Source: Octopus sinensis (lineage: Eukaryota). From it: DNA of 64,000 nt. The notes beneath the pieces were generated by a model, which saw only the letters and a program-made list of their open reading frames with translations, had not been told where the DNA came from and did not search any database. The number at the start of each line of letters is the position of its first letter. Position 1 is the first letter of the stretch. Below are positions 1 through 64,000 of this stretch, in pieces. The stretch spans positions 85,002,001-85,066,000 of the forward strand of contig NC_043003.1 of the NCBI RefSeq assembly GCF_006345805.1, given 5' to 3'. A program made the translations under genes and the position numbers.

Positions 1-104
1 TCAGCGTGACGCAGAACAAAAAAACAGGATGCCCTGTTAGCATACGCTGAACGACAACAACACCACCACACCACCATCAGCATCGACAACAGCAACAACT
101 ATAA

Positions 105-1945
105 AACAAGGTCGTAAGGCCAAGCACCGTCACCACCATCAACACCGACACCACCACCATAGCAGCTTCTGCTACGACAACTGCTTCCTCTACCAACAAC
201 AACAAAACCAAGGTCACCGACACCCTCCTTGACAACGCTTACGACGTTGAGTTCCCAACACTGCCTCTACCACAATCTCATAAAGCAGGGGAAATGGGGG
301 AAAACAACACGAACGCAAATGTGAGCATGAACGCTAACATCGCGACCTCCACTCACGAACTGGTAAACAACCTGACTTCACAGTTTACTACTACGACGAA
401 CGACTCTGCCACAAACATCACCACCACCACCACCACCTCCACAAAAAAAATTTCGCGGAAGCCATACGACCGAAAAGAAGGATCTTAAAATTTACTCACC
501 AACAAATACAAGACACAAAGTCCTTGCTCACCAAAGAAGGCGACACAATACATTTAAATATTCCACGGAACATCATAGAAGAAACACAAAAGAAGACCAT
601 CATTTACAGAATACTCAACACCAAAACAAAAAGACCGGAAAGCCTACCTAAAGAAAAAATTGAAAAGTGCCTCTCTTCCGTGTGGAAATTCCGAAATTAT
701 GTGAATTGGGGAAGTAAATTTGCTACCGTGCAAGTTCACTTCCATACGGAAGAACTAGCAAAAAGCTTTTCAACCCTTACTCTGCGCACAGACCAGGTAA
801 CAATGGTACCTAGCTACCTTGGGCACATAATTACGAAAGTCGCAATAAATAATGTGCCGCCAATGGTGAATACCCAGTGGCTGGTATCGGCCATCTGCTT
901 CGATATAGAAGAAGCAGATATTTTAGAAACAGCTGACATTCCAGAGGAAAGCTGGACGGGTAAAAAACTCGAAATATTGCTTCAAATCTCCCAAGAAGTA
1001 ATAAACAATTTACCAGCCTTTGTTCAACTGGCAAACGACCAAAAATTGTATGTAGTGGTGGAGGGCAGGAGACCAAGATGCTATTTATGCAACAGTGAGG
1101 CACACCTTAGATACGAGTGCCCAACTGCTGTCAGAAATAGGCAACAGCAACCACTCTCAAACATGGAAGGAAACCCCTGCTACCACCCTCCTTCAACCCA
1201 AAAGACAGGAAAAACAGCGGACGATACAAAAACTGTTTCCCCCCCACCTCACAACCACATCACCAAGAAGAAATTACCTCCGACATCGCAACCAACAAAA
1301 GAAGCAACATCACCACCATCAAAAGACAAACCAACACCAGCACCAAGAACAACAACCAAAAAACAAATATCAATGACGAAAAGACAAATTCTGCCCCTAA
1401 CACCCACAACACACAAACACCACACAAAACACAACACCTTCTCTACAAACACACATATAGATCCAAACGCTTTGCCTTTACCCTCTTTTGATATTCGGAA
1501 CGTCATCCAACGACGAAAGTTCGACGGAATGGCAAATAGCCACAGGGGGTAAAAGGAAAAGACCCAAAAAAAACAAAACGCAACCAAAGCAGGGAGATAC
1601 CTTAACCCTGAAAGCTCTATACACAACCAAACAAGCACCAACACCACAAAAACACACACAATGCTATCAGCGATAAACACAAAAGACTCCAAACTAATGG
1701 AGTACATCACAGGCTACACAAACATCTGTGAAGATGACTTCAAAACTAACAACCATTCACGCACTACACCACCCAAACACATCAAAATACTACACATCAC
1801 ACAAACACAACACCACAAACTCAAAGCCCTCTTCCCAAATGCTGTTGGGGGTTTCCAAAAATATCTGTCCCAAAAACTTTATAAAAACCTCCTCGAAGAC
1901 ACATCAAAGAACGAGGAAGCCAAAACTTTCGACACAAGTAAGTAA
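105..1945 (+). pseudogene. ORF1 (gag-like, zinc knuckle) of Tx1/L1-clade LINE, frameshifted
   Basis: A reading frame can be rebuilt across frames. A Thr-rich N-terminus (105-447) shifts at the A8 run 443-450 into KKNFAEAIRPK...; a CCHC knuckle RCYLCNSEAHLRYECP lies at ~1075-1125; further shifts at ~1488 and ~1655; stop at 1943-1945, 50 bp before ORF2. The true start is unclear and may lie upstream of the window. Confidence 0.8.
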
Positions 1946-1995
1946 CTCTCTGTACTTTCCTTTTTGTGTTTTAAAGCACACACCCCTATAGAATC

Positions 1996-4900
1996 ATGGT
2001 CAAGATTGGTTGTGTGAATACGCGTGGCTTGGGGTCTCCTTGGAAACAAAGATACCTCCTAAATGACATCAAGTCACACGATTTGGGAATCATAGCCATA
2101 AGTGAGACCAGACTCCACGAGCCACGGGCCCTAAAGTCCATGTTTGGCGGACAGTTTAACATTTATTTTGCTCCCTGTCTGCCGAGGATGGGCGGTAGTG
2201 GCACCACGGTACTTTTTCACAAGAGCCTGGATCTCGAAGTCAAGACGATATTCGTTGACCCGGAGGGTAGACTGGTCGTTCTGGATGTCGACGGCAGCAA
2301 TGGGTGCGCTTTTCGACTCGTATCAGTCTACGCACCGCCTTTAACAGGTCGGCCGGATTTCTTTCGACGTCTAGAAGTATTCCTGGGAACGTCTCGTCCT
2401 TTACTTTTAGTGGGGGATTGGAATGCTACCTTGGACACGCATCTAGACTATGTGGGGAGAGACAAAAACAGAAGGGGATGCAAATTCCTCAGAGACGTGC
2501 TCAGACGATTCCAACTGTCTGACAGGTACCGACTCGACCACCCAAATGCACCAACGTGGACATGGAGCAACCGCAGTGGGTCGTCGAGATCGTATCTAGA
2601 TAGGATACTGTGTAGGACAGTAGACAAGGATAACTTAGGATGTCCACAATTCCATACAGTCAGCTACACGGATCACAAAATTCGTGACGTGTACGCTAGA
2701 CTTAGATAAGGCACATCGACAGGGTCCTGGGTACTGGAAACTGAACGCATCATTCCCGTCCAGACAAGTTTCAGAGACCGGATTAGCACACTAGTAAAGA
2801 GGGCTTTGACGGGAGCCATCATCAACAACAAATGGTGGTTTGCCCTCAAGAGAGCAGTAAAAGCAGAAGCGATTAGGTACAGCAAAGCACTAGCCATAGA
2901 TAGAAATAGAGTAGAGGGTGAGCTAGTTAAGAAGCTAGAAGAGGCAATTAGAAGCGGCATCGCATCCGACGTTTTGGCGGCGAGGTTGGCCCTCGACCAA
3001 CACTTCAACGCCAAACACGAAGGATGTGCTGTCAGAGCTAGGATGCGTGCTCTAAGGAACGAAGGTGTTGGAGCCGCGAGAGAGGCTCGGGTGGCGGAGG
3101 CGCAGCAGGGCAACAAAGCCACCATTCGGTCTCTGGTAGATGAACAAGGGCGCGAATTGCTCGAGCCCAGCAAGATGTGCGAGACATTTTAGCGGTACTT
3201 TGCCCGACTGTACGGGACGAGTGGTGAGCGTGAACGCAGGGTGGATTTCAGTGCTTACCTGCACAGCCTACCACGACTCTCGGCAAGAGAGGCAGAGTGC
3301 TGCGAAGGTGCCATCACGGCGGCAGATGTGCAGGACGCGATGGCAGAATGCTCGAGGGACAAATCGCCGGGTTTGGATGGTCTGCCCTACGAGTTTTACA
3401 ATTGTATGCCAGACTTGTTTGGAGACGTCTTGGCAGCGGTATACTGCCTCTGGCAGCAAAACGGGAGCATACCGGGTTTTGTGAGTCGAGGAGCTGTAAC
3501 ACTGCTGAAGAAAGATCCAAACAAGGGGAACATTATAGATAACTTTAGACCAATCACTCTGCTCAATGCAGACCTGAAAATTTTGACAAAGGTGTTAGCC
3601 AAGAGGTTGGCGCTTGTCATCGAGAAACTGGTCGACAACGCACAAACGTGCGCCGTGCCGGGCAGGAGCATCCATGACAACCTCCATCTGATGCGCTACA
3701 TCATAGACAGGGTAGTTAACGAACCTGGCATGGGTGGGGCCCTGATAACTTGGATCAATCGAAAGCCTTCGATAGGGTAGACCATCGATACTTGGAGGCA
3801 GTCCTGAGAGCGGCTGGTTTCGGTCCCGTCTTCCGCGGCTGGATAGCTGCCTTGTACAGAGGCATCCATTCGGTAATTCGCGTGAATGGACATCTATCGA
3901 GACCTTTCGACATTGCCCGTTCGGTCCGTCAGGGATGCCCCCTCTCGGCGCTTCTATACGTATTGACTCTTGATCCACTACTGCGGAAGCTGGCGACTCT
4001 GAGGGGCATCCCGAGAGAATTGGGATGCGGGACGAGCGTGTCTGCATACGCGGACGACGTCACCGTCATGGTGTCAAGCCACGAGTACATCGAGCGGGTC
4101 GGCGAGACACTGAAAGACTACGAAGCGGTGACAGGAGCAAAAATCAACCGGGAAAAGTCAGTGGGCTTGCGGCTGGGCACCTGGAGAAGCAAGCCCATGC
4201 CGTCCACCAGTACCTCCGTCATGGGACGCTGGACTGACGGCCCGGTTGAGTTGCTCGGGGTCTGGTTCGGTCCGGACCTCCAAATGGAGAAGAACTGGAA
4301 CGAGATAACGAGTAGGGTGGTCACTCTCGCCCAGCAATGGGCCGAGAGGAAACTGTCCCTAAAAGGTCGGGCGGAGGTGGCAAACGCGTACATCGCGTCC
4401 GTCATCTACTACCGCCTGACCGTCGTACCTTGTCCCGACCCTACCATCACCAAACTAGAACGCATCCTCTTCCGCTTCTTGTGGAAAGGATGCGTCCCGA
4501 TGGTCAGGCGATCCATTTGCTGTCAACACCCGTTAAAAGGAGGGCTGGGCATGCCGTGGTTGATGATGCGCAGACACGCACTGAGACTGCGACATCTCCG
4601 GCTCTATGTAGACGACGGTGAACAGGTGTGGTCGCCGTTTGTGAGGCACGCATTCCCGCAACTTGTCTCCATGACCGAACTGCAGTCGTGGATCAAAAAG
4701 AGGCCGAGGAAGGGCGAATGGCACCGCGAGTGTCGCGTTGCTCTCAAGCAACTCTGCCGTCCCGGGTCGACCTTGAGTGACTTCAACACAACCAAAGCAT
4801 TCTATAGGGGATTAGTGGAGGGGAGGTACGACGACGATCTCGGGGCAAACCTGGGCGTCGACGAGGAATACCTGACCCGCCTGTTTCAAACGACTTTCGG

Positions 4901-5432
4901 CCCGGGACCTATGGACAACTTCCAGAGATCCCTGGCCTGGCGGTGCTACCGAGAAGCGCTACCCGTTCGGGATAAGCTCTATAGGCATGGCTCGAGAAAC
5001 ACGGGGCCGACCTGCCCGAGATGCGGGCAGAGCGACGAAACCGCTCTGCACGCAATCGTGCAGTGTCCAGCAATTTCCCACCTGTCGGCTTATGTCGAAC
5101 GACTGCTGTCACGTGTGGGACGTGTCGGTTTATCAGCCGAGTCTATCGTTAATATCGTCACGCCTCCTTCCTTCAAACGGGAAGGAAGAGCTATTTTTAT
5201 CATACTTGTGGCTATGGCGAAAGAATGTATCTGGTGGACGCGCCTGAAAGGATTAGAGACAAACACTTTCCTCTCTGGTCAATCTCTCATCAACTTCTTC
5301 AATTATCACTTGAGGAGGAAAGTGAGAGTAGAGAGGCAAGTTTTGTCTAGTGAATGTTTTAAAAAAAGATGGGTGAATGTAGCAAGGATGGCACGTATGA
5401 ATGACGAAGCCACCTTGACTATGATTCTATGA
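1996..5432 (+). pseudogene. ORF2 (APE endonuclease + reverse transcriptase + zf-RVT) of Tx1/L1-clade LINE with 4 lesions
   Basis: APE motifs IGCVNTRGL, ISET, GDWN, SYLDRI, TDHK. GYWKLNAS linker. RT motifs FRPITLLNADLKIL, DQSKAFDRVDH, VRQGCPLS, YADD. C-terminal CPRCGQSDETALHAIVQC. Lesions: +1 in A4 at 2677-2680, compensating -1 near 2755, in-frame TAG at 3190-3192, -1 at ~3748. Confidence 0.95.
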
Positions 5433-5794
5433 ACCATAAAAATTAATACAGAGAGTTGCTTATTTGCAAAAAAAAAAAAATAAAAGAAAGAAATATAACA
5501 TGTGACTTCATTGACCGAGGTTACCGTGGTCTTTTCCGTAGGCTTTTCTTTCCGCGGGTAAATCTCATCTGTCTTCCCTTTACACTTCATATTGACATTA
5601 CTGTGATAACGATCCCTATTGATCAATTTTTTTCCCTCCCCCCTTTTTTTTAACCCCCCCTTTTTTTGTCCTCTTCTTCTCCTTTTACGATCCCTTTTGA
5701 TCGAACCCCCCTTTCTTTTTTTCCTTCAAAAGAAAAGCTCTACCTTGTAATTTGTTCTATCTGTGTGCAGCCCTGTGTGGCTAATAAAGAAACA

Positions 5795-5847
<53 letters not shown>

Positions 5848-5868
5848 GTCTATCTATCTCTCTATCTC

Positions 5869-5914
<46 letters not shown>

Positions 5915-5947
5915 CATCTATCTATCTGTTTATATATCTATCTATCC

Positions 5948-5980
<33 letters not shown>

Positions 5981-6002
5981 ACTATCTATCTATCTATCTA
6001 TC
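5795..6002. repeat. (TATC)n microsatellite abutting the LINE 3' end
   Basis: About 50 TATC units with few variants. Confidence 0.97.
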
Positions 6003-6120
6003 CACACACACGTATACAATTTTAAATTCGATATTTGACTGTCCAGCTATTTGATCTATTACTCCCACCTACTTCATGAAGTAGCGTATGAAGTAGCGTA
6101 TGAAGTGGATGAGTATTCCA

Positions 6121-6149
6121 TGTGTGCGTGCGTGTGTGTGTGTGTGTGA

Positions 6150-6211
<62 letters not shown>
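6121..6211. repeat. (GT)n microsatellite (similar tracts at 6944-7006, 7110-7165, 7617-7690)
   Basis: Direct inspection. Confidence 0.95.
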
Positions 6212-6213
<2 letters not shown>

Positions 6214-6762
6214 CATTAACGATATACATGTGAAAGTTATAGTTGCTAAGTCAATTGATATTAGGTCACATCTATGACGAGATCTTTAATTCATATCACC
6301 ACAACCCAGCTAGTTGTACTGTATATAAGTGCCAATACAGTACTGGAAATGGTGACAACACTATATAACTAACAAGTGATTTCTTCGCTTGCATGCCGGG
6401 ATTTAGATTCCATTATAAGTTTGCAAAGTGCAAATGATTCAATTCCAGTGTATCTCAGAATATACTCTTGCGTTTTTTCGTCATGAACGAATACTATGTC
6501 TTAAGTAGAGTAATATAATCTCCACTTAAACGTGGGTGTTCTGTTAGAAGAAACTATACTATGGTAGATACCACGAGAGAAACTCTCATATTGGTTTTTG
6601 GTGTAAAAATGTACACTTAGTTATATCGCTAGCAGGGAGATAACTCTCCACCACCTCCAGTGCTGCTTCAGCGGCGCTCTGTATAAACAAGGGTTGTGGT
6701 GGGAGAGGTTTAGTTTTCATGAGCACCATTACATAAAATGCATAAATATATGTTTTTTTCAG

Positions 6763-6912
6763 GTTCGCCAAACTCAAGAACACTTCTGAAAAAGTTTTGC
6801 AATGATGAAAATCCGATATTCCAAACTGAAACGAAATCATTCCATGTGATGTTCTACTCCGCGCACCCTATAGTGGATGTATCATTCGTAGCAAAGTACG
6901 AACTTCTCTCAC
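6763..6912 (+). CDS. Exon of CUB-domain membrane protein: C-terminal half of a CUB domain
   Basis: Acceptor tttttttcag|, donor |gtaaga, 150 nt, phase 1/1. Reads (G)SPNSRTLLKKFCNDENPIFQTETKSFHVMFYSAHPIVDVSFVAKYELLS, matching the CUB pattern L..FC...P......V.F.S......F.A.Y. Confidence 0.8.
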
Positions 6913-6940
6913 GTAAGACCTTATGCGGGTTGTTTTGCTG

Positions 6941-7008
<68 letters not shown>

Positions 7009-7121
7009 GTGTGAGCTCAATGTTTACATGAACAACACAAAAGATGCATGCATAAACGACTTTTAAATTCATTCAGCACCACATATGCACACACTAATAG
7101 AAACTCTCTCGCACGCAGGCA

Positions 7122-7160
<39 letters not shown>

Positions 7161-7941
7161 ACGCACGCACGTATGCATACACACATAAACGCTGACAGCG
7201 ACTACTTTTCGCTTGACAATTTTAAAAGTCAAACAAAATTTTATAAGTTTCAGTGAAAAGGAATTTTATAAGCATGATTCTACTGTCAATATTGTCCCCC
7301 CTCATCAGTAATGTTTTGTTGTTATATCTGGACTTGCGTTAGCATAATGACTGCCAATATACATCAGAAAACAGAGAGTTTGAGGGAGCCACAACTGTTG
7401 GAAGTTCGAAGTCACCGTTAAACTTTTCCTTTTCAAATATAAAATTACTGTTCAAATATAATACCCTATGTAATATAACTGTACATATAAGCAAATATAT
7501 ATATATATTTATTTATCGTTTCGTAACCATATTGTTGGAAACAGATTTGCCCCGTAATCAATTGTGAGTGGTCATTAAAGTTGTGATGAACTGTTTCTTC
7601 GTCTTCTTATTTGGATTGTGTGTGTGTGTGTGTCTGTGTGTGTGTGTGTGCGCGTCTGCATGTGTATGTATATATGTATGTATGTGCGCTCGCCTATGTT
7701 TGTGTTTATTGTCTTTAGGTGTTCGTAGTGTGTTTCTTATGCTTGTATGTGCGTGTGGACACAGTGACTCGCGCATTATAGTTCGAACGTTAGGTCATAT
7801 AAATATTGATATTGTTAAATTTGCAAGAAGATCGTTACCATATGTTTATATATGTCATTGCTGAATGTATTACACAGTTTACATGCAGATGTTGAATTTT
7901 TCTCACATATAATCACTCCTTAATAACTTTTGTTTTGCTAG

Positions 7942-8032
7942 CGACTCTTGAGTTATATAATGATTCATATATGGTGGCTGATGATGAGAAACAGTATTTT
8001 ACATCACCAGATTTTTTCAACCAAACTGACAT
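7942..8032 (+). CDS. Exon of CUB-domain membrane protein: N-terminal part of the next CUB domain
   Basis: Acceptor ttttgttttgctag|, donor |gtaagt, 91 nt, phase 1/2. Reads (P)TLELYNDSYMVADDEKQYFTSPDFFNQTD, containing the CUB (F/I)TSP.(F/Y) motif. Confidence 0.8.
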
Positions 8033-8179
8033 GTAAGTATAAATCAAATTTACGGCTCTCCACCATGACAATACAGAAATGTTACACAAACAAATACAAT
8101 GTATCAAAAATATTATTAACCATATCAATTATTAAAAGTTAAGCGGGGGGTTTGAGGTTAAAAAGTTTGTTTTGCAACT

Positions 8180-8320
8180 GAGGAGTTTCGTGTAAAGTCC
8201 CATGTACGATACCTTCGGCAAGTGTCTTCCATTGTACCGGGTCGACCAATACCTAGTGAGTGAATTTGGTAGCCAAAAACTGTGTGGAAGCCTGTCGTGT
8301 ATTCATATCTATCTGTTTAT
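8180..8320 (+). mobile_element. Degenerate SINE body (same family as 60727-61150)
   Basis: ggcaagtgtcttcc...ggtcgaccaatacctagtgagtgaatttggtag...gaagcctgtcgt aligns with the body of the 60.7 kb copy. Confidence 0.7.
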
Positions 8321-8479
8321 AGCTATACTTGTCTCTCTCCCACTCCCTAAGTCTCTCTCTCTCTCTGTATATGTATATATATATATATATATATATTGCA
8401 TCAGCATGGCCGCAGCTCTGAGCTGAAACTAGAATATATATATATATATATATATATATAGTTGGAATTTACCAAAAAG

Positions 8480-8640
8480 AACAAAGCAAAAGACGAAGGC
8501 GGGTGTGTAAACAACAAACAGATGTATTAGTTTAACACTCGGGAAGTGAGAAAGTCTTTTACGTTTCAAGCCTACGCGCTTCAACAGGAGGGAACACAGA
8601 TAAAAGCAGAGAGAGAAAATAAGAAAGGTTTAGCGATCAA
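8480..8640 (-). mobile_element. Penelope-type terminal-repeat fragment with degenerate hammerhead-like core
   Basis: The minus strand of 8555-8590 reads cCTGTTGAagc...gcttGAAACGTa, a variant of the CTGANGA...GAAACGT motif seen at 16.2 and 58.9 kb. Confidence 0.4.
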
Positions 8641-9179
8641 TCATGGGGATCAATCACGCACACATATTTATATATGTGGAACTCGAACCCACACCTCTTT
8701 GTTTACGCGGCCAAGTGTGCTACCGATTACACTAGCGAACTAACTTGCATTTTTTGTCTAGTATGTAATAAAATGTCTAAAAGCATGGCCGGGCTTAAAA
8801 GTCATATAAGAGCATCATATGGCAACAGTCATGAATCATTTCAGTAAGTCTTCTTGACAATGGCTTTTCTCGTATAACAAGGATGCAGCTGGGGATACAT
8901 GTGTGTGTGTGTGATAATAAGATCCAAACATCTAAGGGTAGGAAATGTGTAAGCTGCGAGAAAAGGATCTGCTTGCTAGGAAACATATGTAGTCTGGATT
9001 TTACCTGCCCTGCTCCCTCAATTTGGATATATGTTTATACATACATACATGTATATATATATATCCATAATTAATAATAATTTTATTTTATAATCTTAAA
9101 GCAATCACCGTGCAATGACTAAAGAAAATAGTCTAAGAATTGGGCATATAAACTCCACCCCCTTAACAGAAAGAAAGTA

Positions 9180-9390
9180 GGTTTTCCGTACGCGTGGTAC
9201 TCGAACCCAGACCTCTTTGTTTACGCGGCCAAGTGTGCTACCGTTTACACTAGCGTACCAACTTGCATTTTTTTTTTATCACATTTAAGAATTATAATTA
9301 GTAGGTTCACTAGTGTCATCGCTAGCACACTTGGTCTTGTAAACAAAGAGGTATGAGTTCGAGTAGCACGCGTACGGAAAACCTTCATTT
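9180..9390. mobile_element. Two inverted copies of a tRNA-derived element head (third partial copy at 8685-8745)
   Basis: The minus copy reads GCTAGTGTAAACGGTAGC...GGTTCGAGTACC (A-box and B-box-like). A plus copy at ~9308-9385 is ~45 bp away. Confidence 0.65.
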
Positions 9391-9444
9391 ACCTTTGTGA
9401 AGAGTTACGTCAATCCTTTTAAAATATTATTATTATTAGTGCAA

Positions 9445-9630
9445 GTTGGCAGAATTGTATCTAGCATTTCCTGTGACTCTTTACGTTTTAGATCAAATCC
9501 CTCAGAAGTCACTCTGCTTTTCATCCCGCCTTAGGACAAAGTAAAGTGCCGGTCAAGTGCTAGGCGCGATAGTATCGACTAACGACCTACCTTCACAATT
9601 ACTGGCCTTGTGCCTAAATTAGAACCTATT
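9445..9630 (+). mobile_element. Degenerate SINE (family of 18339-18567)
   Basis: ggcagaattg...ttttcatcc...tatcgactaac...actggccttgtgcctaaattagaa resembles the other copies; a similar remnant is at ~21540-21750. Confidence 0.55.
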
Positions 9631-9984
9631 GCTTTTGTTGTAATTGTTCTTGTTATTGTTGTAATTGTTTTATATAGTCATTGTTGTATTTCGGAATGGT
9701 CATTTTGCCTGTTTAGCCAATAAAAACACATGCACTATATATTTGGTGCTACTCTGCTTCAGTGTTATTTATTTTTTACATTAATCTTAATCTTATTTCG
9801 GCCAGAGTTCTTTCGTCACACTCCTGTGACCACATCAGTGGTCCTTCGTTTTCTTCTCACTTATTTGTGTCTCTCCTTACTAACCGTCAGCCATTTTGTA
9901 TTTCTATTGTATGTGTCTTCGTTTTATATAGTCATATTTTACATAGCCATGTTTTACATAGTCATGTTTTGCTTTTTTGTTTAG

Positions 9985-10118
9985 TCCAATGAATATTCAA
10001 TGGATTGTTATGGCAAAGGAAATGAATGACGTTATCGTTCTTGAGCTTGCTTACTCTGGAATGCCCCAGTCTTACAATTGCAGAGAAGCAGCCCTTCGGG
10101 TCTATGATAATGTATCAG
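9985..10118 (+). CDS. Exon of CUB-domain membrane protein: middle of CUB domain
   Basis: Acceptor gcttttttgtttag|, donor |gtaaat, 134 nt, phase 2/1, matching both neighbours. Reads (I)PMNIQWIVMAKEMNDVIVLELAYSGMPQSYNCREAALRVYDNVS, fitting the CUB pattern W.I.A....I.L.......C....L.VYD. Confidence 0.82.
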
Positions 10119-10848
10119 GTAAATATCCAGCTATTCATGCACTTAAAATACTTAGAGACGGAGTTGTAAGGAAAATTAATAGTAAAAGAGATGCTAATAT
10201 ACTTGATGAAATGAATCATAATGTTGAATTTAAATAACTTGCGCCATTAGAATTTATATCTTAGTATCCACTTTACTCCGCGTCGTCCGAAGCAGACTTC
10301 GTGTTTCTGCAGATTTAGAACCACTACGTTCTGAAGAAGAGAATTTGCTGTTATTTTGCTCCTCCAGCTGGTTTGATCCTCCAGCTTGTAATTCGCTGCA
10401 ATCTGCATCCGATATATATTGCAAGCAGGAGACTGGACCCCTACCATATTCCAGACACCATACCACCAAACTGCACGTTCTCGACATTTTTGTGGTCATC
10501 CTCGGTGGTGGATACTCGTCTACTAGAGATAGCAATAGTTCACTCTTGCTCGCGTTATACAGAAAATAAGTGAGAGACAGTCACTGATTTTGCAACAAGC
10601 AAATTATCGAGATGATAAAATCTCCTTAAGAGATAAAAGCAATAAATACGCTGAGAAGCAAAGTTTATTGCCACTTAAGCATGGCTGTTTTCAGATTGCA
10701 TGGAATAACCCGCTGGAGGAGGCGTCCTTCAGAGGTTAAAAAATAGCAGTAACGTCGGTTCCTACGGAACTGTCATGTTTAAGACGTGATGAACGTTACT
10801 TCTCAGTATAGTTATTGCTTCATCTATATATAGCTACTTTCCTTGTGT

Positions 10849-10850
<2 letters not shown>

Positions 10851-10908
<58 letters not shown>

Positions 10909-11313
10909 ATATATGTATATATATATATATACATCTTTGTATATATGTATATATATATATATATACATGTATGTATATATGTATATATATATATATACAT
11001 CTTTGTATATATGTATATATATATATATATATACATCTTTGTATATATGTATATATATATATACATCTTTGTATATATGTATATATAAATATATATATAT
11101 ACATGTATGTATATATGTACATATATATATATATACATGTATGTATATATGTATATATATATATACATGTATGTATATATGTATATATATATATATACAT
11201 ATATGTATATATGTATATATATATATATATGCATATACATATGCATGTATGTATATATATATATATATATATATGCATATACATATGCATATATATATAT
11301 ATGCATATACATA

Positions 11314-11349
<36 letters not shown>

Positions 11350-11397
11350 TATACATATGCATATATATATATATATATATATATATGCATATACATA

Positions 11398-11435
<38 letters not shown>

Positions 11436-11500
11436 TATACATATGCATATATATATATGCATATATATACATATGCATATATATATATATGCAATTATAT

Positions 11501-11561
<61 letters not shown>
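10851..11561. repeat. Complex (TA)n microsatellite with higher-order variant units (CATGTATG, CATCTTTG, GCATATACATATGC)
   Basis: Direct inspection; source of the spurious YI-repeat ORFs. Confidence 0.97.
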
Positions 11562-11566
<5 letters not shown>

Positions 11567-11569
11567 AAT

Positions 11570-11692
11570 GTATGTTTACATTTGACAGAAATTTTGACGG
11601 GAATATTCCACTAGTATTCCTTGAGTTGGTGTTTATGAATGTATTCCATAACAGGAATTTTCTACGCTTTGAGAATGGTCACTTTTTTCTTG
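11570..11692 (-). mobile_element. Short fragment of the R4-like LINE family also present at 62.5-63.4 kb
   Basis: The reverse complement closely matches 62860-62985 (…gttatggaatacattca(t/c)aaaca(c/a)caact(c/t)aaggaa…gtggaatattccc(g/a)tcaaaa(t/c)ttctgtcaaatgtaaacat). Confidence 0.8.
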
Positions 11693-12144
11693 AAGACCAG
11701 CTTCGTCCAGGAGGGACGTCGACCTCCCGAACGAATGAAAACATTATGAAAACTCATGAACTAATCTTGTAGGACCGTCACTGAACAATTGACAAACTTG
11801 TTGACACAACTGGGGCGTCCTGGAGCGCCTGCCAACGAATTTTGAACGAAAAATTGCGAATTAAAAGAGTTGCAGCAAAATTTGTGCCTCGCTTGCTCAT
11901 GGAAGATCAAAAGTAGTCACGACTGAATGTGATGACGAAAGCTGGTGCTACAGAATTTGCAGATGTGGAAGAGACTAAGAAAAAAACGACAGAGGCGTTA
12001 AACGACATCCCTTCGGAATAGGTCCAGCACTACTTCGAGGAGTAGAAAACAAATGGAGAATACTTTGAAAGCGATAAAAGTGTAAATGTAAAACTAAGTG
12101 AATAAAATAATATTGCAAAATTCCGGTTTCTTCTGGGTACCCCC
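11692..12144 (+). mobile_element. Internally deleted mariner transposon fragment with 3' TIR
   Basis: Translates to mariner HTH/linker ([14 protein letters not shown]...ILNEKLRIKRVAAKFVPRLL), then DESWCY, then the C-terminus (FADVEETK...GEYFE). Ends ttccggtttcttctgggtacccc followed by TA. Confidence 0.85.
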
Positions 12145-12252
12145 TATTATGTTTGCATTAATAATACTCGTATGGTTGTATTAATGCTCTAACAGTCTCT
12201 ACATTAAACTTTATTCTTATTCTTTGCATCATTGTTGTTTTCTCATCGGCAG

Positions 12253-12402
12253 ATATTGAAACAGATAATATGATTGGTCAATTTTGTGGACCGAAAACTG
12301 TTAGTATAGTTTCTTCTACTAACAGAATGCTGATTTGGTACTCGGCGAACTGGTCAGCTCACAGTCGGGGTTTTATGGCGGTGTATTACTCAAAGCAAAA
12401 AG
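12253..12402 (+). CDS. Exon of CUB-domain membrane protein: C-terminal half of CUB domain
   Basis: Acceptor tttctcatcggcag|, donor |gtaaat, 150 nt, phase 1/1, same size as the 6763 exon. Reads (D)IETDNMIGQFCGPKTVSIVSSTNRMLIWYSANWSAHSRGFMAVYYSKQK, with canonical GQFCG, SSTN and RGF.A.Y motifs. Confidence 0.9.
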
Positions 12403-14048
12403 GTAAATAATATATAGTTTTTTGTTTGTTTGTTTGTTTTTCAAATCTGTATACAGAGTATTTTCTGTGTATTTCCCTTAAACTAAGTGGTAAATAATGT
12501 AGCGGTTCTTTGAGATAATATTAACACTTTAAGAATTGTGCTTTCAAGATTTGAAATATTACATTCCATAAAATATGACATGTAATAGGCACTTCCCCCC
12601 CCCCCCGTTCTCAGTGACATATAGAATGGAGATGATGCACATTATGAAATATCTATATAAAAAAAAACTGTTACTGAATTTTTCTAACCCTTGGCGACAC
12701 AGAATTATATCATAGAAAATATGTATTGCGGATATATTTCTTCTTGAAATTATTAAGTTGACTAAACTCGATGTGAGACGTACAAAATGTTGTCACAAGT
12801 AAGATCTATTCCAACGTTGAGAAATGTGTATGAGTACGGACAAATGTATGTTCAAGTATGCATACACGAACGCATATAAACTCCTATGCAAATGTATACG
12901 TGTATGCATATCACATGCTCTGTATTCGTAACAGCGTAGGACTTTTCCTAGAATGGAAATGTTCACATATGTAATGTTGCATTTTATATACAAAGACTAG
13001 CGAAATATTTACTACAATATTCTGTTACCCAGTAATCAAAATATGTAGAATCCTCTGTTCTTCGGACAGTAATGTATGAATATTAAGTTATTCTTTGGGC
13101 ATCAATGTGTCAAATATTTTGGTACTGATTAGGAAAACGCGTAAAAGTACACAGAATATGAATCGTTGATTGGTTGATAAAAATCATTTTAATTAATTCA
13201 CTTGTCAAAGAAATCAATGGGTCCGTGACTGCATCCTGATGAAGTCGCTCAGGCATGGTATAAAGTTCACCTTTTGCATGAAACAGTTGTTACAAAGTCA
13301 TCACAGTTTCCTAAAGAAGCCTAGAATGCATTTTACATGGTGGAGGCTATCCTCAACTAAATTGTTTTGTTCACCACTGACAGGTCTGAGTAAAATATTC
13401 CACTCACGCTTTAAAAGTTCTACCAAATTCTGTTGCAGCTGAATTACTGAACTTACTTCTGATTCCAGTAGTCATTTCATGTTCGACATTTAGAGCAAAA
13501 TAGTGAATGAAAGTTATCTTGCTTCTACATTCAAGTTCTTATTTCGATCTTATATTCCTAGATCCTATTTGAATCTTATATAACACCATCATATTGCTAG
13601 TCTTATTGGAATATGCTGTGCAAAGTCTGTCTTCTGTTTTTTTTTTTGTTTTTTTTTGTTTTTTTTTTCAATTTGCAATCCAGAATCCTTTGCGTTGTGA
13701 TCTTAAAATATTGTATGCTCTGCTACTACACTTTCCAATCTAGATATAATCGTAATTCAATTCAATTAACAAGAAGTATATTATATCCGCGATGAGGTCT
13801 ATATCTGTTGGTAAAGGCATCTCCAAATCTACGAAAGCTTTTTAAAATCAGGTTAGATTGGGTAATTCGGTCCTTGATAACCTTTGTCTGAAAATATAAC
13901 AAACATAAGCTGACGGTTACAGCTGGAACACGTTTGATCATGGCTTAAATACTGTTGATCTAGTACAGCCTATAAATTTAAAATTCAACTATTTTGCATT
14001 AATTTTTTTTTTTAAATGCTTTATCATCATCATTATTATTATTATTAT

Positions 14049-14176
14049 GGCAGGTGGCGAACTGACAGAGATGTTAGCACGCTGGACGAAATGCTTAACA
14101 GTATTTCGCCCGCCGCTACGTTCGGAGTTCATATTCCACCGAGGTCGGCTTTGACTTTCATCCTTTAGGGGACTAA
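14049..14176 (+). mobile_element. SINE, 3'-truncated (abundant family also at 18339, 25970, 26324, 28705)
   Basis: ggcgaactgacagagatgttagcacgctggacgaaatgctta…gaggtcggctttgactttcatcctttagggg is shared with the other copies. Confidence 0.85.
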
Positions 14177-14212
14177 TTATTATTATTATCATCATTATTA
14201 TTGTTATTATTA

Positions 14213-15518
14213 TATGTTTGATTTTTGCTTTCTATTTATACAAGTTAACTCCAACTATCACCCAGAGACCTCAATAGACAACAAGTTAGAAGTTAAAGTT
14301 GGTGTTATGACTAGGGTGCATATATTTGGTTTTGCACAAAGTATTGTTCTAGAGAATGTTTAAGAAAACATAAGAAAATTATAAGTTTGTTTGAAAATTT
14401 GAGTTTACATAGACAGTATTTTACGTAGCATATGGGCAATTCCCATGAGCACTATTTTTTGAATTTCAGCCATTTTGGGATTTCGTGATATCTGTGTTAG
14501 GTAGCAATCAGCTCCTTTTGCTATCATTCCTAAGGCACCTATGACAACAGGTATTGTTTTAGTCTTGAGATTCCACATTTTGCCAATTTCTATTTCAAGA
14601 TCTTTATATTTGCTCAGATTTTGGTAGATTTTGACAGATACATTTACATCGAATGGAACAGTCATATTGATGAGGAGGCATGATCTTTGTCTGAAGTCCT
14701 TCAATATAATGTCTAGCCTATTCACAGCTATCTTTCTGTCAGTTTGAACGGTGAAGTTCTAGAGGATTGAGATGTGGTCATTTTTAAGCACTGGAAGTGG
14801 CTTGCGTTCCCATCAGTTTTTATCATGGGGCAGGTCCAAGTTTTTGCAAATTACACAGTAATATACTGTGCTGCTCTATCATGCCTGTTGAGATACTTTG
14901 TAGGCACAAGAAGACTGCAAATGGTGGCAACATGATCAATGGTTTCATTTTGTTGTTTACATACACAACATGTTGGTTACTGCCGTTCTTTAATATGTTG
15001 ACCTGGTAGGTCTTTATCAATAGGTATTGATCTTGGGCTGCTATGATAAACCCTTCTGTCTTTGATTTTTAAGCCAGAGAACACTAACCATTGACGGGTA
15101 AGGGCTCTGTCAACATCGGTATTATTAACTCTCTTTGGGTATTTGCTATTGAGAGATTTTTCATGCTATCTATCAGTAAGAATATCTAAGGCAGCAGTTT
15201 TAGCATGAGTTTTCATAAGCTTAGCCTTTTCTCTACTTGTTTCCAGTACGTCTAATTCTGGGATTTGTTGTATTTGGAATTCATTTAGATATTTCTTTGC
15301 CTGTTTTGTTACTGAGTATGATAGTTTCTTGTTTTCCTGCTTTAAAACAAGTTTTAACATCTAGTCATCAGCGTTTTTCAGGTAGATGTTTCGGTCAGTT
15401 GTGTCAATCATCGTTAATTCCAGTTGTAAAAGTCCACAACCAAGCTTTTTTCTTGGCATGTAAAGTCGTTCTATATCTGCTTTTGGGCGGTGCATTCTGT
15501 CAACAATTTGTCAACAAT
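14213..15518 (-). mobile_element. 5'-truncated R4/Dong-like LINE (restriction-like endonuclease type), decayed
   Basis: RT thumb PKADIERLYMPRKKLGCGLLQLE; zinc finger TCCVCKQQNETIDHVATIC...RHD; RLE NR(L/P)DIILKD...MTVPFD...KYKDLEIEI..MW....IPVVIGALG; stop at 14405; 3' UTR ends in (TAA)n. Confidence 0.85.
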
Positions 15519-15650
15519 TTCTTCTTCTTCTTCTTCTTCTTCTTCTTCTTCTTCTTCTTCTTCTTCTTCTTCTTCTTCTTCTTCTTCTTCTTCTTCTTCT
15601 TCTTCTTCTTCTTCTTCTTCTTCTATTATTATTATTATTATTATTATTAT
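15519..15650. repeat. Compound (TTC)n(ATT)n microsatellite
   Basis: About 35 TTC units then about 9 ATT units, directly upstream of the TM-exon acceptor. Confidence 0.97.
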
Positions 15651-15658
15651 CATTGTAG

Positions 15659-15858
15659 GTACTAAAATTCCTCAGCAGTCTCTGGATCGAACTCCAATCA
15701 TTTGCATCATTCTCATTGTGGCTGTGATCATATGTATTATTTATGTATTTAACTGGTATTGGCAGTGTTGTCGACACAACAAGATAAACAGATTACACAC
15801 TTGGAGGACCTCTCGAAAAAACTACCACAAATTCGACAACGATAATATTGAAGAGTGA
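15659..15858 (+). CDS. Terminal exon of CUB-domain protein: transmembrane helix + short cytoplasmic tail
   Basis: Acceptor cattgtag| in phase 1, matching the previous donor. Reads (G)TKIPQQSLDRTPIICIILIVAVIICIIYVFNWYWQCCRHNKINRLHTWRTSRKNYHKFDNDNIEE*: a ~22-aa hydrophobic span, then CC and basic residues. AATAAA at 15888 and 15969. Confidence 0.75.
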
Positions 15859-15887
15859 TATTCAAAACACAAAAATATCATTTAAAA

Positions 15888-15893
15888 AATAAA
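15888..15893 (+). terminator. Candidate polyadenylation signal of the CUB gene (second at 15969-15974)
   Basis: AATAAA 30 nt after the stop codon; the region is A-rich, so chance is possible. Confidence 0.4.
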
Positions 15894-16157
15894 CAAGAAG
15901 AAAGCAAACAGCAGCATAAGTAATTACATGTACAGATCTATAATTTTCACAATACAATACAAAACAAAAATAAAGGATTATATATATGTGTACAAAGCTG
16001 ATTAACTGAAATTTTCTGACGAAAATATTTTTGGTGTTGTTCCGAATAGACAAAATACAATTTTTGAGAGAGAAGGGTAAAACGCAAATGAGTTAATTAA
16101 ATGTATTACTGGTAATACAGTTCTGTATTTTTGAGATGAGAAACTCTGTACATTATT

Positions 16158-16389
16158 TACATTATTTACATTAGACGGAAACGTGTCCTTATCTTGTTTA
16201 TTGTTACCACAACGTTTCGGCTGATTTACTCTCTAGCCTTCATCAGGTGTCGTAGTAGGATTTTGAACACAGGATTGGGTTCAAAATCCTACTAGGACAC
16301 CTGATGAAGGCTGCAGAGTAAATCAGTTGCAACGTTGTGGTAACAACAGACAGGATGAGGACACATGTCGATCTAATGTAAATAATGTA
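16158..16389. repeat. Fold-back palindrome (111-bp arms, 10-nt loop) of a Penelope-type terminal repeat
   Basis: 16158-16268 is the imperfect reverse complement of 16279-16389; the loop is acaggattgg. Confidence 0.9.
16208..16249 (-). ncRNA. Minimal type I hammerhead ribozyme-like motif
   Basis: cac-CTGATGA-a-ggct(12 nt loop)agcc-GAA-ACGT-T-gtg: stem I cac/gtg, stem II ggct/agcc, palindromic ACGT stem III, as described for Penelope-associated minimal hammerheads. Confidence 0.6.
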
Positions 16390-17399
16390 TTACTGGTGTG
16401 TGAAATGAAAGAAAGTATCTGAAGAGCGAAAGAAAGTTTCCACTCCCGCGAAAATTGCACACAAGGGACGAAACTATAAATATTGAAAGACAATAGATTA
16501 ACAATTCTGTCTTATTCTTTGATTCATTGTTCTTTCCCAAAACTGGTTTTAGACTGAAATATTAACAAACAGTAGAAAAGTTTGAGTTCTACTAACTCTA
16601 TAGTAATGTTTCTGTTTTTCTGCTCTTCACATGCATGTGTATTTGCCAATCATCTGGTGGTGTTGTGTGTATCTGTATACATGCACACATCCGTGCATAC
16701 ATGTACACATGCATACACACATACAAACACACATTCATACATGCATACATAGGAGGTATGCGTGTACGTGTTCAAACTTAAGTTTAGTAATCTGTTTAAA
16801 GGACGAAAAAAATCACCAGGAAACCATCGAAAAATGTCAATCCACAGAGCTGTGTATAAAATAGAAATACAAATAATAATTAAGTTCTCTACTATTAATT
16901 CCGTTGTTACCGCATTGATAAATACGTTAGTTATTCACATAGATACAGAGCCACATGTGCAGTGGATTAATTTCAGCAGTTCCCGTCTGGCATTTATTTT
17001 ATTGACTCCAAAAAAATGTAAGGCAAAATTAACATTGTTGGAATACAAAATCAGTACATTCAGAGGAATTTAACTAAATATTGTAAGGTACTTTGGCAAA
17101 ACTTGTAACGATTGTGCTAAACCAAACGACTCTGCGTTAAGGATTATTATTAACTTAGGGTTTGACGATGAGTAAATAGAAATTATAGAGATCTTGGTTA
17201 AACATTGTATAGTGTTATACTACTTTTTCCTTTGTAGACATTGAACTCCATCCAAGATTTATTTCTGTGAAGTTCTCTAGCAGAATGAAGCATATACCAT
17301 TCAAGCAGATTAAGTTTGGCTCACCATTGTATTAAGAAAACCAAATATAACACTAGTCACTCTTTCGAATCACAAAAATTACGTTCGGGAAAAATTACG

Positions 17400-17945
17400 T
17401 GCTGAAAAAGAGTTGGGATGAGGAAGAGGGGAAGGAGGATGGGGAGGGGGAAAGTAGAAGGTGGAGTAGGAGAAGGGGGAGGAGTAGCGGCAGCAGCAGG
17501 AGAAATAGTAGGAAGATGAGAAGAAGGAAAATGAAGGGGCGGAGGAGGAAGAGAAGAAAGATGAAGAAGAAAAAAAAGAAGGGGAGGAGGAGGAGGAAGA
17601 AAACGAAAAACAAGAATTGGTGGAGGAAGAGGAGAAAGAAGCTGAAGGGAAGGAGGAGGAGGAGAAAGAAGAAGAGGAGACGACGGAGAAGGAAGAAGAA
17701 GGGTTTGAAGAGGAGTAGAAGGATGAAGAAGAACGGGAGGAAGAGGGGAAGAAGAAAATGGAAGGGAGGAGATGAAGAAGAAGAAGGGGAGTAGGTGGGG
17801 GAAGAAGCGAGGAGGAGGAAGTTGAGGAGGGGAGGAGAGAAGGCGGAAAGGGAGGGGAGGAGGTAGAGGAGGAGGAGGGTGAAGAGGGAGTATGGTGGAG
17901 GAGGAATGACGAGAAAGGAGGAAGAGAAGATTTAATGAACGTGGA
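17400..17945. repeat. Purine-rich (GGA/GAA) low-complexity tract
   Basis: Almost only A and G on the + strand. Confidence 0.9.
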
Positions 17946-18101
17946 GGATGAAGACCAATATTTAAAGGTTTATTGGCTAATGTTGAATGCACAAATTGGC
18001 CAGTAGTGAATCCCAAAATTTGGAATGCCTTCTTACGGTTGTTTTGAGGGGTCGAATCATTTGTAGTGATTAATAAAAGTTCTCGTAGATTCTGTCTCTT
18101 C

Positions 18102-18166
<65 letters not shown>

Positions 18167-18338
18167 CGGAGGACCTGAATGAAAACAATTGCAGCGCGGA
18201 AGGTGTTTCTGAGCCATTTAAAACACACAAAAACCCTTAGATTCATTTCAACATTTAAATTTAATTTGCCAAAATAGTTTCGTTGCTTTGAGATCGCGAC
18301 CTGTTCACTGTCAAAATTCCGTGTTATATATATATATA

Positions 18339-18567
18339 TTTCTTTACTACCCACAAGGGGCTAAACATAGAGTGGACAAACAAGGACAGACAAAGAGACT
18401 AAGTCGATCACATCGACACCAGTGCGTAACTGGTACATAATTTATCGACCCCGAAAGGATGAAAGGCAAAGTTGACCTCGGCGGAATTTGAACCCAGAAC
18501 ATTTAACGGCAGACGAAATACGGCTACGCATTTCGCCGGACGTGCTAACGTTTCTGCCAACTCGCCG
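18339..18567 (-). mobile_element. SINE, near full length
   Basis: Contains ggtacataatttatcgaccccgaaaggatgaaaggcaaagttgacctcggcggaatttgaacccagaac, shared with several copies in the window. Confidence 0.9.
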
Positions 18568-18736
18568 TGTTATATAGATATATTCAAATGAATATGGTAC
18601 TTAAGTTGAGACACCAGAATTTAGTACGGTATTATCCATACAATTTCAAAGTAAGGTGATTTAAATCAAAATAAGCAACAAGGATATCAAAGATATCGTA
18701 CTGCATTACCTCTGGATATCCTTGTTGCTTATTTTG

Positions 18737-18779
<43 letters not shown>

Positions 18780-20424
18780 AACAAAGATAATTTCAGATTG
18801 AGCAGTGGACGACTTTTTCTTATTTTCCCGGTTCAATAGAATAAGAACTCGACAAGAATTGGCGTCGTCAATTCAGTCGATGATCTTTCCCCTCGATCCA
18901 GTTTGTTACCTTCTGCCAATGTATGATATCACCATTAACAGATGTTAATGCAATAATCGGCAGGAAATGGTATTGTATCGGACTAAATATTGCTTTGTTT
19001 CATTCCCCTACGCTTCCAGTCGAAATCCAGCCACCTTTCAGTTTGACAATCAACAACGGTAGCTATATACTCTTCGTGTTACAATAAGACCCAGTAAAAT
19101 ACTGGTTTCACCTGAATATACATTTCTTCCTATCTTCCAATCTTCCAATCTTCAAACATGTGGCGTTGTATTAAAATTAACCCAAATGTATAAACTATTT
19201 CTGCAACTAGTTCAGGTCTTTTCTGAAATCAAAAAATATTGGGAGCTAGCGTGTTCTCATACTTCAATTTTGATCTTTATTACAGGCAACAGAGTTTCCT
19301 TAATTAAAGAGAAAACTGTAGCAAATTTTTCTGCAGAATTTTACACGAACATTAAGAATGTTTAGCAGTTGTACAACGTTCACGATTCGTTTTATTTTTT
19401 TAAAGGTTCGTTTTGTAACACTGCATTTTATCTTAATAATACTCAAAATTAAATCACGATCTGGTGGTTTGCTTGAAGTATTGGATATATAAGCGAGTGA
19501 GAATGAAAGAATTATTTCTGGTTTTGATATGCCTAAATCATGAAATGAAAGCGAGAAAATAAGTATCAAAATTGTTTTTTTATTTGTCACACTTCTTTAC
19601 CTATATGAAGAAATTAAATCAAATTAATCACAAATTACTTTGAACAAAAGTAAGGGACATCGTGTTCTATTTCATACATATATGGGTGCAGTCTCTACTT
19701 GTGGAGATTTTAATTGGCTCGTTTGAGAGTTAAGTATCTTGACCGAGGTTTTGTATTTATAATAGCACGATACAAAGAAAGGCAACTGTTGTGACATTTT
19801 TCAAGACTTCGGAGATGGGCGAGAGTAGGGTAGAAATCTATCCATAAACTGGAGACTGCATGCGAATAATTGTGAAAGAGAACTTCTGATAAAAGTACCC
19901 AAATGGTAAAAGTGATGTTAAACCGAGTGGCAGATATGTAAATACGGGAATTACTTCGCCAACACACTTCTACAGAGAATTTCAACACAGGCTTTGATTG
20001 CTCCGTTGGTAGAGTATACATATACAATGTAATATATAGGAAGATCGGACAGTGTGAAGGAGATTTCCTAACCACAAGACCATTCCTGTACCTATTATGC
20101 TATTGAGAGAGCACTGGAAAAAGCTGACGTATCGATTATTTAAATGATTTTCTATTAACGCGAAATTCTCAAGGTGATAGAAAACTATTTAACTGGGTTT
20201 AATGCGATCTTGTTCATTTCCACAGCTTTATCAATCACAGTCGCATATCCCAATAGCCTGCTCAATTTCTACAGCCCCTTTAATGACTTCCACATCTCTA
20301 CAGTCCTTTCTCTCAATACCATGCATCTCCACCGTCTTTAACAACTATCACCACAACATCAAAATCCAATCAATAACTGCTACACATCTAGTCTTTTCAC
20401 TCTTTGTCACCCATTTTCACAATT

Positions 20425-20660
20425 ACTTCAATCAGTCATCTATCTATCTATCCGTTCAGTCGAAGTCGACTCTCGGTTACTCGATGGATCAGTGTCCTGC
20501 AGTCAGTTCTATCCTGGGCCGCTTCTTTCAAATTGGCTATGTCCATTCCGATATCACTATTGATGATGTCAAGCCAGCGGGTTCTTGGTCGGCCTCTTCC
20601 TCTCTTGCCACTGACCATTCCGAGCATGATGTCCTTCTCCAGGGATTTTCTCCGCATAAT
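20425..20660 (-). mobile_element. 3' end of RTE-clade (BovB-like) LINE
   Basis: Reads LEKDIMLGMVSGKRGRGRPRTRWLDII...LKEAAQDR...LIHRVTESRLRLNG*, followed by a (GATA)n tail. Confidence 0.88.
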
Positions 20661-22844
20661 ATGACTGTGGCTTCTACCACAAAATAGAACTTAACTATTA
20701 TGAAGTGTAAATCAGGACAAAGCAAAGTTTGAAGGGTAAAAATTACAGCAACAAAAAGAAAGAATACACTCGTGAAGTGAAATAAAATGTTTATTTTAAT
20801 AATTATTACAACAATCATTAATTTTTAGTTCATTTAGAAATTTAGAATTATTTGACATTTTATAATTTAGTCAAATAAAATTTTCCGATCGTTGAAAAAA
20901 ATATATCAAAATCAAAAGAATTGAATATACTTAATAATTTGTAGGTATTGCATTTTTATTAATAGCTTCATTTGAAGAAGTGTAGTGGGAAGCCGTGACA
21001 TTCATTCAAAGGATAGTGACGCGAGGAAAATGAAATAACCACAGCAGATGATTCAAACTAAATCACAGAAACGTATTTGGTTTTTACTGTGAAGAAATAA
21101 AATAAATGAGGGAAACTCTACGGGACTGCTAGAAATAGCAGACCAAATCAAACTCAGACCACTTTGTAATGTCTTTAGAAAAAAGGAAGGCTACATTGAA
21201 CAACATTCTTTACTTCCTTTGTTTGTTTTTGTCAGCATTACCAAGGAGATGCCAAAGAACCGCTATCATGATTCACCGGTATTCAAAAAGTTGAGTGGTA
21301 ATCTTTGGAACACATTTGACCATATGTTTTTTCCCAGCTTATCCCAGAATAGTGTGAGGGAAGTAAAATAGATTCAACCGGTTCCGTTCAGTCAAAACCT
21401 ATTTACAACTGATTTACTACAAGGTTACACATTGAGAGGGAAAGAGTAGAGTTCGAACTTTTAATACGTATTAAGTGTGGATGGATGATTGTTAAACTTG
21501 ATGCGCGTGCGTGTGTGAGAACAATACTTATCCATTATTAGTAGAAAAAGAAGGGCAATGGATTGACAGAATCGTCAATGCGTCGAACAAATCCTTTGCA
21601 GGATTGTTCCGATTTTTTATGTCTGTAACCAAGGCAACTTGTCTTTTCATTCCTCTAAAGTAGATAAAATAAAGAATATGTCATGTACTGACGTAATCGA
21701 CTAACCTCCTTCTCTCGAAATTGCTGGCCTTGTACCTAAATTTGAAATTAATTTAGTAGATAGGAAAAACGCACCCTTGTGTTTGTAAGTGTGTCTAGTG
21801 ATCAATATTAAGTTGTTGTTTCACTCCAGTTTAGAAATGACTGAGCAGACATATGATGAAAGACGTTCCAATCTTGACCACTTAGTATAGGACCTCATTA
21901 TATAATGGGTTTTGTAAGACAGTGGAACATGAAAAAACTTGGTTGCTATTTCCAGCAAATCAAGTGACCACATAGAGTTCCCCTTTCGCCGCTGGCTCCA
22001 AAATTTGTAGTAAAAGAACATGTTTGAGAGTAGGTCACAGTAAACACCGAACTGGATGTTTTATTCTATATAGTTCGGTATCTCATTTCTTTTAGTTCAA
22101 AACTCTGCTGCAATAAATTTCATTTATCCTTCAGTGAGTCTGTAAAAAAAACTATCAGTAATACACTGGAGTTACTTTTACTGACTCCCTCGTCACTTCA
22201 ATTCATGTCTAGCCAAATAAAATCAATATTAGAAGTAGCATATATTATTTTTGAAAATCATAACTGATAGAAAATTAAGGATAAAATTTAAACAAAGTTT
22301 TCTTAATGTTCTTGGTATTCTGTAAGTGTTCTTCAATTAAAAACCAAAATCGCCGAGGTCAACAAAGCCAGAAGACTTGTCAAAGGAATTTGCACATCTA
22401 AAATGAAATAAAATAAAATTTGATACAATAATTAAATAAAATAGAAGCTATATTCATTCGCTTTACATGTAATTCAGTCAAAGCATAAAAAGGATCCGAC
22501 GATAATTTATAAGATAGAGTGAGGTTTAATGAGTAAGCATTGTATTATTCAGAAACAGTGCTTCATTTATTCATTTCAAACAACTCAGAGCAAGAAATGA
22601 GGAATATCTGGGATGTTGACTGGACAAAAGACTACTCCCAAATTACACTTTCCTTATTACAAAGCCAGAGACCTTGCTCTTGCCTGTTTCTAGAGTACTT
22701 GGCTTTGTAGGTGAGTCTTTGCGGTGTTGTGCAAGTTGTTATTGAATTTAATTTCAACACAGAAATTGCTGACATCCATTGTGCTTAAAGTCTAGGAACA
22801 AGATTAATTGTCGATGATGATCATACGACTTTACATCCACCCTG

Positions 22845-23502
22845 TATGTATGTATGCATGTATGTATGTATGTATGTATGTATGTATGTATGTATGTATG
22901 TATGTATGTATGGCTGGCTTGCTGGCTGACTGGATGGATGGATGGATGAATGGATGGTTTGCATACATTCAATCGAAACGGGCTGGTAAATATATGAAGC
23001 ATGTGAACTCTCTTTCTGAGAAGGGTACGAAACAAATATTTTCGCGTGACCAGCGCGGTCGTGTCAGCTTCTCAAATCAGCCTACTTAATCACAAGTGGG
23101 ATTATGAAGGTGGACCGTCTACAAATCCATTATGTTCTCTTGTGCACCGTCTTTAGTAGAATATGTGGGTCAGCCAATGGACTCTATTGGCATTGTAGAT
23201 CCCAACACCCATTGGTCGGGCTATTGCTAAATGGCTGACTTGTGATCGGTGAGGAATGACTTGTAGGTCTCTTGCAGGCCTTAGGAGTCATACGATACGT
23301 CATTAGCGATGGAGAGACAAAACTTAAGATATTTCTTAGACTCAAATGGGTTTAGAAAGCAGTTTTATCATGTCACGAGTCGACTTCCATAATGTATGAA
23401 TGTATGTATGTATGTAAGTATGTATGCATGCATGTATGTATATATGTATGTATGTATGTACGTATGTATGTATGTATGTATGTATGTATGTATGTATGTA
23501 TG

Positions 23503-23533
<31 letters not shown>

Positions 23534-23686
23534 TGTAGTAGGTAGGTAGGTAGGTAGGTAGGTAGGTAGGTAGGTAGGTCGGTCGGTAGGTAGGTAGGTA
23601 GGTAGGTAGGTAGGTAGGTAAGTAGGTAGGTAGGTAGGTAGGTAGGTAGGTAGGTAGGTAGGTAGGTAGGTAGGTAGGTAGGTAGA
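22845..23686. repeat. (TATG)n/(TGGA)n tract at 22845-22960 and (TATG)n(TAGG)n tract at 23393-23686
   Basis: Direct inspection. Confidence 0.9.
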
Positions 23687-23978
23687 ATGAATGATATATA
23701 GGTATGCATTATGTGTATAAATAAGCAAAAGAGTTTACTCTACGTAGTTCCTAATCATAATTTTCTCGACTCTCTGTTACCTGGTTTAGGATAAACAGCA
23801 TCAATCAACATGTTGAAAAATCCTTATAATTTCAACTGCGGGATATTATAGACTGTTTCAGTATCTAGAACTTTCAAGATAGACAAATCTTTGTTGAAAT
23901 AAGTTGCAGTTGTATCAACAATATTCCAAGCTATGGTATAAATTGGTACCTGAGCCATCAGATGAACCATAATAAGTA

Positions 23979-24231
23979 TTGGGTTGGTGCGTAATTATTG
24001 CGGGGTTTTTTTCAACAAATTTTATTCAACAAAAACAATAACAACATTTAACAAAAACATCTTTAAATGATTATTCCGGAGCATATTCACCATCTACTTC
24101 AATTACTGCTTCCCGTTTGCTTGGCAGACGATCAGACCGTCATTTAAAGATGTTTTTGTTAAATATTGTTATTGTTTATGTTGAATAAAGTTTGTTGAAA
24201 AAAAAACCGCAATAATTATGCACCAACCCAA
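23979..24231 (-). mobile_element. Mariner-derived non-autonomous element (MITE-like), TA target duplication
   Basis: TA|ttgggttggtgcgtaattattgcgg … ccgcaataattatgcaccaacccaa|TA, with ~95-bp inverted arms. The core encodes a transposase C-terminus (DRLPSKREAVIEVDGEYAPE*) on the minus strand. The TIR resembles the Hsmar1/MADE1 TIR. Confidence 0.88.
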
Positions 24232-24649
24232 TAGAATGTTTTTCTGTTTCTACACATAAAGGAGTAGAGGCTTGATTGTAATGCCTCTTGAAGCTGATAA
24301 CGTTGAGCTAATTATATTTTTCCTTAGATAAGTGCTTGTTAGATGGTATACCTGATGTTTAGAGTATTCACTCTGAAGAGTGAATTCACTTTGATTATTA
24401 ATAAACAGATGCTGGGGATGTGTATATGTGCGTTTACGACTGTTTCCTGATGGAAATTATGCTGGTTAGGCAAGATTAGATCGCTTTAATATCGTATGTA
24501 TTGATGAGCTTTTTACGTTTCTACGGCGATATAAATATGGCATGTCCTTAAACAATGCAAATTCATATCTTCTATGAATGATGTTAATTTGTCTATCTAT
24601 TCAATTTTGCATATTATGACTGCAATTTGCACTGATTAATAATATTATT

Positions 24650-25055
24650 AATACTCTTTTACTCTTTTACTTGTTTCAGTCATTTGACTGCGGCCATGCT
24701 GGAGCACCGCCTTTAATCGAGCAACTCGACCCCGGGACTTATTCTTTGTAAGCCCAGTACTTATTCTATCGGTCTCTTTTGCCGAACCGCTAAGTAACGG
24801 GGACGTAAACACACCAGCATCGGTTGTCAAGCGATGGTGGGGGGGCAAACACAGACACACAAACATATACACACACATACATATATATATATACATATAT
24901 ACGACAGGCTTCTTTCAGTTTCCGTCTACCAAATCCACTCACAAGGCTTTGGTCGACCCGAGGCTATAGCAGAAGGCACTTGCCCAAGATGCCACGCAGT
25001 GGGACTGAACCCGGAACCATGTTGTTGGTAAACAAGCTACTTACCACACAGCCAT
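24650..25055 (-). mobile_element. tRNA-derived SINE with internal (CA/TA) microsatellite (same family as 60727-61150)
   Basis: The minus strand begins ggctgtgtggtaagtagcttg…ccgggttcagtccc (A and B boxes), carries gtggatttggtagacggaaactgaaagaagcc, and ends (gtaaaaga)n. Confidence 0.92.
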
Positions 25056-25804
25056 CCTGCGTAATTTTATTTTTATTTTCAAGAAATTACTATACGAATG
25101 AAAGGAGTCGATCTAAATATACACACATACAAATTATTATATCAATTAAATAGTAATAAACAATTCATAATTTTAGTAAACTGATAATACACTTATATTT
25201 CATAAGCCAGGATCTGCACTTCTTGTTATTTCTGGATGTGATATTTCCTTTGGCCTCTTAGTACTGACATATTAATATCCTAGTCCATTTTCATTCACTT
25301 TAACATATCCTCAATGAAGGACACTGATTTAAATGTTAAATTCAAGCTTATCGTCGACTGCTGACCAATTCATTCACCTTACTGCAAATTCCTTACTGTG
25401 TAAAATTTTTACAATGTCAGAAATAAGTGTCCTAGGTGTTGCGATAGTAGGTCCAATGACACTCCCCTGCATATTGTAATTGAATTTACTCTATATCCTT
25501 GTTTACAATACATACTTTTTTTCACTAAATCAGTATTAGAATTAGGGGTATTAGATTGCATAGATTTTCCTAAAGCAATTTCATTAAAGAAATAATAAAG
25601 CGTAATAATTTTTTGGACTATTTATTGATACTTACTAATACACACACACACACACACATTTATATTATATAAACTGAACTATTAAACATTAATATATTGG
25701 AATATAGTGTGTTATCTACCCCTATAAAATTTATGCGACACTGTGAGTAATATATGGTAACATATCAAGATACATTTCCTGATATTTTTCTCTAAGACTA
25801 TGTC

Positions 25805-25893
<89 letters not shown>

Positions 25894-25967
25894 AAGAAGA
25901 AGAAGAAGAAGAAGAAGAAGAAGAAGAAGAAGAAGAAGAAGAAGAAGAAGAAGAAGAAGAAGAAGAA
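25805..25967. repeat. Compound (TAA)n(GAA)n microsatellite
   Basis: Direct inspection. Confidence 0.97.
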
Positions 25968-25969
25968 GG

Positions 25970-26222
25970 GGGATATTCGACTACATCGACCTCTGTATTC
26001 AACTGGTACTTAATTTATCGACCCCGAAAGGATGAAAGTCAACCTCAACGGAATTTTGAGCTCAGAACGTGAGGACGGACGAAATACTGTGAAGTATTTC
26101 GCCCGGCATGTTAAGGATTGTGTTTCAATTAGTTAATTTTTATCTGGTGGGCCTTGTAACTTACACAACAAGCTGTTGTATCGTAAAACTAACCAAAACT
26201 ATATGTGCAACAAAATACACAC

Positions 26223-26282
<60 letters not shown>

Positions 26283-26510
26283 CATTATTATTATTATTAT
26301 TATTATTAATATTATTATTCAGAAGGTGAGCTAGCAAAATCCTTAGCATGCCGGGCGAAATACTTCACAGTATTTCGTCCGTCCTCATGTTCTGAGCTCA
26401 AATTCCACCGATGTTGACTTTCCATCTTTCGGGGTCGATAAATTAAGTACCAGTTGAATACAGAGGTCGATGCAGTCGACTATCACCCTTCCCCCAATTT
26501 CAGGCCTTTA
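25970..26510. mobile_element. Inverted pair of SINE copies (25970-26108 minus; 26324-26510 plus) flanking an (ATT)n tract
   Basis: 25970-26108 is the near-exact reverse complement of ~26345-26480. Confidence 0.9.
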
Positions 26511-26516
26511 TTGTTG

Positions 26517-26571
<55 letters not shown>

Positions 26572-27231
26572 CATTATTATTATTATTATTGAATTAGAGA
26601 GCAGTGCATGCCAACAAAGTAACAATGTGGTAGAATATACGAAGTCCAATATACCCATCATAAATCCCCGTCTGATAAGGGTACATGAGGCGCATGCATT
26701 ACAACCATATGTCGTGCAGGTGGGGCCCAGTTAGAATTTTTATAATTCTTAAAATTTCCTTTTAATCTATTATGGAGTAAATGATTTCATTGGCATTTAT
26801 AGTAAACGTAAATCAAATATATTAAATGTTTCATAGTTTGAAAGGTATTTTGAGAACAAAATCATAGAATAAGATAGTACATTTGCTGAAATCCACATTA
26901 CGACTATATGCTTATTGTTCTGAAGTTAAAACATTCATTTGACCTACTCACTCATAGACCACACTTTAAATTTTAGTGCATATGAATTATTTAAAAGCTA
27001 TAGATTTCTATCTATTCTGTAGACTATACTATAGGTTTACTAAATTTTAACACGATGTAGATGTCCGAAGTTAATATCTATTAGATTCAATGAGAGTAAT
27101 GTGCAACTTCCACTATTTCATATTGATATATTGCTTCAATCAATAATTCACTATCATGTCAAGAAATTATTCTCAAAATTCTACATAATATTTTCATCAA
27201 AGCAAGTTTCAACCACATGTATATATATATA

Positions 27232-27616
27232 GTGGAGGCGCAATGGCCCAGTGGTTAGGGCAGCGGACTCGCGGTCGTATGATCGCGGTTTCGATTCCCA
27301 GACCGGGCGTTGTGAGTGTTTATTGAGCGAAAACACCTAAAGCTCCACGAGGCTCCGGCAGGGGATGGTGGTGATCTCTGCTGTACTCTTTCACCACAAC
27401 TTTCTCTCACTCTTTCTTCTTGTTTCTGTTGTACCTGTAATTTCAAAGGGCCGGCCTTGTCACTCTCTGTGTCACGCTGAATATCCCCGAGAACTACGTT
27501 AAGGTACACGTATCTGTGGAGTGCTCAGCCACTTACACGTTAATTTCACGAGCAGGCTGTTCCGTTGGTCGGATCAACCGGAACCCTCATCGTCGTAACC
27601 GACGGAGTGCTTCCAC
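27232..27616 (+). mobile_element. tRNA-derived SINE (second family), full length
   Basis: Head ggcgcaatggcccagtggttagggcagcggactcgcggtcgtatgatcgcggtttcgattcc has an A box (TGGCCCAGTGG) and a B-box-like GGTTTCGATTCC. The body is GC-rich against the AT-rich background and is flanked by TA runs. Confidence 0.85.
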
Positions 27617-27785
27617 TATATAAATAAATAGCAATAGAAGTTTTTTGTAGCAGTTATATCTAATAACATCTGATATATTTTAGTATTATTATTCAAGATA
27701 TTAATGAATCCATTAACGAAATTATGAACAACACGACTGTAAGATATAAAGGATAATAGTACATGCATTTATAAGCATTACTTAC

Positions 27786-27821
27786 ATTTTGGGTTTTCAA
27801 AGCTTGCAGCAGCACTAGTCC
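27786..27821 (-). CDS. Micro-exon (36 nt) of mucin-like micro-exon gene: (G)TSAAASFENPK
   Basis: catgtatctgcattttccag|ggactagtgctgctgcaagctttgaaaacccaaaat|gtaagt; phase 1/1; acceptor context resembles the array micro-exons. Confidence 0.65.
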
Positions 27822-28704
27822 CTGGAAAATGCAGATACATGTTATGTTCAAACTATGAAACGCTATTTAATAAGACATATTACAAATATATATTTCTGTT
27901 TTGTCTCATAATGTTTCAGATTATATATCATACGGTAAAATAATTAATTATAATATGTGGCAAATATACTCAAATAAGAGCCATGAACAAAAACCCCGTA
28001 AATGTCCAGTCAATATTTCTAAAATGCAATATGTTACCATGAGGCCATGTACAATACGGATGATATTTAGTTTATCATATATCTAGGCGAAACACATAGA
28101 GTTAAAACAGACATGAAAATTGAGAAAGTATTGCTCGTTTCATAATTTTTCGACCTTAAACTATACGAAAGAAATGACACACTGGTTCACCGTAAACGTA
28201 ACTACCGTGTCAACTCATGCCATTATCATATGATGAATAATTCCTCAAAATATATGACAATCATATTCAAGGAGGAGACAGCATGAGAACGATAGAAATT
28301 TCTGATATCTCGCAATCGATCTGCATAACATATGATGAATATTAAGACGTCCATTCGATACACAAAATATATTTAACTTGTAGTATAAATTCAATTCATC
28401 GATAGAAAGCATGTAACTTAACACAGCTGAAGACTGTGCGTATAATGTTCCTATCATAATGTTTTGTATGACTGGATTGTAAGAATGACACTTCACACTG
28501 TTCATTCATAAACACATTTCACCAAGTCCAGACATCAGCAAAAACTGTCACTAACGGCTGATGCATCCATCTTCATAAGTGATTTTGGAGGTATACCTAA
28601 CTAATTCTCTTAAATTGTATTTTTGTAGTTTCAACGGAAACGTTTCGAGAAAAGCAACCAAAACTATTCTTCTAAATATGATTGTAAAATCCGTTTGATA
28701 ATTC

Positions 28705-28905
28705 TTCCTACTATATACACAAGCTCTGAAATTTCGGGGTTAGGGGCTAATCGATTACATCGGCCCCAGTGCGTAACTGGTACTTATTTCATCGATCCCG
28801 AAATGGATGAAATGTAATGTCGACCTTGGCGGTATTAGAGCTCAGGACGTAAGAAACACCGCTAAATATTTTCCCTGGCGTTCTAACGATTCTGCCAGCC
28901 GCCGC
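28705..28905 (-). mobile_element. SINE (family of 18339-18567), diverged
   Basis: cacaagctctgaaatt…cagtgcgtaactggtacttatttcatcgatcccgaaatggatgaaa…ctaacgattctgccagc. Confidence 0.85.
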
Positions 28906-30190
28906 TTAAAATTCGCTTAATAATAATATTTATGTCTATATAAAAACATCATTACCATAATCTGCTTTATAATAAATAGTATAATTGATATTAGATGTTT
29001 TATAGTTTGAAATAGATTTTTTCACAATCAAGTAAATATATACTACATTTTTAGACATCTATATTAATATTAAAGACCTTATGTTCAGCTGTTAAAAAAT
29101 TCATTCCACCAACTAAATCCTTTCTAATATAGTTACAAGGCCTGAAATCACTTACTTTATAGAGTTCAAATGATAAGATATATAGATCAGAGATTTTGTG
29201 GTTTAAAGTAGTAGAAAGGTCTGGAGCCCCACAAAATCCCTGATCTGTAGAACTTATCCATTCAATAGGTCCCCATGTACGGAAAATAGTTGTATAGAAT
29301 ATTGGATGAGACCACAGGTTAACTGCAAGTTTAGGAATATAGTATATGGCTTACGATATACTGAAGGACGGTGCAGAAACAAGACAACTACTTACATTGA
29401 AGAGACAGCATGTAGTACAGATGAGCGGGAGCTCAAAGAAGAGAAAAGCTCATCAGTGCTCTATCAAAATGCTCAAGCAGACCATAGAGGTTCGGTTAAT
29501 AACATAGAGGTTAAGGTCTATTATCATTATTGGCTTTCTATTCCATTCGTTATACTATCTACTTCCAAAACTGAGACAGTATATCCATGTCAATAATAAA
29601 TATTTATTTGAGGCAATGTTTGTGATGCATGTCATTTTCTATACCTCGAAGTATTCTCAAAGTTCAATCACTGGTTTACGATAATTATACATCAATGTTC
29701 TGACCAATGCAACATGTAACATTCTTTAAAGTAACTTTCAGACATGTATCAATATATAGCAATATACATCAAAACATATTGGTTGACAGCATTTCATATT
29801 TACATTTTTAAACATAAATAGTTTCGTATTTTTATAATAGTTCGTATTGAAACTATGAATTGCTTCAAATATGGGCACAGACACAGCAATTTTGTGGGAT
29901 ACCTGTTCAATCATTTACATGTAACCAAATAGTTGAGTACGACTTTATTTTACCGCCTGCGACAGGAGGTAATGCAATGATAATCTCAGCAGCATTTCAA
30001 CGCATACCGAAGGGAACCAAATGACGAGGAATCTTATACCTCTTAGGAATCTTATACGAGGAATCTTATACCTCTTAGGAATCTTATACATTTTAAAGAT
30101 TCTGCCTCAGGAAATTATGAATAAAAACACGAATATAATAATTACAAAATTGTTTGAGTATTAACGTAATTATATATAAGCATCCGTTAC

Positions 30191-30220
30191 CTTTTTCAGT
30201 TGTAGTAGGATTGGTTGGGC
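30191..30220 (-). CDS. Micro-exon (30 nt): (G)PTNPTTTEK
   Basis: tatgtattttatatatttctag|gcccaaccaatcctactacaactgaaaaag|gtaacg; phase 1/1; same position in its diverged unit as the core exons. Confidence 0.72.
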
Positions 30221-32193
30221 CTAGAAATATATAAAATACATATTATTATACAACGAAAATCTGATTACAAGGTCATTTTCCATAACAATACTCAAAATAT
30301 ATAACAGACTGGAATTGTAGGCCCGTCTCTTGCAATTTCGATCAATTGGATCTTGTATAGAAGTGTACGGCTGCAGCGAAATTCATCTTTGGCCTTTCTT
30401 CTATCGAAGGCATTTTAACAAAAATGCTTCCGTAAAGACGGTGAAAATATTGTCAATTTCCCCAAACAGGGACACAATTCAATTTTAAAACAATAACCAA
30501 AGCCCCTTCTCCGAAAGGGGGAGGGTTACGATTTACAATTATTTAACAAATGCAACACAACAACGTTTCCCTGACGAGGAACCAACAAACGTGATTACAA
30601 TAGTCAAACAGTAATAATAATAACAAAAAACCTTTTTTAATGTATCCCCATTTATGTGAAACCACTTATTCAAGTTCAAGTCATTGATGCAATTTCATAC
30701 GAATTGCTAATACACACCCACATAATAAGGTTGAAAAATTGAATATTAATTTGATTAATATGAATTGAAAACCAGTGGTGTAGCATATAAGACCACAGCG
30801 GATCTTCTTCTAGCAAAAAGGATGACCAGTATTAATTGCTCATCCCTTTTATATAAATACTTTCACGTTAATTGTTGCACACTTGCAAAGAGAAATGAGG
30901 AGAAAGTGTAGTGGTAATGGTAGGAGTGAAGCACTTGAAATGAAAGAGGGAAATCGTAAAATATTTACTTTTCTCGAATTGTTGCTTAATTGGGGGTGAA
31001 AATGAAAAAACTTTACATGCCACGACCCGATGGAATCTACTTGTAAAAATGATAGGTAAATTCCAATTGAAGAAATTCTATATTGTAGAATTGTATAAAA
31101 AACGAACGGTTTGGGAGGCAGAGAAAATCTGCCTTTTATCATAAGAGATTATAGTAAGAGTTCCTGATTCAATATATCATTCACAAACTGGATCAGATTT
31201 CTTCAAAATCTTTCCGGAGCATTCTATATTTCACGTCGTTCATATGAACGTAAATACTTTATCATAAAAATTTCAATCCATCGTCAACATGAAAATTTCT
31301 CCATCTTACACAATTTCATTTAAAGTTTTGATTAATTATCATAAATCTATTATCATTATTGGCTTACAACAAATTATTTTATAATATTTACAAAATTTCA
31401 GAATATAAATATTTTCGTATTTTAATAATAGTTCGTAATGGACTTATGAAGTGCTTCAAATATGAGCAGAGGTCGTGCAATTTTGTCGGAGACAAATTTT
31501 AATGGATTACATTACATATGCTTTTATCAGATATTTCTAGATATTCGTTACCATTTTCTGTGCTGTTTATCATACAAAAGTTATTAATAATCCCACATTA
31601 GAGCACCCAGATATAAAGAATGGTTTGATTCATAGCGATCATGTTCTCACTGAATGATACATTACTTCAACTGTTTCATATTCCTCCAAGACGAGCAAAT
31701 CTATAACTATTTCTTTTAGATTATGAAACTATATACTAAAACTATGTTTGCTAACTGTAATTTATAAACACTTAAGTTTCAATACTCTTTCAAAATGTGC
31801 GACGATATGCACAATCTACACGCATATGCGTGCAACTTTCTAATTACTTAAAATTCCTAATTTCTAACATTGTGATATTCATTAATATCACATCTCTTGA
31901 AAATGATATCATTGAGGATTACGGTAAGAGCTCTTGTCAAAATACATCTTTCAAAAACTCGATCAGATTACATCACTCACAATGTTCCTGGAAATTTTTA
32001 TATTTCATGTAATTCATATAATCACAGCATTTCAACGCATACCGAAGGGAACCAAATGACGAGCTGCTTAGGAATCTTATGCCTATTAAACATTCTGTCA
32101 TGTTTTTACCTCAGGAAATTATGAATAAAAAGATGAATATTTCAATTTAAAATTATTTGAGTGTTAACGTAATTATATATAAGAATCCCTTAC

Positions 32194-32223
32194 CTGTTAC
32201 ACTTGCTGAAGGATTGATTGTAG
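32194..32223 (-). pseudogene. Micro-exon (30 nt, (A)TINPSASVT) with mutated acceptor (TAC instead of TAG); in-frame cryptic acceptor would give a 12-nt exon at 32194-32205
   Basis: tatgtattttatatatttgtac|ctacaatcaatccttcag^caagtgtaacag|gtaagg. The donor is intact; the canonical AG is lost; a ccttcag lies 18 nt downstream. Confidence 0.55.
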
Positions 32224-35200
32224 GTACAAATATATAAAATACATATTATTATACAAAGAATATCTGATGACAATATCATTTTCCATAATAGATATTATGG
32301 ATACACAACATATCTGTTTTATGTTTCCTCTAATAATAACTTCAATGGCATGCACACCGAATATATTATTAGCATTTAATATACAATAAATATTGCTATT
32401 TTTGTTAATTATATATTTCGGATTATATGAAAGACACGACATCCAGTTTTAGCGTGAATTTATCAAAGTTATTTACCTTACTACAAGGTAGATCGGTATA
32501 AGGATATACCAGTACCACTAACTGACGGTTTACGCTATGCAGGATACTCATTGCATGACTTTATCAGATATATATCGGGATTCATTGCCATCTTCTTTGC
32601 TATTCATCATACAAAAGATGTCTTAATAAACGAAGATTATAGCACTGAGATGTAAAGCATGCTATTGGGATGCACAGTTTTGATGTTGTCACAGAAGGTT
32701 ATGATTTGTTCAACTATTTCATATTCTCCAAACTGATGTATAACTAACTATATCCTTTAAATTATAAAGCAATATAGTAAAACTAGGTTTTCTAAATGTA
32801 ATTTTAAAAACACGTAAGTTTCAATACTATTTTTAAATTCGTAACAATATCTAAACTTACATGCGTGTAATTTTCTAACTGCTTAAAATTCATGCGTTGA
32901 AACATTACAATTTTCATTATAATCTCCTCTCTTGAAAAATATTTTATTGGTGATTACGGTAAGAGTTTTGATTCAATATCGTTCATAAACGGGATTAGAT
33001 TACATTACAATTTTCATTATAATCTCCTCTCTTGAAAAATATTTTATTGGTGATTACGGTAAGAGTTTTGATTCAATATATCGTTCATAAACGGGATCAG
33101 ATTTCTTCAAAGACTTTCCGGAACATTCTATATTTTACGCTATTCATATGAACGTAAATACTTTATCATCAAAATTTCAATCAATCGTTCACCTGAAACT
33201 TTTTCTTTCTTACACAATTTCATTTCAAGTTTTGATAAATTATCATAAATCTATTTTCATTATTGGCTTTCTATTCCATTCATTATAATAACCACTTCCG
33301 AAACTGAGACATCATATCCAGGTCAGTAATAAATATTTCTTAGAGACAATGTCGAAATACATAATCTTCTGTTCCACTTAGATTTTCCAAAGTTAAAACA
33401 CTGATTTACAATAACTTATACTACAGTGTTTAACCAAAGCAAAGAGTAACAGTCTTTAAAGTATGTTACAAATATGTATCAATATATAGCGAACTACAAC
33501 AATACATTTTATAATATTTACAAAATATCAGAACATAAATATTTTCGTATTTTAATAATAGTTCGTAATGGACACATGAAGTGTTTCAAATATGAGCAGA
33601 GGTCGAGCTATTTTGTCGGAGACAAATTAAATCGATTACATTACATATGTTTTTATCAGATATTTCTAGATATTCATTTCCATTTTCTGTGCTATTTATC
33701 ATACAAAAGTTATTAATAATCCAACATTAGAGCACCCAGATATAAAGAATGGTTTGATTCATAGCGATCATGTTGTCACTGAATGATACATTATTTCAAC
33801 TGTTTCATATTCCTCCAAGCCAAGCATAACTATATCTATTTCTTTTACATTATGAAACTATATACTAAAACTATGTTTGCTAACTGTAATTTATAAACAC
33901 TTAAGTTTCAATACTCTTTCAAAATGTGCGACGATATCTACAATCTACACGTATATGCGTGCAACTTTCTAATTACTTAAAATTCATAATTTCTAACATT
34001 GTGATATTCATTAATATCACATCTCTTGAAAATGATATCATTGAGGATTATGGTAAGAGCTCTTGTCAAAATACATCTTTCAAAAACTCGATCAGATTAC
34101 ATCACTCACAATGTTCCTGGAAATTTTTATATACAGAATTACAATGTAATGCTTTTATCAGATATTTCTAGATATTCATTTCCATATTGTCTGCTATTTA
34201 TCATACAAAAGTTATTAATAATCCAACATTAGAGCACCCAGAGATAAAGAATGGTCTGATTCATAGCGTGCACGTTGTCACTGATTGATACAATACTTCA
34301 ACTGTTTCATTTTCGTTCAAGCGAAGTATAACTATAACTATTTCTTTTACATTATGAAACTATATACTAAATCTATGTTTGCTAACTGTTATTTATAAAC
34401 ACTTAAATTTTAATACAATTTCAAAATGTGCGAAGATATGCACATCTACACGCATGTGCGTGCAACTTTCTAATTACTTAATATTCATACTTTCTAACAT
34501 TGTAATTTTCATTAATTTCACATCACCTAAAAATGATATCATTGATGATTACGGTAAGAGCTATCTATAAAATATATCTTTCACAAACTCGATCAGATTT
34601 CATCAATCAAAATGTTTCTGGAAATTTCTATATTTCATGTCATTCATATAACCCTAAATACTGCATCATTTTCTGAATCCTTTTTACATCCTACACATTT
34701 CAGTTCCTGCTCGGATTAATTGACTAAACTCTATTATTATTTCTGTCATTATCTTCCGTTTATTATGCTAACCACATTCGAAACTACGACATCATTTCCA
34801 TGTCAGCAGCAAATATTTAATAGAGGTAATATTTGTAATGCATGTCATCTTTTGTTCCATAATGTTTTACCAAAGTTCAAGCATTCTTACACAATAATTT
34901 ATACTTCAGTGTTTGACCAATGCAACAGGTAAAGTAAATTACAGATATGTATCAATATACAGCAACATACATCAATACTTATTGTTTCACTTAATTTTAT
35001 GATAGTTACAACGTTTCAAATCATAAGTATATTCGTATCTTTATAATAGTTCGTAACGAAAATATGAAATGCTTCAAATATGGGCAGAGGTCGTGCAATT
35101 TTGTGGGAGATCAATTCAATCTTTTACGTTAGGCCAAATTGTTGAGCATGACCATAGTATTCTGCCTGGCACAAGAGCTAATTCATTGATAAACTTGCCG

Positions 35201-35369
35201 GCATTTCAACGCATACCGAAAAGAGACAGATGATGCTCAACTCAGCATTTTGGTGACACGTTAAATATTCTGTCACTTGCTTACCTCAAGAATCTATCAT
35301 TAAGGCGATGAATAATTTAATTGTAAAATTCATTGAAAATTAATTTATTTATATATGAGAATCACTTAC

Positions 35370-35390
35370 CTGTAGTGTTGGTGCCAGGGA
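35370..35390 (-). CDS. Micro-exon (21 nt): (V)PGTNTT
   Basis: tatgtattttaaatatttccag|tccctggcaccaacactacag|gtaagt; phase 1/1; NTT sequon. Confidence 0.8.
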
Positions 35391-37125
35391 CTGGAAATAT
35401 TTAAAATACATATTATTATACAAACAAATCTAATTGCAAATTCATATTCCGTAATAAATATTTGGGATATACTATATATCTCTTTATGATTACTCTAATA
35501 ATTTCTGCAATCGCTTGCTATAGTTTATTTACAAACAACTTTACATAATATAATTGACATGGACGACTATGTATTAAGATGAAAAGATTAGTGCTTTCCA
35601 ATGAAAATCGTTTAATGCATTAGCACTACCAAAAGCAATTGAAATGCAATGAAATAACTATGATAAGTCTATTTACCTCACCTTAAATATCGAAGAAAGG
35701 AACACGGCATATAATATACGCATTTCATATCAAATACATATTATTCGTTTTGTTAATTACATATTTCGAATAATGAGAAAAACACGACTTCCACATTTTG
35801 CAGATTGTTATCTCAGTTATTTACTTCAAGACCATGGTGGATCGACATTGCAATATACAGTAACAGTACCATGCAGTTTAATTTATACAGAATTACAATG
35901 TAATGCTTTTATCAGATATTTCTAGATATTCATTTCCATATTGTCTGCTATTTATCATAAAAAAGTTATTAATAATCCAACATTAGAGCACCCAGAGATA
36001 AAGAATGGTCTGATTCATAGCGTGCACGTTGTCACTGATTGATACAATACTTCAACTGTTTCATTTTCGTTCAAGCGAAGTATAACTATAACTATTTCTT
36101 TTACATTATGAAACTATATACTAAATCTATGTTTGCTAACTGTAATTTATAAACACTTAAATTTTAATACAATTTCAAAATGTGCGAAGATATGCACAAT
36201 CTACACGCATGTGCGTGCAACTTTCTAATTACTTAATATTCATACTTTCTAACATTGTAATTTTCATTAATTTCACATCACCTAAAAATGATATCATTGA
36301 TGATTACGGTAAGAGCTATCTATAAAATATATCTTTCACAAACTCGATCAGATTTCATCACTCAAAATGTTTCTGGAAATTTCTATATTTCATGTCATTC
36401 ATATAACCCTAAATACTGCATCATTTTCTGAATCCTTTTTACATCCTACACATTTTCAGTTCCTGCTCGGATTAATTGACTAAACTCTATTATTATTTCT
36501 GTCATTATCTTCCGTTTATTATGCTAACCACATTCGAAACTACGACATCATTTCCATGTCAGCAGCAAATATTTAATAGAGGTAATATTTGTAATGCATG
36601 TCATCTTTTGTTCCATAATGTTTTACCAAAGTTCAAGCATTCTTACACAATAATTTATACTTCAGTGTTTGACCAATGCAACAGGTAAAGTAAATTACAG
36701 ATATGTATCAATATACAGCAACATACATCAATACTTATTGTTTCACTTAATTTTATGATAGTTACAACGTTTCAAATCATAAGTATATTCGTATCTTTAT
36801 AATAGTTCGTAACGAAAATATGAAATGCTTCAAATATGGGCAGAGGTCGTGCAATTTTGTGGGAGATCAATTCAATCTTTTACGTTAGGCCAAATTGTTG
36901 AGCATGACCATAGTGTTCTGCCTGGCACAAGAGCTAATTCATTGATAAACTTGCCGGCATTTCAACGCATACCGAAAAGAGACAGATGATGCTCCACTCA
37001 GCTTTTTGGTGACACGTTAAATATTCTGTCAGTTGCTTACCTCAAGAATCTATCAATAAGGCGATGAATAATTTAATTGTAAAATTCATTGAAAATTAAT
37101 TTATTTATATATGAGAATCACTTAC

Positions 37126-37146
37126 CTGTAGTGTTGGTGCCAGGGA
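37126..37146 (-). CDS. Micro-exon (21 nt): (V)PGTNTT
   Basis: Identical to the 35370 exon; atttccag|...|gtaagt. Confidence 0.8.
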
Positions 37147-38521
37147 CTGGAAATATTTAAAATACATATTATTATACAAACAAATCTAATTGCAAATTCA
37201 TATTCCGTAATAAATATTTGGAATATACTATATATCTCTTTATGATTACTCTAATAATTTCTGCAATCGCTTGCTATAGTTTATTTACAAACAACTTTAC
37301 ATAATATAATTGACATGGACGACTATGTATTAAGATGAAAAGATATGTGCGTTTAATGCATTATCACTACCAACACCAATTGAAATGCACTGACATAACT
37401 ATGTTCTGATTCATAGCGTGCACGTTGTCACTGATTGATACAATACTTCAACTGTTTCATTTTCGTTCAAGCGAAGTATAACTATAACTATTTCTTTTAC
37501 ATTATGAAACTATATACTAAATCTATGTTTGCTAACTGTAATTTATAAACACTTAAATTTTAATACAATTTCAAAATGTGCGAAGATATGCACAATCTAC
37601 ACGCATGTGCGTGCAACTTTCTAATTACTTAATATTCATACTTTCTAACATTGTAATTTTCATTAATTTCACATCACCTAAAAATGATATCATTGATGAT
37701 TACGGTAAGAGCTATCTATAAAATATATCTTTCACAAACTCGATCAGATTTCATCACTCAAAATGTTTCTGGAAATTTCTATATTTCATGTCATTCATAT
37801 AACCCTAAATACTGCATCATTTTCTGAATCCTTTTTACATCCTACACATTTTCAGTTCCTGCTCGGATTAATTGACTAAACTCTATTATTATTTCTGTCA
37901 TTATCTTCCGTTTATTATGCTAACCACATTCGAAACTACGACATCATTTCCATGTCAGCAGCAAATATTTAATAGAGGTAATATTTGTAATGCATGTCAT
38001 CTTTTGTTCCATAATGTTTTACCAAAGTTCAAACATTCTTACACAATAATTTATACTTCAGTGTTTGACCAATGCAACAGGTAAAGTAAATTACAGATAT
38101 GTATCAATATACAGCAACATACATCAATACTTATTGTTTCACATAATTTTATGATATTTACAACGTTTCAAAACATAAATATATTCGTATCTTTATAATA
38201 GTTCGTAACGAAAATATGAAATGCTTCAAATATGGGCAGAGCTCGTGCAATTTTGTGGGAGATCAATTCAATCTTTTACGTTAGGCCAAATTGTTGAGCG
38301 TGACTATATTTTTCCGCCTGGCACGTGAGCTAATGCATTGATAAACTTGCCGGCATTTCAACGCATACCGAAAAGAGACAGATGATGCTCCACTCAGCTT
38401 TTTGGTGACACGTTAAATATTCTGTCAGTTGCTTACCTCAAGAATCTATCAATAAAGCGATGAATATTTTAATTGTAAAATTCATTGAAAATTAACTTAT
38501 TTATATATGAGAATCACTTAC

Positions 38522-38542
38522 CTGTAGTCTTTGCGGTAGTGG
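38522..38542 (-). CDS. Micro-exon (21 nt): (A)TTAKTT
   Basis: tatgtattttaaatattttcag|ccactaccgcaaagactacag|gtaagt; phase 1/1. Confidence 0.8.
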
Positions 38543-40277
38543 CTGAAAATATTTAAAATACATATTATTATACAAACGAATCTAATTGCAAATTCATATT
38601 CCGTAATAAATATTTGGAATATACTATATATCTTTTTATGATTACTCTTATAATTTCTGCAATCTCTTGCTATCGTTTATTTACAAACTAATTTACATAA
38701 TATAATTGACATGGAGGACTATATATTAAGATGAAAAGATATGTGCTTTCCAATAAAAATCGTTTAATGCATTAGCACTACCAAAAGCAATTGAAATGCA
38801 CTGACATAACTATGATAAGTCTATTTACCTCACCGTAAACATCGAGGAAAGGAACACGGCATATAATATACGCATTTCATATCAAATACATATTATTCGT
38901 TTTGTTAATTACATATTTCGAATAATGAGAAAAACACGACTTCCACATTTTGCAGATTGTTATCTCAGTTATTTACTTCAAGACCATGGTGGATCGACAT
39001 TGCAATATACAGTAACAGTACCATGCAGTTTAATTTATACAGAATTACAATGTAATGCTTTTATCAGATATTTCTAGATATTCATTTCCATATTGTCTGC
39101 TATTTATCATGAAAAAGTTATTAATAATCCAACATTAGAGCACCCAGAGATAAAGAATGTTCTGATTCATAGCGTGCACGTTGTCACTGATTGATACAAT
39201 ACTTCAACTGTTTCATTTTCGTTCAAGCGAAGTATAACTATAACTATTTCTTTTACATTATGAAACTATATACTAAATCTATGTTTGCTAACTGTAATTT
39301 ATAAACACTTAAATTTTAATACAATTTCAAAATGTGCGAAGATATGCACAATCTACACGCATGTGCGTGCAACTTTCTAATTACTTAATATTCATACTTT
39401 CTAACATTGTAATTTTCATTAATTTCACATCACCTAAAAATGATATCATTGATGATTACGGTAAGAGCTATCTATAAAATATATCTTTCACAAACTCGAT
39501 CAGATTTCATCACTCAAAATGTTTCTGGAAATTTCTATATTTCATGTCATTCATATAACCCTAAATACTGCATCATTTTCTGAATCCTTTTTACATCCTA
39601 CACATTTTCAGTTCCTGCTCGGATTAATTGACTAAACTCTATTATTATTTCTGTCATTATCTTCCGTTTATTATGCTAACCACATTCGAAACTACGACAT
39701 CATTTCCATGTCAGCAGCAAATATTTAATAGAGGTAATATTTGTAATGCATGTCATCTTTTGTTCCATAATGTTTTACCAAAGTTCAAACATTCTTACAC
39801 AATAATTTATACTTCAGTGTTTGACCAATGCAACAGGTAAAGTAAATTACAGATATGTATCAATATACAGCAACATACATCAATACTTATTGTTTCACAT
39901 AATTTTATGATATTTACAACGTTTCAAAACATAAATATATTCGTATCTTTATAATAGTTCGTAACGAAAATATGAAATGCTTCAAATATGGGCAGAGCTC
40001 GTGCAATTTTGTGGGAGATCAATTCAATCTTTTACGTTAGGCCAAATTGTTGAGCGTGACTATATTTTTCCGCCTGGCACGTGAGCTAATGCATTGATAA
40101 ACTTGCCGGCATTTCAACGCATACCGAAAAGAGACAGATGATGCTCCACTCAGCTTTTTGGTGACACGTTAAATATTCTGTCAGTTGCTTACCTCAAGAA
40201 TCTATCAATAAAGCGATGAATATTTTAATTGTAAAATTCATTGAAAATTAACTTATTTATATATGAGAATCACTTAC

Positions 40278-40298
40278 CTGTAGTCTTTGCGGTAGTGG
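40278..40298 (-). CDS. Micro-exon (21 nt): (A)TTAKTT
   Basis: Identical to the 38522 exon; splice sites intact. Confidence 0.8.
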
Positions 40299-42033
40299 CT
40301 GAAAATATTTAAAATACATATTATTATACAAACGAATCTAATTGCAAATTCATATTCCGTAATAAATATTTGGAATATACTATATATCTTTTTATGATTA
40401 CTCTTATAATTTCTGCAATCTCTTGCTATCGTTTATTTACAAACTAATTTACATAATATAATTGACATGGAGGACTATATATTAAGATGAAAAGATATGT
40501 GCTTTCCAATGAAAATCGTTTAATGCATTATCACTACCAACACCAATTGAAATGCACTGACATAACTATGATAAGTCTATTTACCTCACCGTAAACATCG
40601 AGGAAAGGAACACGGCATATAATATACGCATTTCATATCAAATACATATTATTCGTTTTGTTAATTACATATTTCGAATAATGAGAAAAACACGACTTCC
40701 ACATTTTGCAGATTGTTATCTCAGTTATTTACTTCAAGACCATGGTGGATCGACATTGCAATATACAGTAACAGTACCATGCAGTTTAATTTATACAGAA
40801 TTACAATGTAATGCTTTTATCAGATATTTCTAGATATTCATTTCCATATTGTCTGCTATTTATCATAAAAAAGTTATTAATAATCCAACATTAGAGCACC
40901 CAGAGATAAAGAATGTTCTGATTCATAGCGTGCACGTTGTCACTGATTGATACAATACTTCAACTGTTTCATTTTCGTTCAAGCGAAGTATAACTATAAC
41001 TATTTCTTTTACATTATGAAACTATATACTAAATCTATGTTTGCTAACTGTAATTTATAAACACTTAAATTTTAATACAATTTCAAAATGTGCGAAGATA
41101 TGCACAATCTACACGCATGTGCGTGCAACTTTCTAATTACTTAATATTCATACTTTCTAACATTGTAATTTTCATTAATTTCACATCACCTAAAAATGAT
41201 ATCATTGATGATTACGGTAAGAGCTATCTATAAAATATATCTTTCACAAACTCGATCAGATTTCATCACTCAAAATGTTTCTGGAAATTTCTATATTTCA
41301 TGTCATTCATATAACCCTAAATACTGCATCATTTTCTGAATCCTTTTTACATCCTACACATTTTCAGTTCCTGCTCGGATTAATTGACTAAACTCTATTA
41401 TTATTTCTGTCATTATCTTCCGTTTATTATGCTAACCACATTCGAAACTACGACATCATTTCCATGTCAGCAGCAAATATTTAATAGAGGTAATATTTGT
41501 AATGCATGTCATCTTTTGTTCCATAATGTTTTACCAAAGTTCAAACATTCTTACACAATAATTTATACTTCAGTGTTTGACCAATGCAACAGGTAAAGTA
41601 AATTACAGATATGTATCAATATACAGCAACATACATCAATACTTATTGTTTCACATAATTTTATGATATTTACAACGTTTCAAAACATAAATATATTCGT
41701 ATCTTTATAATAGTTCGTAACGAAAATATGAAATGCTTCAAATATGGGCAGAGCTCGTGCAATTTTGTGGGAGATCAATTCAATCTTTTACGTTAGGCCA
41801 AATTGTTGAGCGTGACTATATTTTTCCGCCTGGCACGTGAGCTAATGCATTGATAAACTTGCCGGCATTTCAACGCATACCGAAAAGAGACAGATGATGC
41901 TCCACTCAGCTTTTTGGTGACACGTTAAATATTCTGTCAGTTGCTTACCTCAAGAATCTATCAATAAAGCGATGAATATTTTAATTGTAAAATTCATTGA
42001 AAATTAACTTATTTATATATGAGAATCACTTAC

Positions 42034-42054
42034 CTGTAGTCTTTGCGGTAGTGG
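42034..42054 (-). CDS. Micro-exon (21 nt): (A)TTAKTT
   Basis: Identical to the 38522 exon; splice sites intact. Confidence 0.8.
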
Positions 42055-43789
42055 CTGAAAATATTTAAAATACATATTATTATACAAACGAATCTAATTG
42101 CAAATTCATATTCCGTAATAAATATTTGGAATATACTATATATCTTTTTATGATTACTCTTATAATTTCTGCAATCTCTTGCTATCGTTTATTTACAAAC
42201 TAATTTACATAATATAATTGACATGGAGGACTATATATTAAGATGAAAAGATATGTGCTTTCCAATGAAAATCGTTTAATGCATTATCACTACCAACACC
42301 AATTGAAATGCACTGACATAACTATGATAAGTCTATTTACCTCACCGTAAACATCGAGGAAAGGAACACGGCATATAATATACGCATTTCATATCAAATA
42401 CATATTATTCGTTTTGTTAATTACATATTTCGAATAATGAGAAAAACACGACTTCCACATTTTGCAGATTGTTATCTCAGTTATTTACTTCAAGACCATG
42501 GTGGATCGACATTGCAATATACAGTAACAGTACCATGCAGTTTAATTTATACAGAATTACAATGTAATGCTTTTATCAGATATTTCTAGATATTCATTTC
42601 CATATTGTCTGCTATTTATCATACAAAAGTTATTAATAATCCAACATTAGAGCACCCAGAGATAAAGAATGTTCTGATTCATAGCGTGCACGTTGTCACT
42701 GATTGATACAATACTTCAACTGTTTCATTTTCGTTCAAGCGAAGTATAACTATAACTATTTCTTTTACATTATGAAACTATATACTAAATCTATGTTTGC
42801 TAACTGTAATTTATAAACACTTAAATTTTAATACAATTTCAAAATGTGCGAAGATATGCACAATCTACACGCATGTGCGTGCAACTTTCTAATTACTTAA
42901 TATTCATACTTTCTAACATTGTAATTTTCATTAATTTCACATCACCTAAAAATGATATCATTGATGATTACGGTAAGAGCTATCTATAAAATATATCTTT
43001 CACAAACTCGATCAGATTTCATCACTCAAAATGTTTCTGGAAATTTCTATATTTCATGTCATTCATATAACCCTAAATACTGCATCATTTTCTGAATCCT
43101 TTTTACATCCTACACATTTTCAGTTCCTGCTCGGATTAATTGACTAAACTCTATTATTATTTCTGTCATTATCTTCCGTTTATTATGCTAACCACATTCG
43201 AAACTACGACATCATTTCCATGTCAGCAGCAAATATTTAATAGAGGTAATATTTGTAATGCATGTCATCTTTTGTTCCATAATGTTTTACCAAAGTTCAA
43301 ACATTCTTACACAATAATTTATACTTCAGTGTTTGACCAATGCAACAGGTAAAGTAAATTACAGATATGTATCAATATACAGCAACATACATCAATACTT
43401 ATTGTTTCACATAATTTTATGATATTTACAACGTTTCAAAACATAAATATATTCGTATCTTTATAATAGTTCGTAACGAAAATATGAAATGCTTCAAATA
43501 TGGGCAGAGCTCGTGCAATTTTGTGGGAGATCAATTCAATCTTTTACGTTAGGCCAAATTGTTGAGCGTGACTATATTTTTCCGCCTGGCACGTGAGCTA
43601 ATGCATTGATAAACTTGCCGGCATTTCAACGCATACCGAAAAGAGACAGATGATGCTCCACTCAGCTTTTTGGTGACACGTTAAATATTCTGTCAGTTGC
43701 TTACCTCAAGAATCTATCAATAAAGCGATGAATATTTTAATTGTAAAATTCATTGAAAATTAACTTATTTATATATGAGAATCACTTAC

Positions 43790-43810
43790 CTGTAGTCTTT
43801 GCGGTAGTGG
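43790..43810 (-). CDS. Micro-exon (21 nt): (A)TTAKTT
   Basis: Identical to the 38522 exon; splice sites intact. Confidence 0.8.
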
Positions 43811-45539
43811 CTGAAAATATTTAAAATACATATTATTATACAAACGAATCTAATTGCAAATTCATATTCCGTAATAAATATTTGGAATATACTATATATC
43901 TTTTTATGATTACTCTTATAATTTCTGCAATCTCTTGCTATCGTTTATTTACAAACTAATTTACATAATATAATTGACATGGAGGACTATATATTAAGAT
44001 GAAAAGATATGTGCTTTCCAATGAAAATCGTTTAATGCATTATCACTACCAACACCAATTGAAATGCACTGACATAACTATGATAAGTCTATTTACCTCA
44101 CCGTAAACATCGAGGAAAGGAACACGGCATATAATATACGCATTTCATATCAAATACATATTATTCGTTTTGTTAATTACATATTTCGAATAATGAGAAA
44201 AACACGACTTCCACATTTTGCAGATTGTTATCTCAGTTATTTACTTCAAGACCATGGTGGATCGACATTGCAATATACAGTAACAGTACCATGCAGTTTA
44301 ATTTATACAGAATTACAATGTAATGCTTTTATCAGATATTTCTAGATATTCATTTCCATATTGTCTGCTATTTATCATAAAAAAGTTATTAATAATCCAA
44401 CATTAGAGCACCCAGAGATAAAGAATGTTCTGATTCATAGCGTGCACGTTGTCACTGATTGATACAATACTTCAACTGTTTCATTTTCGTTCAAGCGAAG
44501 TATAACTATAACTATTTCTTTTACATTATGAAACTATATACTAAATCTATGTTTGCTAACTGTAATTTATAAACACTTAAATTTTAATACAATTTCAAAA
44601 TGTGCGAAGATATGCACAATCTACACGCATGTGCGTGCAACTTTCTAATTACTTAATATTCATACTTTCTAACATTGTAATTTTCATTAATTTCACATCA
44701 CCTAAAAATGATATCATTGATGATTACGGTAAGAGCTATCTATAAAATATATCTTTCACAAACTCGATCAGATTTCATCACTCAAAATGTTTCTGGAAAT
44801 TTCTATATTTCATGTCATTCATATAACCCTAAATACTGCATCATTTTCTGAATCCTTTTTACATCCTACACATTTTCAGTTCCTGCTCGGATTAATTGAC
44901 TAAACTCTATTATTATTTCTGTCATTATCTTCCGTTTATTATGCTAACCACATTCGAAACTACGACATCATTTCCATGTCAGCAGCAAATATTTAATAGA
45001 GGTAATATTTGTAATGCATGTCATCTTTTGTTCCATAATGTTTTACCAAAGTTCAAACATTCTTACACAATAATTTATACTTCAGTGTTTGACCAATGCA
45101 ACAGGTAAAGTAAATTACAGATATGTATCAATATACAGCAACATACATCAATACTTATTGTTTCACATAATTTTATGATATTTACAACGTTTCAAAACAT
45201 AAATATATTCGTATCTTTATAATAGTTCGTAACGAAAATATGAAATGCTTCAAATATGGGCAGAGCTCGTGCAATTTTGTGGGAGATCAATTCAATCTTT
45301 TACGTTAGGCCAAATTGTTGAGCGTGACTATATTTTTCCGCCTGGCACGTGAGCTAATGCATTGATAAACTTGCCGGCATTTCAACGCATACCGAAAAGA
45401 GACAGATGATGCTCCACTCAGCTTTTTGGTGACACGTTAAATATTCTGTCAGTTGCTTACCTCAAGAATCTATCAATAAAGCGATGAATATTTTAATTGT
45501 AAAATTCATTGAAAATTAACTTATATGAGAATCACTTAC

Positions 45540-45560
45540 CTGTAGTGTTGGTGACAGGGA
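45540..45560 (-). CDS. Micro-exon (21 nt): (V)PVTNTT
   Basis: atttccag|tccctgtcaccaacactacag|gtaagt; one nonsynonymous change from VPGTNTT. Confidence 0.8.
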
Positions 45561-47295
45561 CTGGAAATATTTAAAATACATATTATTATACAAACAAATC
45601 TAATTGCAAATTCATATTCCGTAATAAATATTTGGAATATACTATATATCTTTTTATGATTACTCTTATAATTTCTGCAATCTCTTGCTATCGTTTATTT
45701 ACAAACTAATTTACATAATATAATTGACATGGAGGACTATATATTAAGATGAAAAGATATGTGCTTTCCAATGAAAATCGTTTAATGCATTATCACTACC
45801 AACACCAATTGAAATGCACTGACATAACTATGATAAGTCTATTTACCTCACCGTAAACATCGAGGAAAGGAACACGGCATATAATATAAGCATTTCATAT
45901 CAAATACATATTATTCGTTTTGTTAATTACATATTTCGAATAATGAGAAAAAGACGACTTCCACATTTTGCAGATTGTTATCTCAGTTATTTACGTCAAG
46001 ACCATGGTGGATCGACATTGCAATATACAGTAACAGTAACATGCAGTTTAATTTATACAGAATTACAATGTAATGCTTTTATCAGATATTTCTAGATATT
46101 CATTTCCATATTGTCTGCTATTTATCATACAAAAGTTATTAATAATCCAACATTAGAGCACCCAGAGATAAAGAATGGTCTGATTCATAGCGTGCACGTT
46201 GTCACTGATTGATACAATACTTCAACTGTTTCATTTTCGTTCAAGCGAAGTATAACTATAACTATTTCTTTTACATTATGAAACTATATACTAAATCTAT
46301 GTTTGCTAACTGTTATTTATAAACACTTAAATTTTAATACAATTTCAAAATGTGCGAAGATATGCACAATCTACACGTATGTGCGTGCAGCTTTCTAATT
46401 ACTTAATATTCATACTTTCTAACATTGTAATTTTCATTAATTTCACATCACCTAAAAATGATATCATTGATGATTACGGTAAGAGCTATCTATAAAATAT
46501 ATCTTTCACAAACTCGATCAGATTTCATCACTCAAAATGTTTCTGGAAATTTCTATATTTCATGTCATTCATATAACCGTAAATACTGCATCATTTTCTG
46601 AATCCTTTTTACATCCTACACATTTTCAGTTCCTGCTCGGATTAATTGGCTAAACTCTATTATTATTTCTGTCATTATCTTCGCTTTATTATGCTAACCA
46701 CATTCGAAACTACGACATCATTTCCATGTCAGCAGCAAATATTTAATAGAGGTAATATTTGTAATGCATGTCATCTTTTGTTCCATAATGTTTTACCAAA
46801 GTTCAAACATTCTTACACAATAATTTATACTTCAGTGTTTGACCAATGCTACAGGTAAAGTAAATAACAGATATGTATCAATATACAGCAACATACATCA
46901 ATACTTATTGTTTCACGTAATTTTATAATATTTACAACGTTTCAAAACATAAATATTTTCGTATCTTTATAATAGTTCGTAACGAAAATATGAAATGCTT
47001 CAAATATGGGCAGAGGTCATGCAATTTTGTGGGAGATCAATTCAATCTTTTACGTTAGGCCAAATTGTTGAGCATGACCATAGTATTCTGCCTGGCACAG
47101 GAGCTAATACATTGATAAACTTGCCGGCATTTCAACGCATACCGAAAAGAGACAGATGATGCTCAACTCAGCATTTTGGCCACACGTTAAATATTCTGTC
47201 AGTTGCTTACCTCAAGAATCTATCAATAAAGCGATGAATATTTTAATTGTAAAATTCATTGAAAATTAACTTATTTATATATGAGAATCACTTAC

Positions 47296-47316
47296 CTGTA
47301 GTCTTTGCGGTAGTGG
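47296..47316 (-). CDS. Micro-exon (21 nt): (A)TTAKTT
   Basis: attttcag|ccactaccgcaaagactacag|gtaagt. Confidence 0.8.
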
Positions 47317-49038
47317 CTGAAAATATTTAAAATACATATTATTATACAAACGAATCTAATTGCAAATTCATATTCCGTAATAAATATTTGGAATATACTA
47401 TATATCTTTTTATGATTACTCTTATAATTTCTGCAATCTCTTGCTATCGTTTATTTACAAACTAATTTACATAATATAATTGACATGGAGGACTATATAT
47501 TAAGATGAAAAGATATGTGCTTTCCAATAAAAATCGTTTAATGCATTAGCACTACCAAAAGCAATTGAAATGCACTGACATAACTATGATAAGTCTATTT
47601 ACCTCACCTTAAATATCGAGGAAAGGAACACGGCATATAATATACGCATTTCATATCAAATATATATTATTCGTTTTGTTAATTACATATTTCGAATAAT
47701 GAGAAAAACACGACTTCCACATTTTGCAGATTGTTATCTCAGTTATTTGGTGGATCGACATTGCAATATACAGTAACAGTACCATGCAGTTTAATTTATA
47801 CAGAATTACAATGTAATGCTTTTATCAGATATTTCTAGATATTCATTTCCATATTGTCTGCTATTTATCATACAAAAGTTATTAATAATCCAACATTAGA
47901 GCACCCAGAGATAAAGAATGGTCCGATTCATAGCGTGCACGTTGTCACTGATTGATACAATACTTCAACTGTTTCATTTTCGTTCAAGCGAAGTATAACT
48001 AAAACTATTTCTTTTACATTATGAAACTATATACTAAATCTATGTTTGCTAACTGTAATTTATAAACACTTAAACTTCAATACAATTTGAAAATGTACGA
48101 CGATATGCACAATCTACACGCATGTGCGTGCAACTTTCTAATTACTTAATATTCATACTTTCTAACATTGTAATTTTCATTAATTTCACATCACCTAAAA
48201 ATGATATCATTGATGATTACGGTAAGAGCTATCTATAAAATATATCTTTCACAAACTCGATCAGATTTCATCACTCAAAATGTTTCTGGAAATTTCTATA
48301 TTTCATGTCATTCATATAACCCTAAATACTGCATCATTTTCTGAATCCTTTTTACATCCTACACATTTTCAGTTCCTGCTCGGATTAATTGACTAAACTC
48401 TATTATTATTTCTGTCATTATCTTCGCTTTATTATGCTAACCACATTCGAAACTACGACATCATTTCCATGTCAGCAGCAAATATTTAATAGAGGTAATA
48501 TTTGTAATGCATGTCATCTTTTGTTCCATAATGTTTTACCAAAGTTCAAACATTCTTACACAATAATTTATACTTCAGTGTTTGACCAATGCAACAGGTA
48601 AAGTAAATTACAGATATGTATCAATATACAGCAACATACATCAATACTTATTGTTTCACATAATTTTATGATATTTACAACGTTTCAAAACATAAATATA
48701 TTCGTATCTTTATAATAGTTCGTAACGAAAATATGAAATGCTTCAAATATGGGCAGAGCTCGTGCAATTTTGTGGGAGATCAATTCAATCTTTTACGTTA
48801 GGCCAAATTGTTGAGCGTGACTATATTTTTCCGCCTGGCACGTGAGCTAATGCATTGATAAACTTGCCGGCATTTCAACGCATACCGAAAAGAGACAGAT
48901 GATGCTCCACTCAGCTTTTTGGTGACACGTTAAATATTCTGTCAGTTGCTTACCTCAAGAATCTATCAATAAAGCGATGAATATTTTAATTGTAAAATTC
49001 ATTGAAAATTAACTTATTTATATATGAGAATCACTTAC

Positions 49039-49059
49039 CTGTAGTGTTGGTGCCAGGGA
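49039..49059 (-). CDS. Micro-exon (21 nt): (V)PGTNTT
   Basis: atttccag|tccctggcaccaacactacag|gtaagt. Confidence 0.8.
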
Positions 49060-50792
49060 CTGGAAATATTTAAAATACATATTATTATACAAACGAATCT
49101 AATTGCAAATTCATATTCCGTAATAAATATTTGGAACATACTATATATCTTTTTATGATTACTCTTATAATTTCTGCAATCGCTTGCTATCGTTTATTTA
49201 CAAACTAATTTACATAATATATTTGACATGGAGGACTATATATTAAGATGAAAAGATATGTGCTTTCCAATGAAAATCGTTTAATGCATTAGCACTACCA
49301 ACACCAATTGAAATGCACTGACATAACTATGATAAGTCTATTTACCTCACCGTAAACATCGAGGAAAGGAACACGGCATATAATATAAGCATTTCATATC
49401 AAATACATATTATTCGTTTTGTTAATTACATATTTCGAATAATGAGAAAAAGACGACTTCCACATTTTGCAGATTGTTATCTCAGTTATTTACGTCAAGA
49501 CCATGGTGGATCGACATTGCAATATACAGTAACAGTAACATGCAGTTTAATTTATACAGAATTACAATGTAATGCTTTTATCAGATATTTCTAGATATTC
49601 ATTTCCATATTGTCTGCTATTTATCATACAAAAGTTATTAATAATCCAACATTAGAGCACCCAGAGATAAAGAATGGTCTGATTCATAGCGTGCACGTTG
49701 TCACTGATTGATACAATACTTCAACTGTTTCATTTTCGTTCAAGCGAAGTATAACTATAACTATTTCTTTTACATTATGAAACTATATACTAAATCTATG
49801 TTTGCTAACTGTTATTTATAAACACTTAAATTTTAATACAATTTCAAAATGTGCGAAGATATGCACAATCTACACGTATGTGCGTGCAACTTTCTAATTA
49901 CTTAATATTCATACTTTCTAACATTGTAATTTTCATTAATTTCACATCACCTAAAAATGATATCATTGATGATTACGGTAAGAGCTATCTATAAAATATA
50001 TCTTTCACAAACTCGATCAGATTTCATCACTCAAAATGTTTCTGGAAATTTCTATATTTCATGTCATTCATATAACCGTAAATACTGCATCATTTTCTGA
50101 ATCCTTTTTACATCCTACACATTTTCAGATCCAGATCGGATTAATTGACTAAACTCTATTATTATTTCTGTCATTATCTTCCGTTTATTATACTAACCAC
50201 ATTCGAAACTGTGACATCATTTCCATGTCAGCAGCAAATATTTAATAGAGGTAATATTTGTAATGCATGTCATCTTTTGTTCCATAATGTTTTACCAAAG
50301 TTCAAACATTGTTACACAATAATTTATACTTAACTGTTTCACCAATGCAACAGGTAATGTAAAATACAGATACGTATCAATATATGGCAACATACATTAA
50401 TACTTATTCTTTCACATAATTTTTTAATATTTACAACGTTTCAAAACAAATATTTTCGTATCTTTATAATAGTTCGTACCGAAAATATGAAGTTCTTCAA
50501 AGATGGGCAGATGTCGTGCAATTTTGTGGGAGATCAATTCAATCTTTTACATTAGGCCAAATTGTTGGGCGTGACTATATTTTTCCGCCTGGCACAGGAG
50601 CTAATGCATTGATAATCTTCCCGGCATCTCAATGCATACCGAAAAGGGACAGATGATGCTCAACTCGGCATTTTGGCCACACATTAAATATACTGTCAAT
50701 TGTTTACCTCAAGAATTTATCATTTAAGCGATGAATATTTTAATTATAAAATTCTTTGAAAATTAACTTATTTATATATGAGCAACATTTAC

Positions 50793-50822
50793 CTCTTGCT
50801 CTTCCAGAAGTTGGGCCAGTGT
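50793..50822 (-). CDS. Micro-exon (30 nt): (D)TGPTSGRAR
   Basis: ggtattttaaatatttccag|acactggcccaacttctggaagagcaagag|gtaaat; phase 1/1. Confidence 0.72.
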
Positions 50823-52007
50823 CTGGAAATATTTAAAATACCTTTTATTACGTAAACATATCTGATCGCAAATTGATATTCGTAATATAAAGTTGGAATA
50901 TACTATATATCTTTTTATGTTTGCTCTAATAATATCTTCAATCGCTTGCTATCCCTTATTTCCGTACTACTTTATATATTATAATCGACATGGACGATAT
51001 ATATTAAGATGAAAAGATATGTGGTTTCCAATGAAAATCGTTTAATGCATAAGCACTACCAACACCAAACTGGGTGAGATTTCTTCACTTAAATCCATAC
51101 TTTGTAACTTTGTAATTTTCATTATTATCTCCTCTCTTGAAAATAAATTCATTGATGATTACAATAAGAGTTCCTGATGAAATATATCTTTCACATACTG
51201 GATGAGATTACTTCACTTACAATCTCCTAGAAAACTCTATATTTCATGCCATTCGCATAACCGTAAATACTTTATCATCAGCATTTCAATCAATTATTCA
51301 CCTGAGTATTATTACTCTTTACACAATTTCAGTTCTCGCTCTGCTTAATTATCTAAATCTATTATTATTATTATTGGCTTTCTATTCTATTCGTTACACC
51401 AACCAATTCCGAAACTGAGAAATCATGAGGATTCTCATGTCAGTAATAAATATTCATTAGAGACAATATTTGTGATATATGTCATCTGTTCCACGTAGTT
51501 TTGCCAAAGCTCAAAAAATTGTTTTACAATAATTTATATTTCAGTGTTTTCACCAAATCAACACGTAACACTTTTTGTAGTTAATTTCATATCTGTATCA
51601 ATATATAGCAACATACATCATTACTTATTGTTTGACTCCATTTTATAATATTTACAACATTTCAAATCATAAATATTTTCGTATTTTTTATAATAGGTCT
51701 TAATGAAAATATGAATTGCTTCAAATATGTGCACAGGTCCAACAATTTTGTGGAAGATACTGTTCAGTCGTTTACATTAGCCCATATATTTAAGTGTAAC
51801 TTAATTTTACCCTCTGGGACATGAGTTATTGCAATGATAATCTCGGCGGCATACAGAAAAGTGACAGATATCAAACTGCTCAGTATTTTGTTCGACGCGT
51901 TCAATATTCCGTCATGTGGTTACCTCAAGAATTTATCAATTAAACGATGAAGATTTTAATTATAAATTTCTTTGATTATTAAGATATTTATATAAGAACA
52001 TATTTAT

Positions 52008-52036
52008 CTTTTGCAGAGGTTTTATTAGCAGCAATT
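52008..52036 (-). pseudogene. Dead micro-exon (29 nt, donor GT>AT); remnant of x-IAANKTSAK
   Basis: tatgtattttatatatttctag|aattgctgctaataaaacctctgcaaaag|ataaat. The position is homologous to the other exons, but the donor is lost and the length is not a multiple of 3. Confidence 0.6.
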
Positions 52037-53842
52037 CTAGAAATATATAAAATACATATTATCATAGAAATAAAATCTGATAGCAAAGACATATTTGATA
52101 ACGTATATTATAATATACAATATATCATTTTATGTTTACTATAATAATATCTTCAATGGCATGCTATCATTTCATTCAATACGAATTTATATAATATCAT
52201 TGTCATGGAAGGCTATCTCTCAAGATGAGAAAATATGGAATTCCCAATGAAAATCGTTATAATGAACGAGTGATTTTATAAGCAATATTTCCATGGCAAT
52301 CTCTTAGGTATGATAATGTTATTTACGTTATCTTAATTGTGTAGTTTCCTATGAAAATTGTTCTTATGTGCGATTGATTCTATAAGCACTAAGGAATGTA
52401 TATGATTGTTATTTTATATAGAAGAAATTTTGTTAGTTTTTTTAATTATTTATTTCTGTTTATATGAAAGTTAGTTTTTTAATTACATATTTCGCATTAT
52501 AAGAAAACACGACATCCGGTTTTATCATGAAGCTTTCTCAGTAATTTACCATATAAAACAAGACAGATCGGTATTGGGACATACCAGTAACACTATCATC
52601 CAGTTTACTTTATACAGAATTATCATTTAATGACTTTATCAGATATATCTCGGAATTCATTGCCAGTTTCATTACTATTCATCATATAATAGTTATTAAT
52701 AATGCAATATTAGAGCTCTGACATATAACAATACTGTGAGGCATAGCTTTAATCTTGTCACAGAATGGTATGATTTGTTCAACTGCTCCATATTCTCCAA
52801 AACCATGCATAACTATAATTATTTGCTTTTCAATTATAAACCAATATAATAAAACTAGGTTTGCTAAAAGCAATCTATAAACACAAGTTTCAATATTATT
52901 TTAATATTTGCGACAATGTGCAAAATCTACACTTACGTGCGTGAAATTTTGTAACTACTTAAATTCATACTTTGTAACTTTGTAATTTTTATTATTATTT
53001 ACTCTCTTGAAAATAATTTCATTGATGATTACAATAAGAGTTCTTGATGAAATAAATCTTTCACAAACTGGATGAGATTACTTCACTTACAATCTTTCTG
53101 GAAAACTCTATATTTCATGCCATTCGCATGACCGTAAATGCTTTATCATCAGCATTTCAAACAATCATTCACCTGAATCTTACTTCTTCCACAATTTTCA
53201 GTTCTCCCTCTGCTTAATTACCGTAAATATATTATCATTATCGGGTTTCTGTTCTATTTATTATACTAACCACTTCTGAAACTAAGACAGTATATCCATG
53301 CCAGTTATAAATATTTTTTGATGGCTATGTTTGTGATGCATGTAATCTTCTATAGCTCGAAGTTCAATCATTGATTTACAATAAATTATACATCAATATT
53401 TTCCCTAAAGTAACATATAACATTCTTTAAAATAACTTTCAGATATGTATCAATATATAGCAGCATAAATCAATATTTATTGCCTGACAACATTTCATAA
53501 TATTTACATTTTAAACCATAAATAATTTCGTATTTTATAATAGTTCGTAATGAAACTATAAATTGCTGCAAATATGGTCACAGCAATTTTGTGGGGGATC
53601 TACTCCATCGTTTACATGAACTCAGATATTTTAACGTCTACGACAGGAGGTAATGCAATGATAATCTCGGCAGCATTTCAACGCATACCGAAGGGGGAGA
53701 GATGACGACCTGCTTAAGAATTTGATAGACCTGTTAAAGATTCTGCCAGGTTGTTAGCCCTAAGAACTATGAATAAAACGATGAATATTATAATTATAAG
53801 AATCTTTGAATATTAACATAATTATATATAAGCATTATTTAC

Positions 53843-53872
53843 CGTTTGGACCTCCATTAGCACTGGTTACGC
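53843..53872 (-). CDS. Micro-exon (30 nt): (C)VTSANGGPN, completes the signal peptide
   Basis: tatattttatatatttctag|gcgtaaccagtgctaatggaggtccaaacg|gtaaat; phase 1/1. Joined to exon 1 it gives ...AIVSCVTS/A, with a plausible signal-peptidase site. Confidence 0.72.
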
Positions 53873-55099
53873 CTAGAAATATATAAAATATATATTATAG
53901 AAAGTATATCGGATTGCAAAGTCATTTTTCATAATAGATATTATGAATATACAATATATCCTTTTTATGTTTGCTCTAATAACGTCTTCAATGGCATGCT
54001 TTCCTTTCATCTCGAGATGAGAAAATATCTGGTTTCCAATGAAAATCTTTTTAATGAATTAGTGATCCTATCAGCACTATTTCAATGGCAAGGACATGGG
54101 TTTTTTAAGGTTATTTACCTTATCTTAAACATCGCAAAAAATACACACGCAATATATTATAGTTATTTAATATAGAATAAATATTATTAGATTTGTAATT
54201 ACTTAATTTGGATTATATGGAAGACATGACATCAATACCTATTGGTTGGCAATATTTCATAATATTTACATTTTAAAACAAATATTTTCGTATTAGCATA
54301 ATAGTTCGTAATGAAATTGAGAATTGCTTTAAATATCACATCCCACCAGACTCAAGACACAAGAAATATTTTCTCAAATTGCTGCAGGATTTTCTTTCTT
54401 TCTTTTTTTTTAAATATCATTGAGTGAATGACTGCTTCTCACACATTGTGCGACGCTAGATTCATGAGAAATATTTAAACCTTTCACCAATATCCAATGA
54501 GTGTGAAAACGCACCTTGCTGCCATGCTCCTGTACTAGAAATAGAAATGCTTGCATTCGTAAACGCCATTCTTAATACCAAAGGATAGACAGTGTTTACA
54601 GAGTGCAGTTTTTCTTCCTTTCAGAGACATGATGTCAATGTAAATAATAGATATTATTAAAGACAACGTGTGTAATGTACGTAATTTACTGTTCCACGTA
54701 GTTTTCCCTAATTTCAAATATTGACTTATAATAAATTACACTTCAGTGCTCTAACCAAAACGCCAGTTAACTTTCTTTTAAAGTAATTTTCAGCTAGGTA
54801 TTAATATATAGCAACATACATTGATACTAATTGTTTGGTATTGCTTAAAATAATTCCGTACAAGGCCAGGAAGAATGAGAGGTAGCGACGTGAGACAGAG
54901 TACAGAGAAATAGAGCTCGTTTGAATGGATAATTTTAATGTTGTGAGAGAACGAACATTTTTTTCATTTTCCTGCAAGTTCTTTCTTCACAGATGCCACT
55001 GTGCGAATATCCGGTTCCAAATAGTACATTATGTCTTGTAGGAATCATTAGAATATTTTGAGATTTTATATTAGCAAGAGTATGCTATCTTAATCCTCA

Positions 55100-58000
55100 T
55101 AATGTTTTAAGGAACACACCTTGCTACTGCGTTTCTGTACAAAGTTTTTTCCATGGATTCATTCCCTTCCTAACACCATCGGGTATACTAATTCATTTTA
55201 TCACAATTTTTCTTGGCACCAGTGTAATAGTTTGCCTCGTCTTAGTCATGCCTCAAAAGTCCTCGCATCCCTGCATGGTCTTTGCTCGAACTTTGAACAT
55301 TTCGCAGCTGATACAGATTACACTTTTTACCTGTCACAAGCGCTTTGGAGTTTGTCTCACCTTCTGCAACACGATTCTGGCGTGTGTACTGGGTGCTTTC
55401 TCCCGTTGTGTGTGTTTGCTGAAATTGCTGAGCGGAGTGACAATCATGTCATGAAAAACTGCAAAAACTATGGAAAGAAGCCACAAAGCGGGAAGAAGAA
55501 AAATCCATAAAAATGTGGGAAAAACAACAAGAGTGAGTCACTAACTATGAAGAAAACCATGGAGACAAATGCATAATGAAAACGAAACCACAACAACACG
55601 AAGAAATCGAAAACAAACTTAGACACTAACCCCAGAAGAACCGAACTGAGGTAACGAACCTCTAATTACCCAAGAACATACGCGGAAATGACCCCTGTCT
55701 CACCCCAAGTACAGACCAGAAACCTATATTCTTCAATGCATAACACTGCAAATAACCAACACATGAAATATAGAAGACGACAATCAACCCATAAATCAAC
55801 ACACCATAGATGGATAAATAAAAAGAAAAAGGGCATGATAGGCAAATATCATACAGACAACCACCAACCGAAAATAACATGTACCCTAGATGGATGAATA
55901 CATAGGAAGAGAGACAAATAAAATACAGACAGCACGGGTACTATAATAGGAATAATAATCATCATGATAACTCAAGCAACCCACGATTTACGACCAAAAA
56001 TCCCATATATCCTGAATGGCGAAAAGAGCATGGAGGAAGGGAAGAAAACAAAACTTATAACCAGCGGAATTCATATAAAAGATATGAACCATCCTCCCAC
56101 TTACATGGAAACCAGAACGCCGAGATCAGAAAACGGAGACATAGTGACAAAATTCCATTTTTAGGGAGGAAATACTAAAATAACACACCGGACCCGATAA
56201 TACACAAAATTTAAATGAACACACACACAACATATAGACCCGAAGATCATAAATTTGTCAAACGAGAATGAGATGATCCTCCTATTAAAATGTTTCAAGT
56301 TTACCCCGACACCTACACCTAATCTCATAGAACTGGAATCTGATACTGAACACTTCAACCGCCACCTCCGACTTATAGAATTCTTGAACAACAAAGATTT
56401 AAATGATGAATAATAGTCAGAAATAAATCCCACTTCATCCGCTACAAGGGAAAGGACAAATAGTTAGACGTATATATAGGCACGATTTAAAAATTTCCCC
56501 TAAATACCCACAGATGCAAACAAAACCTTCGTGAAGAGGAAAAGGAAGCCTTACAAACACTGAAGAATGACATCTCAGTCATCCTAAAAGAAAAAAACAG
56601 TAATGAATAAAATCAGGAGACTAATCAATGAATTCCAAGATTCCTTCACGGACAAGGAGGAAGATTATATATGCAGCTCTGTAATCAAAGAGAGTAATTT
56701 CTACGGATTACCCAAAATCCACAAAAGCTCCGAAATACAAAGTGCCATAAATAAGAAGTACCAATACGTAAAAATACTAAGGCCTTCTGACCTCAAACTA
56801 AGACCAATAGTTGCTGGAAATCAAGCACCAACACAACAACTAAGTCATTCTTTGGATATACTCCTAAAACCTTTGTAGCTTTTAATACCCAATTATGTAC
56901 ATGATGGCATAGATTTCATCCAACACATCCCTTCCACTGTCGCAGAAGATACTATACTCACAAGTTTTGATGGCACCAATTTCTATATTAATATACCTCA
57001 CACTTTAGGCCTAGAAGCAATCAAATACCGGGTAGAGGAACACAGAGAACGGATAAATGAACGTTTCAACACTGACTTCATCACCAAGGCCACACACCTA
57101 GTACTAGAGGAAAATACCTTTAGATTCGACAATAAAACATATGGACAAAAAAGGGCACGGCCATGGGTACGCTGTTTACGATCTCATATGCAAACTTAGT
57201 AATGGGATACTTGGAAGTAAAACTTTATGAGGAAGTAGAAAAAACTTTTGATCAGGAGTACAAGAAATATATTAAAAAGTGGAAACGCTTCCTTGATGAT
57301 TGCTTCATCTTCTGGGACAAATCGAATGAAGATCTAAATATATTTAACAATATACTGAACACACTTGACCCATTCATCTAATTCACGACAGAATCCATTT
57401 GCAATGAACTACCATTCCAGGATATCCATATAAAAATACAGAACTCCACAGTCACAACAAACATATTTTATAAAACACCGACACCAACCAATATTTAAAT
57501 TTCTACTCTTGCCATAGACGCATCTGTGCTATAATGACTGACCCCAAAATACGTGAAATCCGACTCAACGAAATCAAAGGCTTCCCCACAACACAGAAAT
57601 ACCCCTTAGGATTAATTAATGAGGGGATTAAAAAAGCGATGGAACTGAATATCACATCTACGGATACCTAAGGAAAAAGTTAATGAAAACACGATTCCGT
57701 TCATTAACACACACAGTCCTGGAATGACCATCTTCCACAAACTTACCTGTACTCCTACAAAGACCCAAAATGAAAAATCTGATTGAAAAAAAACACCTTA
57801 CGGAATAGCAGATGCCAACCAAAAAATCTTAAAAAACACCTCACAAGGGCAGAATTCAAATCAGAGAATGAATCTGAATTCTTAGTAAAAGAATGTGGAG
57901 TTAGAAGATGTAGAACACGCAACATCAACAACTTCAAATACTTGGAAAGGGGTTCTTACATAAAATTCAAAAGCGGATCCCTTTTCAAGATGCAGATATG

Positions 58001-58285
58001 AACTGCAAAAGGCAAAACCTCATATACTGCATTACCTGCCCAAACTGCTAAGAAAATTACATTGGTGAAACAAATAATTCCCTCTGCCAACGTGCAAGAA
58101 TCCACAGGCAACATATCCGACAAGAGGAATTACGCGAGATTCCATTAAGTAAGCATCTGGAAATATGCAGCCTCCAAAAGTTAAACATTTTTCCCTTTTA
58201 TAAATGTGCACGGGACGATCTGCATTACTGAAAAGCAATGGAACTAGATTTCATCAAAAATTCTCTCCAAAATTGAATGTTTGAA
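55100..58285 (+). mobile_element. Decayed Penelope-like element (RT + GIY-YIG endonuclease); 5' boundary uncertain
   Basis: FYGLPKIHK, LRPIVAG, SFDGTNFYINIP, GTAMG...SYANLVMG, WKRFLDDCFIFW, and C-terminal LIYCITCPNC*ENYIGET...RARIHRQHI...KFSPKLNV*. Many stops and frameshifts. Confidence 0.88.
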
Positions 58286-58396
58286 GGTAAAGTCGAGAAT
58301 TTGAATACTTTATACCAAATGTGGTACATCTCTACAAATGTTCAGATATATGTGTGTAGCATTGGGATGTTTTAGATTTACGTATATATACATACA

Positions 58397-58447
<51 letters not shown>

Positions 58448-58449
<2 letters not shown>

Positions 58450-58720
58450 GAATACAAAAATGGGGCATCCAGACAGTTAGATGATACAAAAAGAGACAAG
58501 AAAAAACAAGGAGTCATTCCTCAGTCGAGTTCCAGATTATTTTTGCAGTTTCGTCGAGTATAACCAGCCGAAACTGAAAAGATAATCTGGAACTCGACTG
58601 ACGAAAGAAAACTCCGAATGAACCGTTTTTGTTTTTCTCTTGTCCCTTTTTGTATCATCTAACTGTCTGAATGTCTTGTTGTCTCCGGTTGCGTTCTTGT
58701 CCCATTTTTTTGTATTTTTT
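58448..58720. repeat. Imperfect fold-back inverted repeat downstream of the Penelope-like element
   Basis: …cagacagttagatgatacaaaaag…ttcctcagtcgagttccagattat…cagtttcg is mirrored by cgaaactg…ataatctggaactcgactga…ctttttgtatcatctaactgtctg; flanked by (TA)n. Confidence 0.8.
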
Positions 58721-58752
58721 ATATAGCTATAGCGGCATGCGTACACTTTGGG

Positions 58753-58797
<45 letters not shown>

Positions 58798-58863
58798 CCT
58801 CGTGTGTACCGTTGGCGATTTTTTTCCTCTGTCTTCCCTTCTCTGGATCTTTCCTTCTCCTAT

Positions 58864-58898
58864 GTTTCCGACGAAGAGCTCCGCTCGAAACGTTAAAC
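58864..58898 (+). ncRNA. Minimal type I hammerhead-like motif (core variant CCGACGA)
   Basis: gttt-CCGACGA-a-gagc-tcc-gctc-GAA-ACGT-T-aaac: perfect stem I (gttt/aaac), perfect stem II (gagc/gctc), palindromic stem III, and a U4>C change in the core. Confidence 0.6.
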
Positions 58899-58998
58899 CC
58901 TCCTTCTTTCCTTCTTCCCTGAGCGTCCAATAATACTATATTTGTTCCACGTCCTCGCGTTGTTGTGTGTTTTTTTGTGCTTTCTTGTTTGGATTAAC

Positions 58999-59029
<31 letters not shown>

Positions 59030-59104
59030 TTTTTTAGTATATTTTATTTGTTGATTGATTTTTTAAATTGTTAATTTGCAAATATTATACTAATATTTTT
59101 TAAT

Positions 59105-59210
59105 GCAGAACTACATTTCATCAAGAAATTCGCTCCAAAAATGAATGTTTGGAAGGGGTAACAGGACATTTTGTATTCTAAATATAAATTTTATTTGACA
59201 AGTTCGAGAA
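59105..59210 (+). mobile_element. Second short copy of the Penelope-like 3' end
   Basis: gaactacatttcatcaagaaattcgctccaaaaatgaatgtttg resembles 58241-58285. Confidence 0.6.
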
Positions 59211-59394
59211 TAATGAACAAGCTGTTTTTCCAAAATTCTGACGACTTTTTTCTCAAAACATATATATATATCTAAGCAATAATAAATCTCTGAACGACAC
59301 GACAATGTGAAGTATATTTGCCATTTAAATGTGGCTAACCACTAAGAGAGGATGCTACTGTAGCTTGTAGCCCCAGGAGAACATCTCCAGTTGG

Positions 59395-59463
<69 letters not shown>

Positions 59464-59484
59464 TATATAGGTATATATATATAT

Positions 59485-59875
59485 ATGAAGCAGATCATAC
59501 TCAGTCCAACCAGGCACAAAAATGGCCAGGACCTCTGGACAGAACTGACAATGTATGGCCCGGAATTAACTAAAGATAAACTCCGCACAGATGGCGCTCA
59601 AACCCTATCAAGCCTAAATTTCTATAAGGCTGACTGGAAGTAAGTTGAAAAACAAATACTCCAGCAAGACTGGACTAAAAGCCTCTCTATGCATGACATA
59701 GATGTGAAACTCAATAAATTCATGTCAATTATGCGAGTCATACGCATTAAATATGTCCCTGAGAAGGGAACCAATACACACAAAAACATCATTCCCCGAG
59801 ACAGGAGAATACACCTGCGGCGGAGAATAAAGATCTCGAATCATTTAAACAAACACCTTAATATTGTGTGACCAG
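59485..59875 (+). mobile_element. CR1/L2-type LINE internal fragment (post-endonuclease linker)
   Basis: LNFYKADWK*VEKQILQQDWTKSL...DVKLNKFMSI...KYVPEK matches the NF.KADW...DW...F...YVP.K pattern of CR1/L2/Jockey ORF2. Confidence 0.65.
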
Positions 59876-60726
59876 GTTGGATTCTTGTGAACAATATATT
59901 TTGAAGCTATGGGTGCAGGAGCTGTACTTAGTTGTTTACAGTCGCTAACCAAGGATCAGTATTAAGGAATGAGAGTCTGTTGTTAGGGTACGCATATATG
60001 TATATTATTTATATTATATGAGTGAACGCCACGCATCCATTTCCAAGTAAGTTTTATCTTAATAATCCTGATGCAACATTATTCTATCACTATCTCTATT
60101 TCTCTCTCTCTCTTCCTCTTTCTATATTCTTTTTATCTTTCCTTTTTTCTCTCTCATCCTTTCTCTAATTCTTCTCCTCCTCCTTCACCTTTCTCTATCT
60201 GCCCCTGTCTCTCCCTCACTCTTCCTCCTTGACTCTATCGTTGCTCACGCGTGACCAGCGGCCATCTTTCTTCTCCTAACTCGAATTTCTTTCTTTCTTC
60301 TCGTTCAGCTACAGGGATAGCATGAATTTTTGTCTGTCACTTGTCAAAGCTTGTTTCTCCAGCGTTCATCACTTTACCTCATTATGGCTTAACAGCCCTT
60401 ACCGTTTGTTTTTACTGTCCTGCTTTTGTTACCAATTTTGACCCTCCGCAAATCCCAAATTTTATTAAATTTGCTTTGCGGGAGCAACTGTTTTGACGAA
60501 GACGCATCCTGTCCTAATGCTCGAAATGCGAAGTAGAAAAAGCAGTGAACAACTGATGAAGGGATTGTTCTTTATGTTGCCTGTCTTGTTTTTCTATTTG
60601 TTTCTTTCGTTGTTCGCAAAAAAGTTCGTTTTCCATGTTTTTGTTTTTCATATTCTATCTCATGTTGTTTACGTTTTTTTTTACGGCTTATGCATGTGTA
60701 TATATATATATATATGTAAGTATGTA

Positions 60727-61150
60727 CAGGAGTGGCTGTGTGGTAAGTAGCTTGCTAACCAGCCACATGGTTCCGGGTTCAGTCCCACTGCGTGGCATCT
60801 TGGGCAAGTGTCTTCTGCTATAGCCCCGGGCCGACCAATGCCTTGTGAGTGGATTTGGTAGACGGAAACTGAAAGAAGCCTGTCGTATATATGTATATAT
60901 ATATATATATATATAATGTATGTGTGTGTGTGCTTGTGTGTCTGTTTGTCCCCTTAGCATTGCTTGACAACCGATGCTGGTGTGTTTACGTCCCCGTCAC
61001 TTAGCGGTTCGGCAAAAGAGACCGATAGAATAAGTACTGGGCTTACAAAGAATAAGTCCCGAGGTCGATTTGCTCGACTAAACGCGGTGCTCCAGCATGG
61101 CCGCAGTCAAATGACTGAAACAAGTAAAAGAGTAAAAAAAGTAAAGAGTA
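60727..61150 (+). mobile_element. tRNA-derived SINE, full length
   Basis: A box tggctgtgtgg, B box ggttcagtccc, central ttgggcaagtgtcttct…gtggatttggtagacggaaactgaaagaagcc, internal microsatellite, (gtaaaaga)n tail. Confidence 0.92.
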
Positions 61151-61469
61151 TATGATTAAGCGCCCTGCATCCATTTCCAAGATACTTTGGTGAATGGAGC
61201 TAGCTATGTACTGGATGATGATTGGTGATATTCCCCGTTCAGATGTGGTGGGGCAGAATATACAGTGTTCCGAAATTAAGACAACAGAAGTTTCAGGCTT
61301 CAATAGCTATCTTTAAATGTGATAAGATATGAAAATTATACATCATTATAAAAGCTTCGTGTGTTTTCTTTGTGTTTCAGTCAATATAAATTCACACTTT
61401 GGAGTGTATCTGGTTCCGTCGAACTTTGGAGTGTATCTATCTGGCTCGTAAATCGACGTCAAAATCAAG

Positions 61470-62000
61470 TTAGTTATGGTTTGGGCGACTGTGACAGCCA
61501 CTGAAAGGTCTTCCTTCGTTTTTTGTGCCATCGTGGGTTAAAATTAACAACTAGCGATTCATTAGTGATATTCTGGAAGCTGAACAGCTTCCATGGGTGA
61601 ATGTACACTTTCAAGATGCACCTTGGCGCCTCCAATAGGACTCGGCACCATCCCACAGCTTCAAACAGACAAAACAATATTCCGTTGTTCATAGGCAAGG
61701 ATGTATGGCCCTCAAAAAGCCCCGATCTCAATCCGTTGGATTTTTCTGTCTGGTTCATGCTCGACACTGCGCTAGGAATGGATTTCGATTCTGCAAGAAC
61801 AGTTGCTTACCATATGTGAACCATTTGCACTTCGATTTAAGGCCGTGATTCGAAACAGAGGTGATCATATCGAATAAATGTGGTATTGTCATAATTGTGT
61901 TTCCTTTATGATTGTACTGCAATGCTAGATGCGAAATACAACAATATTTTACTTTGACAAAATTGAAAAAAATTGGTTGCCTTAATTTTGGGTCACCCTA
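61470..62000 (+). mobile_element. 3' half of a Tc1/mariner transposon, maT (DD37D)-like
   Basis: VMVWA.VT...; Q*DSAPSH; WPSKSPDLNPLDFSVW (third catalytic residue D); LKAVIRNRGDHIE*; terminus ...ttttgggtcacccta. Confidence 0.82.
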
Positions 62001-62276
62001 TGCTTGTGTATAGTTTGACCCCAAAGTCTCAGGCAGAGAAGCACAGCATCTTTTAATGGACTAAGAAGAAAGATATTGAAAGGGTTCCAATCGGCAACGA
62101 AAGAACTTTGACAAACAAAAACAAAACCAATGTATCAATGTTTAACCAAATCAATCAAACAATCGATTAGTTTGTTGGATATGCAACCAATTGACTAATA
62201 ATAAATTGAACTAGTGGAATTGAACCAGTGAGTGTGTTAATAATATTAGCATAATGACTCTTCCTAGATACAACAA

Positions 62277-62470
62277 TATATACACACATACACTCACACA
62301 CACACACAAGCACACACACATACAAGCACACACACACAAGCACACACACACACAAGCACACACACACACAAGCACACACACACAAGCACACACACACACA
62401 AGCACACACACACACACACTCTCTCTTTCTCTCTCTCTCTCACACACACATATATACGCACACATACATT
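62277..62470. repeat. (CA)n/(CACAAGCA) and (CT)n microsatellite; further (TA)n and (TATG)n tracts at 18100-18163, 59395-59487, 63650-63745
   Basis: Direct inspection. Confidence 0.93.
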
Positions 62471-62479
62471 CAAACATAT

Positions 62480-63385
62480 ATATCAAAACCTGGGAGAAGG
62501 TAGGCGTGGCTGGAACAAGGGACACTATGGAGGGTGTAATGGCGCTTCGGCATAGCGAAGCAGTTTCTTAACAAGGAGAATGCCAGAAGGTTGTTGTTCA
62601 GTCCTCTCCTCAACATCACATCACACTTTGAAGGCTATGCGTTTGCAATCCAGGAACAGGATATTGCCACAAAGTATCTGGTGAACATGAGAGATAGTGA
62701 CGCTCTTGTAATCCCAAGGAGCAACTGTATGTGTAAGCTATGTCATGTTTCTGTGGAAGACATCACGCATGTGATTAGCAGCTGTCCTAAAATGTCATCA
62801 CGATACTACCTCCCTATGCAGCACGATGTTGTTGCTAAAACAACTTACAATGCCATCCGCAAAAAAGAATGTCCTGAAATAAACTTAGAAAATCCCTCTG
62901 TTATGGAATACATTCACAAACAACAACTTAAGGAAAACTGGTGGAATATTCCCATCAAAACTTCTGTCAAATGTAAACATTAACAGGTCAGATATTGTTG
63001 TTTGGGACAAAGGGGCAAAGGTATGTACCGTCATAGAGGTCAGCTGCCCTGCAGATATAAATATCTCTCTGAAAATCAAAAGAAAAGAAGATATATATGG
63101 ACATATATATCATCTAGGTCTATATTCATAATCATACCAATAATAATTGGAGCACTAGGAGAATCTGAATAAACAGGGATTTTCAGAAAGAGAAATCGAC
63201 CGGCTAATTCGTACATTACAAGTGCAACTTGTGACTGGAAGAGTAAAAATATGCAAGACTTTTCTCAAGTTCCAAATGTGAATTTATCTGTGTTAACTAC
63301 ATCCCAAAGATGGAGTCATGTATCTTTGTTGGAAACCGGCTACCTCCCCAATGGAAGATTTATGATAATTCAGAAATAGAAGAGA
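62480..63385 (+). mobile_element. 5'-truncated R4-like (RLE-type) LINE fragment
   Basis: EGYAFAIQEQDIATK; zinc finger CKLCHVSVEDITHVISSC...HDVVA; RLE RSDIVVWDK...VIEVSCPAD; IPIIIGALG; KICKTFLKFQM* at 63281. Confidence 0.85.
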
Positions 63386-63813
63386 CAGACATACATACAT
63401 GCATACGTACATACATTCTCAATATGGAAAATACTTAGCACTCAAATGATTTGAATTTACACTCCGAAATTTTTATCAGGGACGGAGTCCACGAAGTAAT
63501 GGGTGGCTATGAGAGAAATTCAGGTGAGCAGATAAGGATACAATGATGTATGTATGCATGTATTTATGTATGTACGTACATATATAGATACATGTATATG
63601 CTAAACTGGTAACACGATCTCTCTTTTTCCATCTCTCTCTCTCCCTATATATATAAATATATGTATGTTATGTATGTATGTATGTATTTATGTATGTTAT
63701 GTATGTATGTATGTATGTATGTATGTATGTATGTATGTATGTATCCATATCTGTAATAGAAAGTGCTAGTTTAGTGAAATAGTAAAAAAAATAGTATATC
63801 ACACGATACTCAC

Positions 63814-63859
63814 ATGAAACTATGGCCATGACGACGATGAGAAGATATATAGTCTTCAT
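63814..63859 (-). CDS. First coding exon of the micro-exon gene: signal peptide MKTIYLLIVVMAIVS
   Basis: aaacatcATG aag act ata tat ctt ctc atc gtc gtc atg gcc ata gtt tca t|gtgagt. A basic n-region and hydrophobic h-region, a consensus donor, and phase 1 like all micro-exons. Confidence 0.7.
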
Positions 63860-63912
63860 GATGTTTACTTAAGAAAGTCAACGATCACAATAAAGCGGAG
63901 ACCAATTTTTTT

Positions 63913-63920
63913 CTTATATA
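63913..63920 (-). promoter_or_regulatory. Candidate TATA box (TATATAAG) of the micro-exon gene
   Basis: About 55 bp upstream of the ATG at 63859; lies in a short TA run, so chance is possible. Confidence 0.35.
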
Positions 63921-64000
63921 TATATGTTCAGTGTTATCAAAGTGTTGATATAACTAAGATTATTGCTATTGGTTACATAAGTTCTTCTGTACGAAATACT

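What the first reader, a model, noticed from the sequence alone, without database searches (positions are those of the whole stretch)
27786..63859. Hidden micro-exon gene: a >36-kb minus-strand locus encoding a secreted mucin-like protein from 21-36 nt symmetric exons
Seen in sequence: at the same position in each exon-bearing ~1.75-kb unit there is an AG|exon|GT cassette. The 13 intact or nearly intact exons are all multiples of 3 (21, 30 or 36 nt) and all phase 1/1, and none introduces a stop. A signal-peptide exon with a consensus phase-1 donor (63859-63814) lies 10 kb upstream. Spliced product: MKTIYLLIVVMAIVSCVTSANGGPNDTGPTSGRAR-VPGTNTT-ATTAKTT-VPVTNTT-(ATTAKTT)4-(VPGTNTT)2-[ATINPSASVT]-GPTNPTTTEK-GTSAAASFENPK..., about 130 aa from about 390 nt spread over 36 kb. 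Splice flanks stay recognisable even in the strongly diverged outer units (27.8, 30.2, 53.8 kb). Established knowledge: signal peptide plus a run of symmetric micro-exons is the hallmark of schistosome MEGs, where exon skipping generates variant secreted proteins. Inference: this is an independently evolved MEG-like system in a probable cephalopod. Gene finders and repeat maskers would likely miss it. I cannot confirm that it is undescribed.
Basis: partly seen in the sequence, partly recalled or inferred. Interest (0 to 1): 0.92.

Follow-up and report, generated by a model that had tools for sequence, protein, structure and literature searches.

The report
Octopus micro-exon mucin gene
This stretch of the Octopus sinensis genome holds a real 41.5-kb gene that builds a small threonine-rich, probably membrane-anchored mucin from a chain of 21-36-nt exons, each sitting in one copy of a 1.76-kb tandem repeat. 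That design was previously described only in parasitic flatworms.

Summary
The window is Octopus sinensis CM016865.1:85,002,001-85,066,000. On the minus strand a ~1756-bp tandem array (29.5-54.8 kb) carries one AG|exon|GT cassette per unit at a fixed position. There are 13 intact cassettes (21, 30 or 36 nt, all phase 1/1) and one with a broken acceptor.

The gene is not hidden. NCBI Gnomon model XP_036360301.1 is exactly this exon chain. That model starts at other 5' exons.

It has four annotated isoforms that differ by skipping 7-aa micro-exons.

The exons are the most variable 21 nt of the unit, at 23.5% against 4% in the flanking introns. No homologue exists among 1.84 billion representative proteins, and I found no paper on the gene.

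Best reading: a lineage-restricted, convergent analogue of the schistosome polymorphic mucins (SmPoMuc) and micro-exon genes (MEGs). It probably encodes a GPI-anchored surface mucin whose stalk varies through unit duplication, short-tract conversion and exon skipping. Transcript evidence is indirect.

The parts
63814..63859 (-). Exon 1 (coding part): ATG, then MKTIYLLIVVMAIVS and 1 nt; donor gtgagt, phase 1. Signal-peptide exon.
   Evidence: It is homologous, with 2 differences in 46 nt, to the annotated exon 1 of paralogue LOC115213828 (L002 10001-10046). Hydropathy peak of 3.66 at residues 6-14 and a VTSA|N cleavage motif.
58664..58705 (-). Alternative 5' coding exon used by Gnomon model XP_036360301.1 (MGQERNRRQQDIQT). 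It has no signal peptide.
   Evidence: Conserved in the paralogue with 3 substitutions.
57747..57754 (-). 8-nt exon of the Gnomon model (tag|GAGTACAG|gtaagt).
   Evidence: Identical in the paralogue.
56555..56583 (-). 29-nt exon of the Gnomon model ((R)MTEMSFFSV), with ttttag/gtaagg flanks.
   Evidence: Identical in the paralogue.
29517..54836 (.). Tandem array of ~1756-bp units. Some are partial or decayed. Each full unit carries one micro-exon.
53843..53872 (-). 30-nt phase-1/1 micro-exon, (C)VTSANGGPN. It holds the end of the signal peptide and the start of the mature protein.
   Evidence: Part of XP_036360301.1.
52007..52036 (-). Decayed cassette: the acceptor tag is kept but there is no GT donor. 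It is dead in both paralogues.
50793..50822 (-). 30-nt phase-1/1 micro-exon DTGPTSGRAR with intact cag/gtaaat sites. The Gnomon model skips it, and its homologue in the paralogue is destroyed by a deletion.
49039..49059 (-). 21-nt micro-exon VPGTNTT.
47296..47316 (-). 21-nt micro-exon ATTAKTT.
45540..45560 (-). 21-nt micro-exon VPVTNTT.
43790..43810 (-). 21-nt micro-exon ATTAKTT.
42034..42054 (-). 21-nt micro-exon ATTAKTT.
40278..40298 (-). 21-nt micro-exon ATTAKTT.
38522..38542 (-). 21-nt micro-exon ATTAKTT.
37126..37146 (-). 21-nt micro-exon VPGTNTT.
35370..35390 (-). 21-nt micro-exon VPGTNTT.
32194..32223 (-). 30-nt cassette ATINPSASVT. The donor is intact and the acceptor is mutated (TAG to TAC), yet the Gnomon model includes it. 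The paralogue keeps the acceptor but has lost the donor.
30191..30220 (-). 30-nt micro-exon GPTNPTTTEK, identical in the paralogue.
27786..27821 (-). 36-nt micro-exon GTSAAASFENPK. It holds the candidate GPI omega-site region.
22333..22397 (-). Terminal coding exon (Y)VQIPLTSLLALLTSAILVFN plus the stop codon. This is an uncharged hydrophobic C-terminal tail.

Best explanation
This is a genuine protein-coding gene of Octopus sinensis, restricted to that lineage as far as the databases show. It spans window 63859 to 22333 on the minus strand, about 41.5 kb. It is one of two copies made by a recent segmental duplication.

The product is a small protein of about 130-150 aa. It has an N-terminal signal peptide, a 43%-threonine mucin-like stalk with N-glycosylation sequons, and a C-terminal uncharged hydrophobic tail typical of a GPI-attachment signal. 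The mature product is therefore most likely a heavily glycosylated mucin tethered to the cell surface.

About three quarters of the coding sequence lies in symmetric phase-1/1 micro-exons of 21, 30 or 36 nt. Each sits at a fixed place in one unit of a 1756-bp tandem repeat and is flanked by a pyrimidine-rich acceptor and a perfect CAG|GTAAGT donor.

Shown here:
- The stalk grows in 7-aa steps by duplication of whole units. The four to five youngest units are 99.7-100% identical.
- Cassettes are born and die. Splice-site losses differ between the two paralogues.
- Exon types differ at up to a third of their bases inside almost identical introns. One pattern looks like short-tract conversion of an 'exon patch'.

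Inferred:
- Because every micro-exon is symmetric and the units carry near-identical splice signals, any subset can be skipped without breaking the frame. The paralogue's annotated isoforms show exactly this.
- Copy number probably varies between individuals through unequal recombination.
- The exon diversity is kept by selection.
For: Identity and annotation:
- The window is 100% identical to GCA_006345805.1 CM016865.1.
- The CDS of XP_036360301.1 is rebuilt base for base from window exons, including the terminal exon and stop.
- That model contains an 8-nt exon and an AC acceptor. An ab initio predictor would not invent these, so it probably rests on RNA-seq alignments (inference from how NCBI Gnomon works).

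Paralogue LOC115213828, 122 kb away, same strand, 97.5-97.9% identical in unique introns:
- It has the same architecture.
- Its isoforms X1-X4 differ only in the presence or absence of three 21-nt exons.

Constraint on the exons:
- All exon length classes differ by multiples of 3, while only 5 of 21 intron indels do.
- Splice sites are kept in units that are only 67-75% identical.

Exon-specific divergence:
- Pairwise difference is 0.235 in exons against 0.040 and 0.038 in the flanks. 12 of 21 exon columns vary against 41 of 339 intron columns, Fisher P=3e-6.
- The exon is the most diverse 21-nt window of the whole unit.
- Between best-matching units of the two paralogues, 3-6 of 21 exon bases differ against 2.0-3.3% of intron bases, P from 0.02 to 5e-5.
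- pN/pS is about 1.6.
- Units w45560 and w43810 differ at 7 of 21 exon bases and at 0.6% of intron bases, P=2.5e-11. The changes are confined to positions -4 to +13.

Product features: hydrophobic stretches lie only at the two termini, the last 20 residues carry no charge, there are five N-X-S/T sequons, and the core is 43% Thr. Pfam PF01456 (T. cruzi GPI mucins) matches along nearly the whole length at 30.5 bits, below its cutoff.
Against: - No transcript could be inspected directly. The only expression evidence is the existence and form of the NCBI models.
- For this copy the NCBI model does not start at the signal exon. It starts at alternative 5' exons that give no classical signal peptide.
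- The model includes a cassette with a non-canonical AC acceptor and skips a cassette with perfect sites (50822). Real splicing may therefore differ from either model.
- The four identical central units could be miscounted in a long-read assembly.
- The GPI anchor and glycosylation are inferred by eye and from hydropathy, not with a dedicated predictor.
- The divergence tests use related, non-independent units and only 21-nt exons.
- pS in the exons (0.17) is also far above intron divergence. Intron homogenisation by conversion, rather than fast exon evolution, may explain part of the contrast.
- There are no orthologues in other species, so long-term conservation is untested.
Confidence: 0.8

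Rival explanations
1. The gene is real, but it encodes an ordinary structural mucin. The micro-exon and tandem-unit layout is only the historical route by which the repeat domain expanded. The skipping isoforms are splicing noise among look-alike exons, and the exon/intron contrast comes from conversion homogenising the introns. On this view there is no diversity-generating role.
For: - Only two genes and nine exon types are known.
- Synonymous sites in the exons also look 'fast', with pS 0.17 against 0.04 in introns. This fits old exon types sitting in homogenised introns.
- A conversion-like patch is seen directly.
- All exon types stay Thr-rich and would serve equally well as glycan carriers.
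Against: - Homogenisation that spares exactly positions -4 to +13 of every unit needs selection to keep exon diversity.
- Almost all exon differences between the two paralogues change the amino acid.
- Differences in the non-repeat exons encoding the mature peptide, 5 of 96 nt, are all non-synonymous.
Confidence: 0.3
2. The copy in the window is a decaying duplicate or a mis-expressed locus. Its transcripts start at the internal 5' exons (58.7 kb), lack the signal peptide and make no functional mucin. Only the paralogue LOC115213828 is functional.
For: - The NCBI model for this copy starts at 58705, not at the signal exon.
- One cassette has lost its AG acceptor.
Against: - The signal exon, its donor and every other cassette are intact. 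The full ORF closes with a stop.
- This copy has the larger and most recently expanded array.
- The same alternative 5' exons are present in the functional-looking paralogue too.
- The alternative start still yields MTEMSFFSVCVTSA|N, which is a possible weak signal peptide (by eye).
- The paralogue has also lost cassettes.
Confidence: 0.1
3. There is no gene. This is a 1.76-kb macrosatellite whose AG...GT cassettes are fortuitous, and the NCBI models are artefacts of prediction on low-complexity sequence.
For: - Short T/A/C-rich segments are open in several frames, so 'no stop' is weak evidence on its own.
- The annotation names are clearly compositional ('autotransporter adhesin BpaC-like').
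Against: - The same frame links a signal peptide, 13 cassettes and a hydrophobic tail with a stop in two separate loci.
- Splice sites and multiple-of-3 lengths are kept in diverged units.
- The four isoforms and the 8-nt exon indicate transcript-based models.
- Variation is concentrated in the exon.
Confidence: 0.03

Closest known systems
Schistosoma mansoni polymorphic mucins (SmPoMuc; Roger et al. 2008, PMC2576457)
   Same: - A mucin-like secretory-pathway protein whose repeat domain is encoded by one micro-exon per genomic tandem unit. In SmPoMuc this is a 27-bp exon 2 in a ~1-kb unit, with up to 20 units. Here it is a 21-nt exon in a 1756-bp unit, with 9 units of that class and 14 cassettes in all.
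- The intronic parts of the units are highly similar: more than 94% in SmPoMuc, and 96-100% among the full-length 21-nt units here.
- Different repeat types are intermingled within one array.
- The genes form a clustered, recently duplicated family with recombination or conversion between members.
- Variants arise by splicing.
   Different: - There is no sequence similarity.
- The host is a free-living mollusc, not a parasite.
- SmPoMuc has a conserved C-terminal domain spread over exons 3-15. The octopus gene has only two further micro-exons and a hydrophobic, GPI-like tail.
- The units are not separated by GA microsatellites.
- No ribozyme or other Rfam family was found.
- Trans-splicing or exon repetition is untested.
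Micro-exon genes (MEGs) of schistosomes and tapeworms (DeMarco et al. 2010; PMC4350168; PMC7653826; PMC10526429)
   Same: - A signal peptide.
- Most of the coding sequence lies in runs of symmetric micro-exons divisible by three and separated by long introns.
- Exon skipping gives isoforms that differ by a few residues.
- Evolution is accelerated.
- The products are orphan proteins.
   Different: - MEGs 'appear to be restricted to platyhelminths' (PMC4350168). This gene is in a cephalopod and has no homology to them.
- MEG micro-exons are mostly unrelated to one another and are not embedded in a regular tandem genomic repeat.
- MEG products are mostly secreted gland proteins. This product carries a C-terminal membrane or GPI signal.
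Small GPI-anchored mucins: Trypanosoma cruzi TcMUC (Pfam PF01456), mammalian CD24 and CD52 (named from established knowledge)
   Same: The protein layout matches: signal peptide, short Thr-rich heavily glycosylated core, and a C-terminal hydrophobic GPI signal. PF01456 aligns along nearly the whole protein.
   Different: - The Pfam score of 30.5 bits is below the gathering cutoff of 34.7. The match is compositional, not homology.
- Those proteins are encoded by one or a few ordinary exons, not by micro-exon arrays.
Classical animal mucin VNTR domains (for example vertebrate MUC genes; established knowledge)
   Same: A Thr-rich tandem-repeat glycoprotein whose repeat number can change by unequal recombination.
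   Different: In classical mucins the whole repeat domain sits in a single large exon. Splicing therefore cannot vary repeat content, and the recombining unit is tens of bases rather than 1.76 kb of mostly intron.

Membership tests
Micro-exon gene, operational definition of Olson et al. 2020 (PMC7653826) | Micro-exons are shorter than 70 nt and divisible by three. | tested here: met
   There are 13 intact internal exons of 21, 30 or 36 nt.
Micro-exon gene, operational definition of Olson et al. 2020 (PMC7653826) | [quoted passage not shown] | tested here: met
   There are 15-16 coding exons. Of these 13-14 are micro-exons, all consecutive. They hold 315-345 of 426-456 coding nt, about 75%.
Schistosome-type MEG (DeMarco 2010; PMC4350168) | The product has a signal peptide. 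| tested here: met
   MKTIYLLIVVMAIVSCVTSA|NGG has K at position 2, a 14-residue hydrophobic core (Kyte-Doolittle up to 3.66), and T and A at positions -3 and -1. The same N-terminus is annotated in the paralogue. This was judged by rule; SignalP was not available.
Schistosome-type MEG (DeMarco 2010; PMC4350168) | Protein variants are generated by skipping symmetric micro-exons. | tested here: inconclusive
   The paralogue's RefSeq isoforms X1-X4 differ by exons L002 24401, 27913 and 29669. For the window gene only one model exists, and no reads could be examined.
Schistosome-type MEG (DeMarco 2010; PMC4350168) | Sequence homology to a platyhelminth MEG family. | tested here: not met
   A word-indexed search of 5.8 billion proteins and an exhaustive HMMER scan of 1.84 billion representatives return only the two O. 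sinensis genes.
SmPoMuc (PMC2576457) | [quoted passage not shown] | tested here: met
   The units are 1756 bp and are 96-100% identical among the window's nine 21-nt units.
SmPoMuc (PMC2576457) | A conserved C-terminal domain encoded by exons 3-15, and sequence homology to SmPoMuc. | tested here: not met
   Only two micro-exons and a 21-aa hydrophobic tail follow the array. No homologues were found.
SmPoMuc (PMC2576457) | Transcripts carry more repeats than the gene does (exon repetition or trans-splicing), and variant sets are individual-specific. | not testable with these tools
   No transcript or population data could be reached.
Pfam PF01456 Mucin-like glycoprotein (T. cruzi) | The score reaches Pfam's gathering threshold of 34.7 bits. 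| tested here: not met
   The signal-exon model scores 30.5 bits and XP_036360301.1 scores 25.1 bits.
GPI-anchored protein (general signal, established knowledge) | An N-terminal signal peptide, a C-terminal run of about 15-20 hydrophobic residues at the very end with no cytoplasmic charged residues, and upstream of it a short polar spacer and small omega-site residues. | tested here: inconclusive
   The C-terminus reads ...GTSAAAS-FENPKYVQIP-LTSLLALLTSAILVFN. The last 16 residues have a mean Kyte-Doolittle value of 1.96, and the last 20 carry no charge. This fits by inspection. No GPI predictor was available and no experiment has been done.

The most novel reading that the evidence does not exclude
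Octopuses have independently evolved a diversity-generating surface-mucin system that matches the schistosome SmPoMuc and MEG genes in design. Three mechanisms would together give each animal, or each cell, its own repertoire of glycoprotein variants: combinatorial skipping of symmetric micro-exons, unit copy-number change by unequal recombination, and short-tract conversion of hypervariable 'exon patches' held by diversifying selection. Such a repertoire could be used at an interface with microbes, parasites, prey or self (for example skin or sucker surface recognition).
Probability: 0.2. Interest if true: 0.85.

Novelty: new variant of a known kind. Interest (0 to 1): 0.62.

Why it matters
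Micro-exon genes and the SmPoMuc type of layout, with one micro-exon per genomic repeat, are treated in the literature as peculiar to parasitic flatworms. They are interpreted as adaptations for antigenic variation against a host (PMC4350168, PMC2576457).

A non-homologous gene pair with the same design in a free-living cephalopod would show that this architecture is a convergent, general way for animals to build length- and sequence-variable glycoproteins. It would not be a signature of parasitism.

It also offers a compact natural system for several questions:
- how 21-nt exons are recognised by the splicing machinery;
- how identical splice sites in tandem are paired;
- how exon diversity survives inside introns that are being homogenised.

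On the practical side, the NCBI model of this copy probably has the wrong 5' end and a misleading name. Relatives in other cephalopod genomes may be unannotated.

Tried and rejected
- Tandem Repeats Finder cannot see the array, because its maximum period is 500. Self-BLAST was used instead.
- I considered a tiny 49-nt intron after 27786 leading to ...FVLFIISLMDSLIS*. I rejected it once the true terminal exon was located at 22397-22333.
- I looked for homologues or transcripts from other species:
  - with the full peptide;
  - with the non-repetitive ends only;
  - with an exhaustive HMMER scan.
  Only the two O. sinensis genes were found.
- Literature searches for micro-exon with octopus or cephalopod, for the LOC and XP accessions, for 'integumentary mucin C.1' with octopus, and for MEGs in molluscs found nothing relevant.
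- Rfam and ARAGORN on the window gave no hits. In particular there is no hammerhead ribozyme as in SmPoMuc, and the SINE's tRNA-like head is not called.
- Inverted repeats within a unit, which could mirror the complementary intron segments proposed for SmPoMuc exon repetition, are only short AT-rich matches of chance quality.
- Pfam gives only sub-threshold compositional matches.
- I did not attempt structure prediction. The protein is a low-complexity, presumably disordered mucin, and a model would carry no information.


Full report
**Where the window comes from.** Fetching the locus of the best hit shows that window 12333-64000 is 100% identical to GCA_006345805.1 CM016865.1. The window is CM016865.1:85,002,001-85,066,000, on the plus strand.

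**The observation.** Self-BLAST shows a tandem repeat of about 1756 bp from roughly 29.5 to 54.8 kb. Copies between 38.2 and 45.5 kb are 99.7-100% identical, and the outer copies are only 67-75% identical. TRF cannot report such a long period.
- On the minus strand every exon-bearing unit has, at the homologous position, a pyrimidine-rich tract, then AG, a short open segment, and GTAAGT.
- The 30-nt exons start at 53872, 50822 and 30220.
- The 21-nt exons start at 49059, 47316, 45560, 43810, 42054, 40298, 38542, 37146 and 35390.
- The 36-nt exon is at 27821-27786.
- All are phase 1/1.
- The cassette at 32223 keeps its donor, but its acceptor reads TAC.
- The unit at about 52036 has lost its donor.
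- The 46-nt exon 63859-63814 begins with ATG, encodes MKTIYLLIVVMAIVS and ends in phase 1 before gtgagt.

XP_036360301.1 is 152 aa and is named 'autotransporter adhesin BpaC-like'. I rebuilt its CDS exactly from window exons:
- 58705-58664;
- 57754-57747, an 8-nt exon;
- 56583-56555;
- a terminal exon at 22397-22333 encoding (Y)VQIPLTSLLALLTSAILVFN and the stop.

'Gene finders would miss it' is therefore wrong. The 8-nt exon and the AC acceptor in that model are not things an ab initio predictor would produce. I infer that RNA-seq alignments lie behind it, but I could not inspect any.

**The paralogue settles the 5' end and shows skipping.** LOC115213828 lies 122 kb away on the same strand. 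Like the window gene, it is followed by a CUB-domain gene on the opposite strand.
- The two loci are colinear and 97.5-97.9% identical in unique introns and flanks. This is a recent segmental duplication.
- Mapping its four RefSeq isoforms onto L002 gives the same architecture: a 46-nt signal exon (L002 10001-10046), a 9.8-kb intron, a 30-nt exon, six 21-nt exons (four of them spaced 1756 bp apart), a 30-nt exon, a 36-nt exon, and the same terminal exon.
It is a better start than Gnomon's for a protein of this kind.
- Gnomon's three alternative 5' exons also exist in the paralogue.
- Isoforms X1-X4 (110, 103, 96 and 96 aa) differ only by the presence or absence of VHTTSTT, VPTTKTT or APTKKTT. 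This is frame-neutral skipping of symmetric micro-exons.

**The product.** With the signal exon the ORF is 141 aa, or 151 aa if the damaged cassette is included.
- Hydropathy shows only two hydrophobic segments, at the extreme N-terminus and the extreme C-terminus.
- The core is 43% Thr and carries five N-X-S/T sequons. One of them is created at the 53872|50822 junction.
- The last 20 residues carry no charge, and nothing follows the hydrophobic run except a single Asn.
- From established knowledge of GPI signals, ...GTSAAAS / FENPKYVQIP / LTSLLALLTSAILVFN fits the scheme of small omega-site residues, a polar spacer and a hydrophobic tail.
- I therefore read the product as a GPI-anchored, or at least membrane-tethered, mucin rather than a freely secreted one. 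This is an inference.
- Pfam's T. cruzi GPI-mucin family PF01456 aligns along almost the whole protein, but below its threshold (30.5 against 34.7 bits). That is a compositional and architectural resemblance, not membership.

**Evolutionary behaviour of the cassettes.**
- Among the twelve distinct 21-nt units of both genes, pairwise difference is 0.235 in the exon and 0.040 and 0.038 in the 150 and 189 nt on either side. 12 of 21 exon columns vary against 41 of 339 intron columns, Fisher P=3e-6.
- Across the whole 1756-bp unit the exon is the single most diverse 21-nt window.
- Between best-matching units of the two paralogues, introns differ by 2.0-3.3% and exons by 14-29%, binomial P from 0.02 to 5e-5.
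- The nine exon types give pN 0.27 and pS 0.17, a ratio of 1.6.
- The last five exon bases and the donor, ACAG|GTAAGT, never vary.
- Exon type and intron background are decoupled.
  - Units 45560 (VPVTNTT) and 43810 (ATTAKTT) differ at eight positions between -4 and +13. Otherwise they differ by one substitution and one 6-nt indel within 329 nt upstream and 856 nt downstream.
  - Units 47316 and 43810 share an identical exon in introns that are 2.3% apart.
  - This looks like short-tract conversion of an exon patch, followed by amplification of four near-identical units.
- Cassettes also die.
  - The unit at 52036 is dead in both genes.
  - 50822 is intact here but deleted in the paralogue.
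  - The 32223 cassette lost its acceptor here and its donor in the paralogue, independently.
- All exon length classes differ by multiples of three, whereas only 5 of 21 intron indels do.

Caveats: the units are related and not independent, the exons are tiny, and the high pS suggests that intron homogenisation contributes to the contrast. Either way, exon diversity persists inside homogenised introns. That points to selection for diversity.

**Relatives and literature.**
- A second search with only the non-repetitive ends and an exhaustive HMMER scan of 1.84 billion representative proteins return only these two genes.
- No paper in the searchable library mentions the accessions, or micro-exon genes in octopus, cephalopods or molluscs.
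- MEGs are said to 'appear to be restricted to platyhelminths' and to all carry signal peptides (PMC4350168).
- The operational definition used for flatworm genomes requires exons under 70 nt and divisible by three, at least 7 exons, micro-exons making up at least half of them, and a run of at least 4 (PMC7653826). This gene meets it.
- The closest architectural match is SmPoMuc: a 27-bp exon 2 inside a ~1-kb genomic repeat, up to 20 copies, introns more than 94% identical, clustered recombining genes (PMC2576457).
- The differences are the absence of homology, the free-living host, the absence of a long conserved C-terminal domain, the presence of a GPI-like tail, and the absence of a ribozyme or flanking microsatellite.

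**Verdict.** It is wrong on 'hidden', incomplete at the 3' end, and probably wrong on 'secreted'. What remains untested is direct transcript evidence for this copy, the GPI anchor and glycosylation, copy-number polymorphism, and any biological role. I rate it a new variant of a known kind: a convergent SmPoMuc/MEG-type gene outside flatworms. It is of moderate to high interest.

Noticed in passing
window 57747-57754 (-), 58664-58705 (-), 56555-56583 (-): The NCBI model for this gene starts at three alternative 5' exons inside the 10-kb first intron. One of them is an 8-nt exon with perfect tag|GAGTACAG|gtaagt flanks. All three are conserved in the paralogue. The resulting N-terminus (…MTEMSFFSVCVTSA|N) might act as a weak alternative signal peptide.
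   Followed up: partly
window 32194-32223 (-) and L002 about 33292-33321: The same ancestral cassette (ATINPSASVT) has been disabled independently in the two paralogues, by acceptor TAG to TAC here and donor GT to CT there. The NCBI model nevertheless includes the copy with the AC acceptor. The acceptor may be polymorphic between the genome and RNA-seq animals. An in-frame internal acceptor (ccttcag|CAAGTGTAACAG, 12 nt) also exists.
   Followed up: partly
window 43790-45560 compared with neighbouring units: There is a conversion-like 'exon patch'. Eight substitutions are confined to positions -4 to +13 of the micro-exon, between units that are otherwise almost identical over more than 1.1 kb.
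   Followed up: yes
window 1996-5432 (+), with ORF 524-1552 upstream: A GC-rich (about 50%) non-LTR retrotransposon. It has an Exo_endo_phos endonuclease, an RVT_1 reverse transcriptase split over two frames, and zf-RVT. The upstream 342-aa ORF has no Pfam match.
   Followed up: partly
window 27232-27616 (+): A SINE-like element with a tRNA-like head (GGCCCAGTGGTTAGGG...GGTTCGATTCCC type), flanked by TATATA. It lies inside the last intron of the mucin gene. ARAGORN and Rfam do not call it.
   Followed up: partly
window about 12333-13572 (+); also L002 49719-53133: A CUB-domain gene on the opposite strand lies downstream of both mucin paralogues. The segmental duplication therefore copied at least the mucin and CUB gene pair. 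That flank is 98.6% identical between the two loci.
   Followed up: no
window 10852-11565, 15519-15654, 17498-17905, 25805-25968, 26223-26590, 62282-62419: Unusually long microsatellites and low-complexity tracts. They include a (TATA/TATG)n run of about 700 bp, (TTC)35, (AAG)35, (ATA)n runs, and a 400-bp purine-rich GAG/GAA block.
   Followed up: no
window 32902-33103: A 100-bp segment is duplicated in tandem at 97% identity within a partial, exon-less repeat unit.
   Followed up: no

Follow-up and report, generated by a model that had tools for sequence, protein, structure and literature searches.

The window analysed here, a 64-kb stretch of DNA (64,000 nt), is a 100% match to Octopus sinensis chromosome CM016865.1. 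On its minus strand lies a gene with a tandem array of intron/micro-exon units, and the Gnomon protein XP_036360301.1 is assembled from exactly these exons with their order kept. At NCBI this protein has been named autotransporter adhesin BpaC-like. We rejected this identity, which would require a trimeric autotransporter of bacteria built from head, stalk and membrane-anchor domains, since 0 autotransporter families occur among the Pfam matches; it is also contradicted by a spliced eukaryotic gene of 131–152 codons. The name goes back to a low-complexity match and is misleading. Judged from its sequence, the region forms the repeat core of a gene predicted to encode a small Thr-rich mucin-like surface protein, with one 7-residue repeat per 21-base micro-exon. 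A paralogue, LOC115213828, is located 155 kb off and is diverged by about 2.3%. The features of the gene are as follows:

29517..54836, minus strand: about 15 intron/micro-exon units in tandem, period 1756 nt; centre units 96–100% alike, edge units 65–86%.
63814..63859, minus strand: probable true first exon, MKTIYLLIVVMAIVS plus one base (phase 1), donor gtgagt; orthologue of exon 1 of the paralogue.
58664..58705, minus strand: first coding exon of Gnomon XP_036360301.1 (MGQERNRRQQDIQT), no signal peptide, doubtful 5' end.
56555..56583, minus strand: Gnomon 5' exon MTEMSFFSV, 3' end in phase 1.
53843..53872, minus strand: U1 micro-exon, 30 nt, VTSANGGPN.
52008..52036, minus strand: U2 pseudo-exon, 29 nt, donor AT; dead in both paralogues, which differ at 1/29.
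50793..50822, minus strand: U3 micro-exon, 30 nt, (D)TGPTSGRAR; canonical splice sites, not in the Gnomon protein, degraded in the paralogue.
49039..49059, minus strand: U4 exon, V allele VPGTNTT; V tract at most 81 nt, surrounding intron like that of A units.
47296..47316, minus strand: U5 exon, A allele ATTAKTT; both flanks nearest to paralogue unit pE4 (2.2–2.5%).
45540..45560, minus strand: U6 exon, V allele changed by G>T at 45554 to VPVTNTT; V tract 50–137 nt.
43790..43810, minus strand: U7 exon, A allele.
42034..42054, minus strand: U8 exon, A allele.
40278..40298, minus strand: U9 exon, A allele.
38522..38542, minus strand: U10 exon, A allele.
37126..37146, minus strand: U11 exon, V allele; 343-nt deletion in the unit upstream.
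35370..35390, minus strand: U12 exon, V allele; surrounded by about 700 nt of sequence 4–9% diverged from A units.
32194..32223, minus strand: U13 exon, 30 nt, (A)TINPSASVT; acceptor AC instead of AG, the paralogue having kept AG and lost the donor.
30191..30220, minus strand: U14 exon, 30 nt, (G)PTNPTTTEK; paralogue copy identical.
27786..27821, minus strand: penultimate exon GTSAAASFENPK; 2 replacement differences from the paralogue.
22333..22397, minus strand: last coding exon YVQIPLTSLLALLTSAILVFN plus stop, hydrophobic GPI-signal-like tail; paralogue copy identical.
41812..41847, minus strand: intronic island at +207..+242, shown for unit U8; 8–9 linked differences per 36 nt between two intron haplogroups, both of which also occur in the paralogue.

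The sequence reads open in the coding phase only, where 99 codons contain 0 stops; the other two frames have 3 and 5. Micro-exon lengths are multiples of 3 (21 or 30 nt), nearly all splice sites are AG/GT, and all 12 internal exons (12/12) are 21–36 nt long and run from phase 1 to phase 1. Of the residues, 35% are threonine and 55% threonine, serine or proline. The first coding exon of the Gnomon model lacks a signal peptide, and the 5' end of this model is doubtful and probably wrong. If the exon at 63859-63814 is taken as the first, a clean open reading frame of 131 amino acids results, with a signal-peptide-like leader and a hydrophobic C-terminal tail. Its N terminus reads MKTIYLLIVVMAIVSC and its C terminus ends in SAAASFENPKYVQIPLTSLLALLTSAILVFN, a hydrophobic tail that resembles GPI attachment signals. 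The product is probably a secreted mucin-like protein for which a GPI anchor and O-glycosylation are predicted. Pfam matches to PF01456 (Mucin-like glycoprotein, 25.1 bits) and PF07010 (Endomucin, 18.4 bits) lie below the gathering cut-offs of 34.7 and 26.6 and are compositional only. Protein searches returned proteins of O. sinensis only and no homologue beyond this species.

Nine units carry a 21-nt exon of one of two types. Exact copies of the V allele (TCCCTGGCACCAACACTACAG) occur at 49059-49039, 37146-37126 and 35390-35370; a further copy, at 45560-45540, carries one G>T at base 45554 (V*). The A allele (CCACTACCGCAAAGACTACAG) starts at 47316, 43810, 42054, 40298 and 38542, which gives the order V, A, V*, A, A, A, A, V, V; shuffled sequence contained 0 matches to the V and A exons. 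As the preliminary description had stated, the two types are 7 of 21 bases apart (exon offsets 0, 2, 5, 6, 8, 10 and 13), with six replacements and one synonymous difference, and the additional G-to-V variant is indeed nonsynonymous. All nine copies are preceded by ttYcag and followed by gtaagt. The intron base at -4 is linked to the allele without exception (C with V, T with A), and eight linked V/A changes fall in 18 nt (-4..+13).

We aligned the nine units with 880 nt on each side of the exon. In the 20 V-by-A pairs the introns differed by 0.52–3.21%, in agreement with the few percent noted before, and the binomial probability of 7/21 exon differences was 1e-11 to 3e-6. The mean of any other 21-nt window in these pairs never exceeded 2.65 differences. 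When all units with 21-nt exons from both paralogues were considered (15 units), pi was 0.228 for the exon versus 0.023 for the intron, 12/21 exon columns were variable versus 140/1760 intron columns (Fisher P=1.5e-8), and the exon ranked first of 1719 sliding 21-nt windows. Bins within 60 nt of the exon reached a pi of only 0.024–0.047. Exons are about 10 times as variable as introns, and this exon-limited excess is real. Divergence is also not spread equally over 100 bp or more of flanking intron: around U11V and U12V a block of about 700 nt (-300..+420) is 4–9% from A units while the exon inside it differs by 33% (P=1e-4), and U4V and U6V have practically zero flank divergence.

Still, the claim that exons diverge much faster than their introns was overstated, because the similarity of the introns reflects young or homogenised repeat units; polishing a long-read assembly with short reads could in addition have made them look more alike. 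Copies of one exon allele differ at 0/21 bases though their introns differ by up to 2.9%, and a single exon change within the two classes across nine units is an intron-like rate. Similarly, the outer 30-nt exons had been described as unalignable in introns that still align. They are more diverged (ungapped mismatch 33–57%, mean 47%) than their near flanks, which are 14–25% diverged within 80 nt of the exon and 35–50% beyond, but unalignable is somewhat too strong a word.

The paralogue LOC115213828 offers an independent view of the same design. Its unique flanks align colinearly with the window (97.5–97.9% identity), its period is 1756 nt too, and its introns diverge from those of this locus as much as the unique flanks do. 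It contains six different 21-nt exon alleles, which form a graded series of 1, 2 and 3 steps, and its four annotated isoforms (X1–X4) differ in the skipping of pE1, pE3 or pE4. The flanks of U5A differ from those of pE4 at the background level (2.2–2.5%) and both have T at -4, from which we infer that A and pE4 may be orthologous. The pool of alleles seems to be older than the gene duplication. Between the paralogues, live mucin-domain exons differ at 8/115 sites, all of them replacements, versus the 2.3% background (P=0.005); when the putative A/pE4 pair is left out, P rises to 0.07, this pair carrying much of the signal. Signal-peptide and tail exons differ at 2/112 sites, the dead exon U2p at 1/29, which is the background rate, and U14 at 0/30. 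In the U3 copy of the paralogue several indels are limited to the exon and its donor.

Alternation of the two alleles in near-identical introns had earlier been attributed, as one option, to localised conversion from a divergent donor. For the toggling itself, conversion is supported. The V exons sit in short tracts, at most 81 nt in U4V and 50–137 nt in U6V, within introns that otherwise resemble A units. Units U7–U10 are 0–0.3% apart (99.7–100% identical), and their A exon is joined to a downstream haplogroup that differs from that of U5A. Two downstream intron haplogroups are common to both paralogues, V being found on both and A on both, and the nine units have undergone at least five recombination events (Rm). 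The divergent donor, on the other hand, is not needed outside the array, and the 64 kb contain neither a donor nor an inverted template for V or A at up to 4 mismatches in 18 nt. According to these alignments, the toggling goes back to unit amplification and to gene conversion in tracts of at most about 80–350 nt, by which V and A, two probably old variants, were moved among young units.

On balance, we regard it as probable that a micro-exon mucin gene has been shaped by unit turnover and short conversion tracts, with the exon excess arising from variants that are favoured or tolerated at the protein level. Each symmetric micro-exon (21 or 30 nt) contributes one Thr/Pro-rich repeat of 7–10 residues from a unit of about 1756 nt, and skipping any of them would leave the reading frame intact. 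The array would grow and shrink through unequal crossing-over, as a consequence of which the youngest units would be central and the oldest at the edges, and units would also trade short conversion tracts. V and A are two of at least nine discrete exon alleles from a pool that is common to the paralogue in kind, not in sequence, the paralogue itself presumably stemming from a recent segmental duplication. Exon-bearing tracts, tens to a few hundred bases long, were copied between units, and recombinant units (the four identical A units) were then amplified; together this accounts for the V/A alternation. The exon would be the only part of the unit in which variants are favoured, or at least tolerated, in the protein, as replacement-biased change of a mucin stalk constrained in composition. 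Recent duplication together with homogenisation would keep the introns alike, and splicing signals would hold the 80 nt beside the exon.

The other option named in the preliminary description was diversifying selection on an exposed product. If ongoing positive selection of this kind, driven by host-microbe contact or recognition, were the main cause, replacements should accumulate far above the neutral level after each unit duplication. The predicted Thr-rich surface or secreted mucin with its signal peptide and GPI-like tail would suit such selection, and so would the eight replacements between the paralogues. In the allele network, replacements per site reach about 13 times the intron rate; the closest pairs (pE1/pE2, pE2/pE3, pE5/pE6 and V/V*) differ by 5 replacements without a single synonymous change, their introns being 0–3% apart, and A differs from pE4 by 3 replacements against the 2.3% background. 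However, dN/dS analysis of this network, with 17 replacement and 3 synonymous changes (85% replacements), yielded an omega of about 2.3 that is not significantly above 1 (P=0.13). The synonymous changes fall on about 6 sites and exceed the intron rate (P of about 0.015), which is not predicted by protein-level selection alone. Moreover, the single change within V and A is intron-like and U14 is unchanged between the paralogues. Since conversion has cut the exon diversity of this gene to two alleles, protection of that diversity is not evident here. Selection biased towards replacements in the mature peptide is plausible, if weakly supported, and we think it rather unlikely that ongoing selection is the principal cause.

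The raised synonymous sites would also agree with a neutral mosaic, in which short-tract conversion has left the exon alleles as nothing more than the oldest patches to escape homogenisation, and these persist without selection because dense mismatches stop heteroduplex extension. The island at +207..+242, with 22–25% mismatch between two old haplogroups, is non-exonic and therefore indicates that old residual patches are possible without coding selection; the 700-nt block round the U11 and U12 exons and the weak constraint on mucin sequence point in the same direction. Against this, the exon is exactly where the deepest island lies, a match with a chance of about 2% for one random island, and the exon is most diverged in the old edge units as well. 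Exon-bearing tracts have demonstrably moved, so that the exon cannot be a strict barrier to conversion, and the preponderance of replacements does not speak for neutrality either. We consider the mosaic without selection clearly improbable.

Mutation targeted to the exon, for which error-prone synthesis, template switching and conversion from a donor in another part of the genome are candidates, would create clustered changes irrespective of function. It could account for eight linked changes in 18 nt, for the joint rise of synonymous and replacement sites and for the indels of the paralogue U3, and hypermutation has been proposed for the mature-peptide exons of conotoxins (PMC3862624). Nevertheless, it is very improbable: the dead U2p has diverged at the background rate, the window contains no donor or template at up to 4 mismatches in 18 nt, the paralogue alleles are graded and not single jumps, and U3 as polariser places V/A differences on both lineages, as judged by eye. 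An artefact, in which assembly or polishing homogenised the introns or the 21-mers are no real exons but belong, for example, to a non-coding host transcript for intronic RNA, could be suspected from four units of a hard-to-assemble type and one Gnomon-model exon with a non-AG acceptor, yet it can practically be dismissed, as an independent paralogous locus repeats unit, period and exon-limited variation with intron divergence equal to that of its unique flanks, the frame is open in the coding phase only, no Rfam family matched anywhere in the window, and discrete in-frame exon alleles cannot come from polishing.

Beyond the account preferred here, the two genes could form a lineage-restricted pair of micro-exon mucins that generates diversity of a cell-surface glycoprotein by exon-limited diversification (through selection or a targeted process), by reshuffling through conversion and amplification within and between the two genes, and by combinatorial skipping of micro-exons. 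We deem this quite unlikely. If it were true, the locus would be the convergent counterpart, in a free-living mollusc, of the schistosome SmPoMuc and MEG systems, and the repertoire would differ among individuals, possibly tied to microbes or self-recognition. If the exon excess reflects selection, the tandem micro-exon mucin design would have originated independently here. The best documentation of this design to date comes from schistosomes, in which it underlies variation between parasite and host at their interface; a cephalopod case would suggest a general route by which short glycosylated surface repeats evolve and vary. With paralogues 2.3% apart, 15 near-identical introns and nine exon alleles, the locus is a clean natural experiment that lets conversion, unequal crossing-over and selection be told apart. 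It also cautions that exons evolving faster than introns in a repeat array can largely mean young or homogenised introns.

Divergent exons among similar introns are familiar from MHC and primate opsin genes, in which gene conversion keeps introns alike while certain exons stay divergent. Those cases concern duplicated whole genes with long exons and balancing selection of known function. In conotoxin genes, as in other venom genes of this type, introns are conserved; in one conotoxin exon class Dn is raised and Ds as well (PMC3862624). The octopus exons share this joint synonymous and replacement elevation, and both are molluscan secreted products. However, conotoxins are cysteine-framework peptides from dispersed gene families instead of intragenic micro-exon arrays, and their positive selection is statistically established, unlike that of the octopus exons. 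The spider silk genes Flag and Argiope MaSp2 consist of repeated exon/intron modules with introns 94–99.7% identical within a gene (PMC9779670), but there the exons are homogenised along with the introns whereas in the octopus they are the variable part.

The closest parallels are found in schistosomes. For the micro-exon genes (MEGs) of Schistosoma accelerated evolution has been reported (Philippsen et al. 2015, PMC4350168). Like them, the octopus gene has most of its coding sequence in very short symmetric exons, which lie between an exon for the signal peptide and a terminal one. Skipping of exons yields protein variants from MEGs; in the octopus, isoforms of this kind are annotated for the paralogue and not for the window gene. 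Unlike the octopus exons, MEG exons do not generally lie inside near-identical tandem introns, and there is no homology between the two. The polymorphic mucins (SmPoMuc) of Schistosoma mansoni have a 27-bp exon that encodes one Thr/Ser/Pro-rich repeat, and this exon is tandemly repeated together with its flanking intron as a unit of about 1 kb, of which as many as about 20 copies occur (Roger et al. 2008, PMC2576457). Identity of the intronic part exceeds 93–94%, and discrete exon types (r1, r1', r2 and r3) can be intermingled by recombination, for which concerted evolution was invoked (PMC2576457). SmPoMuc is also characterised by polymorphism of repeat number and type among individuals, in genes as well as transcripts; for the octopus one assembly was analysed. 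The octopus array likewise has short exons whose length is divisible by 3, each with one Thr/Ser/Pro-rich repeat, and a kb-scale tandem unit whose nine core introns are 96.8–100% identical (threshold >93%). Several exon types are intermingled in it as well, with mosaic flanks, the recombination events counted above and six more types in the paralogue. It differs in its dimensions (unit 1756 nt and exon 21 nt versus about 1 kb and 27 bp), in being without microsatellite spacers, in its tiny protein with a GPI-like tail, where SmPoMuc has a 13-exon constant region, and in its bearer, a free-living mollusc and not a parasite. No sequence homology to SmPoMuc was found, protein searches having led to O. 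sinensis only, and the octopus gene is therefore an analogue and not a family member. In conclusion, the octopus locus resembles the known SmPoMuc/MEG-type architecture, of which it would be a fresh instance.

The exon of the mucin-like gene array diverges far more than the intron in which it sits. Its units, U1-U14, are numbered in gene direction (minus strand); the central ones carry a 21-nt exon in one of two alleles, V (VPGTNTT) or A (ATTAKTT). The preliminary description had claimed that these micro-exons outpace their introns, and each of the 20 V-by-A pairs indeed shows 7 differences in the 21 exon bases, compared with 0.52-3.21% of 1400-1747 aligned intron bases (binomial P for the exon excess, 1e-11 to 3e-6); the runner-up 21-nt window holds a mean of 2.65 differences. 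Compared offset by offset, V and A differ at exon positions 0, 2, 5, 6, 8, 10 and 13, giving the six replacements and one synonymous change originally counted. Intron base -4, relative to the exon, is linked to the exon allele.

Features of the gene and its array (V and A exons located by sequence search; neither 21-mer matched shuffled sequence)
63859-63814, minus strand: signal-peptide exon (MKTIYLLIVVMAIVS), intact, phase 1, donor gtgagt; found by scan, then confirmed by the paralogue
53872-53843, minus strand: 30-nt exon of U1
52036-52008, minus strand: decayed 29-nt copy in U2, donor AT
50822-50793, minus strand: 30-nt exon of U3, canonical AG/GT, open frame; missing from the annotated protein
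Starts 49059, 37146 and 35390, minus strand: exons of allele V (TCCCTGGCACCAACACTACAG)
Start 45560, minus strand: V with a single G>T at base 45554 (V*, VPVTNTT, in U6)
Starts 47316, 43810, 42054, 40298 and 38542, minus strand: exons of allele A (CCACTACCGCAAAGACTACAG)
41812-41847, minus strand: example of the non-coding island at +207..+242
37401-37403: 343-nt deletion in the unit that separates U10A from U11V
32354-34132: partial units, scrambled and duplicated, lying between U12V and U13
32902-33103: 100-bp tandem duplication, two copies, within the array
32223-32194, minus strand: 30-nt exon of U13 (ATINPSASVT), acceptor AC, donor intact
30220-30191, minus strand: 30-nt exon of U14

The array extends from ~54836 to 29517 with a period of 1756 nt; off-period units measure 1750, 1743 and 1396 nt, the last being short because of the 343-nt deletion. 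Units are 96-100% identical at the centre and 65-86% at the edges, where 30-nt exons occupy the homologous position. All nine 21-nt copies are bordered by ttYcag and gtaagt. Over the 14 distinct exon sequences of this gene and its paralogue, the phase-1 frame reads through all 99 codons without a stop, whereas the other frames contain 3 and 5, and the encoded peptides are Thr-rich (35%). The outer exons had been described as unalignable within introns that still align. In flank-anchored, ungapped comparison, which we used since end-gap-free pairwise alignment gave unreliable identities on short exons, the 30-nt exons of the old edge units are indeed strongly diverged (33-57% mismatch, mean 47%). 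Their flanks mismatch at 14-25% within 80 nt and at 35-50% beyond. This near-exon intron is the best conserved part of the old units, presumably due to splicing signals.

A second search led to a paralogue, LOC115213828, which lies on the same chromosome at a distance of 155 kb and is annotated as 'integumentary mucin C.1-like' or 'mucin-2-like'. The unique sequence that flanks it is colinear with the window and 97.5-97.9% identical to it, which marks the two loci as products of a recent segmental duplication and puts the neutral background at ~2.3%. A CUB-domain gene adjoins both mucin genes. The CUB-encoding gene (window up to 12333-13572, plus strand; 49719-53133 of the paralogue-locus sequence, L002) was duplicated together with the mucin gene. 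The four paralogue isoforms (X1-X4) differ in which individual 21-nt exons are skipped, which is indirect evidence that the micro-exons are real and used in different combinations. In the paralogue copy of U3 (L002 ~22870-22900) the GT is gone, and several indels fall within the exon and its donor region alone. U13 shows reciprocal decay: the paralogue exon (L002 ~33292-33321) has acceptor AG and donor CT, and U13 is present in the Gnomon protein of the window gene despite its acceptor AC.

That protein, XP_036360301.1 ('autotransporter adhesin BpaC-like'), was the one match to the conceptual translation; its locus (GCA_006345805.1, chromosome CM016865.1) is 100% identical to the window. Its exons run U1, V, A, V*, A, A, A, A, V, V, U13, U14, followed by GTSAAASFENPK (27821-27786) and YVQIPLTSLLALLTSAILVFN (22397-22333). 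In Pfam, it matched just Mucin and Endomucin, below threshold and by composition, and no family resembling an autotransporter; the name given by NCBI is thus an artefact of low complexity. The Gnomon model begins at 58705, lacks a signal peptide and makes no use of exon 63859-63814, which is 96-97% identical to paralogue exon 1. With this exon the gene reads as a clean 131-codon ORF with a signal peptide, mucin repeats and a hydrophobic GPI-like tail; the Gnomon 5' end is probably wrong, unless it reflects an alternative promoter. Another signal-peptide candidate, 57778-57747, was dropped for want of an ATG. From its appearance in sequence, the product would be secreted via a signal peptide, O-glycosylated and GPI-anchored, and it is of low complexity and presumably disordered. 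Protein searches, one with the non-repetitive termini only, matched only the two O. sinensis genes and no orthologue from another cephalopod. An intronic RNA host gene of the tandem snoRNA-host type was ruled out with Rfam, which at gathering scores matched nothing anywhere in the window and at E<=1 gave a single chance-level hit in a unit.

Elsewhere, the window holds a non-LTR retrotransposon (520-5430, plus strand) with ORFs broken by frameshifts and a GC content of 0.43-0.52, against ~0.30 in the remainder:
524-1552, plus strand: ORF of unassigned function
1996-2709, plus strand: AP-endonuclease ORF
3241-3780 and 3750-5432, plus strand: reverse-transcriptase ORFs with zf-RVT domain
Long microsatellites are numerous (5795-6002, 10852-11565, 15519-15654, 17498-17905, 23392-23714, 25805-25968) and include (TATC)52, a (TATA)-like tract of ~700 nt, (TTC)35, (ATGT)81 and (ATA)20(AAG)35. 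A purine-rich GAG/GAA tract of ~400 nt is also among the repeats.

The exon-limited excess is real and general over both genes. Across their 15 units, with nine exon alleles, pi is 0.228 in the exon and 0.023 in the intron, and 12 of 21 exon columns vary compared with 140 of 1760 in the intron (Fisher P=1.5e-8). The exon ranks first among 1719 windows of 21 nt, and since bins within 60 nt of it have a pi of only 0.024-0.047, the peak is sharp. The one other window near exon diversity (pi 0.13) is the non-coding island downstream of each core exon, in which 8-9 linked differences in 36 nt set apart two old intron haplogroups that both genes share; the intron, too, can thus retain old patches. 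The data come from a single assembly. Polishing could understate how far the introns of repeat units differ, yet the array introns of the two paralogues are about as far apart as their unique flanks (1.2-2.6% versus 2.1-2.5%).

The toggling between V and A is the shuffling of two discrete alleles, and localised conversion, one of the sources first proposed, is supported. Informative sites form a mosaic that requires at least five recombination events (Rm=5). Between about -300 and +420, U11V and U12V differ from A units by 4-9%, as one block, and elsewhere in the unit by 0.2-0.5%. The V state is limited to <=81 nt in U4V and 50-137 nt in U6V, within intron that matches A units, and U5A has U12V-like states at -298..-233 and +143..+300 and A-unit-like states between -200 and +134. 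With the paralogue added, whose 21-nt exons are pE1-pE6, two downstream intron haplogroups are common to both genes: alpha (pE1-3, U4V, U6V, U7-10A) and beta (U5A, pE4, U11V, U12V, pE5-6). Both haplogroups include V as well as A exons. pE4 is closest to both flanks of U5A, at background level (2.2-2.5%), and a T at -4 is common to these two only, so that A would be the counterpart of pE4. These patterns suggest that, once the duplication had occurred, units of the window gene exchanged tracts that contain the exon, and that one recombinant A unit was then amplified into U7-U10, which are 0-0.3% apart. Same-allele exons are identical (0/21), while the introns of those units are up to 2.9% apart. 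The only within-class exon change fits the intron density (75 segregating sites in 1747), so that nothing points to hypervariability still under way. cDNA-mediated, exon-only conversion was rejected: the allele takes intron base -4 with it, and in some units base -36 as well. A donor or template switch within the window is ruled out for either allele: the 18-nt variable cores, searched on both strands with <=4 mismatches, matched the exons alone.

As to what generated the alleles, we favour, with moderate confidence, three processes taken jointly. An allele pool would have arisen as a mucin stalk of constrained composition evolved with a bias towards replacements, or at least without constraint; the introns would have stayed similar because units were recently duplicated and underwent conversion; and the near flanks would be under constraint for micro-exon splicing. 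The pool probably predates the segmental duplication. The two genes have no allele in common, and the smallest between-gene distances are 3 (A versus pE4) and 5 (V versus pE3, pE5 or pE6). Diversifying selection on the peptide, the other cause initially offered, is plausible, with evidence on both sides. The allele network holds 17 replacements and 3 synonymous changes, and the closest allele pairs differ by replacements alone; yet omega (~2.3) is not significant (P=0.13), and synonymous change also exceeds the intron rate (P ~0.015, from three changes). Between paralogues, live mucin-domain exons differ at 8 of 115 sites, all replacements, against the 2.3% background (P=0.005), compared with 2/112 in signal-peptide and tail exons and 1/29 in U2p, the long-dead exon of U2. 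However, P rises to 0.07 without the proposed A/pE4 pair, U14 shows 0/30, conversion has cut the window gene to two alleles, and the non-coding island shows old patches outlasting in intron. Instead of an older pool, recent acceleration from orthologous exons is possible. Two results speak against a position-targeted mutator: U2p has changed at the background rate, and no donor or template turned up in the window.

The closest analogue of the octopus genes is SmPoMuc of Schistosoma mansoni, in which a 27-bp exon lies in a ~1-kb genomic repeat with introns >93-94% identical, and the exon types r1/r1'/r2 are discrete and at times intermingled, for which concerted evolution has been invoked (PMC2576457). 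Both combine a short exon in a tandem genomic repeat with alike introns and discrete exon types. The overall organisation of schistosome micro-exon genes is likewise matched (PMC4350168). Conotoxin genes have conserved introns and one exon class in which Dn and Ds are both raised (PMC3862624). We found no paper on micro-exons in octopus, and protein searches gave no homology to SmPoMuc, micro-exon genes, spidroins or conotoxins; the octopus genes are a convergent instance of a known architecture and lie outside these families. In spidroin genes iterated introns are homogenised together with the exons (PMC9779670), whereas in the octopus genes the introns are alike and the exons are the variable part.
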